Program-made: the position numbers and the translations under genes | Source: a virus | Taxonomy: Duplodnaviria > Caudoviricetes | Direction: 5' to 3' (one strand) | IMG/VR virus record: IMGVR_UViG_3300047281_000067 | Location: 1-59,977 of that record | Length of the DNA: 59,977 nt | The notes under the pieces: model-generated | What the model saw: only the letters and a program-made list of their open reading frames with translations | What the model was told of the DNA's origin: nothing | The model's database searches: none | Part shown: one piece after another, positions 1-59,977 of the stretch | How positions within the stretch are numbered: position 1 is the first letter of the stretch | How the letters are laid out: every line of letters starts with the position of its first letter

Positions 1-153
1 GCTGGATCATCTAGAACTTAATCTTTCCATTTTGAAAGAGAACGCCCAAGAAGTTAACTTCTCGGACACAAAAGCGAAGAAACAATATAGTGATAATGTG
101 ATGTTTATGAAACAGTTTTTTGAACGTGCTGAATTTTTAGCACGATCCGGACA

Positions 154-363
154 ATGACAGTCAGTAATTATAACCACCATATATATGGTTGGTTAGAGAA
201 AATAGAAGCTAATATAGCTAAATTTAGAGATCAGGATGGCCCAACGCAGGATGAAAAAATTGAGTTTATAACTCATCAGTATCATTTGGTTATGTTGATT
301 TACAAAGCGTTAAACGGACAAGTAATATTTGTAGGTGCGAAACCTATAAATGAGCAATTATAA
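154..363 (+). CDS. hypothetical protein
   Basis: 69 aa ORF overlapping the stop of an upstream partial ORF; no recognisable motif. Confidence 0.55.
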   Translation: MTVSNYNHHIYGWLEKIEANIAKFRDQDGPTQDEKIEFITHQYHLVMLIYKALNGQVIFVGAKPINEQL

Positions 364-384
364 AAATAACAAGGAATTAAAAAC

Positions 385-3300
385 ATGGCAAATGACAATA
401 TTAGAGTTTTGGGCGGGTTGGAATTATCAAGCACATTAAGTTATGAGACTAACTACACCGATTTCCCCGCAGATCCAAAACCAAGAACATTGATCGTCAA
501 AGAAGGCATGGCGTATTTATATACTGAACTAGTAACTGGTTCAGGATATTTCACATGGACTCCGATTGGCTTAAAACAAACAGCTTATCTACATACACAA
601 GGTGTAGCAAGCACAACTTGGACAGTAACTCACAATTTTGGTACAACTGACTTTGGTTATTTCGTTTATGATAATAATCACCACTTGGTAGTTGCTAGCA
701 TTACTGTTATTGACAACAATCAAGTACAAATCAATTTAGCAGAAGCTATTACGGGTACAGCAGTATTCTTCTCGATTATTCACGTAAGCGCACCAAATGT
801 ATCAGCAGTTGATAGCATAACAGTCAATACTATGACTTTACGTGATGCTAGTGGCGTATTGACGGTGAATAATAACGCAGTAGCAATGGCTGAAGCTGTG
901 GCATCTAGTCTTGCTTTGATTTACACTAAAACGCAATCAGATAGTTTGTTGTCAGCGGCAGTTAGTGCTGAAGCAGATTTACGCTCAGCAGCAGATACGG
1001 CTCTTTCGGCTCGTATTGACGGTGTACTAAGTAACATTGACTCAGCAGCATTAGATTCATTATCTGAAATCGTAACAGCATTCCAAGCAGCCGACGGTAG
1101 CTTGAATGGTGCAATTACTGCTCTAGGTACAAGTTCATCAAGCGCATTAGCAACTGAAGTAACCAACCGTACATCAGCAGTTACCGCAGCTATTGCTACA
1201 GCGGCATCTGACGCAACAGCTAAGGTATTGACTGAAACAACTGCTCGTCAAAGTGCTGACGCAACTAATTCATCATCTATCACAACAGAATTCAATCGTG
1301 CCGTTGCTGCTGAATTAGTTCTAACTACGTCAGTTACTAATGAAGTAGCTGCCCGCGCGCTAGGTGATTCAAATACACTAGCTGATAGCAAAGCATATGC
1401 TGACAGCAAAGTTACTACAGAAGCAACTGCCCGTTCAGCAGCAGACACAGCAGCAATCTCAACTGCGGCATCTGACGCAACAGCTAAGGTACTTGTTGAA
1501 ACAACTCGTGCCACAGCAGCAGAAGGCATACTAACAACTGGTGCAGCAACTGAAGTTACTAACCGTACATCAGCAGTTACAGCAGCCATCGCTGCCGCTG
1601 CATCTGACGCAACGGCTAAAGTATTGACTGAAACTAATGCTCGTATCGCCGGTGATTCGGCTACACTAGTTACTGCTAAGGCATATGCTGATGGATTATC
1701 TTCATCAGGTGGAACAGCGTCAAATGCGTATGCTGATTCTATCATGGCAACTGAAGTTACTGCTCGCACTACTGCTGACACTGCCGAATACAATGCTCGT
1801 GTTGCTAGTGATGATACATTGCAAGGTCAAATCTTTGTAAATGCTACTGCTATTTCTACTGAAGCCACTACAAGAGCAACAGCAGTTACAGCAGCAATAG
1901 CTACTGCGGCATCTGACGCAACAGCTAAAGTTTTAACTGAAACAAACGCACGTATCGCAGCAGACACGGCAGCTATTGCTACAGCAGCAACAGCAGCAGA
2001 TGCTAAAGTATCAGCAGAAGCGACATTGCGCGCCGCAGCAGACACTGCGGCCATTGCTACAGCAGCAACGTATACGGACGGAGCAATCGTTCCAGCAGTT
2101 AAGACTTATCTAACTGCGGTTACTGGTGATATTATTCCAGCAGTAAACTTAGTTGGTAATTTGGGTAGTGTAACGCATCAGTTCCACTCATTATATGTTG
2201 GTCCAGGCACACTGTATGTTAACGGTAAGGCAGTTATTCAAGATAACAGCGATACAATGACATTCAGTACTGACGCTAATCAAAATATGCGTTTACAAAC
2301 TTCTGGATCTGGTCATCTGGAACTTCAAGCAGCTACTGGTACAATCGATATTAAAGGTACATTGAGCATTGAGTCAGGTAAACGTATTGTTGACAGCGCC
2401 GGCACCCAAGTTCAATTTGGTGATGACATACAATTAAACAATAATAAAGTCATTGGTCTTGCTACTCCTACTGCTAATACTGATGCTGCTACTAAAGCAT
2501 ATGTTGATGGATTAACAACCGGTGATACTACTTTAGTACGTACATCTGGTGCTCAATCAATCGCCGGTGTAAAAACTTTTGCTGACGGTATCGTAGTTTC
2601 AGGTAACTTAACAGTTAGCGGAACGATGACAACTATCAACAGTGAAACAATCAAACTAGCTGATAACTTAATTGATTTAAACAGTAATTTCACATCAGGT
2701 GCTCCTACTGAAAATGCTGGTATTCGTATTATGCGTGGCGACGAACCAGGTGCTCAGTTAAGATGGAATGAGTCTGTTGATAAATGGGAAACAAGTGCTG
2801 ATAGTGTTAACTTTTTGACAGTAGCATCTACTGCTGACGTTTCTGCTGAAGCTACCTTACGCACATCAGGTGATGCTACAACATTAGCAAGTGGTAAAAC
2901 ATATGCTGACTCAGGTGATGCTACAACATTAGCAAGTGGTAAATCATACGCAGACGCAGGCGATGCTACTGAAGCATCAGCCCGTAATCTTGCGATTGCT
3001 ACTAACTTAGTTACGGCTAAATCATACGCAGACGCCGGTGATGCTACAACATTAGCAAGTGGTAAAACATATGCTGACGGTATTGTTGCTACTGAAGCTA
3101 CTGCGCGTTCAACAGCAGTTACAGCAGCTATTGCTACTGCGGCATCAGACGCAACTGCTAAAGTACTTGTTGAAACAAACGCACGTATCGCAGCAGACAC
3201 AGCAGCTATTGCTACGGCGGCAACAGCAGCAGATGCTAAAGTACTAGTTGAAACAAATGCTCGCGTAACAGCAGTATCTGGTGCAATTACTACAGCAGCA

Positions 3301-3816
3301 TCTGACGCAACAGCTAAGGTTTTAACTGAAACAACTCGTGCTACTACTGCAGAAGGTACTTTAACTACTAATTTAGCAACTGAAGTAACCAATCGTACAT
3401 CAGCAGATACAGCAGCAATAGCCACAGCAGCAACTGCAGCAGACGCTAAAGTACTAGTTGAAACAAACGCACGTATTGCCGCAGACACAGCAGCTATCGC
3501 AACTGCAGCTACAGCAGCAGATGCCAAAGTACTTGTTGAAACAAACGCACGTATTGCCGCAGACACAGCAGCTATCGCAACTGCAGCTACAGCAGCAGAT
3601 GCCAAAGTACTTGTTGAAACAAACGCACGTATCGCAGCAGACAGTGCTGAAGTAACAGCACGTAATTCTGCTATTACTGCAGGTGTAGTTACAAGTGCAT
3701 CTAAGTTGACAACTGCTCGTACAATTAACGGTGTATCATTTGATGGTACAGCGAATATCACTGTAACAGCAAGTGCAGCTACATTGACCGGTACGATTGA
3801 CGGCGGTTCATATTAA
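385..3816 (+). CDS. long tail fibre / fibrous virion protein with Ala/Thr-rich coiled-coil repeats
   Basis: AAGGA RBS; N-terminal WTVTHNFG module; repeated KVLVETNARIAADTAAIATAATAADA; DAATKAYVD and ARTINGVSFDGTANI fibre motifs; C-terminal IDGGSY. Confidence 0.75.
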   Translation: MANDNIRVLGGLELSSTLSYETNYTDFPADPKPRTLIVKEGMAYLYTELVTGSGYFTWTPIGLKQTAYLHTQGVASTTWTVTHNFGTTDFGYFVYDNNHHLVVASITVIDNNQVQINLAEAITGTAVFFSIIHVSAPNVSAVDSITVNTMTLRDASGVLTVNNNAVAMAEAVASSLALIYTKTQSDSLLSAAVSAEADLRSAADTALSARIDGVLSNIDSAALDSLSEIVTAFQAADGSLNGAITALGTSSSSALATEVTNRTSAVTAAIATAASDATAKVLTETTARQSADATNSSSITTEFNRAVAAELVLTTSVTNEVAARALGDSNTLADSKAYADSKVTTEATARSAADTAAISTAASDATAKVLVETTRATAAEGILTTGAATEVTNRTSAVTAAIAAAASDATAKVLTETNARIAGDSATLVTAKAYADGLSSSGGTASNAYADSIMATEVTARTTADTAEYNARVASDDTLQGQIFVNATAISTEATTRATAVTAAIATAASDATAKVLTETNARIAADTAAIATAATAADAKVSAEATLRAAADTAAIATAATYTDGAIVPAVKTYLTAVTGDIIPAVNLVGNLGSVTHQFHSLYVGPGTLYVNGKAVIQDNSDTMTFSTDANQNMRLQTSGSGHLELQAATGTIDIKGTLSIESGKRIVDSAGTQVQFGDDIQLNNNKVIGLATPTANTDAATKAYVDGLTTGDTTLVRTSGAQSIAGVKTFADGIVVSGNLTVSGTMTTINSETIKLADNLIDLNSNFTSGAPTENAGIRIMRGDEPGAQLRWNESVDKWETSADSVNFLTVASTADVSAEATLRTSGDATTLASGKTYADSGDATTLASGKSYADAGDATEASARNLAIATNLVTAKSYADAGDATTLASGKTYADGIVATEATARSTAVTAAIATAASDATAKVLVETNARIAADTAAIATAATAADAKVLVETNARVTAVSGAITTAASDATAKVLTETTRATTAEGTLTTNLATEVTNRTSADTAAIATAATAADAKVLVETNARIAADTAAIATAATAADAKVLVETNARIAADTAAIATAATAADAKVLVETNARIAADSAEVTARNSAITAGVVTSASKLTTARTINGVSFDGTANITVTASAATLTGTIDGGSY
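3152..3650 (+). repeat. 78-nt (26 aa) intragenic tandem repeats, also present in the next gene (~4145-4270)
   Basis: near-identical units gctaaagtacttgttgaaacaaacgcacgtatcgcagcagacacagcagct... Confidence 0.85.
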
Positions 3817-3919
3817 TAGTAAGAAGTAGTATAAGTGGGCTTTGGCCCACTTATTAAATACTATGCGGTGTACATATATCGCACGGTAAAAATAACAATA
3901 AAAACAGGAATATTCCAAA

Positions 3920-6790
3920 ATGACAAATCCAATTCTAATTAAGCGTTCAGCAGTCGCAGCAAAAGCACCAGCAACTACTGACTTATCATTAGGCGAGTTA
4001 GCTATCAACACAGTTGATGGTAAACTATTTTTAAAGAAAAATGTAACTGGCACTGAAACAATCGTTGAAGTCGGTTCAGCAGTATCAACTGCACAAGCAG
4101 CAGCAGACACCGCAATAGGGACAGCCGCAGCGTCAGATGCAACTGCTAAGGTTCTAGTTGAAACAAACGCACGTATCGCAGCAGATACAGCAGCTATTGC
4201 TACAGCAGCAACAGCAGCAGATGCTAAAGTATTAGTTGAAACAAACGCACGTATCGCAGCAGATACAGCAGCATTAGCTACCGCAGCCGCAGACGCAACT
4301 ACTAAAGCAAATGCAGCTCAAGCAGCCGCTATTGCCGCAGTTACAAACGGTGCTGGTGCAGCCTTTGACACATTGAAAGAAATTCAAGATGCAATGGCAA
4401 CTGATACTGAATTATCAGCCGCTATTGCTGCTATTTCTAACGTGCCAAGCGCAACTAAGCTACAGACTTCTCGTACAATTCAAGGTGTAGCTTTTGACGG
4501 TACTGCCCCAATTACTGTTGCGACTGCTGGTACTGGTATTACTGTAACTGGCACCTTAATTGCCACGACGATAACTCAGTATACTGACGTACTAGCAACA
4601 ACAGCCGCAAAAGCAGCTATCACAGCAACGGGTCCGGTCGTTGCGACAGCAGGTGTTATCTCAATGCCAGCAGCAACTACTTCTGTGGCTGGTCACTTGA
4701 CAGCAGCAGATTGGACAACATTCAACGGTAAGCAAGCAGCATTGGGCTTTACTCCGTACAACGCTACTAATCCAAGTGCGTATGTTACAGCAGCAGTTAC
4801 ATTGACTACTGCTGCTCAGACAGCTATTACTTCAGTTGGTACATTGACTTCATTGGCAGTAACTGGTAACGTAAGTGCAGGTAATGTCTCAGCAACAACT
4901 TTCACTGGTGCTTTAACTGGTCTTGCCTCAAGTGCAACAGTAGCGGCTTCAGCAAATGCGGTAGCAGGCGCTAATGTAAGCGGTCAAGTAGCAAACGCAT
5001 TAGTTGCGGGTACTGTTTACACAGCAGCACAACCAGCAATCACTTCTGTTGGTACATTGACTTCATTAGCAGTAACTGGTAACATCTCAGGTGCTAATCT
5101 AACTGGTACTCATTATGGCGCAGCTACTGGATTGACTTCAATCCCGGGTGCTAATGTAACTGGTACTGTGCCACTTGCTACAAGCGCAGTTAACATCAGT
5201 GGTACTTACGCAGGGTCAATTACTTCTGCTCAAGTTACAACTGGGTTAGGTTTTACTCCGTACAATGCAACTAATCCAATTGGATACACTACTAACTTAG
5301 GTACAGCAACATCAGTTGGTGGCACTGGAACTGTTAGTGGATTGACTCTAACTGGAACTGTTACTACTTCAGGTAACTTGACTCTTGGTGGTACGTTAGC
5401 AGTTACTCCTACTAACTTTGCGTCACAGACTGCTACCACTGTTTTAGCATCACCTACTAATGCAGCAGGTGTACCTTCATTCAGAGTACTATCTTTAGAA
5501 GATATACCAGACGCTTGGGTTAAGAAATCTGTAGTTGCAGCGACTACTGCCAACATTACGCTTTCAGCACCTCAAACTATTGACGGTATTGCTTTAGTTG
5601 CCGGTAATCGTGTTTTGGTTAAAAATCAAACCCTTCCAGCAACCAATGGTATATATGTAGTGACAGCAGCCGCGTGGACCAGAGCATTAGACGCAGACAC
5701 TATCAGTGAGATTGCAGGTGCTCACGTAAACGTCGATAGCGGAACCGTTAACGGTGGATTATCGTTTGATACCGATGCTAAAACTACTGATACGCTTGGT
5801 ACTTCGGCAATTACGTGGAATAGAAACATTGATGATGGATATACAATACCAGTAACACAAGGTGGTACCGGTGCGATAACAGCCGCGGCAGCTTTAACAG
5901 CTCTTGGCGCTTATGCGGCAACTAATCCAAGTTCATATGTTACGGCAGCAGTTACATTGACTACAGCAGCACAAACAGCAATCACTTCAGTTGGTACACT
6001 AACAAGTTTAGCAACCTCAGGTGATGTAACAGTTGGTGGTAACTTGACTGTAAGTGGTACAACTACTACTATCAATTCAACTACTGTTACTACTAATGAT
6101 CTCAATCTAGTACTTGCTAACAATGCTGCTACAGCAGTAGCAGCTAACGGTGCTGGTTTAACAGTCAACGGTGCTCTAGCATCTTTCACTTATACTAATG
6201 CTGATGATCGTTGGAATTTGAATAAGAATTTGAATGTAACTACTGTATACGGAAATGTAAGTGGAACAGCGGCTACTATCACTGGTACTTACGCAGGTTC
6301 AATTACTTCTGCTCAAGTTACAACTGGGTTAGGTTTTACTCCGTACAACGCAACTAACCCAAGTGCGTATGTTACAGCAGCAGTTACTTTAACAACTGCG
6401 GCTCAAACAGCAATCACTTCAGTTGGTACATTGACTTCATTAGCAGTAACAGGTAACATCTCATCAGGTACTTACCTGATTGCTGGTGTGGCAACTGCTT
6501 TGACGGCAGCAGGTACAACACAGGCAACTGCGTTAGTATTAGCTAAAGCGATAAATGTTGTAGCTACTGTCGGAGCTAGTTCTGGTGTTGTGTTCCCAAC
6601 ACCAGTAGCCGGCACACGTATTATAGTTATCAATACTTCCGCAACTGCATTAAACGTGTATCCAGCAGTTGGTGGCACGGTCAATTTGTTAGCGGCTAAC
6701 GCAGCATTTGTAATGCCAGCAGCAGGCAAACTTGAGTTTGTTGCTGTTAGTGCGACACAATGGTATACATTGAATGCTACTTTTGCTTAA
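3920..6790 (+). CDS. tail fibre protein
   Basis: N-terminal IKRS...GELAINTVDGKLF fibre-attachment motif; LSAPQTIDGIALVAGNRVLVKNQT...NGIY domain; repeated ITSVGTLTSLAV and LGFTPYNATNP fibre motifs. Confidence 0.8.
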   Translation: MTNPILIKRSAVAAKAPATTDLSLGELAINTVDGKLFLKKNVTGTETIVEVGSAVSTAQAAADTAIGTAAASDATAKVLVETNARIAADTAAIATAATAADAKVLVETNARIAADTAALATAAADATTKANAAQAAAIAAVTNGAGAAFDTLKEIQDAMATDTELSAAIAAISNVPSATKLQTSRTIQGVAFDGTAPITVATAGTGITVTGTLIATTITQYTDVLATTAAKAAITATGPVVATAGVISMPAATTSVAGHLTAADWTTFNGKQAALGFTPYNATNPSAYVTAAVTLTTAAQTAITSVGTLTSLAVTGNVSAGNVSATTFTGALTGLASSATVAASANAVAGANVSGQVANALVAGTVYTAAQPAITSVGTLTSLAVTGNISGANLTGTHYGAATGLTSIPGANVTGTVPLATSAVNISGTYAGSITSAQVTTGLGFTPYNATNPIGYTTNLGTATSVGGTGTVSGLTLTGTVTTSGNLTLGGTLAVTPTNFASQTATTVLASPTNAAGVPSFRVLSLEDIPDAWVKKSVVAATTANITLSAPQTIDGIALVAGNRVLVKNQTLPATNGIYVVTAAAWTRALDADTISEIAGAHVNVDSGTVNGGLSFDTDAKTTDTLGTSAITWNRNIDDGYTIPVTQGGTGAITAAAALTALGAYAATNPSSYVTAAVTLTTAAQTAITSVGTLTSLATSGDVTVGGNLTVSGTTTTINSTTVTTNDLNLVLANNAATAVAANGAGLTVNGALASFTYTNADDRWNLNKNLNVTTVYGNVSGTAATITGTYAGSITSAQVTTGLGFTPYNATNPSAYVTAAVTLTTAAQTAITSVGTLTSLAVTGNISSGTYLIAGVATALTAAGTTQATALVLAKAINVVATVGASSGVVFPTPVAGTRIIVINTSATALNVYPAVGGTVNLLAANAAFVMPAAGKLEFVAVSATQWYTLNATFA

Positions 6791-6892
6791 TAAGTAGTTA
6801 AAATACACTATATCGCTATAGTGTACATAAAGTTATACACCGGAAACGGTGTATAACCATTTGTATCCAGGTAACCGGTGATAAGTAAGAGT

Positions 6893-7312
6893 ATGAAGAA
6901 AATTCTTATCATGGGTTTACCTGGTTCGGGAAAAACTACATTAGCACAGCACCTTGTTGATAAATTGCGTGATTCAGGTAAAACAGTTACTTGGCTCAAC
7001 GCTGATGATATCAGAGCACACTTTAATGACTGGGACTTCAGTACAGAAGGACGAATACGACAGAGTAAACGAATGCGTGAACTAGCTGATGCCAGTGACA
7101 ATGATTATGCTCTGTGTGATTTCGTTGCCCCGCTTGTTGAAATGAGAGATAATTTTAATGCTGATTATACTATATGGGTAGATACTATCAGTGAAGGTAG
7201 ATTTGCTGATACTAATAAAGTTTTTGTCCCTCCTGTGAAGTATGATTTTCGTGTAACTGAGCAAGATGCTGAGAAATTGTCATCATTGATAATTCTGGAG
7301 ATTTTGCGGTAG
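6893..7312 (+). CDS. adenylyl-sulfate kinase-like P-loop kinase
   Basis: GLPGSGKTT Walker A, WLNADDIR, DWDFSTEGRIRQ typical of phage CysC-like proteins. Confidence 0.75.
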   Translation: MKKILIMGLPGSGKTTLAQHLVDKLRDSGKTVTWLNADDIRAHFNDWDFSTEGRIRQSKRMRELADASDNDYALCDFVAPLVEMRDNFNADYTIWVDTISEGRFADTNKVFVPPVKYDFRVTEQDAEKLSSLIILEILR

Positions 7313-7341
7313 ACTCCTAACTGATGATAAGTAATAGTTCA

Positions 7342-7782
7342 ATGATTAATGTATTTCAATTAAACTACGAACCCAGACTTAAAGACTGGTACGATTTACG
7401 CAGTGAACTATCTGATAAAGATACCCAAACAAAGTGCGTTGAAGTGGATAAATGGTGGCAACAAGCCCCAATGGTAAATCATTATTTACACCCATTAGAT
7501 ACTAAAAGCTGGCCTGGTCCATGGGAACTTTTGGTAGAAAATAACTACTGTAATCTAGCCAGAGGCCTGGGAATGTACTATACACTGGCGTTATTGGGCA
7601 TAGAGTCTATTGACTTTCTACTCGGAAAAGACGATAATGATGAAGAAGTGGCATTAGTCGTGGTCGACCGCGCAAAGTATGTACTTAATTACTGGCCCGA
7701 TTCGGTAATAAGTACTTCTCTCACAGATTTTAAAATTACTAATCAAATAGATTTAACGCAGGTTATCAAAAAAATAAAATGA
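7342..7782 (+). CDS. conserved phage hypothetical protein
   Basis: ORF overlapping the nrdA start; WPGPWEL motif. Confidence 0.7.
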   Translation: MINVFQLNYEPRLKDWYDLRSELSDKDTQTKCVEVDKWWQQAPMVNHYLHPLDTKSWPGPWELLVENNYCNLARGLGMYYTLALLGIESIDFLLGKDDNDEEVALVVVDRAKYVLNYWPDSVISTSLTDFKITNQIDLTQVIKKIK

Positions 7783-10100
7783 AAATATACGTTGTTAAAC
7801 GCAGTGGAAACAAAGAGTTACTAACTATTGAAAAATGGCAGACCCAAATCGCAAAAGTATGCGGTGGAATAGCTGATGTCAGCCAGAGCATGATTGAAAT
7901 CAAAGCTCAGCCTCACTTTTATGATGGCATCACAACACGCGAAATTGATGAAATAACTCTACGCGCCATTGTTGATTTAATTGATATGGAATCTAATCCT
8001 GATGTAGGTCATACTAATTATCAATATGTAGCGGGTCGCCAGCGTTTATCAATGTTGCGCAAGGACGTATATGGCGATTACGATGTTCCTCGTTTGTATG
8101 ACATTGTAAAAAAGAATATCGCAATCGGTCTATACACTCCTGAGCTACTTGAATGGTATACAGAAGCAGACTGGGATAAAATGGATGGTATGCTTGACCA
8201 TTCCAAAGATGAACAGTACGGTTTTGCTGCTATTGAACAACTAATTGAAAAGTATCTTGTACGCAACCGCGCAACTAAACAAACATATGAGACTCCTCAG
8301 ATTCGTTACATGGTTGCCGCTGCTACTGTCTTTCATAAAGAAGAACCTGCTGCTGCTCGTATGCGCTACATTAAGGAGTATTACAATTGTGCGTCTGATG
8401 GCTTATTTACTCTTGCTACCCCTGTGCTTGCGGGGCTTGGTACACCTACTAAACAGTTTAGCTCATGCGTTCTAATCAAAGCTGACGATAATCTAGATTC
8501 AATATTCGCATCTGGTGAAATGATGGCTAAGTATGCCAGTAAACGCGCCGGCATTGGTCTTGATATTGGTCGTTTGCGCCCACTTGGTGCTGCTATTCGC
8601 GGTGGCGAAATTATGCATACTGGCATGGTGCCCTTTCTGAAAAAATGGTTTGGTGATCTGCGCTCTTGCTCACAGGGTGGCATTCGTAATGCCTCTGCGA
8701 CAGTATTCTATCCTATCTGGCATTATCAATTTGATGATCTTATTGTATTGAAGAATAATCAAGGTACAGAAGAAACTCGTGTCCGTCACATGGACTACGG
8801 TGTTGTGCTATCTGCTTTCTTCTGGAGACGCTTTAAGAATAAAGAACAAATTACATTCTTTGATCCCAATGAAGTGCCTGATCTGTATGAAGCATTCTAT
8901 AGCAACACAACAAAATTTGAAGAATTGTATGTTGCTTATGAACAGCGTACTGACCTGCGTAAGAAGACAATGAGTGCTGAGGAAGTATTCAAGTCTGGAA
9001 TTCTTAAAGAACGCACTGACACTGGTCGGATCTATCTAGTATTCATTGACAACGTGATGAAGCAAGGCCCGTTCGATCCTGAGTATCATACAATTTACCA
9101 GAGTAACCTATGCTGTGAAATACTTTTACCTACTAAGTCCTTTAAACGTCTGGATGACAGCGATGGTCGTATCGCACTATGCACACTGGGCTCAATCAAT
9201 TGGGGCGCGTTCCGTAACCCAGAAGACATGCGCCGTGCTTGCCGTATACTGCAGCGTAGCCTCAACAACATTCTTGACTATCAAGACTTTCTTTCCATCC
9301 AGTCTAAGCTGAGTAATGATGAAATTCGCCCATTAGGAATCGGTATTACTAATCTTGCCTACTGGCACGCCAAGCGTAGTCTGATGTATGGTGAGAAAGA
9401 TGCGCTTGCTGAAGTCAAGACCTGGATGGAACATCAGGCATTCTATCTTACTGAAGCAACAGTTGAGCTTGCTAAAGAGCGCGGCGCTTGTTTGGATAGT
9501 GCTAAGACACGTTACGGTCAGGGAATCTTTCCTTGGGAACTACGTGCCACTGGCGTTAATGAACTAACTGACTTCACTCCTGACGAAGCTCTTGACTGGG
9601 AAACTCTTCGTGGTAATATGAAACAATACGGTGTGCGTAATGCTACACTGATTGCCATTGCCCCAGTAGAGTCAAGTTCAGTTGTTATCAACAGTACTAA
9701 CGGTATTGAAATGCCAATGAGTTTGATTTCAGTTAAAGAATCTAAAGCAGGCTCACTTACTCAAGTTGTACCTGAGTATCACAAACTGAAATCAAAATAC
9801 CAGCTGATGTGGGAACAAAAAGATTGCGATGGCTATTTGAAAACAGCAGCAGTATTAGCTGCGTATGTGGATCAAAGTATTTCCACTAACACATTCTACA
9901 ATCCTGCTCATTTTGAAGGTCGTAAAGTTCCTACTACTCTAATTGCTAAGAATTTGATGCAATCTCATCAGTGGGGCCTTAAAACGTTCTACTACTCATT
10001 AATTAATAAACAAGGCTCAAAAGCAGTAGATGAAGTAGCTGCTCCTTTAGAAGTAATCGACTTCGATGACGAAGAAGGTTGCGAATCCTGTAAACTCTAA
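7779..10100 (+). CDS. nrdA: class Ia ribonucleotide reductase alpha subunit
   Basis: N-terminal ATP cone (VVKRSG), QFSSC, SNLCCEI, APVESSS, KTFYY, C-terminal CESCKL. Confidence 0.97.
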   Translation: MKIYVVKRSGNKELLTIEKWQTQIAKVCGGIADVSQSMIEIKAQPHFYDGITTREIDEITLRAIVDLIDMESNPDVGHTNYQYVAGRQRLSMLRKDVYGDYDVPRLYDIVKKNIAIGLYTPELLEWYTEADWDKMDGMLDHSKDEQYGFAAIEQLIEKYLVRNRATKQTYETPQIRYMVAAATVFHKEEPAAARMRYIKEYYNCASDGLFTLATPVLAGLGTPTKQFSSCVLIKADDNLDSIFASGEMMAKYASKRAGIGLDIGRLRPLGAAIRGGEIMHTGMVPFLKKWFGDLRSCSQGGIRNASATVFYPIWHYQFDDLIVLKNNQGTEETRVRHMDYGVVLSAFFWRRFKNKEQITFFDPNEVPDLYEAFYSNTTKFEELYVAYEQRTDLRKKTMSAEEVFKSGILKERTDTGRIYLVFIDNVMKQGPFDPEYHTIYQSNLCCEILLPTKSFKRLDDSDGRIALCTLGSINWGAFRNPEDMRRACRILQRSLNNILDYQDFLSIQSKLSNDEIRPLGIGITNLAYWHAKRSLMYGEKDALAEVKTWMEHQAFYLTEATVELAKERGACLDSAKTRYGQGIFPWELRATGVNELTDFTPDEALDWETLRGNMKQYGVRNATLIAIAPVESSSVVINSTNGIEMPMSLISVKESKAGSLTQVVPEYHKLKSKYQLMWEQKDCDGYLKTAAVLAAYVDQSISTNTFYNPAHFEGRKVPTTLIAKNLMQSHQWGLKTFYYSLINKQGSKAVDEVAAPLEVIDFDDEEGCESCKL

Positions 10101-10109
10101 TCTTAAAAT

Positions 10110-11210
10110 ATGTCAATCGAACAATACAACCTAAACACCAAGACCGACTATCTAAATCGCAAGATGTTTCTTGACCCAGCCGGTCCAGTCACCATCCAGC
10201 GATTTGAAGAAGTAAAATACAAAAAGATTGCTGACTTTGAAGAAACTGCCCGCGGGTTCTTTTGGCAACCAGAGGAAATTAGTCTGACTAAAGATGCTGG
10301 TGACTTTAAAGATGCTAGTGATGCAGTCAAGCATATCTTTACCAGCAATCTACTACGACAAACTGCGTTAGATAGTTTACAAGGCCGCGCCCCTAGTCAG
10401 GTGTTTATGCCTGTCGTAAGTCTTCCGGAGCTGGAAGCATTGATTTATAACTGGACCTTCTTTGAAACTAATATTCATAGTAAGTCATATAGTCACATCA
10501 TCCGTAATATCTACAATGTCCCTAAAGATGTGTTCAACACCATCCATGACACACAACAGATTATTGATATGGCTAGCTCAGTTGGTAATTACTATGAAGC
10601 ATTACATGTCATTAACTGTAAAAAACAACTTGGTGAAGTTATCGTAGAAAAAGAACATATTAAAGCAATCTGGATGGCGCTTCACGCAAGTTATGCGCTT
10701 GAAGCATTCCGTTTCATGGTATCATTCGCAACATCACTTGCCATGGTAGAGAATCGTATCTTCATGGGTAATGGCAATATCATCAGCCTGATTCTACAAG
10801 ATGAACTATTACACAAGGGCTGGACAGCTTATCTTATCAATCAAGTAGTTAAAGAGGATAGTCGTTTTGCTGCTATCAAAGCAGAATGCGAAGATGAAGT
10901 ATACGCCTTGTATATGGATGTTATACGCGAAGAAAAGGGATGGGCTGATTACTTGTTTAAAATGGGACCTGTTATTGGTCTGAATGCTAATATTCTTAAA
11001 GACTTTGTTGACTTTACTGCTGTTGGTGCTCTGAAAGAAATTGGGATTAAGTATCAAAGTACTGCCCCAAAAACTACTCCTATTCCCTGGTTTAACAAAC
11101 ATGTCAATACTAGCAACAAGCAAACAGCATTACAAGAATCGGAAAGCACAAATTACGTAATAGGAATAATGTCCGAAAACATTGACTATGACGCACTTCC
11201 CGTGTTATAA
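10110..11210 (+). CDS. nrdB: ribonucleotide reductase beta subunit
   Basis: FFWQPEEI, LDSLQGR, ETNIHSKSY, EAFRF, DELLH diiron motifs; adjacent to nrdA. Confidence 0.97.
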   Translation: MSIEQYNLNTKTDYLNRKMFLDPAGPVTIQRFEEVKYKKIADFEETARGFFWQPEEISLTKDAGDFKDASDAVKHIFTSNLLRQTALDSLQGRAPSQVFMPVVSLPELEALIYNWTFFETNIHSKSYSHIIRNIYNVPKDVFNTIHDTQQIIDMASSVGNYYEALHVINCKKQLGEVIVEKEHIKAIWMALHASYALEAFRFMVSFATSLAMVENRIFMGNGNIISLILQDELLHKGWTAYLINQVVKEDSRFAAIKAECEDEVYALYMDVIREEKGWADYLFKMGPVIGLNANILKDFVDFTAVGALKEIGIKYQSTAPKTTPIPWFNKHVNTSNKQTALQESESTNYVIGIMSENIDYDALPVL

Positions 11211-11228
11211 TAATTTAAGGAGAATAAA

Positions 11229-11468
11229 ATGACAGCAGTTATCTGGAGTAAATATCATTGTCCCTATTGCGAACAAGCAAAAGCACTTTTAAAACAAAAT
11301 GAAATTGTTTTTGAAGAGCGTAAAATAGGCGACGGATGGACAAGAGAAGATTTATTAGAAGCTATTCCTAACGCTAGGACAGTGCCTCAGATTTTAATAG
11401 ATGGCACACTAATCGGTGGATTCACCGAACTTAAACAAAAACTAAACAAGGAACAACATGAATTTTAA
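11229..11468 (+). CDS. grx: glutaredoxin
   Basis: CPYC, TVPQI, IGGF motifs. Confidence 0.93.
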   Translation: MTAVIWSKYHCPYCEQAKALLKQNEIVFEERKIGDGWTREDLLEAIPNARTVPQILIDGTLIGGFTELKQKLNKEQHEF

Positions 11469-11763
11469 TATCGATACGGGCACAGTAATGACTTTTAAAC
11501 TAAACAGCGGTGAGGAACTTATCGCTAAGGTAGTAGACGTCCAAGGTCAGTTTGTTAAAGTAACAGAACCTGTATCTATCGCGCCTAGTCCACAGGGTAT
11601 GGGACTGGTTCCAAGTATGTTTACCGCAGAACCCAAGGATGACGCAGTGATAAATATTAATAGCGTTTCACTATATGCTTTGACTGAGGAATCAGTTAAG
11701 TTTAAATACATTGAAGCAACTACTGGAATTAAAATCCCAGAGAAGAAAATTATACTAGGTTAA
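11458..11763 (+). CDS. hypothetical protein (Sm/SH3-like small beta protein)
   Basis: KLNSGEELIAKV motif common in T4-like phages. Confidence 0.7.
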   Translation: MNFNIDTGTVMTFKLNSGEELIAKVVDVQGQFVKVTEPVSIAPSPQGMGLVPSMFTAEPKDDAVININSVSLYALTEESVKFKYIEATTGIKIPEKKIILG

Positions 11764-11766
11764 AGA

Positions 11767-12048
11767 ATGGCAGCACTGAGTAGAGTAGGAGATACAAATG
11801 CACCAGGCGGCGCTATAATGCGTGGCGCCAGTACTGTGTTTGCCAACGGCATCGCAGTAGGGTTACATAGTAGTCAGATTACTCCTCATGCTCCATGGGG
11901 AAAACCTCACCCGCCGCACGAAGCAGCAATGACAACTGATGGTAGTCCTACTGTGTTCGCAGAAGGTGCACCAATACTCAGAGTAGGGTCAGGTAATACA
12001 TGTGGTCATAGTATAGTCCAAGGCAGCCCGGATGTATTTGTACCATGA
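11767..12048 (+). CDS. PAAR-domain spike tip protein
   Basis: SRVGD, GSPTVFAEGAPILRVG, CGH, GSPDVF; His/Cys metal ligands. Confidence 0.88.
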   Translation: MAALSRVGDTNAPGGAIMRGASTVFANGIAVGLHSSQITPHAPWGKPHPPHEAAMTTDGSPTVFAEGAPILRVGSGNTCGHSIVQGSPDVFVP

Positions 12049-14309
12049 GTAATTCAGGAAAACAAAGTCCACTTGGTGTAAACACACTAGGTTCACTATT
12101 ACAAAATACTGGATTTAGAATAAACTCAGTTGCCGCTAGTTATATGGGGTCAAGTACGTCAGTATCTAACTATACTTTTGGTACTCTGTGTAGTAGCACT
12201 TGTCTAAATGTATTGACTACTTCTATTCGTAGAGCATTTACAGATGGGTCACTCAATACCACGACATATAACAATCTAATATCAATTGGTAGCGGATCAA
12301 TACCGGCTCTTGGAAACTCCAAAGCACCAACCTATACTTGGACTGGTGCTCCTACTTGGAACCCTTATCTTACTACTGAGATAACAAGTTATGGTTATGC
12401 TCGATTATTTGCGCTACAAGCGTATAATGAGTTTAACTATAATGGATCGTTGCCGGTATACAAAGATTTTTTAATGTCATTCATGGCTGCGTCTGGGTTT
12501 ATTGACCAATCAAACTCTGCTATACTGACAGTTTTTAACTCAATTGATTTTGTCGCCGGTACCTACAGCAACATGAATGACTTGATTAGTGCTGATATAA
12601 CTGGAGTAAGTTTATCAACTACAGTGTTTGGTCAAGATTTAGTTACAAGCGGCAAAGCAATTGACCTATCAACGATATCTACTTTTGGCCTACCATCTAA
12701 TCTATTATCAACTCTTAACACATATAATGCGATAACACCTTCACTGAGTCTGGCGTTGTTATCAAGTGGTATGTCGGTGTCTGAGATATCAGATATATTA
12801 GGCAAAGTAAGTATTCCTAGCACATTACAGCAGCGTAATATTTACGGTGCGTTTATGATTATAGTAGGTCAAGACTTAACTGATATACTTATTCCGCTGA
12901 ACTGTAAAACACAGGGATTAGAGTCGTTAGCTGAGTTGTTGAACCCTCAAAAACTATTCCCTAATAGCTATCCTTCTTTAACTGTACCGGTATATAACGC
13001 ATCGGCCGGTCCTACTAATAGTAAGACATATTATCCTATATATGAAGATGGTGGAGTTAGTTCGCGTATAACTAGTCAATCGTTTGGTGAATATCTTCAA
13101 GATATACTTCCTGCTGATGTTGCGATAGCCGCAGGCGCATTTGGTGCAACGATGAGACAGATACGAAATGTATCTGCTATCCCTATTGAAAAGTTTGCGC
13201 AAGTAGTCAGTAATATTGAAACAACACAAGACTTATCAGTAAACGGAACAAGCGTTCCAGTTGATGCTGCTCTGGCAAATAATGCTTTATCATTGATCGC
13301 ATTAGGTAGTGGCCCGCACGGTACATACACCATGTCTAACTTTCTCGGTTGTATGTCGGGCTTACCGTATGATTGGAAAACAATTCAGAGTCTTATCATT
13401 GCGTTACAGACACCTGCGCTATCCAGCATATATAGTGCGATATACGCCAGATTGATATCAGGGATTGTGTTGAATATTGATTCAGACATACAGACATTGA
13501 TTGACTCAGCCAACGCGGAGATAGCAGCGATTAAAGCTGCTCAAACTACTAAGTCAACACAATTAAACACACTGTGGAATATTACAGGTACGCAATTGAC
13601 AATAGAACAGCGTGCCAGAGTTAACGGGTTACCTGAACTACCTTCCCCGCGTGTAACTACTATGTCAACTTTTCCTACTATTCAATATTCTTTTGTGGAT
13701 CAAATAGTACGATACGCAAAGAATACTGTACCGCATATGTATGCTCAGACTCTTGAAGCTATATCTGATCTTACTGGTATAGGTGGACAAAGCATAGTAG
13801 GAATGATGCGTGAAGCACGAAATACTGCTACACTAATGGCAGCAGGTATTACATTAGACAATAATATTCCGGATTCCTTGTCTGTAACTGACCAAACTTC
13901 GCTAATAGCAAATGGTACTATACAGGCTGCTGTTTCAGGTACTGGTATACCCGGTACCGGTATGCCGGTCTCTGGCATACTTGATGGGCTAGAACTTACT
14001 ATCCCTGCAATATTAGCACAGACTGACAGTACAGGGTCTCTACTAGTTCCCGCGCAATATGGAGTGTATGATCCAACAACAAATTCATATACTCTAACTA
14101 ATCCACTTTTTGGTGGAATAGGACAGCCAGTTGACACTGGCTCAGTAAGTGAACCGGGTAGCTTTGCTGGTTCACTATATCAGGGACTACTTCCCCCTGA
14201 ATTAAATGTTATATACACTTCTGGTGTATTATTACCGGCAACACCTACTATACAATCAGCAATAGACGAAGTAGTCGCTTGTAACTGTGATTGTTGGCAA
14301 GCTGTTTAG
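12045..14309 (+). CDS. probable virion/baseplate structural protein
   Basis: 754 aa Ser/Thr/Gly-rich ORF coupled to the PAAR gene; ends CNCDCW. Confidence 0.6.
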   Translation: MSNSGKQSPLGVNTLGSLLQNTGFRINSVAASYMGSSTSVSNYTFGTLCSSTCLNVLTTSIRRAFTDGSLNTTTYNNLISIGSGSIPALGNSKAPTYTWTGAPTWNPYLTTEITSYGYARLFALQAYNEFNYNGSLPVYKDFLMSFMAASGFIDQSNSAILTVFNSIDFVAGTYSNMNDLISADITGVSLSTTVFGQDLVTSGKAIDLSTISTFGLPSNLLSTLNTYNAITPSLSLALLSSGMSVSEISDILGKVSIPSTLQQRNIYGAFMIIVGQDLTDILIPLNCKTQGLESLAELLNPQKLFPNSYPSLTVPVYNASAGPTNSKTYYPIYEDGGVSSRITSQSFGEYLQDILPADVAIAAGAFGATMRQIRNVSAIPIEKFAQVVSNIETTQDLSVNGTSVPVDAALANNALSLIALGSGPHGTYTMSNFLGCMSGLPYDWKTIQSLIIALQTPALSSIYSAIYARLISGIVLNIDSDIQTLIDSANAEIAAIKAAQTTKSTQLNTLWNITGTQLTIEQRARVNGLPELPSPRVTTMSTFPTIQYSFVDQIVRYAKNTVPHMYAQTLEAISDLTGIGGQSIVGMMREARNTATLMAAGITLDNNIPDSLSVTDQTSLIANGTIQAAVSGTGIPGTGMPVSGILDGLELTIPAILAQTDSTGSLLVPAQYGVYDPTTNSYTLTNPLFGGIGQPVDTGSVSEPGSFAGSLYQGLLPPELNVIYTSGVLLPATPTIQSAIDEVVACNCDCWQAV

Positions 14310-14370
14310 CACTCATCTCAGTTGTCGGTAAATTAACCTGTAGTAATACAGGTCTATTATAGGAGATCCT

Positions 14371-14976
14371 ATGTCTAATTTGACATCGCAGATTAATAAC
14401 CTGCTAAAATTTAACATCAGTATTATGATACTAGTATTTGGATTGTGTTTAACATTCACGCAGTCCAGATATACTATGTTTTCACCAACTGGTGAAGAAA
14501 GATCAATACCTACTATTAATGTAGACGCTTCTCAGTTAGCATGTATGGCTAAGAACATTTTTTATGAAGCAGGTGGCGAAACTATTCTGGGACAAGCAGC
14601 AGTTGCCAGAGTTGTTCTAAATCGTGTATATCATGGATTTGCTAAAACACCCTGCGCTGTTATCCATCAAGCTACTATAGTAGACAAAGTTAATACTATG
14701 TCGGGTGAGACAGAGCAAGTAAAGGTGTGTCAGTTTAGTTGGGTATGTGAGAGCAAAGAAGAACCTAATAAAAATAATCCTAAGTACATACAAGCTAAAG
14801 CAGTTGCTTACGAGGTATTAGTTAACGACAAATATAAAGAAGTTGTGCCACGATCTACTCTATTCTTTCATAATTTACAATCAGTCCCGGGATGGTCATA
14901 CAGACAAGTTGCTAAAATAGGAAATCATATTTTCTATTCTAAAAAAGAAAATGTCAAGCGTCCACTTGACACTTAA
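14371..14976 (+). CDS. SleB-like cell wall hydrolase (Hydrolase_2)
   Basis: N-terminal TM; CMAKNIFYEAGGE, AVARVVLNR, CQFSW, IGNHIFY. Confidence 0.88.
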   Translation: MSNLTSQINNLLKFNISIMILVFGLCLTFTQSRYTMFSPTGEERSIPTINVDASQLACMAKNIFYEAGGETILGQAAVARVVLNRVYHGFAKTPCAVIHQATIVDKVNTMSGETEQVKVCQFSWVCESKEEPNKNNPKYIQAKAVAYEVLVNDKYKEVVPRSTLFFHNLQSVPGWSYRQVAKIGNHIFYSKKENVKRPLDT

Positions 14977-14999
14977 ATACAATATACATAAGGAAATTA

Positions 15000-16100
15000 A
15001 TGAGTTATCTATTCACATCAGAGTCAGTAAGCGAAGGTCACCCGGATAAAGTAGCAGATGCTATTAGTGACGCAGTATTAGATTTAGTAATGGCAGCGCA
15101 AAATTCAGCATTACGTTGCGCATGTGAGACATTGGTCACTACAAATAGAGTTGTGGTCGCCGGCGAATTCAAGGGTGAATTACCTACTGACAGTGTTGAT
15201 ACAGCGATACGCAAAGTAATCAAGGACATAGGGTATGAACAATCAGGATTTGATTGGCGTACAGTAGAAATTACTAATCTATTACACGGACAAAGTGCTG
15301 ATATTGCCATGGGCACTGACAACTTTGGCGCCGGCGATCAGGGTCTAATGTTTGGGTATGCGTGTAATGAGACCGCGGATTATATGCCAAGTGCTATTTA
15401 TTGGAGTCATAAAATCGTAGAAGCGTTAACTCGTGTACGCAAGAGTGGTGCTATGGAATGGTTAGGACCTGATGCCAAGAGTCAAGTAACTTTTGAGTAT
15501 GATGATAATGGTGTACCAAAGCGAATTGCTAAGGTAGTCTGTTCTACTCAACATAGTGAAGAGGCTCCCATTGATTTAGTCAGAGTTTCAATTGAGCATC
15601 TTATTCGTGAAGTATTGCCTGCTAACTTAGTAGATAGTACGACTGAGTTTCACATTAACCCAACTGGCCGATTCGTCATCGGCGGACCAGATGGTGACAC
15701 CGGTCTTACTGGTCGTAAAATCATTGTTGACACCTACGGAGGTTCTTGCCCGCACGGCGGCGGCGCATTCTCTGGTAAAGATCCAACTAAAGTGGACCGT
15801 TCTGCTGCGTACATGATGCGTTACCTTGCTAAGAACATCGTGGCAAGCGGTAAAGCAGATTGGTCAACTGTACAAATCAGCTACGCCATTGGATTGAAAG
15901 ACCCTATGAGCTTCTATGTCGAATGTGCTGATGCCCAACAAGGCAGAGACTTGACGAAGTGGATACGTGAAAATGTTGATCTAACACCGAAGGGTATTAT
16001 TGATCGTTTTGATTTATTCCGCCCGATCTATCATACCACTACCAACTATGGACACTTCGGCAAGGCGAATTTACCTTGGGAAAAGATAGACTTGTTTTAA
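15000..16100 (+). CDS. metK: S-adenosylmethionine synthetase
   Basis: FTSESVSEGHPDK, GAGDQG, GLTGRKII, GGGAFSGKDPTKVDRS. Confidence 0.97.
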   Translation: MSYLFTSESVSEGHPDKVADAISDAVLDLVMAAQNSALRCACETLVTTNRVVVAGEFKGELPTDSVDTAIRKVIKDIGYEQSGFDWRTVEITNLLHGQSADIAMGTDNFGAGDQGLMFGYACNETADYMPSAIYWSHKIVEALTRVRKSGAMEWLGPDAKSQVTFEYDDNGVPKRIAKVVCSTQHSEEAPIDLVRVSIEHLIREVLPANLVDSTTEFHINPTGRFVIGGPDGDTGLTGRKIIVDTYGGSCPHGGGAFSGKDPTKVDRSAAYMMRYLAKNIVASGKADWSTVQISYAIGLKDPMSFYVECADAQQGRDLTKWIRENVDLTPKGIIDRFDLFRPIYHTTTNYGHFGKANLPWEKIDLF

Positions 16101-16125
16101 GTATATCATCGTGTTATAATGTAAC

Positions 16126-16716
16126 ATGGATAATGATATTAATATAGTAAGTTCTAGTCCGGAACGGTACACGTTCCAAACTCTATCCTCCTCTAAGAAA
16201 TTAGAAGAGGATCCCTCCAATGAATCAGCGCAAGCAATGCTAGAATGGTATGAGCAGCTACGATTAGCAGAGTCAACTAAAGTAGTTGATCCGGAATGGC
16301 AAAAAGATAACATGGAGTATGATTTAAGATCAACTCCGTGGATACTGGAAAAAGTCAGATCAGATGAAGTGTATGCTCAACATCTATATGCAGGAATGTG
16401 TAATAGAGACTTCACCAAAAATGAAGTATGGCCTCTGTTGACAGAAAAAAAATGGTGTTGTAGCTGGAGAGCAGCCGGTGGCATTATTGCTAATATGCGT
16501 GAAGAAGGTGATTATATAGACTGGTACTGTTCCGGAATACGCGGTGATGAAAAGATTGATGATGATCAATTTCGTGAGATGACAAAAATACAACAAGAGC
16601 GATATCTAGCAGGAAACGCATTTGTAAGTGAAGGGGTTGTCACTGATGAAATTGAGCAAGACTTGTTGAAATTGGGCTGGGTAGTACTTCCAGAGGACAT
16701 GGATCAGACGATCTAG
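16126..16716 (+). CDS. conserved phage hypothetical protein
   Basis: SWRAAGGIIA...GDYIDWYCSG motif. Confidence 0.7.
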   Translation: MDNDINIVSSSPERYTFQTLSSSKKLEEDPSNESAQAMLEWYEQLRLAESTKVVDPEWQKDNMEYDLRSTPWILEKVRSDEVYAQHLYAGMCNRDFTKNEVWPLLTEKKWCCSWRAAGGIIANMREEGDYIDWYCSGIRGDEKIDDDQFREMTKIQQERYLAGNAFVSEGVVTDEIEQDLLKLGWVVLPEDMDQTI

Positions 16717-16727
16717 ATAAATAGTAT

Positions 16728-17309
16728 ATGAAATTAGTTTATATACACGGCGCCAGCGCCACTTCTGATAGTTTTAATTACATACGCGACCATTTAGCAC
16801 ACGATGACATGGTGATTGAATACGATAGTGCTCACGGATTTACGCACAATCTAGCAATGATGAAAGACTTGCTTAAAGATGTTAATGATATCTTCTTTAT
16901 TGCTCATAGTCTAGGTGGAATCTATGCGATTCATCTTGCTCAGTATTTTACTAATACCGTATTAGCAGCAGTTACTATAAGTACACCGTACGGTGGTAGC
17001 AAAGCTGCTGACTATGCTAAATTCTTTTTACCATTCTCAAGACTTCTACGAGATATAGGCCCTCATAGTGATCCAATGGTGCTTACTGATACTATAAAGA
17101 TTACTCATCCATGGACAAACATTGTGACAACTGCAGGGGCAAGTCCATTCATGGTGGAGCCTAATGACGGTGTTGTCACCCTTGCTAGTATGCGTAAGCA
17201 CGCCCGAGATATGACATTAGTTGAGTTAGAACACAATCATTACGAAGTAGTCATGTCTATGAAGACAATAAATATTATTAAAGATAAAATACAATCTATA
17301 GGAAAATAA
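16728..17309 (+). CDS. alpha/beta hydrolase (lipase/esterase-like)
   Basis: YIHG, AHSLGG nucleophile elbow, STPYGGS, NDGVV, HNH catalytic His. Confidence 0.85.
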   Translation: MKLVYIHGASATSDSFNYIRDHLAHDDMVIEYDSAHGFTHNLAMMKDLLKDVNDIFFIAHSLGGIYAIHLAQYFTNTVLAAVTISTPYGGSKAADYAKFFLPFSRLLRDIGPHSDPMVLTDTIKITHPWTNIVTTAGASPFMVEPNDGVVTLASMRKHARDMTLVELEHNHYEVVMSMKTINIIKDKIQSIGK

Positions 17310-17310
17310 C

Positions 17311-17694
17311 ATGGCATATTCAGACAAGGTCGTTGACCACTACGAAAACCCCCGCAACGTCGGCACCTTTTCAAAAGATGATGAGGATGTGGGCACGGGC
17401 ATGGTGGGAGCCCCGGCATGTGGTGACGTGATGAAGTTACAGATTAAAGTAGTCGATGGTATCATTACTGACGCCCGCTTTAAAACATATGGTTGCGGAA
17501 GTGCTATCGCTAGTTCCAGTTTGATTACGGAAATGGTCAAGGGAATGTCACTGGACCAAGCGACGGCTATCAAGAACAGTGAGTTAGCCGAAGAACTTGC
17601 CCTACCACCAGTTAAGATTCATTGCTCTATTTTAGCGGAAGATGCGATTAAAGCCGCAGTTGCTGATTATAGAGCCAAGCATTTAGCAGTTTGA
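17311..17694 (+). CDS. iscU: Fe-S cluster scaffold protein
   Basis: MAYSDKVVDHYENPRNVG, GAPACGD, FKTYGCGSAIASSS, LPPVKIHCS. Confidence 0.97.
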   Translation: MAYSDKVVDHYENPRNVGTFSKDDEDVGTGMVGAPACGDVMKLQIKVVDGIITDARFKTYGCGSAIASSSLITEMVKGMSLDQATAIKNSELAEELALPPVKIHCSILAEDAIKAAVADYRAKHLAV

Positions 17695-17722
17695 TTAAAC
17701 ACATTGGGTAGATTGATCTAGA

Positions 17723-18706
17723 ATGAAACCATTAATATCCGTAAATTTTGTACCCGGTAGCCATGGCAATTTTCTGAAACAATTGCTGGATTTAGTTTTT
17801 GCTGAACGTAGATGGAGCAAAAGCCCAGTGACCGCGGCGGGAACATGGCATTTACACATTACTGATAAAGAATTATGTAAGAATGCCCCTCCGCAGAAAT
17901 TTCAGAAGCACCACTATTACAGAAATGCTGACGTGCTCCCCGATTTTATAGACCGCTCAAGTTGGGCGGTCTTCAGCGACCCAGCTATTAATATAACAGT
18001 AGAAACAATTCAAGAAAAGATTCTAATTAGTATGTATTTTGCTAGAGTAGGAGATGATCTTCCACTTTCTGCTATTGAAATCAGTGAATTAAATATGGAA
18101 AACTTTATATATACCTGGATTTTGAAAAATAAAGTAGATGTACCGGACTTGCCGTACTTACCATACAGATTGCACTTATTCGAAGATGTATTGCGTGATG
18201 TGTATCAATTTAAAAATACAGTCCCGAATGAAATAGATGTGATTAAATTTTGGTCAAAGGATATAACAAGAATTGATCGTCATCTTGACGCTAGTGCTAA
18301 ATTTTTGGAATCATCAAAACATACTATCTACCACTTTAGAATGATTTGGTTATACAATCATATCGATTGCTTAAATGCAATTAGAGAAATAAGTAATCAA
18401 TTTAATATTCCTATTCTAGTGAGCGATGACGAAATTAGAACTACCATTGATTTTTTCAAGTCTACTATTAAAGAGTTACCTAACATTGATCTTGCCCAAC
18501 AAAAATTTGATGCCATTATAAGCGGCATAGATGTTACTCTACTTGATTTGGATATTAATAGCAAAATATTTCTGTGGTTGTTTTTACAACATCATTATTC
18601 TCTCTTGGATCAATCGGCTATTACTGAGTGGCCTAGTACCTCAATAGAAATGAGAGACAAAATATCATCAGCATTAAATACATCACTTACAGGAGAAGTA
18701 CAATGA
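17723..18706 (+). CDS. hypothetical protein
   Basis: 327 aa AT-rich ORF; N-terminal PGSHGNFL loop similar to the ORF at 35898. Confidence 0.65.
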   Translation: MKPLISVNFVPGSHGNFLKQLLDLVFAERRWSKSPVTAAGTWHLHITDKELCKNAPPQKFQKHHYYRNADVLPDFIDRSSWAVFSDPAINITVETIQEKILISMYFARVGDDLPLSAIEISELNMENFIYTWILKNKVDVPDLPYLPYRLHLFEDVLRDVYQFKNTVPNEIDVIKFWSKDITRIDRHLDASAKFLESSKHTIYHFRMIWLYNHIDCLNAIREISNQFNIPILVSDDEIRTTIDFFKSTIKELPNIDLAQQKFDAIISGIDVTLLDLDINSKIFLWLFLQHHYSLLDQSAITEWPSTSIEMRDKISSALNTSLTGEVQ

Positions 18707-18951
18707 GCAACGAGCAAGACAAAATCAAGCATAGCAAACGTATGCTAAAAGATGAAAACACTGTAAAAAAGCAAGTTGATATTGCTAAGCAACACGGCAC
18801 TCCAATTGAAGATCCGCACAAGTTTGCTAAGCGACATGCAATGACATGCGGTGATTCTAATTGCGTTATGTGCGGTAATCCACGAAAGTTCTTTAAAGAG
18901 ACTACGATCCAAGAACAACGATTCGATCAAACGAAGAATTGGGAAGATTGA
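18703..18951 (+). CDS. hypothetical protein with CxxxxCxxC motif
   Basis: GGAG RBS; CGDSNCVMCGNPR. Confidence 0.7.
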   Translation: MSNEQDKIKHSKRMLKDENTVKKQVDIAKQHGTPIEDPHKFAKRHAMTCGDSNCVMCGNPRKFFKETTIQEQRFDQTKNWED

Positions 18952-18972
18952 AAAATAAAAGTAGCAAATCGC

Positions 18973-19001
18973 TTGACAACAATGCGATGTGGTGCTATAA
19001 T
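18973..19001 (+). promoter_or_regulatory. sigma70 promoter of the RNA island
   Basis: TTGACA-17 nt-TATAAT with TG extended -10. Confidence 0.85.
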
Positions 19002-19079
19002 ACATACATGAACTAGAGAAAGAGCTAAAAAAGTAGCTTAATTTCTAGTATTTTTAAACCAGGACTAAATAGATATACT

Positions 19080-19250
19080 ATGATGAATTTTAACTGTCAA
19101 TCGCTGAAACATGCAGGCTTATGGTCACCCGTGACGATTGCCATGCTGTCTGCCTTTGAGGGGAATTATTCAACAGCACCGACAAGTATTCGCGGATCGA
19201 ATGATCAGGGCAGAATGAAACAGGGGTTCATAGAAGGATGGGATGATTAG
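19080..19250 (+). CDS. putative attenuator leader peptide (56 aa, contains all 20 amino acids)
   Basis: MMNFNCQSLKHAGLWSPVTIAMLSAFEGNYSTAPTSIRGSNDQGRMKQGFIEGWDD*; stop codon at the apex of a hairpin that competes with the terminator. Confidence 0.55.
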   Translation: MMNFNCQSLKHAGLWSPVTIAMLSAFEGNYSTAPTSIRGSNDQGRMKQGFIEGWDD

Positions 19251-19277
19251 TTAATCACACATCTTACAAGATTTATG

Positions 19278-19317
19278 AAACCCCTGGAAACGAAAGTTCT
19301 CAGGGGTTTTGTTTTTG
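19278..19317 (+). terminator. intrinsic terminator with overlapping antiterminator (19221-19286)
   Basis: aaacccctg-gaaacgaaagttct-caggggttt followed by a T-rich tract; upstream caggggttcataga can pair with tttatgaaacccctg instead. Confidence 0.75.
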
Positions 19318-19353
19318 TGTTGTAAAAGTACAACATTAAATTTTTGACAGTAA

Positions 19354-19503
19354 ATGAATTTTATGATACAATTAGATAAGAAAGAAAAATCTGATTGGCT
19401 CAAGGAGAATACTCTAACTTCTGAACAGTTCAAGCAATTGATTCTTCAGAAGGTAGAGCGTAACAAGAGTCAATCGGCTCAAGCTAGAAAACAACTAGCA
19501 TAA
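19354..19503 (+). CDS. small hypothetical protein
   Basis: 49 aa ORF MNFMIQLDKKEKSDWLKENT...; overlaps a sigma70-like promoter. Confidence 0.4.
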   Translation: MNFMIQLDKKEKSDWLKENTLTSEQFKQLILQKVERNKSQSAQARKQLA

Positions 19504-19749
19504 AAAATTAGTGTGGATTTAGAGCAGTAACCCTGCCCAGGAAACGAGGTCCTGATAGCGCACTATAAACATGCTGTAAACGGGCGGACAGAATACATGA
19601 ACGTGTGGTGAGAACGCATTAGTAAGACTTCTGGGTAGAGTATTAACTCTATCATATCCTCTAGTAATAGAGGGTATTCTAAAACATACTCCACAGGGGG
19701 AGGGTTTCGCCAGCAAAGAGCAAGACTTTGCGAGTGTGTTTTAGAATAT

Positions 19750-19827
19750 TGGGGATTCGCCTAGCTTGGCCTAAGGCAACGGTCTTTGAAATCGTCATCA
19801 TTGGTTCGAATCCAATATCCCCTGCCA
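19750..19827 (+). tRNA. tRNA-Gln(UUG)
   Basis: cloverleaf, loop CTTTGAA, GTTCGAATC, CCA. Confidence 0.9.
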
Positions 19828-19831
19828 GTAT

Positions 19832-19892
19832 TAGGATCCGTTCAGCAAACTTAAAAAATTCAACTTGTAATTGAAAAATAAGGATCCTGTTA
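19832..19892 (+). ncRNA. Y-like RNA copy 1 with Thr(UGU) anticodon stem-loop
   Basis: aggatcc/ggatcct terminal helix + TTCAGCAA; ttcaa-CTTGTAA-ttgaa. Confidence 0.7.
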
Positions 19893-19897
19893 TATTC

Positions 19898-19972
19898 ACT
19901 CAGTTCGTCTATCGGTAAGGACGACAGCCTTTCAAGTTGTAAAGACGGGTTCGATTCCCGTACTGAGTACCA
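19898..19972 (+). tRNA. tRNA-Glu(UUC)
   Basis: cloverleaf, loop CTTTCAA, CCA. Confidence 0.92.
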
Positions 19973-19979
19973 ATCAAAC

Positions 19980-20054
19980 GCGCCATTAGTATAATGGATA
20001 ATATACGAGCCTACGAAGTTCGGGATGGTGGTTCGATTCCATCATGGCGCACCA
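19980..20054 (+). tRNA. tRNA-Arg(ACG)
   Basis: cloverleaf, loop CTACGAA, CCA. Confidence 0.9.
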
Positions 20055-20058
20055 GTTT

Positions 20059-20126
20059 TAGGATGCATCCTGCAAAATCAAATCAATTCAAAACTTTTAT
20101 CTTTGAAAAGAAACTGCATCCTGTTA
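20059..20126 (+). ncRNA. Y-like RNA copy 2 with Lys(UUU)-like stem-loop
   Basis: aggatgca/tgcatcct helix + CTGCAA; ttcaaa-aCTTTTATc-tttgaa. Confidence 0.65.
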
Positions 20127-20132
20127 TATAAT

Positions 20133-20206
20133 ATCCGCGTAGCACAAAAGTAGAGCGTCCGGCTGATAACCGGGAGACGAAGGAGCGTTACCTTCCGTGG
20201 ATACCA
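20133..20206 (+). tRNA. tRNA-Ile(GAU), atypical T loop
   Basis: loop CTGATAA; T loop AGCGTTA instead of TTCRANY; CCA. Confidence 0.75.
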
Positions 20207-20225
20207 ATCAATTAGACTACTTAGG

Positions 20226-20297
20226 TGTGGCCTTAGTGTAGCGGTAGCACCAGACACTGTGAATGTCTTAGTACGGGTTCGACCCCCGTAGGTCACC
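20226..20297 (+). tRNA. tRNA-His(GUG), no encoded CCA, embedded in an extended flanking stem
   Basis: loop CTGTGAA; flanks gactacttagg / cctaagtagtt pair. Confidence 0.85.
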
Positions 20298-20319
20298 CCT
20301 AAGTAGTTTGAAAAATAAA

Positions 20320-20395
20320 GCCCCGGTGATGGAATGGTATACATGCTTGTCTTAGAAACAAGATCCTAGGAGTTCGAGTCTCCTCTGGGGCACCA
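20320..20395 (+). tRNA. tRNA-Leu(UAG) with short variable loop
   Basis: loop CTTAGAA, 76 nt, CCA. Confidence 0.85.
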
Positions 20396-20404
20396 TCATT
20401 AATT

Positions 20405-20478
20405 GCTCTTATAGGTAAATGGAATACTGACACTTTGGTATAGTGTAGTTGGAAGTTCGATTCTTCCTAAGAGCACCA
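20405..20478 (+). tRNA. tRNA-Thr(GGU)
   Basis: loop TTGGTAT, CCA. Confidence 0.88.
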
Positions 20479-20487
20479 AGATAAGTA

Positions 20488-20552
20488 GTGACTATAGTTT
20501 AAGCGAACAAGTTTAAATGTACTAGGTGCAGGTGTCAAGCCCTGCTAGTTGC
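20488..20552 (+). pseudogene. degenerate tRNA-like element
   Basis: 7 bp acceptor gtgacta/tagttgc and T-like stem gcagg/cctgc; no clear anticodon arm or CCA. Confidence 0.4.
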
Positions 20553-20559
20553 GAACATT

Positions 20560-20634
20560 GGATGTATAGCACAGCGGTAGTGCATTCGCTTCATACGCGA
20601 CAGGTCAGTAGTTCAAATCTACTTACATCCACCA
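20560..20634 (+). tRNA. tRNA-CAU (Met or Ile2)
   Basis: loop TTCATAC, CCA. Confidence 0.87.
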
Positions 20635-20641
20635 AACATAT

Positions 20642-20715
20642 GCGACCATAGTTAAATGGTAGAATTAGACTTTGCCAAAGTCTGGACACGGGTTCGATTC
20701 CCGTTGGTCGCTCCA
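20642..20715 (+). tRNA. tRNA-Gly(GCC)
   Basis: loop TTGCCAA, U73, CCA. Confidence 0.92.
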
Positions 20716-20723
20716 ACTTATAA

Positions 20724-20797
20724 CTCCGATTGGTGAAATGGAATCACTCTTGGTTTGGGACCAAGGAGCGCAAGTTCGATTCTTGCATCGGAGACCA
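20724..20797 (+). tRNA. tRNA-Pro(UGG)
   Basis: loop TTTGGGA, CCA. Confidence 0.9.
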
Positions 20798-20808
20798 AGT
20801 TTTAAAAT

Positions 20809-20886
20809 GCCCCTGTGGACAAATTGGCAAAGTCGCTTCTCTCAAAAGGAAGAGTTCTCTCGGTTCAAGTCCGAGCAGGGGTACCA
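20809..20886 (+). tRNA. tRNA-Leu(CAA) with short variable loop
   Basis: loop CTCAAAA, 78 nt, CCA. Confidence 0.85.
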
Positions 20887-20891
20887 AGTTT

Positions 20892-21011
20892 CCCGTCTTA
20901 GTGTAGTGGTTAGCACACGTATAAAGGTCATCCTGTCAAGGATGCAGTCAGCAATATACAACATTCCATTCTAAGGACGAAACGGTGGTTCGAATCCATC
21001 AGACGGGGCCA
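20892..21011 (+). ncRNA. tRNA body whose anticodon arm is replaced by a circularly permuted Y-like module
   Basis: acceptor cccgtct/agacggg+GCCA, normal D and T arms; insert catcct-gtca-aggatg-cagTCAGCAA at 20929-20954. Confidence 0.7.
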
Positions 21012-21079
21012 ATTACGGTAGTCGGAGTCATGACCCTTTGCGTTTTCATGAGATGCAAAGCGAGCTACCACCAACAAAT

Positions 21080-21171
21080 GGAGAGTAATGCAGCGGGGAT
21101 GGTCCTGCGACTGGCCTTGAAAACCAGGTTCTCAGAAATGGGATGGGGTTCGACTCCTCTGCTCTCCGCCA
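21080..21171 (+). tRNA. tRNA-Ser(UGA) with 8/4 acceptor/T-stem fold
   Basis: ggagagta/tgctctcc 8 bp, gggg/cctc 4 bp T stem, long variable arm, G73, CCA. Confidence 0.75.
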
Positions 21172-21573
21172 AAATATCCTTAAGTTAAGCGGGGCTGTAT
21201 ACACCCTTGCCAATGTTAGTAACGTACTATGCGATGAGTACCTTAAGGGCCAAGTTATGTCATAGTGTAATGAGAATGCACGGGAGGCCCACATAAGTCT
21301 TTTTAAGTAGAGCGGTGGAATAACTTTCAGGTACGGTAAAAACCCGTAACGACAAACAAGTTTTGAGATAGACGTAGGAGTCGAGTCGCAAGTAGCGGTG
21401 CAGCAAGAGAAGCACGTGTTTAACGTGAAAGATGCAAGACCTCCTCCATACGAGACAAACTACTGAGTCCACTAACAAGGATAGGTAGCCTCTCAAAAAC
21501 CTACCACAAGAAGCATATCAAATTTGATTGATGCGTGAGATATTGATAAATAGATCATACAAAGGAAAATATC

Positions 21574-21876
21574 ATGACAACCCCAACCCCAACCCCAAAC
21601 TCAAACTCAAACCCAATGACAAAAACTACCACAATCACTTGGGGCTCGATAGCTGATCAGGAACATATTGGTATCGAACAAGCCAGGGATATAAAACTGA
21701 TAGAAATGTCAAAACTCGGCAAAACTGATGGCACCGCACTCAACATCAGCCCTGAATGTACACGCCGGTATTGGGCTGATTTGGCATCTGCTGAAGAATA
21801 TGCTACATTTATCAATGAAATCTCGCTATCCTTTAATATTGCACCTGCTTCGATTGTAATTGACGACATTGTATAA
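21574..21876 (+). CDS. hypothetical protein
   Basis: AAGGA RBS, 100 aa, low-complexity PT/NS N-terminus. Confidence 0.65.
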   Translation: MTTPTPTPNSNSNPMTKTTTITWGSIADQEHIGIEQARDIKLIEMSKLGKTDGTALNISPECTRRYWADLASAEEYATFINEISLSFNIAPASIVIDDIV

Positions 21877-21917
21877 CTCACTAGTTATATACATAGCATT
21901 AGATTGATAAAAAGTAA

Positions 21918-23351
21918 GTGGCAAATTTAATTTTATGGAACACATTAAATCACAATGTATTTTTAGTTAGACCAGTCGGTGCCCATCAAATTGCACAATG
22001 GTTGATAAAACACGGATACACGGTAAAGGTAATTGATTTTTGTAGTTCTATTTCTACTGATGATTTAGTTGAGATAACACGAAAATTTATTGATAACTCT
22101 ACTATTGCGGTGGGAGTTAGTTCTACATTTTGGAACCTGTTTGACCCGATTACAATAACATCTAGTTCTAGATATCCACAGGGTAATAAATTCACAGCAA
22201 TCGATCCAGACTGGGTTAACTCAGGTAGACGAAAAATTGAAAGCTTATATCCTGAATTAAAATGGTTATTGGGAGGGGCATCCTCACAAGCTATCAGTAT
22301 GCATGATTGGATAAAATTTCACGGTCATGCTGAGGATTCAATATTAAAATTTTTAGATGAAAAAAGTGGCAAAAATATCGCTAGGACACCATTTACAATA
22401 CAATCCATGGAGTGGTCATACGGTGAGGGATTAGGTATACTCCCTCATGAAGTATTGGGTATTGAACTTGGTCGCGGATGTCAATTTAAATGTGGATTTT
22501 GTAGATATCCTCTATTGGGTAAAAAGAAAAATTCTTATTTACGAAATTTTAACTTAGTCAAGCACGAATTAATCCAGAATTATGAAAAATTTGGTGTTAC
22601 ACGCTATTCATATTTAGACGATACAGTGAATGAAAGCTCTGAGAAAATAGAAATTATGGCTGATATCGCGCAGTCACTCCCGTTTAAATTAGAATGGGTA
22701 GGGTATGGTAGATTAGATTTAATTGGTTCAAATCGTCCATCGATACAAACTCTTAAAGATTCGGGGCTTCGTAGTATGTTTTTTGGTATAGAGACATTCC
22801 ACCCAACCGCAAGTAAAGCAATTGGAAAAGCTTGGAATGGTAAACACGGTAAAGAATTTTTGCTCGAACTCAAGGAAATATGGGGTAAAGAAATCAACTT
22901 TCATACTAACTTCATAGTTGGGCTCCCGGGCGAATCAGAAATTGATATAGATAATACAATTCAATGGTGTATTGATAATGATATCCCATCATGGAAGTTT
23001 GGCGCATTAAATATTTCAATTAGACAAGATTTACTGTTTAAGAGTGTATTTGATGAAAACTACGCAGAGTATGGGTATAAATTCACCAATCCATTGGATG
23101 ATTCTTATTGGGAAAATGAATACTGGAATGCTCAGACAGCAGTGGATAAGCAACTATCTGTTTCTCGTCAAAATAAGAATAGTCGCCCATCAGATTTCGC
23201 TTTAGCGAGTCTCGCTGGTCTTGGTTATTCAATAGATGAACTCATTAATACACCTCAGCACTCACTGCCATACGGTGATATGTTTAATAAGCGACAATCA
23301 CACATAGACCAATACGTTCATTATCAAAAAAATATTGCTAATGCGTACTAA
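21918..23351 (+). CDS. B12-binding radical SAM protein (class B-like)
   Basis: ELGRGCQFKCGFC CxxxCxxC, FGIET, FIVGLPGE; N-terminal Rossmann-like domain. Confidence 0.88.
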   Translation: MANLILWNTLNHNVFLVRPVGAHQIAQWLIKHGYTVKVIDFCSSISTDDLVEITRKFIDNSTIAVGVSSTFWNLFDPITITSSSRYPQGNKFTAIDPDWVNSGRRKIESLYPELKWLLGGASSQAISMHDWIKFHGHAEDSILKFLDEKSGKNIARTPFTIQSMEWSYGEGLGILPHEVLGIELGRGCQFKCGFCRYPLLGKKKNSYLRNFNLVKHELIQNYEKFGVTRYSYLDDTVNESSEKIEIMADIAQSLPFKLEWVGYGRLDLIGSNRPSIQTLKDSGLRSMFFGIETFHPTASKAIGKAWNGKHGKEFLLELKEIWGKEINFHTNFIVGLPGESEIDIDNTIQWCIDNDIPSWKFGALNISIRQDLLFKSVFDENYAEYGYKFTNPLDDSYWENEYWNAQTAVDKQLSVSRQNKNSRPSDFALASLAGLGYSIDELINTPQHSLPYGDMFNKRQSHIDQYVHYQKNIANAY

Positions 23352-23379
23352 GTCCTAGACAATTGAAAAAGTTAATAAC

Positions 23380-23454
23380 GGGTCTTTGGTGCAACGGATA
23401 GCATACGAGTCTTCGAAACTCATGACGCAAGTTCGATTCTTGCAGGACCCACCA
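23380..23454 (+). tRNA. tRNA-Arg(UCG)
   Basis: loop CTTCGAA, CCA. Confidence 0.9.
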
Positions 23455-23497
23455 AAACAATAGTTAAATACATATAACATAACCGCAGGAGAAAATC

Positions 23498-24058
23498 ATG
23501 TCCGTATTAGCACTAGATATCACAGGAGTTCCCAGACAGTGGATCTCTACTGATGACGCAATTACCTATCACGCAAAAAATGCAGTAGCATGGGCGCTAG
23601 GTGATATTGTGGCTAAATATCGTGGTGGTATACAAGAAGATGGTACACAGAGTTATCTGGAAACAACTAGTATTATTGCCATTAAAGGACACGGGTTCAA
23701 TCCGCACAAGCACGGCAAAGTGGTGCTGACTAACAAGACATTGTTTGGTCGCGATAGAAACGTATGTGCGTACTGCGGTAAACTATTTGCTAATCACTAT
23801 CATTTGTCTCGTGATCATATTCACCCTAAATTTAAAGGTGGAGAAAATACCTGGATGAATGTAGTTACATCTTGTAAAAGTTGTAACAGTGAAAAGGGAC
23901 ACAAGACGCTGAAAGAATTCGGCAAGGAACTGTTATATGCTCCGTATGTTCCCTCTCATTATGAAAATATGATTCTTCAACACAGGAACATTCTAGCTGA
24001 CCAAATGGAATATTTGTTATCAGGTGTTCCGAAAAATTCTAGAATCTGGTTAAATTAA
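23498..24058 (+). CDS. HNH endonuclease
   Basis: RDRNVCAYCG, SRDHIHP..GG, NVVTSCKSCNSEK. Confidence 0.9.
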   Translation: MSVLALDITGVPRQWISTDDAITYHAKNAVAWALGDIVAKYRGGIQEDGTQSYLETTSIIAIKGHGFNPHKHGKVVLTNKTLFGRDRNVCAYCGKLFANHYHLSRDHIHPKFKGGENTWMNVVTSCKSCNSEKGHKTLKEFGKELLYAPYVPSHYENMILQHRNILADQMEYLLSGVPKNSRIWLN

Positions 24059-24121
24059 ATTTCAATCATATTTACAAATGATAAATAACTATAGCAGCAA
24101 ATAACAACGCTGCTACCAATC

Positions 24122-24196
24122 GCCCGATTGGCTCAGGGGTAGAGCAACCGCCTTGTAAGCGGTAGGTCGTCTGTTCGAATCAGACATTGGGCACCA
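24122..24196 (+). tRNA. tRNA-Thr(UGU)
   Basis: loop CTTGTAA, CCA. Confidence 0.93.
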
Positions 24197-24203
24197 AATT
24201 TAT

Positions 24204-24278
24204 TCCCTAATAGCTCAGTGGTAGAGTAGTTGACTGTTAATCAATTGGTCCGTGGTTCGAGCCCACGTTGGGGAGCCA
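24204..24278 (+). tRNA. tRNA-Asn(GUU)
   Basis: loop CTGTTAA, GCCA. Confidence 0.95.
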
Positions 24279-24321
24279 AATATCTTAGTCAGCAATCGAA
24301 TATTATACACATAATACTATA

Positions 24322-25101
24322 ATGGATTCCGAATACACTATCAAAGAACTGTCTTACTTAAAAGCGAATCGATTATTGCCGCAAGTTCATAATACCCCCA
24401 GCCGGGTAGAAAAATTTTCGGGATATGATTCAGCTGGGTTATTTTCTGATAATTTACAAAAGCAAGATGCTTTGTGGAGATATAGGACCAAAGAAGTTAC
24501 TTATGTATTAAACGATCAATCATATCGTGCCCCGGAATGGAATTCTATTGATTGGAAAAATTCAGCGGTGATATTAGGTTGCTCTAATGTATTTGGGGTT
24601 GGATTAGCAGAAGATGAAACTATCAGTTATCAGTTATCATTATTGCTGAATCGGCCGGTTATCAATTTAGGTGTTGGTAGCTCCGGGATGTCTTTTGCAA
24701 TGCAAAATTCAGTTTTACTTAATAAAAACTTTCCTACTCCATGGGCTGTTATCAACATATGGTCGGATCCATTTCGCATTCATGAATTCATTGACAACAG
24801 ACTTATTTCACATTATACTGCTATGAGTTCTATATCAGGGAATTCTAACTTTAGTAAAAGTTGGGGTTCCTCAGAAATAAATCCAGAAATGTACAGTTAT
24901 TTTGCGTGTAAGGCTACTGAAGCAATTTGGTCATCAAAAACTAAATACTTGTCATACTCACATTGGGCTCCCCTAGACAGTAGTTCAATTAAAAGACTGC
25001 CCTTTATCCCCGGAGATTTGGCCCGAGATTTGGCTCACCCAGGATCAAAAATGGCTGTTGCGGTTGCAGAAGTCTTAGCTACAGCCCTAACAAAGACTTG
25101 A
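24322..25101 (+). CDS. SGNH-hydrolase-like protein
   Basis: LGCSNVFGVG, INLGVGSSG, C-terminal ARDLAHPG (DxxHP). Confidence 0.65.
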   Translation: MDSEYTIKELSYLKANRLLPQVHNTPSRVEKFSGYDSAGLFSDNLQKQDALWRYRTKEVTYVLNDQSYRAPEWNSIDWKNSAVILGCSNVFGVGLAEDETISYQLSLLLNRPVINLGVGSSGMSFAMQNSVLLNKNFPTPWAVINIWSDPFRIHEFIDNRLISHYTAMSSISGNSNFSKSWGSSEINPEMYSYFACKATEAIWSSKTKYLSYSHWAPLDSSSIKRLPFIPGDLARDLAHPGSKMAVAVAEVLATALTKT

Positions 25102-25455
25102 CATTAAATCGTTTCTTTGTTATAATAGATACAAGAAACAAAATTCTGGCGTTCGTATAATGGATAATACAGGGGATTTCTACTCCCTAAATAGCAGTTC
25201 GATTCTGTTACGCCGGACCAAATTAAAACACATTGTCCTAGGCTGTGACCTAGTCCATCAGAAGTCCAAAGAGACAGAAGCAGTGTGTTTTAATTTGGTT
25301 CTGTTGTTTAAATACAACGAGAAAAGAGTTGACATTAAAGCACAATGGTGCTATAATAGATACTTAGATTGATAGAAGACTTCTTTCAACAGGCTCTTAA
25401 AAGTTTGAAGAAAGTTAAAAAAGAAGTTGACAATTAATCAAAACGGTGTTATAAT
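25098..25455 (+). promoter_or_regulatory. three sigma70 promoters (-35 at 25098, 25329, 25427) with boxA-like elements downstream
   Basis: TTGACA-17-TATAAT three times; gctcttaaaa (~25393) and gttcattaaaaa (~25494). Confidence 0.8.
25146..25220 (+). tRNA. tRNA-Arg(UCU)
   Basis: loop TTTCTAC, CCA overlapping a conserved hairpin. Confidence 0.85.
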
Positions 25456-25875
25456 AGACACATAGCAACAAACGATAGAGTTAGTTGCGTAAAGTTCATT
25501 AAAAATTTACAAGTATAGATTTCTTGCTGAGACAACACTAAACGATTATGTAAAGTGATAACAGTCCGCAATGCTGTGAAGCAAAGCGTAGCGAGAAGTT
25601 ATATTAAAACATATTGTATCACAGGATCGTGCATTGGTAGTTCAAGCAGGGGAAATGATGTAGTGTGTTTCAATATAACAAAGAAGTTATAGTAAAACAT
25701 ACTACACCGTGGGGGCTACGAACCACATAAAATAAATAAGTAGGAAAAGTAGTATGTTTTACTATAAGTTATATTTCAGTATATTACTTGCCTGAGCGTA
25801 AAACTCGTGGTAAACTACAAAAGACAGAGGGTTCGAATCCCTGGGACTGGTAGTGTATTGAAATATAACACATAT

Positions 25876-25950
25876 GTACATGAGCCCGAAGATTGAGGGT
25901 GCTGACTGAAACTCAGTGAAAGGCGATTGAAATGATACCCATGTACGCCG
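25876..25950 (+). pseudogene. degenerate tRNA-Phe(GAA)-like element
   Basis: gtacatg/catgtac acceptor, gctga-CTGAAAC-tcagt arm; T arm degenerate; ends GCCG. Confidence 0.45.
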
Positions 25951-25955
25951 AATAT

Positions 25956-26040
25956 GGAGATGAAGCATCAATGGTGATGCAGTGGACTGTAAATCCGCCG
26001 CTTAACAGCACGCTTGGTTCGATCCCAAGAATCTCCACCA
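25956..26040 (+). tRNA. tRNA-Tyr(GUA)
   Basis: loop CTGTAAA, long variable arm, CCA. Confidence 0.9.
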
Positions 26041-26182
26041 AGAGCAGCGATGGGTTACATCATCAGTATGAGCAGCAAGGTACCTAGGTAAATCCTTGGG
26101 CGAGCAATAGTACAAACACAATGTAACAGGCGATAGTGATCTATCATGGGCGGAGTCCTCAAAACGCTGTCCACCAAATTTC

Positions 26183-26257
26183 GACGCATTCGTCTAATGG
26201 TTAGGACACCAGGTTTTCATCCTGGGAACAGCGGTTCAATTCCGCTATGCGTTACCA
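26183..26257 (+). tRNA. tRNA-Glu(UUC)
   Basis: loop TTTTCAT, CCA. Confidence 0.92.
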
Positions 26258-26259
26258 AG

Positions 26260-26920
26260 TTTAGTAGTCGGTCAGAAGGCTGATAATTTATGAGTTGAAG
26301 CTCATAAGCTACTTTTTTATTTCGGAGACTGAAACTTATTTTGGTGCAGCGGTTGCTGGAGGCGGCCTGTCTGTTCGAGGATAAGCGGATAAAGTGGACG
26401 GCATATAGGTAAGTGACTAGGCGAGGACGGTAACAGTCCTTTGCGCTGAAACCGACCGCCCGTATGTAGGCTGTCTCCATCTTTTACTAAGACAATACTG
26501 AGTAAGATGAGTATCAAGAATCAAGTGGAAAGCAAGAGCCACAAAGTAAACGCTAGTCATCCTGGTTCCTCGGTGACACAATGCAGTGATACACAGCAGA
26601 AAAAAAGCGGGGTAAGAGTCCCCACGTAGAGGATGCCACTAATACTAAGACAATACTGAGTAAGATGAGTAGATGGATACGAGCCGTAGGCGACTGCGGT
26701 CATCACAGCAATGTGACAAACGATAAGCAAAGTCGGTCCAGTAGGGGTATGAAAAGTATTGTTGGCGGTGATGTTGCTGAAGGACAGAAGCTTATGACTC
26801 CACGACACTCTGTGGTGATCACAGGCGCCGTGTAATCCTTCCCTAATTTTGCGGTAGCCCCGCAGACGACTCAGTACTTGGTCGTAACATCATGTACCCA
26901 TTAGGTGAGAAGCCTATCAT
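26260..26920 (+). ncRNA. candidate large structured ncRNA (unidentified)
   Basis: ~660 nt GC-elevated gap between tRNAs with no credible ORF; 29 nt direct repeat at 26485-26513 and 26643-26671. Confidence 0.45.
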
Positions 26921-26925
26921 TATTT

Positions 26926-27000
26926 GGGGGATTGGCGTAATTGGTAACGCAGTAGCTTTGCAAGCTTCAGTCAAGAGTTCGAATCTCTTATCCTCCACCA
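26926..27000 (+). tRNA. tRNA-Ala(UGC)
   Basis: G3-U70, loop TTTGCAA, CCA. Confidence 0.92.
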
Positions 27001-27006
27001 GAACAT

Positions 27007-27081
27007 ACTCAGTTCGACTATCGGTTAGGTCAGGATACTTTCAATTTCCAGAGAGGGGTTCGACTCCCCTACTGAGTACCA
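27007..27081 (+). tRNA. tRNA-Glu(UUC)
   Basis: loop CTTTCAA, CCA. Confidence 0.88.
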
Positions 27082-27089
27082 AGAATTTA

Positions 27090-27164
27090 GCGGCATTCAT
27101 ATAACGGTCATTATCTCGGATTGTCTATCCGAAGACGGGAGTTCGACTCTCCCATGTCGCGCCA
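27090..27164 (+). tRNA. tRNA-Asp(GUC)
   Basis: loop TTGTCTA, GCCA. Confidence 0.88.
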
Positions 27165-27171
27165 AGTTTAT

Positions 27172-27249
27172 CTGTGTGTGAGAAAGTCCGGTTAATCTAC
27201 TCGCCTTGGAAGTGAGAAATCGTAGGTTCGAATCCTACTACACAGACCA
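27172..27249 (+). tRNA. tRNA-Pro(UGG)
   Basis: loop CTTGGAA, CCA. Confidence 0.87.
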
Positions 27250-27254
27250 TATAT

Positions 27255-27329
27255 GCCGTAGTAGTCCTCGGGGAGGGCAACTGATTGTCTATCAGTACCA
27301 GGCGAGTTCGAGTCTCGTCTACGGCGCCA
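27255..27329 (+). tRNA. tRNA-Asp(GUC)
   Basis: loop TTGTCTA, GCCA. Confidence 0.87.
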
Positions 27330-27336
27330 AGTTTAT

Positions 27337-27412
27337 TCCTCAGTAGCTCAGTTGGTAGAGTACAGCACTGTTAATGCTGGTGTCAGTGGTTCGAGCCCAC
27401 TCTGAGGAGCCA
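27337..27412 (+). tRNA. tRNA-Asn(GUU)
   Basis: loop CTGTTAA, GCCA. Confidence 0.94.
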
Positions 27413-27480
27413 AGTTAAGTTGTTATAGTGAGTCGCTATGCGATAAACTTTAAGTAGAGATTATAACAACTCATTAGTTT

Positions 27481-27539
27481 TAGGATGCGTTCAGCAAATA
27501 AAAAAATTCAACTTTTAATTGAAAAATAAGCATCCTGTT
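27481..27539 (+). ncRNA. Y-like RNA copy 3 with Lys(UUU) anticodon stem-loop
   Basis: aggatgc/gcatcct helix + GTTCAGCAA; ttcaa-CTTTTAA-ttgaa. Confidence 0.72.
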
Positions 27540-27546
27540 GTATTAA

Positions 27547-27620
27547 GTCTCTCTGGTGTAATGGCAGCACCGCGGTCTCCAAAACCGTCAGTCTAGGTTC
27601 GAATCCTAGGGGGGGCGCCA
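27547..27620 (+). tRNA. tRNA-Trp(CCA)
   Basis: loop CTCCAAA, GCCA. Confidence 0.92.
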
Positions 27621-27677
27621 AGTATAAAAATAAAGAGTAAGTATACATGTACTAAATATGTGTATAGCAAAGAGTTT

Positions 27678-27754
27678 GCCCCTATAGCACAATTGGTTGG
27701 TGCGTTCGACTCATAATCGAGAGGCTACTGGTTCAAGTCCAGTTGGGGGCACCA
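27678..27754 (+). tRNA. tRNA-CAU (Ile2 or Met)
   Basis: loop CTCATAA, CCA. Confidence 0.9.
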
Positions 27755-27760
27755 AGTTAA

Positions 27761-27834
27761 GCGGGATTCGTAAAATGGCATTACCTTAGATTTCCAATCT
27801 AAAGTCAACAGTTCGATTCTGTTATCCCGCTCCA
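27761..27834 (+). tRNA. tRNA-Gly(UCC)
   Basis: loop TTTCCAA, U73, CCA. Confidence 0.9.
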
Positions 27835-27907
27835 GAGTTAAGATGTTACCCATTTGGGTTGATGTCAATGAATAAAAGTAGTATAATAACTACTAGTTAG
27901 AAACAAT

Positions 27908-27991
27908 GCGAGAGTGGTGGAACGGTATACACAGCAGACTTAAAATCTGCCGCCTAACAGCTTGCGGGTTCGAATCCCGCCTCTCGCACCA
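27908..27991 (+). tRNA. tRNA-Leu(UAA)
   Basis: loop CTTAAAA, long variable arm, CCA. Confidence 0.95.
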
Positions 27992-27997
27992 AGAATC

Positions 27998-28089
27998 GGA
28001 AGCGTGGCCGAGTGGCCGAAGGCAACTCCTTGCTAAGGAGTCGACCCCTTTAAACGGGTCCGTGAGTTCGAATCTCACCGCTTCCTCCA
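27998..28089 (+). tRNA. tRNA-Ser(GCU)
   Basis: loop TTGCTAA, long variable arm, CCA. Confidence 0.93.
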
Positions 28090-28121
28090 AACACTCACAA
28101 TCATTAACACAAGGAAACACA

Positions 28122-28286
28122 ATGAAACCCACAAAGACTTTCAAACTGACAAAACGTACAAAGACAATCATGGCTCTAATTGGCTTTGCCGATCAAAGCC
28201 AGCGCAATGCGTTCAAGAATATGATGGTTCAAGCGCAGTTGGCCAGTGAAGTACGACCAGCAAAAGATAAGTCAGATCGTAAGTAA
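28122..28286 (+). CDS. small basic hypothetical protein
   Basis: AAGGA RBS; MKPTKTFKLTKRTKT...; the longer track ORF runs through tRNAs. Confidence 0.65.
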   Translation: MKPTKTFKLTKRTKTIMALIGFADQSQRNAFKNMMVQAQLASEVRPAKDKSDRK

Positions 28287-28292
28287 ATAAAT

Positions 28293-28368
28293 GTACGTGT
28301 GTCCTGAATGGTTAGGGAGCGGATTGCAAATCCGTATTATGCAGGTTCGAGTCCTGTCACGTACTCCA
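28293..28368 (+). tRNA. tRNA-Cys(GCA)
   Basis: loop TTGCAAA, U73, CCA. Confidence 0.92.
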
Positions 28369-28375
28369 AATAAAC

Positions 28376-28451
28376 ACCAAGATAGCTCAGATGGTAGAGC
28401 AGTGGCCTGAAAAGTCATGTGTCGCAGGTTCGATCCCTGCTCTCGGTACCA
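28376..28451 (+). tRNA. tRNA-Phe(GAA)
   Basis: loop CTGAAAA, CCA. Confidence 0.93.
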
Positions 28452-28456
28452 AATAA

Positions 28457-28530
28457 GCCCTGTTAGTTAAGTGGTAGAACACGTGTTTTGTAATCACGGG
28501 ATGGCAGTTCGATTCTGTCACGGGGCACCA
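28457..28530 (+). tRNA. tRNA-Thr(UGU)
   Basis: loop TTTGTAA, CCA. Confidence 0.87.
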
Positions 28531-28727
28531 AGTTTTGAGAACCTGTAGCTTACTGCCTAGAGTAGTAAGTAACCGAAAGGGTAAGATAGAGCTATGTTAG
28601 ATACATAGGCAGGAATCTCGATTAAGTTTAGTAAGACACGCGGGTTGACCACAACGACACGCATCAAGGTAAGGTGTCTGAAGTGTAAGTAGCAGGTTTG
28701 GTCATGCTTACATACGAAAAAGTTTTT

Positions 28728-28801
28728 CTCGGTATAGTGAAATGGTATCACTCGACGTTTGGGACGTTGGAGCGTAGGTTCGATTCCTGCTACCGAGACC
28801 A
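28728..28801 (+). tRNA. tRNA-Pro(UGG)
   Basis: loop TTTGGGA, CCA overlapping a conserved hairpin. Confidence 0.9.
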
Positions 28802-29402
28802 TATTAAAACACACTAGTTCTTAGGGTTGTTCCGAAGATAATTATCTCCAATGGAGTCCTAGTATGTTTTAATATGGTAAATGTAGGCACCAACCTACTG
28901 CTAGGGTACGTCCCCGGTTTAATCTTTCTGAGCGATAAAGTAGCCGCTGTAAGCAATACACCTTCTCCGCACGAAATGGATGGTTACCATGGAAGGCGAA
29001 CGACTGAAAAAGAGAAAAAGCGAAAGAAAGTCAGAGATTGGTACTGACACCATATTGAAGTACATTGTGGAGAGCACTGTGTAGACTGAGAAGGTTTGAT
29101 TCCGACTCACTACATCACTCGGTATCCTGCGGCCGCAACAGTGTATTTCAATATGGTAATAACCAACAAGTTTTGTAAGTGTTAGCAAGAGAAAGTCACG
29201 CTATGTACTATTCTTCGAAGGTGGTACAGAAGTAAAAGGTCAAGTGGGTTCAACTCCCAGCCGCGCTCTTAAAGTGAAAGCGGCGCAGATTGGTTGCCGG
29301 TGCTGGACAAAGTATTCCAAGTAACATACCGCTCCCGTCCGGACTAGTTAAATCGGGAGAAGCGTTGAGATACAAGCGGCTCAACTACTTACAGATTCAA
29401 TT

Positions 29403-29463
29403 TAGGATGCCTACTGCAAACATAAAACTTTCACTGTAAATGAAAAAAATGTGCATCCTGTTA
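29403..29463 (+). ncRNA. Y-like RNA copy 4 with Tyr(GUA) anticodon stem-loop
   Basis: aggatgc/gcatcct helix + CTGCAA; tttca-CTGTAAA-tgaaa. Confidence 0.72.
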
Positions 29464-29475
29464 TATTATCGGTTT

Positions 29476-29596
29476 TAGGATACATTCAGCAACACTTAAT
29501 ATCAAGCAGTATGTCAGTGGTTCGAATCCACTCCGAGGCGAAAGCTAAGGTAGCTCAGTTGGTAGAGCAACAGCCAATAAAAAGCGTATCCTGTTA
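29476..29596 (+). ncRNA. Y-like RNA copy 5, YrlA-type permuted tRNA mimic
   Basis: aggatac/gtatcct helix + TTCAGCAA; T arm agtggTTCGAATccact, then GAAA-capped acceptor-like stem, then D arm tagctcagttggtagagc. Confidence 0.8.
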
Positions 29597-29601
29597 TATA
29601 A

Positions 29602-29676
29602 GCTCGTTTAGCACAGCGGTAGTGCGCTATCTCGACAAGATAGAGGTCAAAAGTTCAAATCTTTTAACGAGTACCA
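29602..29676 (+). tRNA. tRNA-Val(GAC), C33
   Basis: loop TCGACAA, CCA. Confidence 0.85.
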
Positions 29677-29694
29677 ATCAACATAAGGAATTAT

Positions 29695-29868
29695 ATGAGC
29701 AAAGGCGACCGCCCAAGAAAACCCACAATTCCATTAGTGGAATTTAATAGCAAACTAGATACGATCTTCGGTGTAAAGCCGCCGAAAGAGCGATGGGTTG
29801 CTCCTCCCCTCCCAGTAGATGAACCAGTTGTAAAGAAAAACATCTGGGCATCTGATAAAGAAGTTTAA
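29695..29868 (+). CDS. small hypothetical protein (MSKG..PR family)
   Basis: AAGGA RBS; MSKGDRPRKPTI..., similar to the ORF at 37141. Confidence 0.6.
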   Translation: MSKGDRPRKPTIPLVEFNSKLDTIFGVKPPKERWVAPPLPVDEPVVKKNIWASDKEV

Positions 29869-29968
29869 TAAAGAAAGACTATATGAAGCGAAGTTCAGCT
29901 AAACTATAGTGTCCCTTGGATCTCCGTATGGTCTAGGGTGGCACGTAAAAGAAAACTAATACGAACAC

Positions 29969-30043
29969 CCATGCTAAACTTTAGTGGTGAAGTAACCGGC
30001 TCTTAACCGGAGGAACAGAGTTCGAGTCTCTGAGCATGGACCA
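29969..30043 (+). tRNA. tRNA-Lys(CUU)
   Basis: loop CTCTTAA, CCA. Confidence 0.87.
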
Positions 30044-30045
30044 TA

Positions 30046-30120
30046 CGGGGTATAATTCAATGGTTAGAATAGTCGGCTTTTAACCGATCTATCACGGTTC
30101 GAGTCCGTGTGCCCCGACCA
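30046..30120 (+). tRNA. tRNA-Lys(UUU)
   Basis: loop CTTTTAA, CCA. Confidence 0.92.
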
Positions 30121-30228
30121 TAAGCAAGCACATTATTTAAAAAGGAACGCAAGTTCTAGGCATAGCCAATGGCATCGTAACGGTGGGTAGTGTGCTTACT
30201 TATGGTAACAACAAGATAAGAGAAAAAT

Positions 30229-30477
30229 ATGTTTAAAGTTTATTATACTGATCCAATCACTGATTCCTCTCATGCTCACAATGTTGCTTCATTGAATGAA
30301 GCACTACGCCATACAGAAGGGTTTCGCAAACTAGGCATGACCTTTGTTACTATGGTAGCAGAGGATCCAAATCAAGTTGGTAAGTCTGGCGTTGATTCAA
30401 TCGTAGATGGCAAGTGTCCGGACGGCGTTGCTTACGATTGGAATAAGTCCAGTCGCATTGGCGCAACAAGACGATAA
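30229..30477 (+). CDS. conserved hypothetical protein
   Basis: FVTMVAEDPNQVGKSGVD...YDW motif. Confidence 0.7.
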   Translation: MFKVYYTDPITDSSHAHNVASLNEALRHTEGFRKLGMTFVTMVAEDPNQVGKSGVDSIVDGKCPDGVAYDWNKSSRIGATRR

Positions 30478-30491
30478 CGATAAATAATTTC

Positions 30492-31835
30492 ATGCCTAAT
30501 AAAAATATATTTTGTTCTAGTCCATGGTTACATATTAAAATTGACTACGATGGAAGATTTGTTCCGTGTCGATGGCAGTCAACAATCAATCCTGAAGTTG
30601 ATTCTAGCAATTTACGCTCAATGAGTATCTTAGAATTTTACAATTCATCTAGAATGAACCAGTTTAGAAGCAATCTTTTAGAAGGTTCTGACCTAACTGA
30701 ATGTTCTTCATGTAAGTATGAAGATTCATTCGAAAAGGTAAGTGGTAGATTAAAACAGTTATATCGCAGTGGTATTGCTATCGAATCATTTGATCGAGAC
30801 TTTTCAAAAAGTCATCACTATGAATTGTTTAACTACAGTACTGATAACAATGGTCAAACTAATGCCTACCCGTACGATTTTCAAATTAATTTGAGTAATG
30901 TGTGTAATAGTGCTTGTATTATGTGTGCTCCGCATTTTAGTACTCGTCTAGTTCAAGATTATCAGAAACTATCAAAATTCGCCCCGGTATTATTTAAACA
31001 ACCAAAAAAAATTAATTGTTGGGCAGATGATCCTTCACTCGTCGAAAAATTTATACGTGATATTAAAGAATTACCGTACATTGATTATATACATTTGTTG
31101 GGCGGTGAAACTCTCTTATTAGAAAGTTTTTACACAATATGTGATGCATTGATTGAATCCGGACTATCAAAAACTATTTATTTAGGTACTACTACTAATT
31201 TAACAGTGTATTCACCTAAAATTGAAAATATTGTTACTAAGTTCTCTAAATTTCACTTAGGATTGAGTATTGAATCAGTTAATCCGTTGAATGATTATAT
31301 TAGATATCCGTCTAAGATCACTGGCATATTAGAAAATTTATCAAAATATTTATCCCTAAGAGATAAATATCCGGACAAACTACACATGTCATTGCGCATC
31401 ACTCCTAATATTTTTAGTATTTTTTATATTGATGAAGTTATACAATATATGTGTGATAATGACATAACTGGCGAAAGTTGTAATATATTGATTCGTCCTG
31501 AATGTTTGCGAATGGAATTAATGCCGGAAAATATACGATTGCTCACTATTGAAAAACTTAACGCAGTGATTAACAAAAATGAATTGTCTCGGGCCAAAGT
31601 AGTAAATATTCGAGACAATAATCTAACGCGAGAAGTGATTTCCACTATTGCGTTCACATACGTTGATTTCTTAGAAAATCTAGTTCTACCGTCGGACGGT
31701 GAAAAACAACGACATGATCTAGTAACATTCCTTCATGGATTTGAGTCTATAAGAGGAAATTCAATATTAGACTATGCCCCGGAGTATGAAACATTTCTAA
31801 AAGCATATGGTTATACGCGCCCACTTGACATTTAA
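30492..31835 (+). CDS. radical SAM protein with N-terminal twitch/SPASM-like domain
   Basis: FCSSPW..PC, ECSSC, CNSACIMC, LGGETLL, YIRYP. Confidence 0.88.
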   Translation: MPNKNIFCSSPWLHIKIDYDGRFVPCRWQSTINPEVDSSNLRSMSILEFYNSSRMNQFRSNLLEGSDLTECSSCKYEDSFEKVSGRLKQLYRSGIAIESFDRDFSKSHHYELFNYSTDNNGQTNAYPYDFQINLSNVCNSACIMCAPHFSTRLVQDYQKLSKFAPVLFKQPKKINCWADDPSLVEKFIRDIKELPYIDYIHLLGGETLLLESFYTICDALIESGLSKTIYLGTTTNLTVYSPKIENIVTKFSKFHLGLSIESVNPLNDYIRYPSKITGILENLSKYLSLRDKYPDKLHMSLRITPNIFSIFYIDEVIQYMCDNDITGESCNILIRPECLRMELMPENIRLLTIEKLNAVINKNELSRAKVVNIRDNNLTREVISTIAFTYVDFLENLVLPSDGEKQRHDLVTFLHGFESIRGNSILDYAPEYETFLKAYGYTRPLDI

Positions 31836-32203
31836 TGCGAATGCTGCTATAATAGACACATACGATAAGAAAGCAACTTCTAATCAGTTTGAAAGAACAG
31901 AAAAAGAGGTTGACATTTAATCAAAACGGTGTTATAATTAATACTTAGACAGCAGCAAGTGAGAAACAATGACAACTTCAACTAAAGTAATACAAGTTTG
32001 TAAAGAGAACAAAGTTCTTAAATTCATTACAACCCGTTTATTTGTAATCATTCTTGGGCTGTTGATTATCAGTAAAGGATTGGTTAATCCAACTAAAATG
32101 TTGGCTCAACTTGAAAATTCACTTGACAATTAATCAAAACGGTGTTATAATAGACACATAGCAGAAAATGATAGAGTTAACTGCTAAACGATCTTTAAAA
32201 AGT
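31825..32203 (+). promoter_or_regulatory. three sigma70 promoters (-35 at 31825, 31910, 32123) with boxA-like element
   Basis: TTGACA-17-TATAAT three times; 32123-32163 duplicates 25427-25467; gatctttaaaaa at ~32190. Confidence 0.8.
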
Positions 32204-32217
32204 TAGAAAATAATTTA

Positions 32218-32291
32218 CCCGGATAGCTCAGTGGTAGAGCAGTACCTTGATAAGGTATTGGTCGCAAGTTCAAATCTTGCTCCGGGTACCA
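32218..32291 (+). tRNA. tRNA-Ile(GAU)
   Basis: loop TTGATAA, CCA overlapping a conserved hairpin. Confidence 0.93.
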
Positions 32292-33631
32292 TATTGAAAT
32301 GCATTAGATACCTTTTAACATACGTTCGCCCGGCGCTCTTGTATGTTAGATACCTTTTAGTGTGTTTCAATATGGTAACAAAGGAGTAATTACCCTTAGC
32401 CAGAATCGGAATTGATCATCCGATAACCTCGCACTCTTCTAGTGGTCAGGAAGCCCTTTGGGAAACGTTGGTTCGATTCCAACATGCAATGAGGTTGCTA
32501 TATTAAAGTACATTCGATCAGCAACCGTTTCGCACTGCTTTCGGTCAATGTTTTAGTGAATGTACTTTAATATGGTAAGTTGATTGAATCGTGGTTAACT
32601 CCACCAGACCGAAACGTCTAGAGCGTGTCGAAGTAAGATTCCAGCTGCCATATTAAAACATATTTCGTGTTAGGGGTAAGCCGTATAACGTTTTCGGACA
32701 CGGGTCAAGTATGTTTCAATATGGTGATAGCTTAGTAGGAGAGTGCAGCGTTGTCGCGCTGCGGGCATAGGTGCAAATCCTGTTCACTGTTTAGGTTCCG
32801 GTGTAAGGTCATTCCTTACCGTAAACGTCAGCGTTAGGCGTGACATCCTTGAAGAGACAGGGGCCATATATAAACACACATAAGTGACTGGTTAGTCCCA
32901 GACTCCACGTGTAAGACTGGTATAAGTGTGTTTTTATATGGTGACCTCAAGTCCAAAGGAAGGAAAGGGCGTGTTTGAATGGACAAATTGCAGTTCCTTC
33001 TAGGGTCCGGCTTGTCAGCTTTGGGGCGGCGCACCATTCTATATTAAAACACATTGCCGAAGTTGGTTCGGTTAGACAGGGAGATCCAATTGCCCATGTC
33101 GTTAGTGTGTTTCAATATGGTATATCAGTTTTTAGTGAGTCATATACGGGACTGCCACTCGCGGGATACTGAGACTCGGAATCTCGGACACTAATTACAG
33201 AAGCAGTGCTAGGTGCATCTGGCATTGTTGATACACCATATTAAAATACATTAGAGAAGAAACTCCATATCACCCAGGGAAGGATATGGTTTGACGGCAC
33301 AGACTAGGAGGTGTAGCAATACATCGGCGATGCTTGCTAGTGTATTTTAATATGGTCCTTGTATAATCCACTGAAGTTTGATTTTTCTAGATACAGTTAA
33401 ACATAGGGTCTAGGTAGTTTAGGATTATCTGTTATATTTGAGGCATTAGATATAACGTGTTGTGGGTTCAAGGCCTACCAAGGATCACCATATTAAAGCA
33501 TACTCACCGACCATTTAAAATTGACACGGAGGTAAAGCTAGGTTTTGTCAATGCTACCTAGTGGAGTATGTTTTAATATGGTAAAGCAAATTGAGTTCAA
33601 TGGTCACACGCCCTTGCTCATTATGAAAGTT

Positions 33632-33752
33632 GCCATAGTTGAATACATTGTTTAGCTCAGTCGGTAGAGCGACCACTATTATACTAGTTACGTGGGGATA
33701 AATTGTCACAGAGCGCGGGTTCGAGTCCCGCAATAGTGTATTCAACTATGGT
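33632..33752 (+). ncRNA. tRNA-like RNA whose acceptor stem is the ~20 bp conserved hairpin
   Basis: D arm tagctcagtcggtagagc and T arm gcgggTTCGAGTcccgc stacked on gccatagttgaatacattgtt/aatagtgtattcaactatggt. Confidence 0.65.
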
Positions 33753-35068
33753 ATGTCACAGATGAAAATTATCATCCTTCGAAAGATGATTACAGTAATC
33801 TAAGATAAGCAGCGGAGCAATAGAGACTAGAGGGCTGCCGGCCCACCGTGCTCAGATGCTAACACGAGTAAATGCATGGAAAATGTTAGATGCTTGACAG
33901 ACCATATTAAAACACACAAAGGTAGTTGCAACTACTGATGTTGGTATAGCTCTTACTCGCAGAGTGAGCAAGCGGTTCGATTCCGCAGTGTGTTTTAATA
34001 TGGTATTCAAGTCGAGCGGGATTAAGTTCAGTCGGTGCGTAATAGCACAGAACATGTAGCTGGTAAATGGTGCAGGCAGTTGGTATAGTACCCAATAAGT
34101 AAAAACATTAGCCTGATTAAATAGCCCGTGGCGACCTACTTGGTATCATTTCAATAATTAGTCCCGCCAAGCCTACACGAACATTTCCCTAGTTTGTGTG
34201 GCTCAAACCGGTCGAGGTAGATGTAAGCTCTATCATTAAAAATGTACATACTACTGGCGCAGTGTGACAGGATTTCTAGCCCGAGGATTGTCGTCCAAGA
34301 AATGCGGAACAACAAGAGTGAAAACTTTTGCCGACTCAGAAGACACTGTGGAGATCATCTTAGGGGATGGTCGCCATAGTTGAATACATTGTCAAGTGCC
34401 TGACTGAAACGGGCGTCGAGTACGTAGAACGTGGGAAGAAGGTGCGGAAGAAGGTGCAAATCCTTCATACTCTATTTCAGACTTGCTAGTGTATTCAACT
34501 ATGGTTAGTATCAGAGGATGGGAACGAAACAGGGTTGCTAGTCACAATCAATGTCGTGAACGGGTGCTGAGAAGTTTCGAGAGCAGGCCTGACCGCTGGA
34601 GGGTAGAAACACCATATAAAAACATTTTTGACGGGGAAGGTGCTGCAACTAAAAGCGGTAATTACTTCGGTCCTCTGGTAGGGGCGAAACGTTCTTTGTA
34701 CCAGCATTGAACTAATATTGAAAATGTTTCTATATGGTCAGTTGAGAAGATTGGGTAATCTCTTAGACATTCAACTAAGAGGCCATATTAAAATACATTG
34801 ATTGTGATTTGCTTACGGAGCGACTCCGTTAGAATCCGTTAAACGATAAAAGCATAAAGGTTAAAGTCCTTTACGGTGTGTTTTAATATGGTGATAGTTT
34901 AATGATAGAACGGCGGGCACACAGGTTAAGACGCCTACTCGTATATGCAGGTTCAATTCCTTCTCACCATTTAGAAAATAGTTCCGGGTTTGTTTACCCC
35001 GCGGAGAACACGGCGGTTTTGTTGAGATTATAATCTCAACAACTCAGGGAGCCTAACGTAAACACACT

Positions 35069-35144
35069 GGAGCAGTAACATAGCGGCTAATGTATCTCCC
35101 TGTCTAGGAGACTATCGTGGGTTCGAGTCCCATCTGCTTCGCCA
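35069..35144 (+). tRNA. tRNA-Asp(GUC)
   Basis: loop CTGTCTA, GCCA. Confidence 0.9.
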
Positions 35145-35179
35145 ATTTTAAATTGTCATTAGTTATGAATGATAAATAA

Positions 35180-35515
35180 ATGTATATGATTGAAAATCGA
35201 CGAGGACGGCTAAGATACTATCTTAGAGATGCTAAACTAAGGGCTAAGAAAAAATCATTACCCTTTGACTTAGATTTAAATTTTTTAGATTCTATCGCCA
35301 CTGATAAATGTCCAATTTTTGGGACAGCGTTTATTTTTGGAGAAGCAACTAAGTTGTCACCGACTTCTCCGTCTTTAGATCGAATTATTCCATCTAAGGG
35401 ATATGTTAGGGATAATGTTGTTTTTATTAGTCATCGGGCAAATACAATAAAGCATAATGTAGTTGGGCCGGATGACTTATATAAGGTAGCTGATTGGTTA
35501 AGTAGTAAAATATAG
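35180..35515 (+). CDS. putative His-Me finger (HNH-like) endonuclease
   Basis: CPIFG...SPSLDRIIPSKGYVRDNVVFISHRAN. Confidence 0.7.
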   Translation: MYMIENRRGRLRYYLRDAKLRAKKKSLPFDLDLNFLDSIATDKCPIFGTAFIFGEATKLSPTSPSLDRIIPSKGYVRDNVVFISHRANTIKHNVVGPDDLYKVADWLSSKI

Positions 35516-35520
35516 AATAA

Positions 35521-35608
35521 GGAAGATTGGCAGAGTGGCCGATTGCATCAGTCTTGAAAACTGAAGGCTCGAAAGGGTCCGAGAGTTCGAATCTCTCATC
35601 TTCCTCCA
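35521..35608 (+). tRNA. tRNA-Ser(UGA)
   Basis: loop CTTGAAA, long variable arm, CCA. Confidence 0.95.
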
Positions 35609-35635
35609 GCATAAATACTAAATCAGGAGTGACAA

Positions 35636-35869
35636 ATGATTTTAGTAGAACAGTTAGTTGAGTTAGCAGAAGAAATTGAAATAGGTGACCCAATTGATTG
35701 GGGTATGCTTGATGTTAGTGAGCATGAAGCGTATATGTTAATTGCGCCGAGTGTTTTGGAAAACTTTAACTTGACAGAAGTTAAACATCGTGATATAATG
35801 ATGTTAGCAACGATAGTTAAGTTGACGGTAGAAAATTTTGCTTTAAATCTAACGCTGTTACAACGATGA
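35636..35869 (+). CDS. hypothetical protein
   Basis: AGGAG RBS, 77 aa. Confidence 0.65.
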   Translation: MILVEQLVELAEEIEIGDPIDWGMLDVSEHEAYMLIAPSVLENFNLTEVKHRDIMMLATIVKLTVENFALNLTLLQR

Positions 35870-35897
35870 TAATTAATACCAAGTAAGGTACTAGATA

Positions 35898-36695
35898 ATG
35901 CCACAAGATATACACTTACTTTATTCCGGCGGATCCGGAGGATTTTTTTGTCTACACTTATTGTTATTGACAGGTAAATATAATTGTAAATTTAATTGTG
36001 ACACACAAGACTATCAAACTATTTTTAAAAATCACTGGAATATAAATTCTGACCATTGGAAAAAATCAGAAATTTGGCCGCTAAATTCAAACACATTTGA
36101 GTCAAATCTGACAAATAAATTGTATTATACATGTAATCCAAAAGGTGATGCTCTTACGCGATTTAATGGAACAACAATTGTTCTATATACTGATATCGAA
36201 ACTCAGTGGTTTTTAGCAAAAACAAAACATGCTCTATGGTTTACCAAAGATGAAACTTTTAAAGAACAACGTTTGTGTTCATTAAAAGAACATCAGCGTA
36301 ATCAATTTATATTATTGTATTACCAAGTGAAGGCTCCTGACTGGCCATTGTGTAATTCTATAGAGGAATTTTTTAATCTTCCCGAAGTCATACAGCATGA
36401 GTGTATAGATCAATTTAATTTCAATGACGTATTAGATATTGACAAGTTTTTGATACAATTTAAAGAGTCTGGTTCAATTACATATAATGGTGAAAAGATA
36501 ACACGTCTTTTAAAAACTGATATAGATATTGACGAGGCAGACATACGTATTAAATTACATGACCTAATTAAAACTAAAGGTGAAGTATTATTTGAACAAT
36601 TGGGAATACACGGTAACGAAAAGACTAGAGATTTTGTAGATATGTATATACAATTGCATACTCCGGAGCAACAGCAGTATTTGTTAAAAAAATAA
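35898..36695 (+). CDS. hypothetical protein
   Basis: 265 aa; YSGGSGGFF N-terminal loop, YYQVKAPDWP motif. Confidence 0.65.
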   Translation: MPQDIHLLYSGGSGGFFCLHLLLLTGKYNCKFNCDTQDYQTIFKNHWNINSDHWKKSEIWPLNSNTFESNLTNKLYYTCNPKGDALTRFNGTTIVLYTDIETQWFLAKTKHALWFTKDETFKEQRLCSLKEHQRNQFILLYYQVKAPDWPLCNSIEEFFNLPEVIQHECIDQFNFNDVLDIDKFLIQFKESGSITYNGEKITRLLKTDIDIDEADIRIKLHDLIKTKGEVLFEQLGIHGNEKTRDFVDMYIQLHTPEQQQYLLKK

Positions 36696-36742
36696 ATATA
36701 ACGCTGTTACAGCGGTGATAAATAAGTATTGTTAAGTTAATT

Positions 36743-36827
36743 GCCCCTTTGGCGGAATTGGTAGACGCGCCAGATTTAGGTTCTGGTATCGAGAGGTGTA
36801 GGAGTTCGAGTCTCCTGAGGGGCACCA
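36743..36827 (+). tRNA. tRNA-Leu(UAG)
   Basis: loop TTTAGGT, long variable arm, CCA. Confidence 0.95.
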
Positions 36828-36875
36828 AATATATATTAAAGCGCATTAAGTGTTCTTTGCTATATAAGAATTTGT

Positions 36876-36951
36876 GGGGGTGTAGCTCAGCTGGGAGAGC
36901 GACTGCTTTGCAAGCAGTAGGTAGCGGGTTCGAGTCCTGTCACCTCCACCA
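36876..36951 (+). tRNA. tRNA-Ala(UGC)
   Basis: G3-U70, loop TTTGCAA, CCA. Confidence 0.95.
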
Positions 36952-36958
36952 AGTATTA

Positions 36959-37032
36959 CGCGGGTAGGGTAGTCACCACACCGGTCTCATAAGCCAGGTG
37001 CATCGGCAGTGCGAATCTGTCACCCGCATCCA
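36959..37032 (+). tRNA. initiator-like tRNA-Met(CAU), atypical D arm
   Basis: C1:A72 mismatch, loop CTCATAA, T loop TGCGAAT, CCA. Confidence 0.7.
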
Positions 37033-37036
37033 ATTT

Positions 37037-37112
37037 GGATCCTTAACTCAGTTGGTAGAGTGTTGCGTTTACATCGCAAATGTCGGCGGTTCGAGCCCGT
37101 CAGGATTCACCA
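37037..37112 (+). tRNA. tRNA-Val(UAC)
   Basis: loop TTTACAT, CCA. Confidence 0.93.
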
Positions 37113-37140
37113 TATATTTTTAACCATGGAGTTCACACAA

Positions 37141-37302
37141 ATGAGCAAAGGCAGTACCCCGAGACCAATCAGTGTCTCTAATCAAGAATACTCCCAGCGT
37201 TGGGATGCTATTTTTGCCAAAGAAACCCCTGTCACACAGAATGAAGAAAAAACAGTAACTGACAATATCGTTCAGCCTGTTGAAGAAACTAAAGGAAAAT
37301 AA
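37141..37302 (+). CDS. small hypothetical protein (MSKGSTPRP)
   Basis: GGAG RBS; related to the ORF at 29695. Confidence 0.65.
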   Translation: MSKGSTPRPISVSNQEYSQRWDAIFAKETPVTQNEEKTVTDNIVQPVEETKGK

Positions 37303-37303
37303 A

Positions 37304-37513
37304 ATGCCAGAACAATGTAGCGAAGGTGCTAAAACCGCAGTTGGTAATCGTTATGATCTAGTTCTTATTGCGGCTGCCCGCATTCGAGAATTGCGAAAAG
37401 GACATTTACCTAAGGTAACTTGTAAGAACACAGTTACTGTTACTGCTCTTAAAGAAATTGAAGCCGGATTTATCGGTCGAGACTATCTAAAAAAAGTTAG
37501 AATCATATCTTGA
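37304..37513 (+). CDS. rpoZ: RNA polymerase omega subunit homolog
   Basis: VGNRYDLVLIAAARIREL...TVTALKEIEAG; AAGGA RBS. Confidence 0.88.
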   Translation: MPEQCSEGAKTAVGNRYDLVLIAAARIRELRKGHLPKVTCKNTVTVTALKEIEAGFIGRDYLKKVRIIS

Positions 37514-38067
37514 AAACAATAATTCTTTTAGCATTAAAAGAAGAGGCTCCGTCATTAGGAGCCTATTCCAATGTGTTCTTTACTGGTGTAGGTAAAGTAA
37601 ATGCGGCTAGTATGACTGCTATGCTCATTGAACGTCACAAGCCAGACCGGATTATAAACTTTGGTACTGCTGGTGGAATCACTGTACACTCAGGGCTACA
37701 CCAAGTGTCAAAATTCGTTCAACGTGACATGATATGTTGCGAACTAGGAAGTAAACCTGGACAAACCCCATTCGAATCTAAATATGAAATAATTTTGAAT
37801 ACAGGCGGCAATGGTCTTACTTGTTCAACCGGTGATAACTTTGTAACCGACTCTAATTTACAAATACCAGCTGATGTAGTGGACATGGAAGCATACGCCA
37901 TTGCGAAAGTGTGTCAGAGGAATTTAGTAGAATTTTTATGCTACAAATATATCAGTGACGGTGCCAATGAAGATTCATTCGCTCAGTGGCATGAACTTGT
38001 CGCCACCGGCGAACAATCCTACATTGATACACTGCGCGATTTAAAAGTCGAAATCATCAATCAGTAA
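37510..38067 (+). CDS. MTA/SAH nucleosidase-like (PNP_UDP_1) protein
   Basis: TGVGKVNAA, INFGTAGG, STGDNF, VDMEAYA, KYISDGA. Confidence 0.88.
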   Translation: MKTIILLALKEEAPSLGAYSNVFFTGVGKVNAASMTAMLIERHKPDRIINFGTAGGITVHSGLHQVSKFVQRDMICCELGSKPGQTPFESKYEIILNTGGNGLTCSTGDNFVTDSNLQIPADVVDMEAYAIAKVCQRNLVEFLCYKYISDGANEDSFAQWHELVATGEQSYIDTLRDLKVEIINQ

Positions 38068-38070
38068 AAT

Positions 38071-39012
38071 ATGAAATATATACTAACTCTCTTACTATCA
38101 TTTATTATAAGCGCACACGCAGCACAGTCCCAGTCTCCGCTTGAAATTATCGTTCCATTACCACCGGGGGGTCCCACTGACTCTCTCGCAAGAGCAGTCC
38201 AACTGTATCTGACTAAATCACTCTCACGCAATGTGATAGTGGTTAATAAGCCAGGTGCTGATGGCCGTATCGCCGGCCGATATGCTGTAAGTAAACCATC
38301 TGATGGATCAAGTTTGGTAATTATTGGCACTGGTCCATTTGTATACAACAAAGTACTGTATTCAAATCTCGGATATGACTATTCAGAGTTTGATATGGTT
38401 TTGCCAATTGTCCGAACTCCAGTGGGAATAATGGTATCTGCTGACAGTAAAATTAGTACATTGTCTGAGTTAGTAAATTACTCTACTAAGAATCAATTGA
38501 ACTGCGGAGTGAGCAATTCCGGAGGTAAATTAATCGCGGGCTATTTGAAAGTAAAATTAGAAATGTCGTCGTCAGTGCTAATTGTTCCGTATACCGGTTC
38601 TGGCCCAGCAATCAATGATCTATTGGGCGGACATATAAACTGTGTAGTAGATGCGGTCTCGTCATATAAATCATATCACTTGGCTAAAAAAATCAAAATC
38701 ATCGCATTGACTGGCAATGATCAAATAGTTGAACTAGGTCATATTCCGCTAGTGAAAGAATCACTCCCTGAATTCGTGATATTTAATTGGTTCGGGGTAG
38801 GTATTCTGAAAGGTACTCCTGATGACATTAAACATCAAATCTTGTCTTCTCTGAAACATATTAATAACGATGCTGACTTTTTAAAGTCAGTAGCAGCCAC
38901 TGGACTTGACGCAACACGAAGTTCAGACACCCCTACTAAATTATTGGATACAGAATATAAAAAAATATCAGATATTGCTAAAGTATTGGCTATTCCCAAG
39001 ACAGTAGACTAG
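38071..39012 (+). CDS. tripartite tricarboxylate transporter substrate-binding protein (Bug/TctC)
   Basis: signal peptide; IIVPLPPGGPTDSLAR, VNKPGADG, VPYTGSGPAINDLLGG. Confidence 0.88.
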   Translation: MKYILTLLLSFIISAHAAQSQSPLEIIVPLPPGGPTDSLARAVQLYLTKSLSRNVIVVNKPGADGRIAGRYAVSKPSDGSSLVIIGTGPFVYNKVLYSNLGYDYSEFDMVLPIVRTPVGIMVSADSKISTLSELVNYSTKNQLNCGVSNSGGKLIAGYLKVKLEMSSSVLIVPYTGSGPAINDLLGGHINCVVDAVSSYKSYHLAKKIKIIALTGNDQIVELGHIPLVKESLPEFVIFNWFGVGILKGTPDDIKHQILSSLKHINNDADFLKSVAATGLDATRSSDTPTKLLDTEYKKISDIAKVLAIPKTVD

Positions 39013-39015
39013 TAT

Positions 39016-40155
39016 ATGACTTATCCATCAAGAAACGGAATCTACACTGTAGGAGTCAGGTCATTTCTCAGTAAAACGCAGGCTTTGATTGAGGCAACTA
39101 AAACAAATCAACAACCAAGTTGGGATTTCTCTAATGAAATTTTTTCTAAAATGGATTGGACATCAGGTCAGACTGAAGATATCCGGGTGCTATATCGAAA
39201 ACGCGCCCGTCAATTGCGGGAGAAATATGATTATTTAATTCTGAGCTATAGTGGCGGTAGTGACACCTGGACAGTTTTACGTAGCTTCATTGAAGAGAAT
39301 ATTAACGTGGATGAAATATTAGTACGATGGCCCTTAAAGGCAACTAGTGACTTATTCACTGTATCAACTAATACTTCTGCTGGTAATATATTAAGCGAAT
39401 GGGAATTGAATATCAAACCTGACCTTGATTATATTGCGAAGACTTACCCTAATATTAAAATCACAGTGTATGATTGGAGTGATGATATTAATGATGAAGT
39501 TACAGAAGCAGATTGGAATAGTGTCAACGATCATTTAAATCCGGGCGTTTTCCGTAAGTTCACGGTCATCGGAGAAAAAGAGCGTTCCATGATAGATGCT
39601 GGTAAGCGCACTGCGATTATCTGGGGAGTAGATAAACCGCAAGTAAGATATAAGGACGGAAATTTGTATTCGTACTTTCTAGATAAATTAGCAAATACAA
39701 GATGTATCGATGGTGTCAACAATCGAACTGCTGAATTATTTTATTGGACCCCTGATTTTCCTGAATTGGCTCATGCTCAAGCTAGACTGGTGTATGAATA
39801 CTTTATTAAAAATCCTGAATTAGTACACATTGTAGATTGGGATTCTAATGCCCCTGGTAAGAAAGTTCTCTACAATAAACTCGTGCGGAGTTTAGTTTAT
39901 CCGGATTGGAATATCAAGAAGTTTCAAGCTGATAAGCCTACTAGCCTAGTTTGGTGTACTAATGATGCATGGATATTTACTCATTTACCGTATCACAGAT
40001 ATTATCAAAGTTGGGAACATGGCTTAAATAGTATTAAGAATTCAGTTGATTCAAGATTTCATCAAACTAGCAACACTGGACGATTTGAAGGCTGGACTGG
40101 ATTCACTAGTCCAATGTATTTATTAGGTCCTATTCATTCGTCAGTCAAAAATTAG
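39016..40155 (+). CDS. PP-loop (adenine nucleotide alpha hydrolase-like) protein
   Basis: LSYSGGSDT PP-loop, WGVDKP. Confidence 0.6.
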   Translation: MTYPSRNGIYTVGVRSFLSKTQALIEATKTNQQPSWDFSNEIFSKMDWTSGQTEDIRVLYRKRARQLREKYDYLILSYSGGSDTWTVLRSFIEENINVDEILVRWPLKATSDLFTVSTNTSAGNILSEWELNIKPDLDYIAKTYPNIKITVYDWSDDINDEVTEADWNSVNDHLNPGVFRKFTVIGEKERSMIDAGKRTAIIWGVDKPQVRYKDGNLYSYFLDKLANTRCIDGVNNRTAELFYWTPDFPELAHAQARLVYEYFIKNPELVHIVDWDSNAPGKKVLYNKLVRSLVYPDWNIKKFQADKPTSLVWCTNDAWIFTHLPYHRYYQSWEHGLNSIKNSVDSRFHQTSNTGRFEGWTGFTSPMYLLGPIHSSVKN

Positions 40156-40175
40156 ATAATAATTAAAGGAAATAT

Positions 40176-40625
40176 GTGTCAGTTACATTACAAAACTTAG
40201 AAAATGCTTTAGCTGGTGAATCAATTGCTCATGTAAAATATCGTTATTTTGCACGCATCGCCCGCGAAGAAGGCTTCGAAGAAATTGCCCAACATTTTGA
40301 GCATACAGCAGATCAAGAGATACTCCATGCCTGGGGTCATCTAGACTTGCTTATCGGTAAACCTTCTACTAAGGAATGCTTAGAAAAAGCAATCGCAGGC
40401 GAGACATATGAGTTTACTGCAATGTATCCTAGCTATGTATATGCTGCTCAACAAGAACAGAACACTGAAGCTCTCTCTGAATTTCAAGGACAGATCGTTG
40501 AATCAAAAGAACATGCTGCTCAGTTCAAAGCTGTATTGGCAAAAGCAGAAAAACGTTTTGCTGCTCTGACTAAAGTAGAGAAGCGCCACGCTGAAGCATA
40601 TACACAAGTACTGGGGACAATGTAA
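40176..40625 (+). CDS. rubrerythrin (ferritin-like domain)
   Basis: ALAGESIAH.KY, EILHA, ETYEFT.MYP, ESKEHA, EKRHA. Confidence 0.9.
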   Translation: MSVTLQNLENALAGESIAHVKYRYFARIAREEGFEEIAQHFEHTADQEILHAWGHLDLLIGKPSTKECLEKAIAGETYEFTAMYPSYVYAAQQEQNTEALSEFQGQIVESKEHAAQFKAVLAKAEKRFAALTKVEKRHAEAYTQVLGTM

Positions 40626-40753
40626 TGGATCATGTTTGTATTGTATGTGGTCATGTCCACGATGAAGAACTAGAAGGCGCATGGGATACGCTCCCTGATG
40701 ATTATCTATGCCCGGAATGTGGCGTGGGTAAAGAAGATTACGAAACATTGTAA
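40625..40753 (+). CDS. rubredoxin
   Basis: MDHVCIVCGHVHDE...LPDDYLCPECGVGKEDY; below the ORF track cutoff; TAATG coupling to rubrerythrin. Confidence 0.9.
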   Translation: MDHVCIVCGHVHDEELEGAWDTLPDDYLCPECGVGKEDYETL

Positions 40754-40768
40754 TTTACCCAAAATGTG

Positions 40769-40797
40769 TTTACAACAACACGAAAGTAAGTTATAAT
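40769..40797 (+). promoter_or_regulatory. sigma70 promoter directly upstream of Y-like copy 6
   Basis: TTTACA-17-TATAAT. Confidence 0.7.
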
Positions 40798-40807
40798 AGT
40801 CACTTAC

Positions 40808-41055
40808 TAGGATGAGTTCAGCATTTAAAATACTAACGTAATTACATAGAAAGCGGTCGTAGGACAGTAGCAATACTTCTAGGCAACTAGACGCTCAAGG
40901 AATGAATGACAGAATGGAAAGACATCCTATGTTGCTAGTAGCAGACACAATTACTAGATAGTCAACATGAATGTTGATAGGGTCGCAGTAACTGAACCAA
41001 CATACAGGGGACAGTGCGACCAGAAAATAAAATAACGGTTACTATCATCCTGTTA
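40808..41055 (+). ncRNA. Y-like RNA copy 6 (long, ~250 nt)
   Basis: aggatga/tcatcct helix + GTTCAGCA, CCTGTTA end; internal GCAA/GAAA tetraloop hairpins. Confidence 0.65.
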
Positions 41056-41059
41056 AAAT

Positions 41060-41857
41060 ATGCAAGTTCTATTACAAGACATTAGTACATACGAAACCAG
41101 AACTATCAGTCAAGCATGTATGCTATCTGATATAAAGGTACATCGTACAAGTTTAGGAATGTTACAAACACTCTTTGACTTCAAGACTGAATTACTACGA
41201 GGGGATTTAATGCCCGTTGGTAGTGTAGAGTTTGTAAGAGAATGTTTCTCTATCATGGATATAGAATCACCCGGGTGGTCCTCATATCCCGACGAATTAG
41301 AAGAATTCTTACACAGAAAACTTAAAGTACGCAGTGCACCTTATATTCGCATAATGTATACTTCTCAAGCAATAGAGACACCCGTGTTCATCAAACCAGC
41401 ATATCAAGTAAAATTGTTCAACGGGTTTGTATTTTATCCTACTAAAAAGCGGGAAGATTATGATGAACATGATCAAGAGCAGTGGGATATCGTAATGTCA
41501 GCGGACAATAAGACATTATTGTGTATCAGCGATGTAGTAGACTTTCATAGTGAATGGCGATATTATATCGATGACAATAAGATCATTGGGTCAGCAAGAT
41601 ATGACGATGGTCCTGATTCAGCATTAGCACCAGAGATAGATGTAGTCAATCAAATGATTGAGGCTATGCCGATAAATCATCCTTACACATTGGATGTAGG
41701 GAGACTGTCAACTGGTGGCACCGCTTTGGTGGAAATCAACGATGCTTGGGCAATCGGGTTGTACGGTAAAGCATTAACCCCAAGAGTTTATTTAGACTTT
41801 TTGGGTAAACGATGGAAATCAATTGTTGAAAAACACTTGACAAGTAATCAAAACTAA
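41060..41857 (+). CDS. ATP-grasp domain protein (DUF4343/R2K-like)
   Basis: PVGSVEF, YPDEL..FLHR, VFIKP, SEWRYYI, TLDVG, LVEIND.WAIGLY. Confidence 0.8.
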   Translation: MQVLLQDISTYETRTISQACMLSDIKVHRTSLGMLQTLFDFKTELLRGDLMPVGSVEFVRECFSIMDIESPGWSSYPDELEEFLHRKLKVRSAPYIRIMYTSQAIETPVFIKPAYQVKLFNGFVFYPTKKREDYDEHDQEQWDIVMSADNKTLLCISDVVDFHSEWRYYIDDNKIIGSARYDDGPDSALAPEIDVVNQMIEAMPINHPYTLDVGRLSTGGTALVEINDAWAIGLYGKALTPRVYLDFLGKRWKSIVEKHLTSNQN

Positions 41858-41865
41858 GCTATAAT
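41837..41865 (+). promoter_or_regulatory. sigma70 promoter for Y-like copies 7-8 and the Ro60-like gene
   Basis: TTGACA-17-TATAAT. Confidence 0.85.
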
Positions 41866-41886
41866 TAACGCTTAGACACTGAGATT

Positions 41887-42022
41887 TAGGATAGGTGCAG
41901 CAATCAAATTAATCAACTTGGATTGCTACTTTTAACCTGGACATCAAACTCCAGACAAAGTAGATAGAGTGGTTTCGACAGTTCCCCTCGATAAAAGAAA
42001 AAAGTAGATAACTATCCTGTTA
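41887..42022 (+). ncRNA. Y-like RNA copy 7
   Basis: aggatag/ctatcct helix + GTGCAGCAA, CCTGTTA end; internal GGTTTCGAC T-loop-like motif. Confidence 0.68.
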
Positions 42023-42026
42023 AATT

Positions 42027-42093
42027 TAGGTTAACTTCAGCAACACAAACACCTGGCTGTCTGCTAGGACACTAAACTAGTATTAACCTGTTA
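42027..42093 (+). ncRNA. Y-like RNA copy 8 with Asp(GUC) anticodon stem-loop
   Basis: aggttaa/ttaacct helix (compensatory changes) + TTCAGCAA; cctgg-CTGTCTG-ctagg. Confidence 0.72.
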
Positions 42094-42108
42094 AAGAAAG
42101 AGAAAATT

Positions 42109-43524
42109 ATGAAATTCGCAGAAGCAATCGGTAATCAAGAAGCTCGTACCGCAAACGGTATGAAGGCACGTTCGTCAACAGCTAACGCCTGTGTTGACTT
42201 GTTTTTCGCCATTGGCGCAAGCCGTGGTAAAAACATTATCCCCCAATTCACTGCGGCTTATGTCGAGAACAGTGACCTCGCATTGCGCATCGTGCAATGG
42301 GTTCGTGATGTGCGCGGCGGTTCAGGTGAACGTGAAATCTTCCGTCAAGTATTGACTCACTTGGAAAACACTAACCCAGCAGACGCTAGCCGTTTGATGG
42401 TCAAGGTCCCTGAGCTTGGTCGTTGGGATGACTTGTTTGTCTTTAAGACTGAACCTCTTAAGGCACAAGCATACACAATGTTGGGCGATGCCCTTCGTGT
42501 GAAGAACGGCCTTGCTGCTAAGTGGACACCTCGCAAGGGTGACACTGCTGTTGAAATTCGTAAGTTTTTCGGCATGACTCCTAAGCAGTACCGTAAGTCG
42601 TTGGTTAACATGACTCAAGTTGTTGAAACTCAAATGTGCGCAGGCTCATGGGATGTTATCAACTTCTCGCATGTTCCATCTGTTGCGCATTCGCGTTACA
42701 AGAAGGCTTTTGGTCGTCATGGTACTACCTACGCTGAATACGTGACTAAGCTCGTCAAGGGCGAAGCAGGCGTAAAGATCAATGCTAACGCAATCTTTCC
42801 GCATGATGTATTGAAGGGTCGTATCACTGGTTACAGTGCTTCTTGGTCTAAGACCGAGTTGGATGTGATTGAAGCGCAATGGAACGCATTGCCTAACTAT
42901 GTTGGTGATGCTAGCGTGTTGCCTCTTGTTGACGTATCAGGTTCAATGACTTGTAAAGCAGGTCAAACTGGTACTACTACTTGTCTGGAAATTGCAGTCT
43001 CTTTGGGTCTGTACTTTGCTGATAAGAACAAGGGTGCGTTTAAGGATTGCATGTTGACCTTTAGTGACAAGCCTCAGTTGGTTACCCTCAAGGGTGCTAT
43101 CAACGAAAAGATCGACCAAATGGTCGCTACTGATTGGGCTATGAGCACTAACTTGCATGCCGCATTTAATGTGATCCTCAACACCGCGGTGAAGAACAGT
43201 GTTGCTCAAGCAGACATGCCAGCAACTTTGATCATCTTCTCGGACATGCAGTTTAACTCTTGCGTTAAGAATGATGACAGCGCAATGGAAATGATCGAAC
43301 GCAAGTTTGAAGCAGCTGGTTACGCACTACCAAAAGTAGTGTTCTGGAACTTGAACGCTGGTAACAACGTTCCTGTGAAGTTTGATAAGAAGGGCACCGC
43401 TCTTGTTTCTGGCTTCAGTCCAGCAATCGCAGCAAGCATCTTGGGTGCTGACCCAGACGCCTTCACTCCAGAAGCTATCATGCTTAAGGCAGTGATGAAC
43501 AGTCGCTACGATTTGGCTGAATAA
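42109..43524 (+). CDS. TROVE/Ro60-like helical domain + vWA protein (DUF2828-like)
   Basis: RDVRGGSGER, GRWDDL, AAKWTPR helical region; MIDAS DVSGSM, STNL, FSDMQF, VFWNL, VSGFS; host-like highly expressed codon usage. Confidence 0.8.
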   Translation: MKFAEAIGNQEARTANGMKARSSTANACVDLFFAIGASRGKNIIPQFTAAYVENSDLALRIVQWVRDVRGGSGEREIFRQVLTHLENTNPADASRLMVKVPELGRWDDLFVFKTEPLKAQAYTMLGDALRVKNGLAAKWTPRKGDTAVEIRKFFGMTPKQYRKSLVNMTQVVETQMCAGSWDVINFSHVPSVAHSRYKKAFGRHGTTYAEYVTKLVKGEAGVKINANAIFPHDVLKGRITGYSASWSKTELDVIEAQWNALPNYVGDASVLPLVDVSGSMTCKAGQTGTTTCLEIAVSLGLYFADKNKGAFKDCMLTFSDKPQLVTLKGAINEKIDQMVATDWAMSTNLHAAFNVILNTAVKNSVAQADMPATLIIFSDMQFNSCVKNDDSAMEMIERKFEAAGYALPKVVFWNLNAGNNVPVKFDKKGTALVSGFSPAIAASILGADPDAFTPEAIMLKAVMNSRYDLAE

Positions 43525-43628
43525 GCTAAATAGTTGTAACACGGCAGATGCCTCTGCGAAAGTACGCATCTGTTCTCTATCTTACTGAAGCCGGCTCGTC
43601 CGGCTTCCGTTACCTGTTAAATACATTA

Positions 43629-44069
43629 ATGTTAACTAGATTTATATATCAAAACGATGATTATAATTTATCTCGTGAGATTATAATCTCTAAACTATGT
43701 GCGGCAGCTTCAAATATCATATCATTACCGAATGAATTGATAATACGAATTGCATGGTTAGGTGAATCAGTACATGGTAATACTGCGGTTGAACATAGAT
43801 TCAAAAATAGAATTAGTATTAATAGTATTCTTTCTTTAGCTGAAATTCCAATTGTATTGATACATGAATTAATACATGTGAATCAAATACATACTGGATT
43901 ATTAAGTGTGTCCAGGCATGGAATCTATACTTGGAATAATACACAATACAGAATTCCTGAATCATTGAGCATGGAACAGTACCTTCAATTACCTTGGGAA
44001 GCAGATGTTGTAGAAAAACAACAAAAAGTGCTAACAGACTCTTTGGCTTACGCAATGAAAAAGGGTTGA
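43629..44069 (+). CDS. putative zinc metallopeptidase
   Basis: HELIHVNQ and PWE motifs. Confidence 0.7.
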   Translation: MLTRFIYQNDDYNLSREIIISKLCAAASNIISLPNELIIRIAWLGESVHGNTAVEHRFKNRISINSILSLAEIPIVLIHELIHVNQIHTGLLSVSRHGIYTWNNTQYRIPESLSMEQYLQLPWEADVVEKQQKVLTDSLAYAMKKG

Positions 44070-44267
44070 CATTAAATCAGTTTGGTGATATAATAGATAC
44101 TTAAACAGCAACAAGTAGGAACACAATGACATATTCAACATCATGGACACTATTGTTCCTTCAACGAAATGAGCGCAAGGCTAAGGTCCGGGCCCGTAAG
44201 GTAGGCAAATATAATTCAATTACTTGGTGTTACAGAGGTTGACATTAAATCAGTTTGGTGTTATAAT
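44066..44267 (+). promoter_or_regulatory. two near-identical early sigma70 promoters (-35 at 44066, 44239)
   Basis: ggTTGACAttaaatcagtttggtg(a/t)TATAATagatactta. Confidence 0.85.
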
Positions 44268-44310
44268 AGATACTTAACAACAAAGAGCGTTACGATTGTA
44301 TCATAAATAA

Positions 44311-44676
44311 GTGATGAATGACACTGAAATAATACAACCAGAAAACGAAATTGTTGCTGCCCGCAAGCGCAAGCGCAGGACTGACACCAATCACGCAATT
44401 TATGTTATAACTAACGTTTTAACTGAAGAGCAATACATTGGTATTGCTGTTATAAGCACTACTGTTAGAGCAGCATTAAAACGCCGCATACAAAAACACG
44501 TTCAACGTGCGAATGCTGAAGCCAAAGATTGGGGACTATGTAATAGTATCCGTGAATATGGTTCTGAGGCATTTACATACGGATTGTTAGAAATTGTGCG
44601 CGGTAAAGGTCCTGCTCACTTGCGTGAACTTGAATACATACGACAATATCACCCGGCATTGAACACATTTAGATGA
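44311..44676 (+). CDS. GIY-YIG-like nuclease
   Basis: AIYVITN...QYIG, R..KH, ELEYI...LN. Confidence 0.65.
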   Translation: MMNDTEIIQPENEIVAARKRKRRTDTNHAIYVITNVLTEEQYIGIAVISTTVRAALKRRIQKHVQRANAEAKDWGLCNSIREYGSEAFTYGLLEIVRGKGPAHLRELEYIRQYHPALNTFR

Positions 44677-44963
44677 ACGACATTTTATTAAATATTGGCA
44701 CTTGGATCAAAGATGACTATAGAACTCACCCTCTTCGTTTTGTCGTTGAAGTGTTGGCTTGGGCAATATCGGTTGGTTGTAGTCTCACAATGGCGATCAC
44801 TGTACCAAATCCGCCTTTACTCTATATGTATCCTGTATGGATTATTGGTTGTTCTTTGTACTTGTGGGCTTCTTATACGAGAAAATCATTTGGGATGCTA
44901 GCCAATTATTTGCTACTGGTATCTATTGATAGTGTTGGTTTATTTAGAATGTTAGTTAACTAG
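44673..44963 (+). CDS. small membrane protein
   Basis: three hydrophobic segments. Confidence 0.65.
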   Translation: MNDILLNIGTWIKDDYRTHPLRFVVEVLAWAISVGCSLTMAITVPNPPLLYMYPVWIIGCSLYLWASYTRKSFGMLANYLLLVSIDSVGLFRMLVN

Positions 44964-44968
44964 GAAAA

Positions 44969-45436
44969 ATGATGGGTAAAAAATTTACAGTTACTTTAGA
45001 AGAAGATCCTGCCTCAGGTGACTTGATCATGCCTTTCCCTGAAGGCCTATGTGAATCACTAGGATGGGATATCGGTGATACGCTAGATTGGGCCGATAAT
45101 AAAGACGGATCGTACTCATTGACTAAAAAGAAACCTGAAACTCAGTGGGTGCTGGTAGAAGCAGTATCAACATTTCGCGCACGATATATGGTTGAAGTAC
45201 CCGTTGGTACTGACAACTATGGTAAAGACAAAGCACTGTGGGCACTGGACACTGTGACAATGAATGAAGCAACTGAATTCAGTCAAGAACATCTAGGTGA
45301 ACAAATTGTATCACATCGTGTTGTCTCTAAGGAAGAGGCATTGAAAATGTGCGATATTGACAATGATTACACCAAGTCCTGGGACGAGGAACTTAAAATG
45401 AAAAACTTTTTTACAAATTGGAAAGATAATGAGTGA
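44969..45436 (+). CDS. AbrB/MazE-like N-terminal domain protein
   Basis: DLIMPFPEGLCESLGWDIGDTLDW. Confidence 0.6.
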   Translation: MMGKKFTVTLEEDPASGDLIMPFPEGLCESLGWDIGDTLDWADNKDGSYSLTKKKPETQWVLVEAVSTFRARYMVEVPVGTDNYGKDKALWALDTVTMNEATEFSQEHLGEQIVSHRVVSKEEALKMCDIDNDYTKSWDEELKMKNFFTNWKDNE

Positions 45437-45746
45437 TATTATGCCAAATGGATATTCGCCTACTGCTGATTGGACTGACGATGAATGGTCAAAACTAAGT
45501 GTATGGCTTAAAGGCGTGCTGCTTCACGGTACCGCCGTAGTTACCTTTACTAAAGTAGACGGCACCGAGCGAGTAATGACCTGTACATTGAAGCCTGAGC
45601 TATTACCAGCGGTAGTCATTAAAGAAGCCACTGACAAGCCAGCACGCAAAGAGTCAACTACCAGCATTAGAGTGTATGATACTGAAATTTCAGAGTGGCG
45701 CAGCTTTGTAACTAAGTCAATTAAGAACATTAGCTTTTCATTGTGA
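45429..45746 (+). CDS. WYL-like/SH3 beta-barrel protein
   Basis: VTFTKVDGTERVMTCTL...VYD...WRSF. Confidence 0.7.
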   Translation: MSDIMPNGYSPTADWTDDEWSKLSVWLKGVLLHGTAVVTFTKVDGTERVMTCTLKPELLPAVVIKEATDKPARKESTTSIRVYDTEISEWRSFVTKSIKNISFSL

Positions 45747-45931
45747 ATGATAAATTAGACAGAATGGCAGAGTTAATGCTGCCCATTGACAAGCAAATAC
45801 TAATGTGCGACAATGAAGATGATATCCTTATGTTGGCCTGCGCAATGCTTCAACGCACCAGCGAAATCCTTGACAAGGTACTAGGTGACAAAGGCAGGCA
45901 TATGTTACTCACTGACGCAGCAAATCGATAA
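45743..45931 (+). CDS. hypothetical protein
   Basis: translationally coupled ORF. Confidence 0.6.
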   Translation: MNDKLDRMAELMLPIDKQILMCDNEDDILMLACAMLQRTSEILDKVLGDKGRHMLLTDAANR

Positions 45932-45976
45932 ATTTAGCTTGACAATTGGGTCAATGTGTGCTATAATTCGTGTATT

Positions 45977-46135
45977 ATGAAGAAACAATTATTATCATTT
46001 GTCGTCAGTAAGCCCAAAACAAGAGTACACTTTATGTTGTTTGCTGAGGATACTCCGTTTAAACCTAAGATCGTGGTTGCTAAGAATAAATTTCAACGAA
46101 AAGCAAAACACGGAAACAAACATGATCTATCTTAG
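45977..46135 (+). CDS. small basic protein, weakly ArfA-like
   Basis: 52 aa ending TPFKPKIVVAKNKFQRKAKHGNKHDLS; begins 10 nt after the -10 box of the promoter at 45939. Confidence 0.5.
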   Translation: MKKQLLSFVVSKPKTRVHFMLFAEDTPFKPKIVVAKNKFQRKAKHGNKHDLS

Positions 46136-46394
46136 TTTTAGTATTAGCAACCCCTTCAGTAAACGATTTGAAAATGTGTATTCTAAATCTGGAAAGATTA
46201 CTGAGTATAAGTGCTATGAATTTGAAGTGATGCGCAACAGGGAAATCATTGGGTGTTTCTTTAGCCTAACATCACGACAAGATCACGCCGGATTAGAAAT
46301 TTCATTCAGTTTGCTTAGTTGGGATTTTATATTTAATATCAATGATTCTCGACATTGGGATAGCAAAACAAATACTTGGGAAGTGTATGACTGA
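46122..46394 (+). CDS. hypothetical protein
   Basis: RQDHAG...DSRHWD motif. Confidence 0.6.
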   Translation: MIYLSFSISNPFSKRFENVYSKSGKITEYKCYEFEVMRNREIIGCFFSLTSRQDHAGLEISFSLLSWDFIFNINDSRHWDSKTNTWEVYD

Positions 46395-46569
46395 ATTCAT
46401 AAATTCAATAGCACCGTTTATCTATGGATGTATAGTAGGATGTCTATGGCAACCAATTTGGAAAATTCTAAAAAAGATATATTCCGAGGCAAAAATAGCC
46501 CAAAGAGATTGGTGATTGTACTCTAATAGAGTATAATATACACATATAATAAATACATCAAGGAATCAC

Positions 46570-47415
46570 ATGGCATCACATTCAAATTACTGGACTTGTT
46601 CAAAGTTCGCAGATTGGCTTCGCGGCACAAATAAACTAGGTGCCGGCACAAGCAAAGAATGGTACGATTGGGAAAAAGCTGCTAAAGACACCCATCCAAT
46701 CCGTTACTGGATCACTGAAGATGGCCTCGGCTACCTTCAAGATTTTGTCACTTATCCTATTAGGAAAATTTATGACCTCAAATATTACATTAACAACCGA
46801 TATGTCACTCGCACTCACTCTCTTACCGCTCACCCTCGCGATATTAAGCCAGGTCAGTGGCGCGATGTGGGCAATCGGTTCTTACCTTGTTTGTTTAATG
46901 AACTCGTTGATTTTATCGAAATTGAATCCGCGTGGAGTCACATTGCCTGGGGAGACAAAGAGGCAAGTGCGAAATACAATGCTCCGTTCTACGCAACCGG
47001 ATGGTTCCGCTGGCGCACATGGCGTTGCGCACAAGCAGGTTTAGATCATCTTGACTGGGCAATGGCATTGAAGTTTGGTGAAGACTTCGGCATTGGCAAA
47101 GATGATCCTAACTTTGGCAAGCCCACTGGACAAGCAGAACGCGCCAAAGAACTTAAAGAACTTTACATCTGGTGGACGCAAGTGTATCCTAATCGTCCTG
47201 ATCCATATGACGTAAGTGGTTGGAGTGCTATTTGCGATTCACGCCGAGAAACTCACAAAGAAGATGGCTTCATGTGGAATGACCGTACCCCTGCTGAAAA
47301 GAAAGAAACTCGTAAAGCCCTTGATCTGTCTACTAAGATCGAACGAGCATACGAAAAGGAAGATGAAATGATGATGATCAGACTGGTCAAGGCTCGTGAC
47401 TCTCTGTGGACTTGA
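46570..47415 (+). CDS. conserved phage hypothetical protein (Trp-rich)
   Basis: AAGGA RBS; ELYIWWT, C-terminal RLVKARDSLWT. Confidence 0.75.
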   Translation: MASHSNYWTCSKFADWLRGTNKLGAGTSKEWYDWEKAAKDTHPIRYWITEDGLGYLQDFVTYPIRKIYDLKYYINNRYVTRTHSLTAHPRDIKPGQWRDVGNRFLPCLFNELVDFIEIESAWSHIAWGDKEASAKYNAPFYATGWFRWRTWRCAQAGLDHLDWAMALKFGEDFGIGKDDPNFGKPTGQAERAKELKELYIWWTQVYPNRPDPYDVSGWSAICDSRRETHKEDGFMWNDRTPAEKKETRKALDLSTKIERAYEKEDEMMMIRLVKARDSLWT

Positions 47416-47416
47416 T

Positions 47417-47878
47417 ATGAAGAAAATCTTCTTTGAAAAAGTAAACGGCAAGTATGTGCCAATCTCTGAGTACGATAATGATTTCTCAGCAAGTCTTGGG
47501 TACGGAGATCATCTTTTATCAGTGTACAAGAATGGATCAAGTCGCCAGCCAGTTGTTCCGGCATTCGCTCCTATGATTGCTGCTGGCCGACACAGTAAAG
47601 ACGCAGTGACTAAATCTATCCAAGAGTCATTATCAATGCGACCTACAAGAGCACCTCTTACTAAAGGTCAACTTACTGCTTGGCGTAAGTTGACCAAGGA
47701 GTTCGGAGATGAAATCTATCTGCTAACTTGGCCCGCAGCACAAGACGCAGCAGACGCCGCAGTACTGGCAATGCAGGAAGAAGCAGACAAACTATTAACT
47801 GTCCCGGCAGTAAAAAACGCATACGACCATTTTATGATGATGTGTGCGCTAACTAAAGAAACTCAGGAGAATACATAA
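47417..47878 (+). CDS. hypothetical protein
   Basis: tightly packed ORF. Confidence 0.65.
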   Translation: MKKIFFEKVNGKYVPISEYDNDFSASLGYGDHLLSVYKNGSSRQPVVPAFAPMIAAGRHSKDAVTKSIQESLSMRPTRAPLTKGQLTAWRKLTKEFGDEIYLLTWPAAQDAADAAVLAMQEEADKLLTVPAVKNAYDHFMMMCALTKETQENT

Positions 47879-48102
47879 TGGTATCAGTATATACAGAAGT
47901 AGAAGTAGATGTTGATTTGTCTGACTTTGACACAGACGACCTAATTGAAGAATTAGAGTCACGCGGATCGTTGCCTATAGGAGGAAACTTTGATGCTAAG
48001 GAATTGTTAGAATCAATCTGGTTAAAGCGGCGTCTTGGCAATCACGATTATCAAACAGAGTTAGATGAATTAATCTGGACCGTACTTGGAAAGACCCTTT
48101 AA
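47878..48102 (+). CDS. hypothetical acidic protein
   Basis: GGAG RBS; coupled ORF. Confidence 0.65.
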   Translation: MVSVYTEVEVDVDLSDFDTDDLIEELESRGSLPIGGNFDAKELLESIWLKRRLGNHDYQTELDELIWTVLGKTL

Positions 48103-48558
48103 ATGAAAACACTAATCGCAAAGCCCGTAGTCAATAATCAATTTTGGATTGTCACAGATGGACATCAAAAAGTAGGTAATATTATTGCCTCTGGCTCAGA
48201 ATATGAAGTAAAGTTGAACGGTGAGAAAACTCATTTCAAGACTACAAAGTCCATTCAGAAAACAACTCATATTGAATTTCAGAAGAACCGCACTTCAGTA
48301 ACTGAAAAACAATTACCATTCGCTGCGTACCCAACTGATGGCACACCGTTCAATTCAATTCTGGATATTAAGCGCCGACTACACTTGTTCACTACCAGTG
48401 AAAAAAGTAAATGCTATCATGCTGCCGGATGGTTCGCGGTGAATCAAGGCTCTGAATACGAGCCAGTATTCTGTCCAAAGTATATCTTTATCCAACGATA
48501 TATGTATAAAGGTCCCTTTAAAACAGAAACAGAAGCGAAAAATATGATAAATACTTAA
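48103..48558 (+). CDS. hypothetical protein
   Basis: coupled ORF; FCPKY..GPFKT motif. Confidence 0.7.
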   Translation: MKTLIAKPVVNNQFWIVTDGHQKVGNIIASGSEYEVKLNGEKTHFKTTKSIQKTTHIEFQKNRTSVTEKQLPFAAYPTDGTPFNSILDIKRRLHLFTTSEKSKCYHAAGWFAVNQGSEYEPVFCPKYIFIQRYMYKGPFKTETEAKNMINT

Positions 48559-48761
48559 TGATACACATTAAGAGATTCATCGATAAAGTAGCGTATACTG
48601 AGGGTAAACAAAGCAAAGACCTTGTGATGCCACTCATAGAGGCCCGCGGGCTAAGGGATGAATTAAGTAAAATGCTAGCTGATAATATTCAATTAATGTC
48701 CGGTCAAACTAAAGCGGTAGAGTCCAAGCTGTCAGTAGAAATAGTCGGTGGCAAATTCTAA
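48558..48761 (+). CDS. hypothetical protein
   Basis: TAATG coupling. Confidence 0.6.
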   Translation: MIHIKRFIDKVAYTEGKQSKDLVMPLIEARGLRDELSKMLADNIQLMSGQTKAVESKLSVEIVGGKF

Positions 48762-49051
48762 TGTCAAGAACTCAACCCAAAGTTCTACTAGAGTTAGTAG
48801 ACAAAGTTACATATAAATGTGATCAAATCGTAGAAGCATCAGGAATCTGGGCAGTATTCTATGATGGACAACCTATCAATTTAAAATCTCAGCATTACTT
48901 GGATAGTGAATCTGTTCCTAAATATAAAAAGACTAGTTTCTCCAATCCCGGTCACGCACGAAATCTGTGTAGGAAATTGAATATACAATTTAAAACTACT
49001 AAGTTTACAGTGGTGTTTATGAACAACGGAATCTGCGTTTACCCAGACTAA
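48761..49051 (+). CDS. conserved phage hypothetical protein
   Basis: PKYKKTSFSNPGHA motif; TAATG coupling. Confidence 0.7.
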   Translation: MSRTQPKVLLELVDKVTYKCDQIVEASGIWAVFYDGQPINLKSQHYLDSESVPKYKKTSFSNPGHARNLCRKLNIQFKTTKFTVVFMNNGICVYPD

Positions 49052-49458
49052 TGACAGTGAAAAGAGTTATTACCACAGCGGTACTGGCTCAATTTCCTGA
49101 GCATTTAGCTATGGAATTGGATATTCCAATGGACCAGATTATATCTAAATGGTGGATGACAAACAGACAAGCAGGCTTGCGTTTAACTGATTCGGGCGAT
49201 CTGGCATTCAGAACTGCTTCCATTGAATTCTTTATGTGCCCGCTAGGTAAAACAGAACCCGGACGATACTATCCATTCTTAATCGAGGTTAACAAAAAAA
49301 TAAAGTGTCCGTATTATCTTGGGGTGAGCAAACAACCCGGAGAGAAAAACGAACCATTCATTCGCTTGTATGATAGTAAGATTGCCGTTATGATGAGTCT
49401 ATACGGTGATCTACATTCATACTTGGAATCAATTCCCGATGTTCGGGTAAAGAACTGA
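49051..49458 (+). CDS. hypothetical protein
   Basis: TAATG coupling. Confidence 0.65.
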   Translation: MTVKRVITTAVLAQFPEHLAMELDIPMDQIISKWWMTNRQAGLRLTDSGDLAFRTASIEFFMCPLGKTEPGRYYPFLIEVNKKIKCPYYLGVSKQPGEKNEPFIRLYDSKIAVMMSLYGDLHSYLESIPDVRVKN

Positions 49459-49555
49459 CACATTACCCAATGTGTGTCAACGAGATACAGTGCTATCGCG
49501 TTATATATAGAGAGAATAAAAATCTCACAAATTCATTAACTTAAAGGAAACTAAA

Positions 49556-49813
49556 ATGAAATCAGCAATCGTACTATTATCCGCAGTCTTCGCAGTATCA
49601 GCTTTCGCAGCAGATGCTCCTAAAGTAGTCGCTCCAGCCGCAGTTGTCGCCCCAGTCGCAGCAGCATCCGCTCCAGCAAAGTCTGAAGTCAAGTTGGCTA
49701 AGAAGAAAGATCATAGCAAGGACAAAAAGGCAACGCCTGCTAAAAGCGCAGCATCAGCACCCGTTGCTAAAGAAGCACCAAAGGTTGCTCCAGCAGCATC
49801 CGCAGCTAAGTAA
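49556..49813 (+). CDS. secreted Ala/Pro/Lys-rich low-complexity protein
   Basis: AAGGA RBS; signal peptide ending AFA. Confidence 0.7.
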   Translation: MKSAIVLLSAVFAVSAFAADAPKVVAPAAVVAPVAAASAPAKSEVKLAKKKDHSKDKKATPAKSAASAPVAKEAPKVAPAASAAK

Positions 49814-50069
49814 TTTAATTGACGATAACGACGACAGTATACCAAGTTCAGATGATCTGGCACTACATGTAGGATATGGTCGAGTTAAAGTCAAGCATCT
49901 TTTACAAGATGATTATGTTAAAACGAGACTTAAAGTTGCCCGAATGATAGCAATGGAAAAGTATCGTGAAGTGTGGGGATAAAGTAATCTATTATCCCCA
50001 CTTTCATAACATAAATACAATATCAGTTTCAAGGTCTGTAAAACTTGAATTACACACACAGGACACACA

Positions 50070-50255
50070 ATGTTAATTACTCCAATAATTGGATACGTCA
50101 AAAGCCTATTCCAATCACTAAACAAACCGCAAACTTACGGTTCAGCACTAGAAGCATATATTGTTTCAAACAATCCTCACGATGCCGGCGACATTGACCG
50201 TCTTACCCGCGAGTTTGATCAAAAACGTTCCTTCTCTAAAGGATGGATGGTATGA
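50070..50255 (+). CDS. small hypothetical protein
   Basis: LEAYIVSNNPHDAGDIDRLTREF. Confidence 0.6.
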   Translation: MLITPIIGYVKSLFQSLNKPQTYGSALEAYIVSNNPHDAGDIDRLTREFDQKRSFSKGWMV

Positions 50256-50355
50256 TTGTAAAAATATTAAACTCAATTTGGGAAGTTATGTTGACAATCG
50301 CAGAAGCAAAGTCGGCTAGATACAATCGTAATCCCACATCATTCTGGTATTGATA

Positions 50356-50910
50356 ATGTCTCATATTGTTCGCCGAGTACTTTTTAACGAGTACGAAAAA
50401 TACCGCACTCATTTGAAAGCACTTGACGCGGAAAGTAGACATTTACGCTTTGGCTTCACTGTCAAGGATGAAATACTAGATAAGTTGTGCGTTGGGTTTG
50501 AAGCAGACCACGAACACCACATTTTGTTTTGTATTGAGAATGACGCACTGGAGTTTATCGCAGTAGGACATATCGCTACTACCGACGGTATGGAACTGGC
50601 ATTCTCAGTTCTTAAAGAACACCAGAGCCAAGGCATGGGTGATTCACTAATGAAACGATGTATTCAATGGTGTCGTACTCATAACATTTTAAAAGGTTGT
50701 ATGGTTTGTCTAAGCCATAACAAAGCTATCAGACATTTGTGTACCAAGCATGGAATTCACTTTCATACTGAACACGGTGAAACGGAAGCTAACATTGAAT
50801 TAGACGCACCCGGATTTGATACTTTCATCAATGAAGGTATGGATAGCAATTTTGCTGTATTAGATTATATGGGTAAACGAAATCGTTTACCTTGGATCTT
50901 TACATCATAA
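50356..50910 (+). CDS. GNAT family N-acetyltransferase
   Basis: SRHLRFG, ELAFSV..EHQSQGMG, N..IRHLCTKHG. Confidence 0.85.
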   Translation: MSHIVRRVLFNEYEKYRTHLKALDAESRHLRFGFTVKDEILDKLCVGFEADHEHHILFCIENDALEFIAVGHIATTDGMELAFSVLKEHQSQGMGDSLMKRCIQWCRTHNILKGCMVCLSHNKAIRHLCTKHGIHFHTEHGETEANIELDAPGFDTFINEGMDSNFAVLDYMGKRNRLPWIFTS

Positions 50911-51369
50911 ATATACACTTAGGAGATAAGACATGCTATATTTTAAGAAACATCACAGTAAGCGAGATGGGCAATCATCTCTTGATTTATGATTAATGTT
51001 AATCATTTAGCTGAGGCGGCCATCGCTAGCGGAATTAAACGTGGTAAATTATCTACTTATATTTGGCACTTGTTATTTAGTATTAAACAAGCGATCTTGC
51101 TTATGATAATGTCTATCGCAAGTATAGTACACGGGTTCTTTCCCTTCTTATTTGATTTTTGGTTAATGAGAACATTCCTTAAAATGCTAGAGTCTCTTAA
51201 AAAGAATTTTCCTAATTACTTCAATCAATTACTACATGATAAAGAAACAGAAGTTAGCACTGAATTAAATAACACCCGGATTTGATACTTTCATCAATGA
51301 AGGTATGGATAGCAATTTTGCTGTATTAGATTATATGGGTAAACGAAATCGTTTACCTTGGATCTTTAC
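50807..51369 (+). repeat. 97 bp direct repeat (50807-50903 and 51273-51369)
   Basis: identical cacccggatttgatactttcatc...ccttggatctttac copies. Confidence 0.92.
50989..51285 (+). CDS. small membrane protein
   Basis: hydrophobic SIVHGFFPFLF segment. Confidence 0.6.
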   Translation: MINVNHLAEAAIASGIKRGKLSTYIWHLLFSIKQAILLMIMSIASIVHGFFPFLFDFWLMRTFLKMLESLKKNFPNYFNQLLHDKETEVSTELNNTRI

Positions 51370-51439
51370 TCCATAAACGCTGTACAATATCTTGAAATAG
51401 ATATATAATATACACTCACACACATAAAGAGGCAATTAA

Positions 51440-51763
51440 ATGACAAACGATTTCACAAAAACAGTTCAAGACACCATTAAACAAGCAACCCCGGAAGTTA
51501 AGTTTAATAAAAACGGATATGAGATCCGCGCAGACGTTCTGGGTATGGCTAAATCTATGGTAACCGAAGACTTTCAAGCTAAATTTGCAGGCTGGCAACT
51601 AACCGCTGCGAAGAATCACGAAGGACAATTGGTTACTTCAGTTAGTATGCCAGAATTTCCAGGACTTGACAAAGTGCTTGAAACAGCAGAGAAGATGTAT
51701 GAATTTGTCAACGGACAAAAGTTCCCATCATTCACTCCATCTTCGACTAAAAAGTCAAAGTAA
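51440..51763 (+). CDS. conserved phage hypothetical protein
   Basis: GAGG RBS; KNGYEIRADVL...AEKMYEFV. Confidence 0.7.
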   Translation: MTNDFTKTVQDTIKQATPEVKFNKNGYEIRADVLGMAKSMVTEDFQAKFAGWQLTAAKNHEGQLVTSVSMPEFPGLDKVLETAEKMYEFVNGQKFPSFTPSSTKKSK

Positions 51764-51782
51764 ACAGTTTTAACTGACATTG

Positions 51783-51805
51783 AAAGCCCCTTAATTGGGG
51801 CTTTC
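51783..51805 (+). terminator. stem-loop fused to a downstream early promoter (51812-51840)
   Basis: gaaagcccc-ttaatt-ggggctttc, then TTGACA-17-TATAAT. Confidence 0.7.
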
Positions 51806-51868
51806 CTACGGTTGACATTAAATCCAAAGTCTGTTATAATAACATCTTACACACAGAGAGCCTCTACT

Positions 51869-53368
51869 ATGAAAAATCTATTACTGGTATCATCACTCGC
51901 ACTAGCACTATCAGGCTGCGGAGGTGGCGGTGCGTCAGTCCCCGTCGTACCTGTTGTTCCAGTAGTGGTTGCTCCAGTTGCTTTATTCGCAACAACACCC
52001 CAACTTCTTCCGGACCTGAAGGCGAAATATGACGCACTTTGCGGAAATATTGTCCAAGTACAAAATGCTCTTTCAGTAAACTTAACTGGTCACACAGACG
52101 GGAAGAAAGATTTAGTATTCAATCTTTGGTGTGGACAAGTAACACGTGGCTTAATGGTCACTACCCCGACACTGAATGGAATGGTCGCGTTCGTCCAGCA
52201 AGTAGATGGAAGTTTCATTGATAGCACTAAAGAAATATTCGGCGTTGAAATGGTTGACTTGGGTGGGGTTGGTAATGATGCCGTAGTGTACGATTTCAAT
52301 AAAGATGGATATGAGGATATAGTTTGGGCAACTTCAAGTGAGGATGGCAGGTCTCTACCCATTGGATTTACTGGTAATAATGTTCAAAAAGTATTCATGA
52401 CATCTGCGGGCGATGGAAAATATTCTACTCAAAAACTTGGTGGACTCGCATATAACTATAAAGTTCATTTAATTGATAATGAACTTGGTGGAAAAGATTT
52501 AGCCAGCACATTTATCGGTTACGGCGGTCAGGCTGAAGTGTGGCGATATACAAACGGTTGGAGTAAGTTATCAGGATATGACTGGATTTCTAATTCTTTA
52601 AACGTTTTCTTTAAGAAAACATCAGCAATCGAAAATTCACGCATTGCTATATCTACTGCTTGGGCAGGAGTTGGTATTGAATTACATACTCGTTCAAGTA
52701 ATAATTCAGCCTGGCTAACTAGCTCATCTTGGTCATTCCCCGTTGTTCAAGATATTTCAATGATTGGTTGGAACACAGAATTGGGAGCTTCTAAACTTAT
52801 TACCGTAAGTGGGAAGGATTATGTTAATCCGAATTTTGAACTCGGATGTGAGCTTAAAAGAACACCAACTGAAAACTCAATTTCACTAATGATGCTGTTG
52901 GGGAATGAAGTTATTGGCGGCTATAAAGGCGGTGTGTTGACTGAAGGAGGAAGTAGTATGATTTCGGCTTCAAAGCTAATGGCATTTTCAGTAACAAACA
53001 ACTTACTAACAAATATCCCAATCTCAATCACTAATGAAGTAACCAACTTGAATGTGTTGAAGATGGCGTGCGAAGATTTGAATGGTGACGGATATGATGA
53101 CATTTTGATCACGTCACTTGGAAAAGGCGCTCTGCCTATTGTGTATCTTAATGATGGACTGGGTAATTTTAACTTAGTTGATACTTCAAAGCTGCCTGCG
53201 CCATCAACTGATTATTTTGATACGTCAATGAGTTATGTCGATATAACTGGTGATGGAATTCGTGATTTGCTTTACTGGCCTGTTAATAGACTCACTGGAA
53301 ATCCAAGTAAAGTTCAGTATCAACTATTCAAAGGATTGCGTACTGCTCTCGCAACTGATAAAAAGTAA
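51869..53368 (+). CDS. lipoprotein with FG-GAP/VCBS-like repeats
   Basis: lipobox LSGC; DFNKDGYEDI, DLNGDGYDDI, DITGDGIRDL repeats. Confidence 0.8.
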   Translation: MKNLLLVSSLALALSGCGGGGASVPVVPVVPVVVAPVALFATTPQLLPDLKAKYDALCGNIVQVQNALSVNLTGHTDGKKDLVFNLWCGQVTRGLMVTTPTLNGMVAFVQQVDGSFIDSTKEIFGVEMVDLGGVGNDAVVYDFNKDGYEDIVWATSSEDGRSLPIGFTGNNVQKVFMTSAGDGKYSTQKLGGLAYNYKVHLIDNELGGKDLASTFIGYGGQAEVWRYTNGWSKLSGYDWISNSLNVFFKKTSAIENSRIAISTAWAGVGIELHTRSSNNSAWLTSSSWSFPVVQDISMIGWNTELGASKLITVSGKDYVNPNFELGCELKRTPTENSISLMMLLGNEVIGGYKGGVLTEGGSSMISASKLMAFSVTNNLLTNIPISITNEVTNLNVLKMACEDLNGDGYDDILITSLGKGALPIVYLNDGLGNFNLVDTSKLPAPSTDYFDTSMSYVDITGDGIRDLLYWPVNRLTGNPSKVQYQLFKGLRTALATDKK

Positions 53369-53409
53369 TATCTTTTAGTAAGATGGCCCTGAAAGGGGCT
53401 TTCCTACGG

Positions 53410-53438
53410 TTGACATTAAATCATTTTGGGTGTATAAT
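53410..53438 (+). promoter_or_regulatory. early sigma70 promoter (same family at 54121, 56780, 58047)
   Basis: TTGACAttaaatc...TATAAT with 17 nt spacer. Confidence 0.85.
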
Positions 53439-53467
53439 AGACTCATATACAGACAACGGAGTTGAAA

Positions 53468-54124
53468 ATGGCAAAATATGTTAAACCTGTGATTTCGTAT
53501 TCCGCAGACACTGTTTGGGCTGCTGCTTGTGCTGCTCAAAGAGTGAATGGTTCTTACATCAAGTTCGCAGAAGTTGACCCACATGATTCTACTGCGAAGC
53601 TGGCTAATCGTACATTGATTGACAACATTCTAGCAGGCAATCAATTTGCCGTTGAAGTCACTGACGCTGACCGTGAAGCTGCGGCTGATGTTCGTAAATT
53701 CTTTCAAGCATACACATTCAAAATACTTCAAGGTGTTGTATTGGGTGAGTTTGATAGCAATGCAATGTCTATCAGCAACCGTGACATAATCACAACAAAT
53801 TATGAAATAGCTATTATAGCCTGTCTACCATCTAGTTATGAGCGCGGCACAGTTCGTGCTACAGTTGAACAACGTATTAAATTCGCACGAGGTGGATTTG
53901 TTGGAGTTCCTAACGACAAAGTGAAGTTGAGTGTTGAGGTGCTGAAATCTATCTTTAGTCAGACTTGGAATATCTTCTATATAACTGGTGTTACTGATGA
54001 TGATCAAATCGTCTTCTTTTGTCACAAGACTACACAAATAGTCGGCAGCAGACTCAATATCAGCGGAACAGTCAAGGCCCATCGTGACGACAGCACACAG
54101 TTAAACCGTGTAAAAATCGGTTGA
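53468..54124 (+). CDS. hypothetical protein with C-terminal OB-fold-like region
   Basis: GGAG RBS; ISGTVKAH...TQLNRVK. Confidence 0.65.
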   Translation: MAKYVKPVISYSADTVWAAACAAQRVNGSYIKFAEVDPHDSTAKLANRTLIDNILAGNQFAVEVTDADREAAADVRKFFQAYTFKILQGVVLGEFDSNAMSISNRDIITTNYEIAIIACLPSSYERGTVRATVEQRIKFARGGFVGVPNDKVKLSVEVLKSIFSQTWNIFYITGVTDDDQIVFFCHKTTQIVGSRLNISGTVKAHRDDSTQLNRVKIG

Positions 54125-54181
54125 CATTAAATCATTTTGGTGATATAATAGATACTTAATAAGTTATTAAAGGACATTGAA

Positions 54182-54406
54182 ATGACTAAGCAATTTGTAC
54201 AAGTTAGCGCCCGCAAAGACAGCAACAATTTTATGTGCTGTAGCAACCTGAGTTTGATGGAAAATGAGGGTCTGACTACCAAGCAGGCAGTGCGTAAATT
54301 GCAAGTTATGGCGGATGAGTATGCGCTGAATGGGTACAAAATTGAGTGGATTCGTGAAGATTTTGATGCCGCATACGAAGAAATGTTTGGAGAATTGTTC
54401 GTCTAA
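54182..54406 (+). CDS. hypothetical protein
   Basis: AAGGA RBS after a promoter. Confidence 0.65.
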   Translation: MTKQFVQVSARKDSNNFMCCSNLSLMENEGLTTKQAVRKLQVMADEYALNGYKIEWIREDFDAAYEEMFGELFV

Positions 54407-54645
54407 TTTAAAGAACTAATAGTATGAAAAACTTTCTAATTGGTACGGTGTTCGGTGTCATTCTTTCTACAGTAGGCTTTAGCGGCATTGCCCGTATGCT
54501 TGATAAAACACTAGAGCAAACTAAAACAATCGTGACCGAGCAAGCAAAGTAATGATGTGGTTTGTGGTTATCTGGTTGATCGTCATGGGTCAATTTATTT
54601 TCGCTATGATTTTAACTGTTTTTTTAATTTTAGGGGGTTACTGAT

Positions 54646-55077
54646 ATGGGACTTGATATGTACGCATACGTGGCTAACAAAGCCAATCAACGTAGTGAAT
54701 TTAATGATGGTGCTGAGTGGAACGCAGTTGAAAAAGAGTTTATTAATCCTAATGTATCCAATCCACGACAAATCGCTTACTGGCGCAAGCACCCCGATCT
54801 TCACGGTTACATGGAGCAACTGTGGCAGAAGAAAGGTATGCCAGGTACAGGCGATACCGATGCCGACTTCAACGGCATTGAACTTGAGTTAACTTGGGAA
54901 GACCTTGACGATCTTGAACGCGCCATCACACATAAGCAGCTTCCTCACACTGAAGGATTCTTCTTTGGCAAAAGCTATGATGACCGGGATAGTGTAGATC
55001 ATGATTTGAATTTCGTTGTTAATGCGAAGGCAGAAATCTTTCTTGGCTTCAAAGTGTTTTACAATTCAAGTTGGTAA
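54646..55077 (+). CDS. conserved phage hypothetical protein
   Basis: MGLDMY...YWRKHPDLHG...GFFFG...FYNSSW. Confidence 0.75.
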   Translation: MGLDMYAYVANKANQRSEFNDGAEWNAVEKEFINPNVSNPRQIAYWRKHPDLHGYMEQLWQKKGMPGTGDTDADFNGIELELTWEDLDDLERAITHKQLPHTEGFFFGKSYDDRDSVDHDLNFVVNAKAEIFLGFKVFYNSSW

Positions 55078-55078
55078 T

Positions 55079-55474
55079 ATGAATCTTACAAAGTACAGCA
55101 GAAACAAATTGTTGGGTACCTTCAAAACTTGGGACGTACCAAAGGATTTTGCTGATCCTATGTACAATTATCTTGTTCATGGTTATCACCCCGGTAGTTG
55201 TTTTACAAGTGTCCTGGCCAATGACTTTGCTGGCGCGATTGCCGGTAGTCATCCTAGCAACACCATTGAGGCATTTAAAGCTCTTGTCAGGTGGATGCTC
55301 GTTACTGTACCGTATACAGCGTACGGCAGTTATTCCGCAGTGAATAATTGGTGTGTTCTCAAATCAGTTCAGCGTCGAGCAATACTAGAAGAATTGGAAT
55401 TGATCTACACTGAAGAGCAAGAAATATGGTTGGTTCTAAAAGAAGAACCCACAACAGAACCGCACTTGTATTAA
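55079..55474 (+). CDS. hypothetical protein
   Basis: HGYHPGSCFTSVLANDF motif. Confidence 0.65.
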   Translation: MNLTKYSRNKLLGTFKTWDVPKDFADPMYNYLVHGYHPGSCFTSVLANDFAGAIAGSHPSNTIEAFKALVRWMLVTVPYTAYGSYSAVNNWCVLKSVQRRAILEELELIYTEEQEIWLVLKEEPTTEPHLY

Positions 55475-55486
55475 GGAAATATAAAA

Positions 55487-55819
55487 ATGAGCATTGGATA
55501 TAACACCTTACTGAAACTCCGCCGAGTCGAAGATAAAGCCAACCATATGGGATTTAGATTCGGACCAAGCCGGCCTAGGGCAATACCTGCTAGTGATGCT
55601 ATCACATTGTATCCTTGGCTGGACAAGCTACCTGAATACAGTCGTGATGCTGAACTATTCACGGGTAACCTTGATGAAGTAGATACATTTCTAATAGGTG
55701 TACAATGGAGCAACAACTATTTGAAAATGCTTCGTCTGGTCACTGACGAAAAAATTGAGCGTAAAGAGCAAGATGTGCGCAACCGACTGCTTGTTCAATT
55801 GTTAAAGGACTCCGCATAA
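55487..55819 (+). CDS. hypothetical protein
   Basis: AAGGA RBS. Confidence 0.65.
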   Translation: MSIGYNTLLKLRRVEDKANHMGFRFGPSRPRAIPASDAITLYPWLDKLPEYSRDAELFTGNLDEVDTFLIGVQWSNNYLKMLRLVTDEKIERKEQDVRNRLLVQLLKDSA

Positions 55820-56121
55820 TGGACGAAACATATGGCATGGCTGCTTACTTTAAAGCAAACAGATACATGGGAAAATACAATTTAGGTGACCGAGTGTTTG
55901 GTTATTGGAATAAAATCCCTTTTATGGGAAGTGTCGGAAACGACAGTGTAATCAATGAACAAGAAGGTCCTCGCGTTTCCATTCATCTTGACTTGCCCAT
56001 AAGAGTTGACGGCAAGATTAAAAATGTTATAATAGTAAAACCGAAAGACATCAAGCGACTTGTTGATGTCTTTCCCGAAGAACCCGTAATGAAAGCAAAT
56101 TTGAAAGTGAAGAAAAAATGA
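55819..56121 (+). CDS. hypothetical protein
   Basis: TAATG coupling. Confidence 0.65.
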   Translation: MDETYGMAAYFKANRYMGKYNLGDRVFGYWNKIPFMGSVGNDSVINEQEGPRVSIHLDLPIRVDGKIKNVIIVKPKDIKRLVDVFPEEPVMKANLKVKKK

Positions 56122-56687
56122 TTATTAAAGATTTTATGGAGACCATCGAGTACAAAATTACCGAAGGTGCGGAGTATTGCTGGCAATGCTATGGCTCTGA
56201 CGCCCGGACGATAGACAGTTGGAATGGTGAGTGGGACGAAACAGGGAATACAATCACCATGGTGTTCGATACCAAGACTCAAGTTGTCTATCAAATGGAA
56301 GCATGGGACTACAAACGCAACCGAGAGTATCGTTGGCTCAACCCTGACTTTAAAGCAGCATTCGAAGCCGAAAGTAAACAACGCGGCATTTCCCTAACTG
56401 AATCGCTCGACGACCGTAACTTCATTGATTTAGAAACTGAAGAAGATATTCTGGAAAAATCTCGTGCTATTGTGCGCGGCGAAGAGTATGATAATCGCGT
56501 TTCTGTTCCAATTACATTGACAGAAGCTGAAACGCTTGCGCTAATGTTAATGGCGCATGAACAAGATATCACGTTCAATCAGCTAATGGTCAATGTGCTA
56601 CAAGATGCTATTGACTTTCACAAGCCAGTAGAGATTAACACTCCTGATTCACATTGGGATAACGGCGGCTGGCCTGATCCGGTATGA
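56118..56687 (+). CDS. hypothetical protein with C-terminal ribbon-helix-helix-like segment
   Basis: LMAHEQDITFNQLMVNVL. Confidence 0.6.
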   Translation: MIIKDFMETIEYKITEGAEYCWQCYGSDARTIDSWNGEWDETGNTITMVFDTKTQVVYQMEAWDYKRNREYRWLNPDFKAAFEAESKQRGISLTESLDDRNFIDLETEEDILEKSRAIVRGEEYDNRVSVPITLTEAETLALMLMAHEQDITFNQLMVNVLQDAIDFHKPVEINTPDSHWDNGGWPDPV

Positions 56688-56868
56688 TTAGGGTATTTTT
56701 AGCATTTGTATTATTGACAGTTGTATTTGGATTTGGTATATCTTGGTTCAGAACATTGTCAGGAAAAGAAGTATGGGGCTTGACAAAATCAGTGACCTAT
56801 GCTATAATGTGTTCAATACTTTCACTAATGGTGTTAGTTGGTTTAGTAATTTTATTTTAAGGAAACAT

Positions 56869-57663
56869 ATGAAACGTATTTTGACTCTCTCTATTTTGGC
56901 TGCTGCTGTTTTGGCAACAGGTTGTACTCGTATTGAAACTGGCGAGGTTGGCGTTCGTGTCGGCTTTGACAAACAGGTACAAAGTGGTGAACTGTTGCCT
57001 GGATCTTTCAATCAAACTTTTATCGGTGATGTACTGACATTCCCTATCAAAGACGTTAATGTCACCCTGGAGAATATGACTCCTGTGGCGGCCGACAACT
57101 CCACAATGAAGGACTTTGATGCTGTGGTTGTTTACAACATCAATCCATCGCAGGTGTCAGAATTGTATTCAACTAAGAACAAGAGTTTCCACGCAGAGTT
57201 CAAAGGTGATACTTATGTGATGTACAACTACATTGTGCAAACTGCTCGTAATGCTATCTACAAGGCAGCACGTAAGCACGAAGCATTGGACATGGCTGAC
57301 AAGCGCAATGAAATGGAAAAGTTCATTCAGGATGAGATAGTGCGTAACATGGCTGAAGAAAAGCTGGACGGTGCAATCACTATCAGCCAAGTAATGATTC
57401 GTAATGTTGTGCCTAGCGACACCGTTGTTGAAAGTGCCAATGCGTTGGTTCGTAGTAAGAACGAATTGAAGCAGAAGGAAGTTGAAGTTAAGACTGCCGA
57501 AGCTGAAAGCCGTCGTATGGCAGCATTGGCTAATAACTCCGGTGCATCAATTGCATTCATGCAAGCCCAGGCTATGTTGAATGTATCCGAGGGTATTAAG
57601 AACGGCAAGGTCCAAACTATTGTTGTTCCTAGTAACTTCAATGCATTGATGATGCCTAAGTAA
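56869..57663 (+). CDS. SPFH/Band 7 (prohibitin) lipoprotein
   Basis: AAGGA RBS; LATGC lipobox, RIETGEVGVR, C-terminal coiled coil. Confidence 0.85.
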   Translation: MKRILTLSILAAAVLATGCTRIETGEVGVRVGFDKQVQSGELLPGSFNQTFIGDVLTFPIKDVNVTLENMTPVAADNSTMKDFDAVVVYNINPSQVSELYSTKNKSFHAEFKGDTYVMYNYIVQTARNAIYKAARKHEALDMADKRNEMEKFIQDEIVRNMAEEKLDGAITISQVMIRNVVPSDTVVESANALVRSKNELKQKEVEVKTAEAESRRMAALANNSGASIAFMQAQAMLNVSEGIKNGKVQTIVVPSNFNALMMPK

Positions 57664-57713
57664 TGGTACAATAGTAGTCAATATAGAAAAATAATTTAAC
57701 TAAAGGAAATAAA

Positions 57714-58028
57714 ATGGCATTCGCAACAATCAGTGTTAGTAACGGTGTAGAAATTAGACAAGCACCAATTGGATTCTCTTGGACAACTTTCTTGTTCGGC
57801 GGCTGGCCCGCAATCTTTCGTCAAGATTGGCTGATGGGCGCTGTTATCTTGGTACTGAGTTTGTTTACTTGGGGCATTGCAGGAATGGTCTTTGCGTTCT
57901 TCTACAACAAGATTTATCTGAAATCATTGTTTGAGAAAGGTTACAAGATCCACGCATTGCCCGGTAATGTGACTGAGGATCAGATCAAAGCATTTACTGG
58001 TTACATTACATTGCCCGGTCGAGAGTAA
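57714..58028 (+). CDS. membrane protein (GFSWT family)
   Basis: APIGFSWTTFLFGGWPAIFR, YNKIY. Confidence 0.7.
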   Translation: MAFATISVSNGVEIRQAPIGFSWTTFLFGGWPAIFRQDWLMGAVILVLSLFTWGIAGMVFAFFYNKIYLKSLFEKGYKIHALPGNVTEDQIKAFTGYITLPGRE

Positions 58029-58105
58029 TATTACTCCAGAGTTTGGTTGACATTAAATCCGAACTCTGCTATAATAGATACTTAAACAGCAACAAGGAGC
58101 ACAAG

Positions 58106-58276
58106 ATGATCAAGTTTAACTATTACACAGCATTCGAAGAAGGTAACATTGGCACTCGTGTTGTGTTTGCTTGGCCCGCAGGTGAATCTCCTCACCAAAG
58201 CGAGAATCACTTTCAAATACGTGGTCCTTGGTTTACGCAAGAAGCCGCTGAACAAGCATTGAAAGAAGAAAAATGA
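58106..58276 (+). CDS. hypothetical protein
   Basis: AAGGAG RBS after the promoter at 58047. Confidence 0.55.
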   Translation: MIKFNYYTAFEEGNIGTRVVFAWPAGESPHQSENHFQIRGPWFTQEAAEQALKEEK

Positions 58277-58506
58277 ACGAACGAATTCGACAACTTTACG
58301 ACCAGGCTATCATAATTGAAGATGGTGGAGATTATGTCTGTGGTGAATTGGATCCAGAAAAGTTCGCTGAGTTGATTGTTCGGGAATGTGCCGAATTGTG
58401 TAATAGTGTCGCAACACAACACGACAACAATAATGAAACAAAGGCAGAAGTAGGTGCCTGGGATTGCCGTAGAACTATCAAAGAACATTTCGGAGTTGAA
58501 GAATGA
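58273..58506 (+). CDS. hypothetical protein (MNERI...KFAELI...HFGV family)
   Basis: paralogous to the ORF at 58811. Confidence 0.7.
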   Translation: MNERIRQLYDQAIIIEDGGDYVCGELDPEKFAELIVRECAELCNSVATQHDNNNETKAEVGAWDCRRTIKEHFGVEE

Positions 58507-58814
58507 TTAGAAAACTATTTACAATTGCTAAGTCTGCTGCTAACACATGGACTCCGTTGGTGCGCAATGCTAAAATTATGGAAGAGGTCGGAGAGTTTTC
58601 CGAAGCGTTACTATTCAAGTTAGGACATTTGCCACACAAGACTATGAAAGAGCCAATCGAAGGCGAAGCTGCTGACGTTATCATCTGCGTAATTGACGCG
58701 CTGCAAAGTGTTTATCCTGATTTGACCGTAGATGAATTGAGTGATATGCTGCAACAACAACTTGACAGAAAATCTCAAAAGTGGACAGATGTTATGTCCA
58801 AGAGAGTGACATGA
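58503..58814 (+). CDS. MazG-like NTP pyrophosphohydrolase
   Basis: KIMEEVGEF, EAADVIIC. Confidence 0.75.
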   Translation: MIRKLFTIAKSAANTWTPLVRNAKIMEEVGEFSEALLFKLGHLPHKTMKEPIEGEAADVIICVIDALQSVYPDLTVDELSDMLQQQLDRKSQKWTDVMSKRVT

Positions 58815-59029
58815 ACGAACGAGTTAAAGAACTATTACTGGCTGCAGGAGTTAACGATAACTGGAACGAAGCAGACTGGTATAGCTTGAGTCCAGAAATG
58901 GTTCAAAAGTTCGCCGAATTGATTATTAAAGACTGTGCTAGGGTAGCATTTGAAAGCGATTTGACAATGGCTATAGGACAATGGGGTGCCGACTCTGCAA
59001 TTTTAAAACATTTTGGAGTAACAGAATGA
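58811..59029 (+). CDS. hypothetical protein (MNERV...KFAELI...HFGV family)
   Basis: paralogous to the ORF at 58273. Confidence 0.7.
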   Translation: MNERVKELLLAAGVNDNWNEADWYSLSPEMVQKFAELIIKDCARVAFESDLTMAIGQWGADSAILKHFGVTE

Positions 59030-59196
59030 GTGAAGAAATAAGTGACTTGATTAGACAATACATCAAGGACAATTTACGGCTTGAGGTTAGGACAGATTCC
59101 ATATACAATGGTGGCAGTGACGGTCCCATGTACACCGACTGTCACAGTATTCAACTTATTCTTGATAATGAAGTAATCAGTGAAGTGAGTTTATAA
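59026..59196 (+). CDS. hypothetical protein
   Basis: ATGA coupling. Confidence 0.55.
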   Translation: MSEEISDLIRQYIKDNLRLEVRTDSIYNGGSDGPMYTDCHSIQLILDNEVISEVSL

Positions 59197-59447
59197 TGAA
59201 AACAAATCGTGGATTTACCCTTATCGAACTGATGATTACTATTGTAATTGTAATGGTCGTTTGTACAATTGGTTTTAACTTTTACATTGGGTCCCAAAAT
59301 GGATTCAGCAACGTTAGCATGGGCATCAACGGTATGACCGAATCACGATGTATTGATGGCTACAAGTTTATCATCGGGCAAGATGGAAACTCACGCCAGA
59401 TCATGGACAGTGTTGGTCACGGTGTTCAGTGTGGAGGAATGAAATAA
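59196..59447 (+). CDS. prepilin-type N-terminal cleavage/methylation domain protein
   Basis: RGFTLIELMITIVIV, C-terminal CIDGYKF...C. Confidence 0.8.
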   Translation: MKTNRGFTLIELMITIVIVMVVCTIGFNFYIGSQNGFSNVSMGINGMTESRCIDGYKFIIGQDGNSRQIMDSVGHGVQCGGMK

Positions 59448-59746
59448 TGTTTAATTGGTTCAAACGCCCTGTCTATACAGAGCAAACTTCAGCAACAGAT
59501 GATATGATGCTCGGCAACTATCCAGGTCATGTACCGCCAAGGCCCCTTCCATCACCGACTCTGCTATCGCCTAGAGACACAACAAATGATGATTCACTAT
59601 ATACAATCGGGTGTAACAATGCAGGGATGGTTCAATTGCGTATGAACGGTCAGGCCGGCGCTACGACACTCACGATGAATAAAGCCGCAGTACGATCAAT
59701 GATTCGTCAGCTTGAAGCAGCATTACCCGAAGAGGATACAGAATGA
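59447..59746 (+). CDS. hypothetical protein
   Basis: TAATG coupling, GGAGG RBS. Confidence 0.6.
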   Translation: MFNWFKRPVYTEQTSATDDMMLGNYPGHVPPRPLPSPTLLSPRDTTNDDSLYTIGCNNAGMVQLRMNGQAGATTLTMNKAAVRSMIRQLEAALPEEDTE

Positions 59747-59937
59747 CACCGGGCAAATATCTATTCTTCTCGGGACTAATTTATTTTGTAGTAGCAATGA
59801 TAAACATTTTTGTCTATCCATTTACTAACACTGACTATATTCAATTTATATGGTTGTTTACGCTATGTGCGCCATTCTTCATTCCCGTTATGGCACAGTG
59901 GGTAGGTGTTAAGCTGTTCTTTAGGAAAGTAAAATGA
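59743..59937 (+). CDS. small membrane protein
   Basis: two hydrophobic segments. Confidence 0.55.
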   Translation: MTPGKYLFFSGLIYFVVAMINIFVYPFTNTDYIQFIWLFTLCAPFFIPVMAQWVGVKLFFRKVK

Positions 59938-59977
59938 TATTACACTGGCCTCAAATTACAATAATTGCGTTGCTGTC

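Follow-up and report, generated by a model that had tools for sequence, protein, structure and literature searches.

A leader ORF encoding all 20 amino acids and a terminator/antiterminator switch mark the 5' edge of tRNA islands in huge freshwater phages, consistent with ribosome-mediated attenuation

What might a short open reading frame (ORF) that encodes every one of the 20 amino acids, and ends beside a transcription terminator, be doing at the head of a phage tRNA island? The window, by which we mean the whole 59,977-nt stretch analysed, comes from a virus of the Caudoviricetes (IMG/VR record IMGVR_UViG_3300047281_000067) and carries a tRNA-Gln gene at 19750-19827 followed by 40 more tRNA genes up to 37112, all on the plus strand (+), as are the other features described here. 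Ahead of them lies a predicted sigma-70-type promoter, P1 (18973-19001; TTGACA-17-TATAAT with a TG before the -10 hexamer, 12/12 consensus matches), at the position (18973) where an earlier note on this DNA had placed a promoter. P1 is followed by a predicted 5' UTR hairpin (19012-19049), which still forms in relatives with differing sequence, and by the invariant 5' UTR motif CCAGGACTAAATA...ACTATGA (19059-19083), which includes an AGGA Shine-Dalgarno-like core and the start codon. The leader ORF (19080-19250) has 56 codons and a TAG stop; the earlier note had counted all 20 amino acids within its first 42 codons, and Asp-42 is indeed the 20th to appear. The last nine codons constitute the 5' strand of a predicted antiterminator hairpin (19221-19286), the 3' strand of which is the 5' arm of an intrinsic terminator (19275-19316) composed of a stem, a GAAA loop and the U-tract UUUUGUUUUU. 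The Shine-Dalgarno signal, described before as weak, proved to be an AGGA at 19061-19064, 15 nt 5' of the ATG. Because this spacing is long (14-15 nt for the leader versus 6-10 nt in other genes of the same phage), efficient ribosome loading on the leader has to be assumed.

Searching with the 5' UTR motif, we found the module in at least 120 viral contigs, the carriers being a family of huge freshwater phages. The motif occurs as a single exact copy per genome in five of five large records and is identical in all nine loci recovered via protein similarity, and of the 92 distinct upstream regions of the family, 84 have a site with at least 10 of 12 consensus matches at the P1 position, the match being perfect in 15. 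The earlier note had named ORF length, codon diversity and pairing as the properties to compare among relatives. With respect to length, the leader ORF is uninterrupted in 123/123 instances with sufficient sequence and spans 43-59 codons. The module occupies a fixed position at the 5' edge of the tRNA island: all 61 loci have a tRNA gene no more than 2 kb downstream, and the tRNA tally around these loci amounts to 1269 downstream, all on the same strand, versus none in 719 kb of upstream sequence. The genes upstream of the module vary from phage to phage, so none of them is usable as a rate control shared between loci.

Database searches placed neither the leader nor its surroundings in a described family. 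The cultured-phage collection gave no match by blastn of 18700-19750 or by tblastn of the leader peptide (E up to 1), and the leader peptide and the downstream ORF2 (see below) returned no Pfam family and no significant PHROG family. Rfam scans of 18500-20000 and 19490-19760 yielded nothing near the gathering score except tRNAs, and neither the leader nor the conserved structured RNA downstream of it (element 2, see below) matched a covariance model of the T-box or of any other curated RNA family. A 22.7-bit match to an Rfam 5' UTR family was dismissed, since the cut-off of that family is 88 bits. The motif is also found on two contigs of metagenome-assembled genomes; binning of phage contigs is unreliable, and no host is named from them. 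RNA-library contigs from two studies overlap the leader, DNA carry-over being possible: one of 380 nt spans 18855-19234, and another of 603 nt, from a relative, corresponds to 19037-19233 joined to 19318-19550 with a divergent middle. These contigs carry no information on transcript ends, strand or level, and the parts that they leave uncovered are uninformative.

A complete amino-acid set in the single ORF of the window is not remarkable by itself, given that it is seen in 7.0% of 56-aa windows cut from long ORFs of these phages and, among 2373 ORFs of 43-59 aa outside the family, in 50 (2.1%). The significance of the set lies instead in the family-wide counts. Among 80 distinct leader peptides (43-59 aa), 74 contain all 20 amino acids and the remaining six lack exactly one each, versus 22.8 +/- 3.4 of 80 (maximum 33) under a column-shuffle null. 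The set is likewise complete in 42 of 52 representatives at 50% identity, peptides of 41-44 aa among them, and in 19 of 21 protein-search clusters, and none of 69 neighbouring small ORFs has all 20. Rare residues are mostly present once (Cys in 77/80 peptides, Trp in 76/80, His in 74/80) and tend to reappear when displaced. Where Cys is missing from its usual column it is found elsewhere in 15 of 17 peptides, versus a second Cys in 0/63 peptides with the usual one; the corresponding figures are 7/7 versus 4/73 for Trp and 7/7 versus 6/73 for His, and the single Cys is spread over seven different alignment columns. The diversity that the earlier note had seen in one ORF is thus kept in relatives by relocation of rare residues. 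We conclude that the complete amino-acid set is under selection, and selection on such a set acts through translation.

The choice of codons extends this pattern. We compared 88 distinct leader coding sequences with synonymous resampling, and at most one of 500 simulations reached the observed values for any measure (0-1/500). Both Leu boxes are used in 84/88 sequences (56.6 +/- 4.0 expected), both Ser boxes in 88/88 (77.9 expected), both Arg boxes in 73/88 (52.7 expected) and AUH together with AUA in 78/88 (54.4 expected), and a leader contains 36.8 distinct codons versus 33.0 after resampling. An internal Met is encoded in 87/88. In the window, all leader codons except ATA and TAT are readable by a phage tRNA under permissive wobble rules. 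Little downstream sequence is available for comparing a missing amino acid with a missing island tRNA, and the sole informative leader, L124, is a counter-example: it lacks Cys, yet its island has a tRNA-Cys. The position of the codon that completes the set is not significant in single sequences (median shuffle p ~0.2). In 72 of 74 peptides this codon precedes the antiterminator, an arrangement that fits attenuation. The gap is most commonly 8-10 nt, which is tight, at the limit of what a stalled ribosome would leave free.

The earlier note had also claimed that the 3' part of the ORF pairs with downstream sequence so as to place the TAG at the apex of a hairpin, and that this hairpin excludes the terminator. 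Both claims hold in the window. The segment 19221-19286 folds as a single extended hairpin, CAGGGGUUCAUAGA... paired with ...UUUAUGAAACCCCUG, in which the stop codon UAG (19248-19250) runs from the final base of the stem into the apical loop, and the terminator and the antiterminator are mutually exclusive because AAACCCCUG is common to both. Pairing is conserved as well. Of 91 distinct modules, 85 have a terminator (a hairpin with a U-run), which mostly begins its 5' arm 22-28 nt past the stop codon, and in 69 of these 85 the 5' arm can pair over at least 8 nt with upstream sequence (median z -3.0). The stop codon lies within the antiterminator in every class. From plain MAFFT alignments RNAalifold recovered eight antiterminator pairs for one class but none for the other, and no pairs from the alignment of UTR plus ORF, because register shifts between the classes broke the alignment columns. 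We therefore specified the structure by hand and counted pairs on alignments. Counted in this way, 85.3% of aligned cells are paired in the short class and 87.1% in the long class, versus 27-59% with the partners slid, and the covariation scores of 0.149 and 0.150 exceed those of shuffles (0.107 and 0.097, respectively; 0/500 reach them), with compensatory pairs such as one position that is AU in 15 sequences and GC in 15. The classes differ in which structure is favoured: the antiterminator is the stabler in 35/35 long-class modules (-26.9 versus -19.8 kcal/mol), and it is stronger in only 12/50 short-class modules, the terminator being part of the equilibrium fold in 45/50. An attenuator model of the short class thus requires kinetic, co-transcriptional folding.

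The module accordingly unites an ORF under selection as a translated frame, an intrinsic terminator, an overlapping and exclusive antiterminator, and functionally linked genes (tRNAs) downstream. We propose, with a probability of about two in three, that it works as a ribosome-mediated transcription attenuator: full translation of the leader would lead to termination, and a shortage of any one aminoacyl-tRNA to read-through. In such a mechanism P1 would be transcribed and a ribosome would load onto the leader. An unimpeded ribosome would reach the stop codon and occupy the antiterminator, covering its entire 5' strand in the short class and its inner two helices in the long class; the terminator arms would then pair with each other and transcription would stop at about 19316. 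A ribosome delayed at any codon upstream of the antiterminator would instead allow the antiterminator to form first, and RNA polymerase would continue into ORF2, a structured RNA and the tRNA genes. Ribosome position would thus decide termination, and read-through would answer to translation of the leader. The leader would call on each of the 20 elongator aminoacyl-tRNAs, and on several isoacceptor families, rather than on one repeated codon, and with one codon per amino acid its sensitivity should be far below that of the codon runs in his and trp leaders. Whether the module, present in single copy, reports completeness of translation as such, with a leader that requires every elongator aminoacyl-tRNA (both codon boxes of Leu, Ser and Arg and the AUA codon included), so that an unfinished leader would lead to read-through from P1 into ORF2, the structured RNA and a near-complete phage tRNA set, is a narrower proposition that we regard as evenly poised. 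The physiological trigger would presumably be a shortage of tRNA, arising for example from mismatched codon usage, phage-induced decay or host defences that cleave tRNAs. The analysis turned up nothing that bears on the decoys of which the earlier note spoke.

Whether the module gates the island depends on what follows the terminator. The promoter-like site that the earlier note had marked at 19344 is there, and we call it P2 (19344-19372; TTGACA-17-TACAAT, 11/12 matches). Sites of this kind (at least 10/12 matches, at most 120 nt past the terminator) are present in 56 of 74 modules, and since a near-consensus promoter thus follows the terminator, the tRNAs may be made irrespective of the attenuator. 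ORF2 (19354-19503) encodes a conserved protein of about 50 aa and has its ATG in the P2 spacer, which separates the -35 from the -10 hexamer. Across the family this ATG lies 10 nt after the start of the -35 in 39/43 cases and precedes the end of the -10 in 43/43, and because it sits inside P2, the ORF2 start codon can be transcribed only from upstream of P2. Between the attenuator and the first tRNA lies a conserved structured RNA, element 2 (19518-19694; core AACGGGCGGACAG), which is found in 73 of 74 modules with compensatory changes at 20 of 26 predicted pairs. In modules without ORF2 and P2 the terminator is followed directly by element 2 and the tRNAs. Apart from P1, no strong promoter-like site precedes the first tRNA in 17 of 74 modules. 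The modules without P2 and the position of the ORF2 start soften the doubt that P2 raises, and gating of the tRNA island is the arrangement that we favour.

Three other explanations have to be weighed against attenuation. It is improbable that the P1-ORF-terminator unit is simply an independent small gene, its product a peptide of 43-59 aa or a short, stable RNA that has its own role, with the island running from P2 and the alternative hairpin acting as a 3'-end stability element. P2 in its 56 modules and the terminator favoured thermodynamically in the short class fit such a gene, as do the conserved peptide blocks (e.g. SIRG and KH.GLW), which attenuation leaves unexplained, and a dN/dS close to the value for a genuine small protein encoded next to it (0.55-0.59 for the leader versus 0.45 for ORF2; as a coding test for the leader this ratio is non-discriminating). 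However, a protein function accounts neither for selection of one of each amino acid with relocation nor for the spread over codon boxes, the covarying hairpin specifically sequesters the 5' arm of the terminator and holds the stop codon, 17 of the 74 modules lack P2, and the module is strictly bound to tRNA islands even though the upstream genes vary. Far less credible still is a non-coding RNA, conserved for its structure alone, in which the open frame is incidental and never translated. It would suit the invariant 5' UTR motif, the several conserved helices, the long Shine-Dalgarno spacing and a synonymous divergence below that of the neighbouring ORF, but the frame is open in all 123 instances even though indels set the length classes apart, completeness of the set and relocation of residues depend on the frame and cannot be yielded by RNA structure, and no Rfam family matches.

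The remaining explanation retains the sensing of translation and differs in the output, which might be ORF2 only, the processing or stability of the structured RNA, or a leader RNA acting in trans. An ORF2 start that only read-through RNA can reach and the near-universal element 2 point in this direction, and attenuator RNAs acting in trans have been described, as for rnTrpL in the available excerpts of PMC6614838 and PMC7968998. Modules that lack both ORF2 and P2, and so lead straight to element 2 and the tRNAs, argue for the tRNA genes as the output instead, and we consider this explanation unlikely.

Attenuation of the tRNA island would resemble known systems in part only. In the amino-acid operon attenuators of enterobacteria (trp, his, leu, thr, ilv and pheA), with leaders of 14-32 codons, the position of the ribosome at the end of the leader picks the structure, and full translation leads to termination. 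The phage module shares with them a translated short leader and an intrinsic terminator whose 5' arm can instead enter an alternative hairpin. It differs in the length of the leader (43-59 codons), in a stop codon that lies within the antiterminator rather than before it, in the tRNAs rather than biosynthetic enzymes encoded downstream, and in its codons, of which there is about one for every amino acid, distributed among isoacceptor boxes. The clustered regulatory codons of the classical attenuator are absent, no leader having a codon run, and the phage leader is thus a variant rather than a member of that class. No clear 1:2 anti-antiterminator is defined either, so that an untranslated phage leader would read through. 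The T-box riboswitch binds one specific uncharged tRNA directly, with no ribosome or ORF; it likewise ties read-through to tRNA charging by a terminator/antiterminator switch, whereas the phage module has a leader ORF and no T-box match in Rfam. At pyrBI and pyrE, a ribosome close to RNA polymerase translates into the terminator and prevents its formation. Read-through is there set, as in our proposal, by how closely the leading ribosome trails the polymerase, but the phage ORF ends 24 nt short of the terminator arm, and termination should there be promoted by a ribosome that follows closely. Attenuators that respond to general translation stress by stalling, for example those of P. aeruginosa armZ/MexXY, B. 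subtilis vmlR and bmrCD, and msrD, resemble the proposal in their signal: according to the available excerpts of PMC13041342, PMC9226507 and 10.1101/2021.11.29.470318, a ribosome stalled on a short leader relieves a terminator and the signal is impaired elongation rather than one amino acid. Unlike the phage leader, those leaders, as the same excerpts present them, answer antibiotic-bound ribosomes at particular peptide or codon contexts and control resistance factors, not tRNA genes, and a complete amino-acid set is not known in them.

The known leader-peptide attenuators, to our knowledge, all report one or a few amino acids and control biosynthetic or resistance genes. A full-text literature search, with supplements and subscription-only papers outside its scope, returned no all-amino-acid leader and no attenuator at a phage tRNA island. 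If our proposal holds, no leader-peptide system before this module would have sensed aminoacyl-tRNA supply in general, and phage tRNA islands would have their first described regulatory logic. A completeness sensor would amount to closed-loop control of translation supply by the phage, and to a general alarm for host tRNA-cleaving defences regardless of the tRNA hit. Why phages carry tRNAs is debated, the main ideas in the available excerpts of PMC10264068, PMC11555353 and PMC12409363 being codon compensation and escape from tRNA-cleaving defences; a sensor of this kind would render the question testable. The module is compact (~310 nt), could be transferred to reporter or cell-free systems and may serve synthetic biology as a readout of translation capacity. 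The family signal also supplies a search rule, that of a short ORF with a complete amino-acid set ending in a terminator switch.

Two further pairings concern the 5' part of the leader. The invariant UTR motif gave a sole recurrent duplex with the rest of the leader, CCAGG:CCUGG (-9.8 kcal/mol versus -7.5 kcal/mol for shuffled queries), which is too weak to be taken as a functional pairing. A hairpin within the leader ORF (19113-19153), with the Trp codon in its 5' strand, is a tentative candidate for a pause or anti-antiterminator structure. Its folding energy is no better than that of shuffles (median z -0.5), and the helix at the Trp codon recurs in relatives with other sequences (UGGCUA/UAGCCA, GGUCU/AGACC and UGUGGU/ACCACA).

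The window, a 59,977-base piece of a viral contig taken from a public collection of viruses, has a GC content of 40% and carries every long ORF and all 40 tRNA genes (19750-37112) on the + strand. At the 5' edge of this tRNA island, also on the + strand, sequence matching places a promoter (P1, 18973-19001) with a perfect TTGACA-17-TATAAT and a TG extension. It is followed by a leader ORF of 56 codons (19080-19250) and, by sequence and fold, a terminator with a GAAA-capped stem and a U-tract (19275-19316). Folding predicts an alternative hairpin (19221-19286) in which the last nine ORF codons pair with the terminator 5' arm and UAG lies at the apex, and a second promoter-like site (P2) matches by sequence at 19344-19372. 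An earlier note had proposed that these parts form an attenuator gating the tRNA island, and we found each where it had placed them. Its further claims also stood: the 20th distinct amino acid is reached at codon 42, the alternative hairpin is exclusive with the terminator, whose 5' arm it uses, and the Shine-Dalgarno signal is weak. We locate this signal, AGGA, 15 nt before the leader ATG as against 6-10 nt in other genes of this phage.

A protein search revealed 21 clusters of 52-57 residues resembling the leader peptide, a scan of viral contigs gave eight loci with leader peptide similarity, and in a DNA alignment of relatives conservation extends over the whole module, in which one 5' UTR motif, CCAGGACTAAATA..ACTATGA (19059-19083), is invariant. 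At least 120 viral contigs carry this motif (up to 524 kb among those listed); in each of five large records (three rated complete) its exact form is single-copy per genome. The cultured phages of the phage collection gave no match to the module by DNA or to the leader by peptide. The ORF is complete in 123 of 129 motif instances (a count that includes the window twice and a few contigs twice), the other six being cut by the sequence end, and the peptides span 43-59 residues; ORF length is one of three properties, along with codon diversity and pairing, that the earlier note had proposed to follow in relatives, and all three held up. A promoter scoring at least 10/12 occupies the P1 position in 84 of 92 distinct upstream regions. 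The UTR motif is better conserved than promoter or ORF and stays invariant even where peptide identity falls to about 50%; it contains the AGGA, 14-15 nt before the ATG, and pairs recurrently only through a 5-bp CCAGG:CCUGG. The motif also occurs in two contigs binned as bacterial MAGs, L130 (2702-2725, Hyphomonadaceae) and L131 (2892-2915, Neisseriaceae), which are probably phage contigs caught in bacterial bins.

Taken alone, the window ORF is unremarkable: of 56-residue windows cut from long ORFs of these phages 7.0% have the complete set of 20, as do 50 of 2373 (2.1%) other ORFs with 43-59 codons. The case against chance rests on the relatives. All 20 amino acids are found in 74 of 80 distinct leader peptides, and each of the other six is short of a single one (three of Val, two of Cys and one of Asp). 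The expectation from 2000 shuffles of residues within alignment columns is 22.8 +/- 3.4 complete peptides, and the maximum 33. The excess arises because rare residues relocate. When Cys is absent from its usual column it appears elsewhere in 15/17 peptides, with a second Cys in 0/63 that have the usual one, and seven different columns host the single Cys. Likewise, peptides without the usual Trp, His or Asp carry it elsewhere in 7/7, 7/7 and 15/16 cases, respectively, against extra copies in 4/73, 6/73 and 13/64 of the others. The set is complete in 19 of the 21 protein-search clusters, only one of which is common to the contig set. When 1.84 billion representatives at 50% identity were searched with a profile, 52 proteins matched at E up to 0.001. 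With twelve N-terminally extended ones trimmed to the family's Met, 42 are complete (the shortest at 41 residues), seven miss one residue and three miss two; the incomplete ones include one fragment and another with an aberrant C-terminus. By contrast, a neighbouring small ORF of similar length has the complete set in 0/69 cases. These counts come from related sequences, not independent events, against which the best safeguards are the pattern of relocation and the representatives at 50% identity. We conclude that the leader's amino-acid set is under selection.

The codons themselves point to tRNA species, rather than amino acids only, as the quantity sampled. When synonymous codons were resampled according to codon usage in these phages, the observed values were reached in 0-1 of 500 simulations, although relatedness of the sequences inflates all of these figures: of 88 distinct coding sequences, both Leu boxes are present in 84 (resampled 56.6 +/- 4.0), both Ser boxes in 88 (77.9 +/- 2.8), both Arg boxes in 73 (52.7 +/- 3.9), and AUH together with AUA in 78 (54.4 +/- 3.8). 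Distinct codons number 36.8 per leader, compared with 33.0 +/- 0.2. An internal Met is present in 87/88, and thus the elongator tRNA-Met is sampled too. Under permissive wobble rules, the phage tRNAs cover all window leader codons except ATA and TAT; ATA could be served by one of two CAU tRNAs, if modified. UAA is the leader stop codon in 84/88 coding sequences. In the islands of two relatives, ARAGORN predicts a tRNA with anticodon UUA, which reads the UAA stop (L007, 5343-5415; L008, 4297-4369).

Of 91 distinct modules, 85 have a matching hairpin with a U-run after the leader ORF, its 5' arm mostly starting 22-28 nt past the stop. When the RNA is folded as before synthesis of the terminator 3' arm, the 5' arm pairs upstream over at least 8 nt in 69/85 modules (median 9, versus 5.6 with shuffled upstream sequence; median z -3.0). 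In leaders of 51-59 codons (long class) the hairpin is a stack of three helices, and the stop codon falls within the apical loop or next to it; in those of 43-50 codons (short class) it is the middle helix whose 5' strand ends in the stop codon (for example ...CCGGGGACUAGGUAA). Scored on alignments against structures that we specified, 85.3% of cells are paired in the short class (slid controls 27-59%) and 87.1% in the long class (31-54%), with covariation of 0.149 (shuffles 0.107 +/- 0.008) and 0.150 (0.097 +/- 0.007), reached by 0/500 shuffles in either class. Because the structures were derived from these same sequences, the compensatory pairs weigh more than the slid controls; the short class has, among others, AU 13 / GC 7 / GU 6 and AU 15 / GC 15, and those of the long class fall in its outer and apical helices. 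The antiterminator is predicted to be more stable than the terminator in 35/35 long-class modules (-26.9 vs -19.8 kcal/mol) but in only 12/50 of the short class (-14.9 vs -17.3 kcal/mol), which must therefore depend on co-transcriptional folding order, as the trp attenuator is usually described to do. The set-completing codon lies upstream of the antiterminator 5' strand in 72/74 peptides, the two exceptions being folds with a spurious long-range partner; the gap, most often 8-10 nt, roughly matches the stretch that a ribosome stalled there would not cover, but it is tight. The position of this codon is not significant when sequences are taken singly (median shuffle p about 0.2), and a hairpin at the Trp codon recurs with differing sequences at energies no better than shuffles. 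RNA-library contigs of two studies overlap the leader, with DNA carry-over possible and contigs being blind to ends and levels; one, from a relative, joins across the terminator region and is likewise silent on ends or levels.

A tRNA gene lies 316-1540 nt past the leader stop in 61/61 loci with at least 2 kb of downstream sequence. All 1269 downstream tRNAs are on the module's strand, and none lies upstream in 719 kb. The gene directly upstream of P1 varies between phages (loci L002-L129), and module and island thus seem to travel together while the neighbouring genes vary. Within 120 nt after the terminator, 56/74 modules have a P2-type site (at least 10/12), and 17/74 lack any such site before the first tRNA. 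Most modules also carry ORF2 (19354-19503), a conserved ORF of about 50 codons between terminator and first tRNA with the motif ..SDK.DW..H.LTKEQ..QLI..K..RAK.Y (19344-19503 with P2) and no Pfam or significant PHROG family. Its ATG lies between the P2 -35 and -10 hexamers, exactly 10 nt after the -35 start in 39/43, and before the -10 hexamer ends in 43/43; hence RNA started at P2 cannot encode ORF2, only RNA from P1 can, making ORF2 a candidate product of read-through alone. P2 weakens the proposed gating, tempered by the modules without such a site and by the ORF2 start position. In addition, 73/74 modules contain a conserved structured RNA, element 2 (19518-19694, extending towards 19745), at the same place after the attenuator and ahead of the first tRNA. 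Its core is AACGGGCGGACAG, and two tight hairpins and CUAAAACA come after it; RNAalifold finds compensatory changes at 20/26 predicted pairs, and Rfam has no match.

We favour, at a probability of roughly 0.65, a ribosome-mediated transcription attenuator. A ribosome finishing the leader on time would cause termination, as it would cover, at the stop codon, the whole antiterminator 5' strand (short class) or the two inner helices (long class), judging from ribosome footprint sizes; one held at any codon would let the antiterminator form and polymerase continue. The long Shine-Dalgarno spacing speaks against this reading. Nor does a pure set-of-amino-acids constraint explain the conservation of the peptide blocks SIRG and KH.GLW, or the dN/dS, which at 0.55-0.59 is near the 0.45 of ORF2; synonymous divergence is lower in the leader (0.83 vs 1.28), which suggests overlapping RNA constraints. 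A self-contained small gene is unlikely in our view. We are equally doubtful of a translation sensor with another output, for example a leader RNA acting in trans or ORF2 alone. That the module is a non-coding RNA whose frame is incidental is very improbable, being hard to square with frame-dependent selection.

The favoured attenuator would work like classical leader-peptide attenuators and shares with them the intact leader ORF, the intrinsic terminator and the antiterminator exclusive with it, but lacks the codon run that defines them. Like antibiotic-sensing stalling attenuators, it would report general elongation trouble. Rfam scans matched no T-box or other family to the leader region, and searches of openly accessible full texts turned up neither an all-amino-acid leader nor an attenuator at a phage tRNA island. 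With one codon per amino acid, the response would be mainly to severe tRNA loss and less to mild starvation, which fits the idea that the tRNAs of phages are a response to tRNA cleavage by host defences or to tRNA decay in infection (for context, PMC10264068, PMC11555353 and PMC12409363).

The window also encodes a ribonucleotide reductase large subunit, a NifU/IscU-like iron-sulfur scaffold, a DUF2828/DUF7788 protein and, inside its tRNA island, two radical SAM proteins, of which one has a SPASM domain; these five genes jointly occupy 7779-10100, 17311-17694, 21918-23351, 30492-31835 and 42109-43524. At 33645-33740, ARAGORN reports a 96-nt tRNA-like gene of undetermined type with a four-base anticodon.

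What the first reader, a model, noticed from the sequence alone, without database searches (positions are those of the whole stretch)
19859..42068. Five Y-like RNAs display isolated anticodon stem-loops (Thr, Lys, Lys, Tyr, Asp): possible decoys for anticodon nucleases
Seen: the short copies each hold one hairpin between A-rich linkers, with anticodon-arm geometry (5 bp stem, 7 nt loop starting CU): CTTGTAA (UGU, 19864), CTTTTAT (UUU, 20094, with an A-C closing mismatch), CTTTTAA (UUU, 27512), CTGTAAA (GUA, 29434), CTGTCTG (GUC, 42057). Three loops are identical to those of bona fide tRNAs in this window. Copies 1 and 3 differ inside the hairpin only at the middle anticodon base. Established: anti-phage and toxin tRNases target such loops (PrrC and PARIS AriB cut tRNA-Lys; colicin E5-type enzymes cut Tyr/His/Asn/Asp). 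Inference: protein-stabilised anticodon decoys or sensors for tRNA-targeting defences, or bait for modification enzymes or synthetases.
Basis: partly seen in the sequence, partly recalled or inferred. Interest (0 to 1): 0.9.

Follow-up and report, generated by a model that had tools for sequence, protein, structure and literature searches.

The report
Phage small RNAs displaying anticodon-arm mimics
A large uncultured freshwater phage encodes, inside its tRNA gene array and beside a Ro-like protein gene, a family of about 60-base RNAs, many of which display a look-alike of a tRNA anticodon loop (mostly lysine or threonine type), possibly as bait for host enzymes that attack tRNAs.

Summary
All five hairpins are at the stated coordinates. 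Three are canonical anticodon-arm look-alikes: Thr-UGU at 19864, Lys-UUU at 27512 and Tyr-GUA at 29434. Two are marginal: 20094 has an A·C closure and U38, and 42057 has U37 and a loop that can close to 5 nt.

They belong to a large, uncatalogued phage RNA family with a covarying 7-bp closing stem, a single-stranded CAGCAA motif and a CCUG-UU end. I found 475 copies in 200 related loci plus the window.

Of 191 distinct short copies, 132 hold a perfect 5-bp/7-nt frame and 80 obey C32-U33-NNN-R37. Shuffles give 9.4% and 0.24%. Natural tRNA spacers give 61 and 8 of 157.

Hairpin stems have drifted to 20% GC while the loops stay tRNA-like. Lys-UUU (25 of 97) and Thr-UGU (20 of 97) are about 5 to 10 times over-represented. 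These are the two main targets of the PARIS nuclease AriB.

The RNAs abut tRNAs at fixed spacing. 66 of 71 homologues of the neighbouring gene have a copy just upstream. That DUF2828/DUF7788 protein folds like Ro60.

Anticodon mimicry on a Ro-like RNP is well supported. The decoy function is plausible but untested.

Side lead: the short RNAs resemble Dictyostelium Class I RNAs.

The parts
19828..19897 (+). Short RNA 1. It fills the whole spacer between tRNA-Gln (ends at 19827) and tRNA-Glu (starts at 19898). Core AGG...CCTG is 19833-19889. Hairpin is 19859-19875, with loop CTTGTAA (Thr-UGU type) at 19864-19870.
   Evidence: CM R1 scores 76.6 bits. The MFE contains the closing stem and a 5-bp/7-nt hairpin. 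RF01414 scores 29.3 bits.
20055..20132 (+). Short RNA 2, between tRNA-Arg (ends at 20054) and the tRNA at 20133. Core is 20060-20123. Hairpin is 20087-20107, with loop CTTTTAT closed by an A·C mismatch. This is a degenerate Lys-UUU type.
   Evidence: CM R1 scores only 32.1 bits. The MFE gives 6 bp and a 9-nt loop.
27478..27546 (+). Short RNA 3, ending 9 nt before tRNA-Trp (27547). Core is 27482-27537. Hairpin is 27507-27523, with loop CTTTTAA (Lys-UUU type) at 27512-27518.
   Evidence: CM R1 scores 86.9 bits. RF01414 scores 33.4 bits. The MFE prefers an alternative pairing of the U-run with the A-rich linker.
29400..29468 (+). Short RNA 4. Core is 29404-29460. Hairpin is 29429-29445, with loop CTGTAAA (Tyr-GUA type) at 29434-29440. 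It lies in tandem with the long copy that follows.
   Evidence: CM R1 scores 56.2 bits. RF01414 scores 29.2 bits.
42024..42098 (+). Short RNA 5, in the leader of the Ro-like gene. Core is 42028-42090 with closing stem GGTTAAC/TTAACC. Hairpin is 42052-42068, with loop CTGTCTG. This is a doubtful 'Asp' mimic and a possible 5'-UTR operator.
   Evidence: Positional homologues carry varied loops.
29477..29601 (+). Long family member. It has the same closing stem and CAGCAA motif, but the module is a tRNA-like T-arm, a capped acceptor-like stem and a D-arm. It ends 8 nt before tRNA-Val (29602).
   Evidence: Rfam YrlA scores 27.6 bits over 29509-29571, below the gathering score of 69.
41888..42019 (+). 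Long family member (132 nt) between the R2K ATP-grasp gene and short RNA 5. The nature of its module is unknown.
   Evidence: No Rfam match.
40809..41052 (+). Long family member (244 nt; 5' motif has 3 mismatches) directly upstream of the R2K ATP-grasp gene.
   Evidence: No Rfam match.
20888..21012 (+). Circularly permuted member. It is a tRNA-shaped RNA with an acceptor stem, a D-arm, a T-arm and a GCCA end. Its anticodon arm is replaced by the family's stem and CAGCAA module, closed by a small loop.
   Evidence: Two further permuted examples occur in relatives.
42109..43524 (+). Gene for a 471-aa Ro-like protein (Pfam DUF2828 + DUF7788 + weak VWA_2; PHROG 850 'RNA-binding protein'). It is the presumed protein partner.
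   Evidence: AlphaFold2 model has pLDDT 92.2. The top 13 Foldseek PDB hits are all Ro60/TROVE chains. An RNA copy lies within 400 nt upstream in 66 of 71 homologous loci.
19344..19372 (+). Consensus sigma-70-type promoter (TTGACA-17-TACAAT with TG) upstream of the first tRNA. It is a likely promoter of the array transcript that would carry RNAs 1 and 2.
   Evidence: This is a pattern match only.

Best explanation
The five elements are small non-coding RNAs of an undescribed phage family.

Architecture. Each RNA has a conserved platform and a variable module.
- The platform is a 7-bp closing helix (AGGNNNN/N'N'N'N'CCU), a single-stranded N(3-5)-CAGCAA motif after the 5' strand, and a G-UU-rich 3' tail.
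- I infer that the platform is the binding site of the neighbouring Ro60-fold protein (DUF2828/DUF7788).
- In the short RNAs the module is a weak AU-rich 5-bp hairpin between A-rich linkers. Its 7-nt loop is kept in anticodon-loop form (C/U32, U33, three 'anticodon' bases, A37, A38).
- In long relatives the module is the tRNA elbow.

Biogenesis (inferred from the spacing). The RNAs are transcribed within the tRNA array. tRNA processing releases them: RNase P at the next tRNA sets the 3' end, and 3'-end processing of the previous tRNA sets the 5' end.

Function (inferred). The RNP presents an isolated anticodon loop, above all Lys-UUU and Thr-UGU, to a protein that reads anticodon loops. The most likely targets are host tRNA-cleaving defence nucleases of the PrrC or PARIS-AriB kind. 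These would be competitively occupied, or perhaps sensed, while the phage's own tRNAs keep translation going.

Confidence. About 0.75 that these are Ro-like-associated RNAs under selection to display anticodon-loop mimics. About 0.3 that the purpose is a nuclease decoy. The figure given is for 'bait for an anticodon-loop-binding protein'.
For: Family and structure:
- 475 of 773 matches to the 5' motif have the exact complementary 3' partner within 400 nt. A reversed control gives 3. There are 39 different stem tetramers.
- On a CM-derived alignment of 135 distinct sequences, 98.2% of cells pair, against 74.2% in shuffles. The covariation score is 0.551 against 0.118, with 0 of 500 shuffles as high. 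Slid controls reach at most 0.065. Both helices have changes on both sides.

Loop rules:
- 132 of 191 distinct short copies have a perfect 5+7+5 frame and 80 of 191 have CU-NNN-R. Shuffles give 9.4% and 0.24%. Natural spacers give 61 and 8 of 157.
- Loop base frequencies track real phage tRNAs. U33 is 113 of 132, A37 is 102 of 132 and A38 is 101 of 132.
- A34 is only 5 of 132, although the inner region is 76% A+T.
- 80 of 97 canonical loops are identical to a loop of some phage tRNA. Yet hairpin stems are 20% GC against 60% in 2,647 tRNA anticodon stems. The loop, not the stem, is conserved.
- All three near-complete relatives (192, 338 and 356 kb) carry a CUUUUAA RNA on three different compensating stems.

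Repertoire:
- Lys-UUU is 25 of 97 against 2.7% of phage tRNAs. Thr-UGU is 20 of 97 against 4.3%.
- At cluster level each is 6 of 29 (p = 1e-4 and 1e-3).
- AriB cuts tRNA-Lys(UUU), Thr(UGU), Asn(GUU) and Thr(CGU) (PMC12409363).
- Isolated anticodon stem-loops can be substrates of at least one defence nuclease, Cas13b (PMC13692257 passage).

Processing context:
- 123 of 234 short copies start 4-8 nt (mode 5) after a tRNA.
- 119 of 234 have a tRNA starting within 30 nt of their end; for 112 of these the gap is 4-12 nt (mode 8-9).

Protein link:
- 66 of 71 homologous genes have a copy within 400 nt upstream on the same strand. Other neighbours are not conserved: R2K in 5 of 59 and the downstream ORF in 1 of 79.
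- The protein model matches Ro60 over its whole length (E = 1.4e-9, TM 0.63).
Against: - No expression, end-mapping, binding or cleavage data exist. The one metatranscriptome contig that spans RNA 1 has the same depth as contigs over coding DNA.
- The hairpins are thermodynamically weak, and alternative folds compete.
- Only 29 of 75 sequence clusters show a canonical loop. Anticodon display is therefore one module among several.
- 19 of 157 ordinary spacers also show U33/R37 frames.
- The elements are related and AT-rich. The Lys/Thr skew is partly lineage expansion and partly composition. The p-values treat sequences as independent.
- AriB cuts in the stem between positions 40 and 41, next to U36-A-A-U-C. 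Only 13 of 50 Lys/Thr/Asn-type mimics have U39-C40, and the window's copies have U39-U40.
- RtcB is absent from 5 of 5 related records, and an Rnl2-type ligase is present in 1 of 5. The usual Ro-repair context is therefore missing.
- The host and its defences are unknown.
Confidence: 0.42

Rival explanations
1. Adaptor or tether. As canonical Y RNAs tether Ro60 to PNPase, the anticodon-like loop recruits a host anticodon-binding enzyme to the Ro-like protein. Candidates are lysyl- or threonyl-tRNA synthetase and the t6A, i6A or wobble-uridine modification enzymes. The purpose would be to hijack, inhibit or relocate that enzyme, or the RNA is itself modified. No nuclease is involved.
For: - Y RNAs act as tethers, and a phage Ro60 with its Yrl RNAs binds host PNPase (PMC12135203, abstract and passages; PMC4201824 passages).
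- 81 of 97 canonical loops end in U36-A37-A38 (59) or A36-A37-A38 (22). By my recall, not by any search, these are the contexts read by t6A and i6A enzymes.
- The tRNA-elbow modules of the long copies and the permuted tRNA-shaped copy fit a general theme of presenting a tRNA part to a tRNA-binding protein.
Against: - The U36/A36 bias may simply reflect AT-richness.
- It offers no reason why Lys and Thr should dominate.
- No partner enzyme gene is conserved beside the RNAs.
Confidence: 0.2
2. No anticodon-specific function. Only the closing stem and CAGCAA platform matter. The inner hairpin is a structural spacer or stabiliser, and its tRNA-like loop is inherited from tRNA-derived ancestors in the array or is just a stable U-turn loop.
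For: - Many family members carry other modules. 46 of 75 clusters lack a canonical loop.
- The triplet differs widely, with about 20 different triplets among the 97 canonical loops (about 30 among all 132 perfect frames), and flanking context is shuffled.
- An earlier scan note on canonical YrlA RNAs reached this view for their anticodon-arm look-alike (e1-2660811, unchecked).
Against: - Stems have drifted to 20% GC with compensatory changes, while loops remain identical to real tRNA loops in 80 of 97 cases.
- A34 is avoided in an A-rich RNA.
- The same CUUUUAA loop sits on at least 6 different stems and occurs in all 3 near-complete relatives.
- This pattern indicates purifying selection on the loop.
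Confidence: 0.15
3. U-turn loops used for RNA-RNA pairing. The anticodon-like loop is a fast-pairing seed, as in antisense-RNA loops, that kisses a complementary sequence in an mRNA, a tRNA or another copy.
For: - The loops have the U-turn signature.
- In copy 3 the U-run can pair with its own A-rich linker.
Against: - No conserved complementary target was found or searched for systematically.
- Loop identity follows tRNA anticodon usage (wobble U/G/C, A37, A38), not the needs of a pairing partner.
Confidence: 0.06
4. Cis-acting DNA or RNA signals of the array (promoters, processing sites or terminators) rather than stable RNAs. The 3' end TGTTATAT resembles an extended -10 box, and the hairpin's 3' arm TTGAAA resembles a -35 box.
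For: The promoter scan hits copy 2 (TTGAAA-18-TATAAT, 11 of 12) and copy 4 (9 of 12).
Against: - Only 2 of 5 copies are hit.
- Promoter-like sites are not enriched: 27 found against 28.5 expected.
- A start about 7 nt after the -10 box would fall inside the next tRNA, which begins 8-9 nt after CCTG.
- The phage's clear promoters are perfect TTGACA-17-TATAAT sites elsewhere.
- Covariation in both helices, strand specificity and linkage to the Ro-like gene point to an RNA.
Confidence: 0.04
5. For copy 5 only: it is an operator in the leader of the Ro-like mRNA. The protein would bind it to autoregulate its own translation. It would not be a trans-acting Asp mimic.
For: - It ends 19 nt before the start codon, with the ribosome-binding site directly after CCTG.
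- A short copy lies 19-34 nt upstream of the gene in the window and in 14 of the related loci.
- The loops of these positional homologues are not conserved.
Against: It could be both. It follows a long copy in tandem and could be processed out like the others.
Confidence: 0.35

Closest known systems
Bacterial and phage Ro60 (Rsr/TROVE) with Y RNAs, especially YrlA (Rfam RF02553; Chen et al. 2014, PMC4201824; Thermus phage phiLo Ro60-Yrl, PMC12135203)
   Same: - Small RNAs are encoded next to, and on the same strand as, a ring-plus-vWA protein of Ro60 fold.
- The build is modular: a conserved closing stem plus a variable module.
- The modules mimic tRNA. The long copy at 29477-29601 has YrlA-like T and D arms.
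- They occur in phages.
   Different: - Pfam calls the protein DUF2828/DUF7788, not TROVE.
- The RNA lacks the Rsr-binding GNCGAA motif and has AGG...CAGCAA...CCUG instead.
- No copy reaches the YrlA gathering score.
- The short copies display only an anticodon arm, whereas YrlA lacks one.
- The genes sit inside tRNA arrays at fixed tRNA-processing distances.
- No RtcB was found in 5 of 5 related records.
Dictyostelid Class I RNAs (Rfam RF01414; Kjellin et al. 2021, PMC7919456)
   Same: - About 55-65 nt and A/U-rich.
- A 6-7 bp stem joins the ends, conserved in structure but not in sequence.
- A conserved single-stranded motif follows the 5' strand. The Rfam consensus is CCUUACAGCAA. The phage RNAs have N(2-3)-(A)CAGCAA.
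- The RNA starts with A-G at the stem and ends in CUG(U).
- The inner part is variable.
- The Rfam model aligns end to end with 4 of the 5 short copies.
   Different: - Scores of 18.5-33.4 bits are below the gathering score of 41.5.
- Class I RNAs are eukaryotic, individually transcribed from DUSE promoters and reported as unique to Dictyostelia.
- Their known direct partner is the RRM protein Rnp1A.
- No anticodon-like module has been described for them.
Phage tRNAs that neutralise tRNA-cleaving defences (T5 tRNA-Lys/Thr/Asn against PARIS AriB, PMC12409363 and PMC11464382; phage tRNAs against retron effectors, PMC11555353; anticodon-loop variants, PMC10264068)
   Same: - Phage-encoded RNAs in tRNA arrays.
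- The same tRNA identities stand out: Lys-UUU, Thr-UGU, and some Asn and Tyr.
- The presumed purpose is to survive host anticodon-directed nucleases.
   Different: - Those are complete, decodable tRNAs that replace the cleaved host tRNA.
- These are 17-nt anticodon arms on a protein-binding scaffold. They cannot be charged or decode, so they could only compete, sequester or signal.
Synthetic anticodon stem-loop minihelices used as enzyme substrates (for example Cas13b cleavage of isolated His and Val ASLs, PMC13692257)
   Same: A 5-bp stem with a 7-nt anticodon loop, detached from the tRNA body, can still be recognised by a defence nuclease.
   Different: Those are laboratory constructs with native GC-rich stems. 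Here the stems are AU-rich and the arm is embedded in a natural RNA.

Membership tests
tRNA anticodon arm (geometry only) | 5-bp stem closing a 7-nt loop | tested here: met
   - Met cleanly in copies 1, 3 and 4.
- Copy 2 has 6 bp plus an A·C mismatch.
- Copy 5 has a G·U pair and can close to a 5-nt loop.
- Family: 132 of 191 have a perfect frame. 107 of 135 CM-aligned loops are 7 nt.
tRNA anticodon arm (geometry only) | Pyrimidine 32, U33 and purine 37 (A38 is common) | tested here: met
   - Window: Y32 and U33 in 5 of 5, R37 in 4 of 5 (copy 5 has U37), A38 in 3 of 5.
- Family: C32 86, U33 113, A37 102 and A38 101 of 132.
- Real phage tRNAs: C32 63% (the rest U), U33 99%, A37 91%, A38 76%.
tRNA (Rfam RF00005 / ARAGORN) | Cloverleaf with acceptor, D and T arms | tested here: not met
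   None of the five short copies is called by ARAGORN or by Rfam tRNA. They have no acceptor, D or T arm.
YrlA / bacterial Y RNA (RF02553) | Score at or above the Rfam gathering threshold (69 bits) | tested here: not met
   Only the tRNA-like part of the long copy (29509-29571) matches, at 27.6 bits. The short copy within the stretch searched at permissive thresholds (copy 4) gave no YrlA match, and no short copy reached a gathering score.
YrlA / bacterial Y RNA (RF02553) | Rsr-binding motif GNCGAAN0-1G near the 5' end (Chen 2014 passage) | tested here: not met
   The conserved 5' region is UUAGGNNNN-N(3-5)-CAGCAA in all copies. No GNCGAA motif is present.
YrlA / bacterial Y RNA (RF02553) | Encoded within a few kb of, and on the same strand as, the Ro60-type gene | tested here: met
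   66 of 71 loci have a copy within 400 nt upstream of the Ro-like gene on the same strand. Many further copies lie in the tRNA array, up to 22 kb away in the window.
Ro60 / TROVE protein | Pfam TROVE domain match | tested here: not met
   - Pfam gives DUF2828 (1e-27), DUF7788 (8e-47) and VWA_2 (0.0013), with no TROVE hit.
- A profile search against PDB sequences reaches TROVE/Ro60 only at E = 0.037-0.2, in the vWA part.
Ro60 / TROVE protein | Helical-repeat ring followed by a vWA domain (fold) | tested here: met
   The model has pLDDT 92.2 and pTM 0.91. The first 13 Foldseek PDB hits are Ro60/TROVE chains aligned over 508-570 alignment columns. The best is 2i91 at E = 1.4e-9 with TM 0.63/0.58.
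Dictyostelid Class I RNA (RF01414) | Score at or above the Rfam gathering threshold (41.5 bits) | tested here: not met
   - Window: 33.4, 29.3, 29.2 and 18.5 bits, all aligned over model positions 1-56.
- 10 hits of 20.8-30.8 bits in 5 of 5 related records. 0 of 14 control genomes hit at E <= 0.01.
Dictyostelid Class I RNA (RF01414) | Short terminal stem conserved in structure only, an 11-nt motif next to its 5' strand, a start at (A)AG and an end at CUGU (Kjellin 2021 passages) | tested here: inconclusive
   - The stem with covariation is met.
- The ends UUAGG...CCUGUU agree.
- The motif shares the CAGCAA or ACAGCAA core but not all 11 positions.
- No Dictyostelium sequence could be searched with the phage model.
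Anti-defence decoy of an anticodon nuclease | Binds or is cleaved by the nuclease and relieves its toxicity or phage exclusion | not testable with these tools
   The only evidence is the match between the repertoire (Lys-UUU, Thr-UGU) and AriB/PrrC targets.

The most novel reading that the evidence does not exclude
The short RNAs and the dictyostelid Class I RNAs are one cross-kingdom RNA class.
- Its conserved platform is the closing stem, the (A)CAGCAA motif and the CUG(U) end. This platform is the docking site of Ro-fold DUF2828/DUF7788 proteins.
- Its variable region is a programmable display site.
- Phages have loaded that site with tRNA parts, chiefly Lys-UUU and Thr-UGU anticodon arms. 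This makes protein-held decoys against anticodon nucleases such as PARIS AriB or PrrC.

If true, the 20-year-old question of what Class I RNAs bind and do would gain a concrete candidate. DDB_G0281243 is an uncharacterised protein pulled down with Class I RNA DdR-21. It should be checked for this fold.
Probability: 0.15. Interest if true: 0.9.

Novelty: new variant of a known kind. Interest (0 to 1): 0.74.

Why it matters
tRNA-cleaving nucleases are now recognised as a major arm of bacterial immunity. The known phage answer is to carry replacement tRNAs.

A family of protein-scaffolded RNAs that display only the anticodon arm would be a second, cheaper strategy: occupying or sensing the nuclease rather than replacing its target. 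It would also give a handle for finding which tRNAs are under attack in uncultured hosts.

The finding also extends the Ro/Y-RNA idea in three ways:
- to a large protein family (6,114 clusters at 50% identity) that Pfam lists only as domains of unknown function;
- to a new RNA-binding platform;
- to a set of interchangeable tRNA-part modules.

It offers a testable link to the unexplained Class I RNAs of social amoebae as well.

Tried and rejected
- Promoter reading. Only copies 2 and 4 give promoter-like hits, with no enrichment. Rejected as a general explanation.
- RNA-repair cassette reading. RtcB is in 0 of 5 related records and an Rnl2-type ligase in 1 of 5. No ligase was seen among the 33 window ORFs scanned against Pfam, PHROGs or NCBIfam. 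The window is a fragment, so absence is not proven.
- Orthology by flanking tRNAs. The contexts are shuffled, so conservation of a given 'anticodon' at a fixed position could not be tested.
- Expression. One run search and one laying of contigs from 4 runs. A 266-nt contig of an RNA library spans 19787-20052 with 1 mismatch. Coding stretches are covered at similar depth, and contigs show neither ends nor strand. No verdict.
- Motif scan of 185,579 prokaryote genomes. Only 2 MAG contigs (L270, L271) hold complete elements. The rest look like chance matches of a 15-base pattern.
- Rfam gathering-threshold scan of 15 related loci. Its list was filled by tRNAs and showed only the best 150 of 334 matches, so it could not show Class I hits. 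I replaced it.
- ESM Atlas returned only viral DUF2828 clusters and gave no help on eukaryotic relatives.
- Conserved protein neighbours. R2K ATP-grasp is upstream in 5 of 59 loci and the 173-aa ORF is downstream in 1 of 79. They are not part of the system.
- Papers. Avesson 2011 has no PMC id, and Aspegren 2004 (PMC516072) is not held. The original Class I pull-down data could not be read, and supplements were not opened.
- AriB motif test. Phage tRNA-Lys(UUU) often has C39 (31 of 53), whereas 49 of 50 Lys/Thr/Asn mimics have U39. This is suggestive, but AU-rich stems explain it equally well, so I do not use it as evidence.
- Our own scan's notes. Nothing on this genome or on look-alike sequence.

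Full report
WHAT THE WINDOW IS

The window is a 59,977-base linear fragment of an uncultured virus record.
- It carries 40 tRNA genes by ARAGORN and 43 by Rfam, all on the + strand between 19.7 and 37.1 kb.
- It also carries ribonucleotide reductase, SAM synthetase, a cell-wall hydrolase, two radical-SAM enzymes and HNH and GIY-YIG endonucleases.
- Its nearest relatives are contigs from IMG/VR. Only distant matches exist in isolate phages, where the homologous protein is annotated 'RNA-binding protein' or 'putative Ro sixty-related protein'.

THE OBSERVATION

- Copies 1, 3 and 4 have clean 5-bp stems and the 7-nt loops CTTGTAA, CTTTTAA and CTGTAAA.
- Copy 2 has 6 bp, an A·C mismatch and the loop CTTTTAT.
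- Copy 5 has a G·U pair and the loop CTGTCTG. Its position 37 is U, and its positions 32 and 38 can pair.
- RNAfold keeps the closing stem in all five. It gives the anticodon-type hairpin as the MFE only for copies 1 and 4. Z-scores are modest, from -1.0 to -2.3.
- Only two loops equal a tRNA loop of this window: Thr-UGU at 24122 and Lys-UUU at 30046. I found no tRNA-Tyr here.

THE ELEMENT FAMILY

Each hairpin sits in a larger unit: (U)UUAGG-NNNN-N(3-5)-C(A/T)GCA(A/T) ... N'N'N'N'-CCTG-TT.... The window has nine units.
- Five are short.
- Three are long: 29477-29593, 41888-42019 and 40809-41052.
- One is circularly permuted inside a tRNA-shaped RNA, 20888-21012.

- In these 200 loci plus the window, 773 stretches match the 5' motif.
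- 475 of them have the exact complementary tetramer plus CCTG within 400 nt. A reversed control partner gives 3.
- 39 different tetramers occur.
- Lengths fall into classes: 234 are under 80 nt (191 distinct), 136 are 80-134 nt and 105 are longer.

I built a covariance model from 15 gap-free short copies, with the two helices given by me.
- It found 174 matches in the 100 sources searched, about half of the material.
- On the resulting alignment of 135 distinct rows, 98.2% of cells pair, against 74.2% in shuffles.
- 11 of 12 pairs change on both sides.
- The covariation score is 0.551 against 0.118, with 0 of 500 shuffles as high. Versions with partners slid by 1-3 columns reach at most 0.065.
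- Caveat: this alignment was fitted to the model.

IS THE INNER HAIRPIN ANTICODON-LIKE ACROSS THE FAMILY?

Results for the 191 distinct short copies:
- 132 contain a perfect 5+7+5 frame, 54 have four of five pairs and 5 have three.
- 97 have U33 plus R37, and 80 have C32-U33...R37.
- Mononucleotide shuffles give 899 and 23 of 9,550.
- As a natural control I used 157 distinct 45-95-nt spacers between same-strand tRNAs that hold no element. These give 61 perfect frames, 19 with U33/R37 and 8 with CU...R (Fisher p = 2e-8, 5e-15 and 1e-16). Some of these spacers may be diverged family members that my strict pattern missed.
- MFE folding of the inner part gives 103 seven-base loops among 194 hairpins and 113 five-pair stems.
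- The model-based alignment gives 107 seven-base loops of 135.

Loop composition tracks the phages' 2,647 real tRNAs:
- U33 is 86% against 99% in tRNAs.
- A37 is 77% against 91%.
- A38 is 77% against 76%.
- Wobble A is 4% against 3%, although the inner region is 76% A+T.

Further points:
- 80 of 97 canonical loops are identical to some phage tRNA loop. Only 9 of 97 whole arms are within two mismatches of a tRNA arm. Hairpin stems are 20% GC against 60% in tRNAs.
- So the loop is held while the stem drifts with compensation. For example, CTTTTAA sits on TTCAA/TTGAA, TTAGA/TCTAA, TTTGA/TCAAA, TTTCA/TGAAA, TTGAA/TTCAA and TGAGA/TCTTA.
- The display is not universal. At 85% identity the 191 copies form 75 clusters. 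44 clusters have a perfect frame and 29 have a U33/R37 loop.
- Other modules include 9-nt loops closed by A·C, A32 loops and a GTC-TAGC-GAC hairpin.

WHICH 'ANTICODONS'?

Counts among the 97 canonical loops, with the share of phage tRNAs in brackets:
- Lys-UUU 25 (2.7%)
- Thr-UGU 20 (4.3%)
- Ser-GGA 7 (0.5%)
- Tyr-GUA 7 (1.9%)
- Ser-UGA 6
- Asn-GUU, Cys-GCA and Arg-UCU 4 each
- 13 further triplets at 1-3 each

Other results on the repertoire:
- At cluster level Lys and Thr are 6 of 29 each (p = 1e-4 and 1e-3).
- 81 of 97 loops end in U36-A-A or A36-A-A.
- The three near-complete relatives (192, 338 and 356 kb; completeness 100, 97 and 96%) hold only 2-5 family members by my pattern and 8 model hits in all. 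Each has exactly one CUUUUAA RNA, on three different stems.
- One of these relatives has no tRNA-Lys(UUU) or tRNA-Thr(UGU) gene of its own.
- Flanking tRNAs are shuffled among relatives, so position-by-position orthology could not be used.
- The copy that lies 19-34 nt before the protein gene has varied loops in relatives. This undercuts the 'Asp' reading of copy 5 and suggests a leader or operator role for it.

HOW THE RNAs ARE PROBABLY MADE

- 123 of 234 short copies begin 4-8 nt (80 of them at 5 nt) after the 3' end of a same-strand tRNA.
- 119 of 234 have a same-strand tRNA beginning within 30 nt of their end; for 112 of these the gap is 4-12 nt (85 of them at 8-9 nt).
- The upstream spacer is N-UUUU and the tail is UU-N-W-W-U.
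- In the window, copy 1 fills the Gln-Glu spacer exactly, and copy 2 fills the spacer between tRNA-Arg and the next tRNA.
- This fits release by RNase P and tRNA 3'-end processing. That is an inference from the E. coli pathway in the abstract of PMC2190699, which I saw only in the listing.
- A consensus promoter lies at 19344-19372, ahead of the array.
- The promoter alternative for the elements themselves fails: only 2 of 5 copies are hit and there is no enrichment.

THE PROTEIN PARTNER

- The 471-aa product of 42109-43524 matches Pfam DUF2828, DUF7788 and, weakly, VWA_2.
- It matches PHROG 850 'RNA-binding protein' at 9e-142 and no NCBIfam model.
- It has 6,114 representative relatives at E <= 0.001 in a 1.84-billion-protein library.
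- An AlphaFold2 model built from 56 sequences has pLDDT 92.2 and pTM 0.91.
- Its first 13 Foldseek hits in the PDB are all Ro60/TROVE chains aligned over nearly the whole length. They include Xenopus, human, Deinococcus and Thermus-phage Ro60. The best has E = 1.4e-9 and TM 0.63. Isolated vWA domains follow from E = 9e-4.
- Sequence profiles see Ro60 only weakly, at E = 0.037-0.2.
- In 66 of the 71 homologous loci with at least 400 nt of upstream sequence, a family RNA ends within 400 nt upstream on the same strand.
- The window's other neighbours are not conserved: R2K in 5 of 59 and the downstream ORF in 1 of 79.
- Binding itself is inferred, not shown.

COMPARISON WITH WHAT IS KNOWN

Ro60/Y RNA:
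- Ro60 with Y RNAs, their tRNA mimicry and their presence in phages are established (PMC4201824 passages; PMC7824862 passages; PMC12135203 abstract and passages).
- This system works like that one but is not a member by the usual definitions. There is no TROVE hit. There is no GNCGAA Rsr motif. YrlA scores 27.6 bits against a threshold of 69, and only on the tRNA-like part of the long copy. RtcB is in 0 of 5 related records.

What I found in print:
- I found no paper describing RNAs that display an isolated anticodon arm on such a scaffold, and none linking DUF2828 to an RNA.
- These searches cover open-access text only. Supplements were not opened.

Defence nucleases:
- PARIS AriB cuts tRNA-Lys(UUU) and Thr(UGU) best, then Asn(GUU) and Thr(CGU). 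It cuts between positions 40 and 41, next to U36-A-A-U-C. T5 supplies resistant versions of these same tRNAs (PMC12409363).
- PrrC targets tRNA-Lys and Retron-Eco7 targets tRNA-Tyr (listing abstracts only).
- Activated Cas13b cleaves isolated anticodon stem-loops (PMC13692257 passage).
- The Lys/Thr skew therefore fits a decoy. But only 13 of 50 Lys/Thr/Asn-type mimics carry U39-C40, and the window's copies carry U39-U40.
It comes from no call.

A SIDE RESULT

Rfam's Dictyostelium Class I RNA model (RF01414) aligns end to end with four of the five short copies.
- Scores are 33.4, 29.3, 29.2 and 18.5 bits, against a threshold of 41.5.
- It gives 10 hits in 5 of 5 related records. It gives none in 14 control genomes at E <= 0.01.
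- The published hallmarks of Class I RNAs all have counterparts here (PMC7919456 passages). They are a length of 42-65 nt, a 6-bp terminal stem conserved only in structure, an 11-nt motif beside its 5' strand, a start at AAG and an end at CUGU.
- That paper reports the class as unique to Dictyostelia.
- The proteins pulled down with one Class I RNA were GuaB, NdkC, Rnp1A/CIBP and the uncharacterised DDB_G0281243 (preprint passages).
- I could not obtain that protein or search amoeba genomes, so this remains a lead.

VERDICT

This is a new variant of the Ro/Y-RNA theme, in which a distinct Ro-fold protein family is paired with a distinct RNA platform that carries interchangeable tRNA parts. In many short members that part is an anticodon-loop mimic dominated by Lys-UUU and Thr-UGU.
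- Shown: that the loop is under selection.
- Inferred from synteny and fold: that the RNP exists.
- The leading but untested reading: that it decoys anticodon nucleases.

Noticed in passing
window 19834-19889, 20061-20123, 27483-27537, 29405-29460; related records G006-G010: The short RNAs align over the full length of Rfam's Dictyostelium Class I RNA model at 18.5-33.4 bits, below the threshold of 41.5. They share its published hallmarks: terminal stem, (A)CAGCAA motif, A-G start and CUG(U) end. That class is reported as unique to social amoebae, and one of its pulled-down proteins (DDB_G0281243) is uncharacterised.
   Followed up: partly
window 20888-21012; also L078 near 8675 (+) and L139 near 5656 (-): Circularly permuted family members. 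The window and L078 hold a tRNA-shaped RNA with an acceptor stem, D- and T-arms and a CCA-type end, in which the anticodon arm is replaced by the stem and CAGCAA platform closed by a 3-4-nt loop. L139 holds a bare 5-bp acceptor-like stem with a GCCA end. This suggests the platform is an autonomous protein-binding domain.
   Followed up: partly
window 40809-41052 and 41888-42019: Two long family members (244 and 132 nt) flank the R2K ATP-grasp gene. Their inner modules match no Rfam family. Relatives have recurrent size classes of about 160 nt and 230-265 nt just upstream of the Ro-like gene.
   Followed up: no
window 33645-33740: ARAGORN calls a 96-nt tRNA of unknown identity with a four-base anticodon (tata). 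Rfam tRNA scores 40.1 bits there.
   Followed up: no
window 25098-25126, 25329-25357, 25427-25455: Three perfect TTGACA-17-TATAAT promoters with an upstream TG lie within 360 bases, around tRNA-Arg(TCT) at 25146-25220.
   Followed up: no
window 21918-23351 and 30492-31835: Two radical-SAM genes sit inside the tRNA array. One is a B12-binding-type methyltransferase-like enzyme, with all NCBIfam matches far below their cut-offs. The other is a twitch-domain radical-SAM protein (NF033640, 237.6 bits). They could be RNA- or peptide-modifying enzymes.
   Followed up: partly
L139 9381-9527 and 10841-11140; window 38071-39012: A related contig carries a Polynucleobacter-1 RNA (RF01718, 83 bits) and a permuted tmRNA. 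The window encodes a TctC-family solute receptor. Together with the freshwater RNA libraries that hold parts of the window, this hints at a freshwater betaproteobacterial host. That host link rests on my recollection of where these families are common.
   Followed up: no
window 27421-27470: A long inverted repeat (TTGTTATA...TATAACAA) lies between tRNA-Asn and short RNA 3. It occupies most of the one spacer where the short RNA does not abut an upstream tRNA.
   Followed up: no
tRNA genes of loci L008-L207: Among 53 distinct phage tRNA-Lys(UUU) genes, 31 have C at position 39 and 18 have U. The Lys/Thr/Asn mimics have U39 in 49 of 50. This may relate to evasion of stem-cutting nucleases such as AriB, or may just reflect GC-rich versus AU-rich stems.
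   Followed up: partly

Follow-up and report, generated by a model that had tools for sequence, protein, structure and literature searches.

A phage tRNA-Arg(UCU)-type gene with an extra arm in its anticodon stem, a putative docking handle for a Ro60-like protein

A gene embedded in a phage tRNA array is a tRNA-Arg(UCU)-type gene in which an additional 45-nt arm branches off the anticodon stem on its 5′ strand. A conserved RNA module lies in this arm, and comparison among phages suggests that this module is probably the recognition site of a Ro60-like protein encoded in the same window. The reading we favor, to which we assign a probability of roughly 55% from comparative sequence evidence, is that the RNA keeps the arm as a handle on which the Ro-like protein docks. 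The window, that is, the whole stretch of DNA analyzed (59,977 nt), is an entire IMG/VR virus record, a fragment rated 5% complete with a GC content of about 40%. More than 40 tRNA genes are densely arrayed on its + strand (19750–37112), and in this array the element starts 5 nt past the end of tRNA-Leu(CAA) at 20886. A complete relative, G001 (IMG/VR), is 222,825 bp long with terminal repeats, and the public runs containing this stretch are freshwater and aquatic metagenomes. The features discussed below are listed in Table 1.

Table 1. Positions of the handle-bearing tRNA, its parts, and the associated features in the window.
Feature	Position	Strand	Remarks
Whole handle-bearing tRNA	20892–21011	+	120 nt
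5′ part: acceptor 5′ strand, U8 A9, D arm GTGT/AGTGGTTA/GCAC, A26, anticodon-stem nt 27–29 (CGT)	20892–20920	+	
45-nt insert at nt 29/30: A-rich linker ATAAAGGT, hairpin P1, CAG, TCAGCAAT, linker ATACAACATT	20921–20965	+	
P1 hairpin CATCCT-GTCA-AGGATG	20929–20944	+	Three distal pairs invariant, three proximal pairs covary
Conserved single-stranded motif TCAGCAAT	20948–20955	+	In relatives: T/A-C-A/T-GCAA
TATAC, can pair with GTATA (20919–20923) as arm base helix P0	20955–20959	+	Competes with top two anticodon-stem pairs
Rest of anticodon arm: CC, loop ATTCTAA (anticodon TCT 20970–20972), GGACG	20966–20979	+	
Variable loop AAAC, T arm, acceptor 3′ strand, G73, CCA	20980–21011	+	
Circularly permuted relative	29477–29592	+	Two ends form P1; acceptor-like stem closed by GAAA
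Opened module in the leader of the presumed partner gene: AGGTTA 42028–42033, TTCAGCAA 42037–42044, TAACCT-GTT 42084–42092	42028–42092	+	Followed by AAAGAAAGAG ribosome site and ATG 42109
Presumed partner protein	42109–43524	+	Pfam DUF2828 and DUF7788; modeled Ro60-like fold (helical ring and vWA domain)

The preliminary description reported a normal acceptor stem, G73, CCA, and D and T arms, and the sequence confirmed all of these. CCCGTCT (20892–20898) pairs with AGACGGG (21001–21007) in a 7-bp acceptor stem, followed by G73 (21008) and an encoded CCA (21009–21011); the T arm is GGTGG-TTCGAAT-CCATC; and by sequence the bases of the tertiary contacts are in place (U8, A14, G18 G19, A21, G15/C48, and the T-loop TTCGAAT). 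Thus, the body shows the acceptor length, discriminator base, CCA, and D and T arms of an RF00005 tRNA. A contiguous anticodon arm and a score of at least 29 bits were not found, and over 20892–21011 no Rfam tRNA match was obtained at the gathering score or at E ≤ 10; no Rfam family of any kind matched the element, even at E ≤ 10. None of the 40 default ARAGORN calls overlapped the element. With introns allowed, ARAGORN called it ‘tRNA-Ala(agc)’ with a 24-nt intron, an assignment with the wrong anticodon that conflicts with the comparative data.

The anticodon arm had been described as replaced by about 60 nt. However, we found that the arm is complete and only interrupted, running from CGT (20918–20920) through the 45-nt insert to CC ATTCTAA GGACG (20966–20979). 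When the insert was set aside, the anticodon stem formed 5 of 5 pairs and closed a 7-nt loop with U33, the anticodon UCU, and A37 A38, at the canonical distance from the T stem. Related elements were scored with a split-anticodon-arm test, in which a pass denotes a perfect split stem, U33, a purine at position 37, and the canonical distance from the T stem. Ten of 13 distinct elements passed, compared with 0 of 364 slid anchors and 23 of 2600 shuffles. The three failures were phi-Grn1 t0029, phi-Grn1 t0028 (A33), and L180; by eye, the arm of t0029 reads as Trp CCA, and its variable loop is 3 nt long.

The insert contains the internal motif CATCCT-GTCA-AGGATG-CAG-TCAGCAAT at 20929–20955. It proved to be a conserved family motif. 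Eight inserts could be aligned without gaps over 35 nt as an A-rich lead (AAACG/AAAGGT), a 6-bp hairpin, three bases, and T-C/G-A/T-GCA-A/T; in all eight, the loop-side pairs of P1 are C-G and U-A, and most have a 4-nt loop of the G..A type. The helices of the 16 related elements (acceptor, D, anticodon, T, and insert) were 95.3% paired, compared with 35–48% when the partners were slid, and double-sided changes were detected at 21 of 27 pairs; none of 500 shuffles matched the observed values. The alternative of a hairpin mimicking an anticodon stem with a 7-nt loop was rejected because only the 6-bp/4-nt register pairs.

The helix at the base of the arm, P0, was paired in 84% of cells in the element’s own lineage, where three of its six pairs showed double changes (11 sequences). 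P0 was rejected as a general closing helix, as it is found in this lineage only and by eye is not general. The cloverleaf with the split anticodon stem and P1 was computed at −27.5 kcal/mol, compared with −32.2 kcal/mol for the minimum-free-energy fold of the single sequence, a value that is unremarkable alone (z = −2.16; 6 of 200 shuffles were as stable). As the latter fold uses the GTATA/TATAC helix, which is paired in the element’s lineage, the arm’s base helix and the upper pairs of the anticodon stem may form in alternation.

To the covariance model of the 35-nt module, the window presented exactly one strong copy (42.4 bits). Two copies were found in Synechococcus phage BUCT-ZZ01, five in Vibrio phage phi-Grn1, two in Cronobacter phage S13, and two in G001; none was found in a FelixO1-like phage, between whose tRNAs opened modules were recognized by eye. 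BLASTN with the element returned 40 phage records, of which 34 covered at least 80% of it, namely 33 KVP40-type Vibrio phages and BUCT-ZZ01. The latter carries two tandem elements with different tRNA bodies (anticodons CAU and GUU) and an identical module. In GenBank such genes, 113–122 nt long, are labeled tRNA-Cys, -Phe, -Asn, -Val, or -Ser, tRNA-OTHER, or pseudo. A pattern scan of viral contigs gave 114 loci, mostly by chance, among which inspection left only L052, L088, and L089 as family members. The insert lies between positions 26/27 and 29/30 in nearly all elements; in phi-Grn1 t0028 it lies within the anticodon loop, after a contiguous 5-bp stem, and in phi-Grn1 t0027 it lies, by eye, at 38/39.

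The closest relatives of the element (L204/L207, L217, L218, L220, and L224) match it in body, insert, and stem (CGT..CC/GGACG). In the loop they have ATGTCAA (GUC) and the window has ATTCTAA (UCU), so that U33 and A37 A38 are kept and no anticodon base is shared; among the freshwater members, GUC occurs more often than any other anticodon. A frame kept around a switched anticodon, together with the frequency of GUC, suggests that the anticodon loop is under some selection other than simple decoding, and a role as a bait or sensor for anticodon-directed nucleases would fit this pattern. Four relatives have 8-nt anticodon loops (ACTCTAAA, ATTCATAA), which are unusual for decoding tRNAs (L180:3244–3363, L212:564–682, L214:7629–7747, and L223:2314–2435).

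Several other features were observed near the element. Between it and the next tRNA-like gene, 21017–21073 (+) may encode a mini-helix RNA, with a GGTAGT/GCTACC pair followed by ACCA and an inner hairpin CTTTGC/GCAAAG; a comparable mini form in L052 (about 4899–4954) consists only of an acceptor-type stem, the module, and GCCA. The next gene, at 21080–21167 (+), is tRNA-like with a long variable arm and the loop CTTGAAAA; it was missed by ARAGORN and scored 34.9 bits with Rfam tRNA-Sec, under the cut-off of 47. Stretches of about 90 nt with 78–89% identity to it, most of them unannotated, occur in Pseudomonas phage PHB09 and in 36 Mycobacterium phage records; several of these mycobacteriophages (e.g., Gardann and Miley16) also encode a DUF2828 protein. 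The tRNA array also contains genes for two radical-SAM proteins, one of them with a SPASM domain, and for an HNH endonuclease (21918–23351, 23498–24058, and 30492–31835, +). In addition, one RNA-library contig of run X18 (depth 46.8) passes from 20396 to 21080 across five other letters, and a related strain therefore appears to lack the 683-nt block that holds the element.

The module also occurs in the window in forms opened at the hairpin loop. At 29477–29592, AGGATAC (29477–29483) pairs with GTATCCT (29586–29592), and TTCAGCAA follows the first strand. The acceptor-like stem of this RNA forms 5 of 7 pairs by reading, and its anticodon arm is not clean by inspection; the Rfam YrlA model gave a weak match to its tRNA-like core (29509–29571; 27.6 bits compared with a cut-off of 69). 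The preliminary description regarded this RNA, placed at 29476, as the topological mirror of the element. As a topology this is correct, since the motif recurs with P1 formed from distant strands, and the D arm, ATCCTGT, AGGAT, TCAGCAA, T arm, and acceptor follow one another in the same circular order. Opened modules also bracket three spacer RNAs that end at tRNA 5′ ends (19833–19897, 20060–20132, and 27482–27546, +), an RNA of about 130 nt (41888–42018), and an RNA of about 245 nt (40809–41051; AGGATGA and TCATCCT-GTT). In the window, the opened-form pattern matched six times on the + strand and once on the − strand.

Each of the spacer RNAs encloses a small hairpin, and ATCCTGTTATAT (or TTGTAT) ends within a few bases of the next tRNA; RNase P cleavage at these tRNA 5′ ends would make the 3′ ends of the spacer RNAs. 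In the stretch 40809–41059 (+), the ~245-nt RNA stops 5 nt short of the start codon (ATG) of an unrelated R2K ATP-grasp gene (41060–41857). Its 3′ part (..ggggacagtgcgaccagaaaataaaataacgg..) is similar to a conserved block that lies ahead of the DUF2828 leader in many related loci.

To the protein encoded at 42109, Pfam assigned DUF7788 (7.9e-47) and DUF2828 (1.1e-27), and no TROVE domain. A model generated by AlphaFold from a 90-sequence alignment reached a pLDDT of 92.4 and a pTM of 0.91, compared with a pLDDT of only 39 for the single-sequence model, and confidently predicts a Ro60-like fold with a ring of helical repeats and a vWA domain. All of the top 13 Foldseek matches in the PDB were Ro60/TROVE structures (E 2.4e-8 to 5.3e-6, query-normalized TM 0.39–0.63, about 500–550 columns), and the phiLo Ro60 structures 9kop and 9l5y were among the best. 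A profile search against PDB sequences gave a weak Ro60 match (E 0.015), and the sequence-only PDB search gave nothing relevant. The term Ro-like is therefore justified by fold and not by Pfam family. Homologues of DUF2828/DUF7788 were detected in 706 of 50,697 phage records, including FelixO1-like, KVP40-like, P100-like, and mycobacterial phages, where they are annotated only as ‘RNA-binding’ or ‘Ro-like’ protein. One homologue, in Pectobacterium phage CBB (KU574722.1, 102800–104236), is labeled ‘structural protein’, which raises the question of whether protein and RNAs are packaged in virions.

Several comparisons connect the RNA with this protein. The cyanophage, KVP40-like vibriophages, Cronobacter phage S13, and freshwater jumbo phages whose tRNA bodies carry the module all encode a DUF2828/DUF7788 protein. 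Among the records found via the RNA motif alone, 6 of 8 encode the protein, and the two misses are fragments 13% and 16% complete. In BUCT-ZZ01, a 48%-identical protein is encoded directly upstream of the two handle tRNAs, and in Cronobacter phage S13 the two handle tRNAs lie directly downstream of the protein gene. In 80 protein-anchored IMG/VR loci (1.01 Mb), 11 carried a module at E ≤ 0.012, all upstream and on the protein’s strand; of the three weakest matches (E ≥ 0.21), two were on the other strand.

The leader of the protein gene was then compared among relatives. The pattern consisted of the AG-helix strand, 2–4 nt, N-CAGCA, a gap of 10–85 nt, and the complementary strand ending in C-T/C-C, followed by G. 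It was applied to 55 distinct relatives, counting the window, for which 130 nt or more of sequence ahead of the gene was available. An opened module, with a perfect 6-bp helix and then G, was present in 45 of the 55 leaders, absent from the other 10, and seen in 0 of 2750 shuffles. The helix occurs in seven versions, including GGGATA/TATCCC beside AGGATA/TATCCT, and its 3′ strand lies directly before the ribosome site; in phi-Grn1, by eye, the helix includes the start codon. The UCAGCAA strand is absent from the leaders of S13 and of a FelixO1-like phage. A leader with the opened module placed in this way is what one would expect if the gene’s own product bound it as a translational operator, as in the autoregulation of RNA-binding proteins. 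The position of the module against the ribosome-binding site points to translational self-repression of the Ro-like gene when free protein exceeds its RNA partners. The tie between motif and 42109 protein that the preliminary description proposed is thus supported by the co-occurrence of RNA and protein in distant phages, by the opened motif in the leaders, and by the Ro60 fold, and may well reflect direct recognition.

Under the docking-handle reading, the element would be co-transcribed with the neighboring tRNAs. Its normal acceptor stem and encoded CCA make excision by tRNA-processing enzymes probable, and its place in a tight tRNA array, like the CCA, would fit RNase P or tRNA-type processing. 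The arm would present the 6-bp hairpin with its distal C-U/A-G and, three bases on, UCAGCAA, and on the comparative evidence this module would dock the phage’s Ro60-like protein; opened at the hairpin loop, the same module would form the closing stem of several Y-RNA-like transcripts in the window. The mature RNA would join a tRNA body with its anticodon loop intact to a ring protein. Such a link might tether the protein to tRNA-handling factors or offer a bait to anticodon-directed nucleases. Given the contacts between tRNA and ribosome, an arm within the anticodon stem should block ribosome use, which leaves the conserved anticodon loop unexplained.

The strongest competitor, which we nevertheless consider unlikely, is that the insert represents a novel type of small tRNA intron. 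The module would tag it for removal by a nuclease of the host or the phage, perhaps directed by the Ro-like protein, and ligation would yield a normal tRNA-Arg(UCU). The restored canonical anticodon arm in 10 of 13 elements is how an intron would look, and the compensatory anticodon-stem changes between lineages (CGTCC/GGACG compared with CTTCC/GGAAG) and the pairing of the insert with exon nt 28–29 in the element’s own lineage speak in the same direction. Archaeal tRNA introns occupy non-canonical, varying positions, including the anticodon stem region, leave a canonical tRNA after removal, and are marked by a bulge-helix-bulge. The insert resembles them in being short, in lying at varying positions in the anticodon stem region, and in leaving a canonical tRNA if removed. 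However, no bulge-helix-bulge (two 3-nt bulges and a 4-bp helix) was seen at the junctions by inspection, and the tRNA splicing endonuclease (PF01974) and RtcB were each found in 0 of 5 phage records, in a search whose positive controls responded (PF01974 in 4 archaea); to our knowledge, bacterial hosts lack a tRNA splicing endonuclease. A group I intron is contradicted by size (45 nt, compared with a core of about 200 nt or more) and by the lack of an Rfam match.

Further observations disagree with removal of the arm. In the RNA libraries of two studies, contigs cover the element in unspliced form (a 527-nt contig over 20825–21173 and a 159-nt contig over 20869–21026), and among the contig joints listed none lies inside 20892–21011. 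As some bins were uncovered in the RNA runs, and such contigs may derive from DNA, lose rare forms, and represent mature tRNA poorly, these contigs and the lack of an internal joint favor retention weakly. The module is also used outside tRNAs, by permuted, spacer, and mini-helix RNAs, none of which can be an intron. The decoding capacity appears redundant, since a canonical tRNA-Arg(UCU) lies elsewhere in the window (25146–25220) and a canonical Met-CAU lies beside the BUCT-ZZ01 element. The 8-nt anticodon loops of several relatives also count against an intron, and no insert-less orthologue was found among 25 loci that share the 5′ part.

A combination of the two ideas, which we hold to be quite improbable, is that the genes are caged, conditional tRNAs and represent a new class of protein-guided tRNA introns, in which the Ro60-like protein on the module blocks or directs removal of the arm and thereby releases decoding tRNAs or anticodon-loop baits on demand. 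If so, the GUC-to-UCU switch between close relatives would retarget the device. It is likewise doubtful that a factor other than the DUF2828 protein reads the module, such as an endoribonuclease that uses the helix and UCAGCAA as a processing or stability signal in the tRNA array, the link to the Ro-like protein being only positional. Opened modules directly flanking tRNA 5′ ends (19833–19897, 20060–20132, and 27482–27546), a module preceding the ATP-grasp gene at 41060, and the 10 of 55 leaders without a module would agree with such a factor. However, DUF2828 occurs in 6 of 8 RNA-first records against the base rate of 706 in 50,697, the leader helix abuts the ribosome site or start codon of the protein gene in two distant lineages, and no other conserved partner was seen; R2K ATP-grasp was found in 0 of 5 genomes as a conserved partner, in a search whose controls likewise found nothing.

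It is very improbable that the element is a decaying, functionless pseudo-tRNA hit by a small selfish insertion. Rejection by standard tRNA finders, odd loops in some relatives, one annotated pseudogene, and an identical module on two tRNA bodies of one genome would suit decay. In opposition to this, all arms covary and remain paired, all orthologues found that share the acceptor retain the insert (6 of 6 contexts, out of 17 from 25 loci), and the family spans cyanophages, vibriophages, enterobacterial phages, and freshwater phages. Finally, action of the motif as DNA, as a promoter or terminator, for which TGTTATAT after ATCCTG resembles an extended −10 element and ATCCTGTTATAT recurs upstream of tRNAs, has a negligible chance of being correct: a promoter at ATCCTGTTATAT was rejected because of its spacing, with copies ending 2–10 nt ahead of the 5′ ends of mature tRNAs and so too near for a start site, and because the helix halves covary as RNA pairs, while the closed form lies inside a tRNA and the opened pattern is strand-specific.

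The docking-handle architecture was compared with known systems. In the red alga Cyanidioschyzon, tRNA genes are circularly permuted. The window likewise holds normal-order and permuted forms of the same architecture; the cases differ in that there is no evidence of circular intermediates here and the acceptor of 29477–29592 is imperfect. Phage T4 rnaC and rnaD are stable RNAs of unknown function, tRNA-sized to 140 nt, that lie beside phage tRNAs and have tRNA-like 3′ parts. They were rejected as relatives, since neither the module nor DUF2828 was found: T4 gave no DUF2828 match, no module match in the tRNA/rnaC/rnaD stretch, and, in the 8-kb locus, a single module match of 16.8 bits inside a protein gene.

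The element is not a YrlA RNA (RF02553): no match was obtained at E ≤ 10 (the cut-off is 69 bits), its ends form the acceptor stem, its handle is internal, its motif is different, and no GNCGAA stands at the expected position. According to Chen et al. (2014; PMC4201824), YrlA has the motif GNCGAAN0-1G and a Ro-binding stem built from its 5′ and 3′ ends. The phage system is similar to Ro60/YrlA in combining a ring-shaped Ro60-fold protein with small RNAs that have a tRNA-like body and a protein-binding helix, and in encoding several such RNAs per genome on the protein’s strand. It differs in motif, a CU/AG-ended helix with UCAGCAA instead of GNCGAAN0-1G, and in topology, as a closed handle sits in a complete tRNA with a free CCA and an anticodon loop, whereas YrlA has an open-ended handle and a closed acceptor. 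The phage protein, unlike Ro60, is classified in Pfam as DUF2828/DUF7788 and not as TROVE. Thermus phage phiLo (PMC12135203) also pairs a phage Ro60-fold protein with phage partner RNAs near its gene, but its Yrl1 and Yrl2 are stem-bulge-stem Y RNAs with a CGAA motif and not tRNAs with an inserted arm. In the literature searched, supplements excluded, no description of an RNA partner of DUF2828/DUF7788 or of such tRNAs was found; some of the phages considered here might be among the phage YrlA candidates in the supplement of Chen et al. (2014).

If the arm is retained, complete tRNAs with CCA and an anticodon loop would be coupled to a Ro-type ring, a new topology for Ro/Y-RNA systems, and a new role would follow for ‘odd’ long tRNA genes that are labeled tRNA-OTHER or pseudo or carry wrong anticodons. 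If the arm is removed, the elements would represent a new intron class in bacterial viruses. As several cultured phages carry the system, direct testing is feasible either way. The DUF2828/DUF7788 protein, common in phages, would in turn gain a concrete, testable RNA recognition motif and a natural set of ligands.
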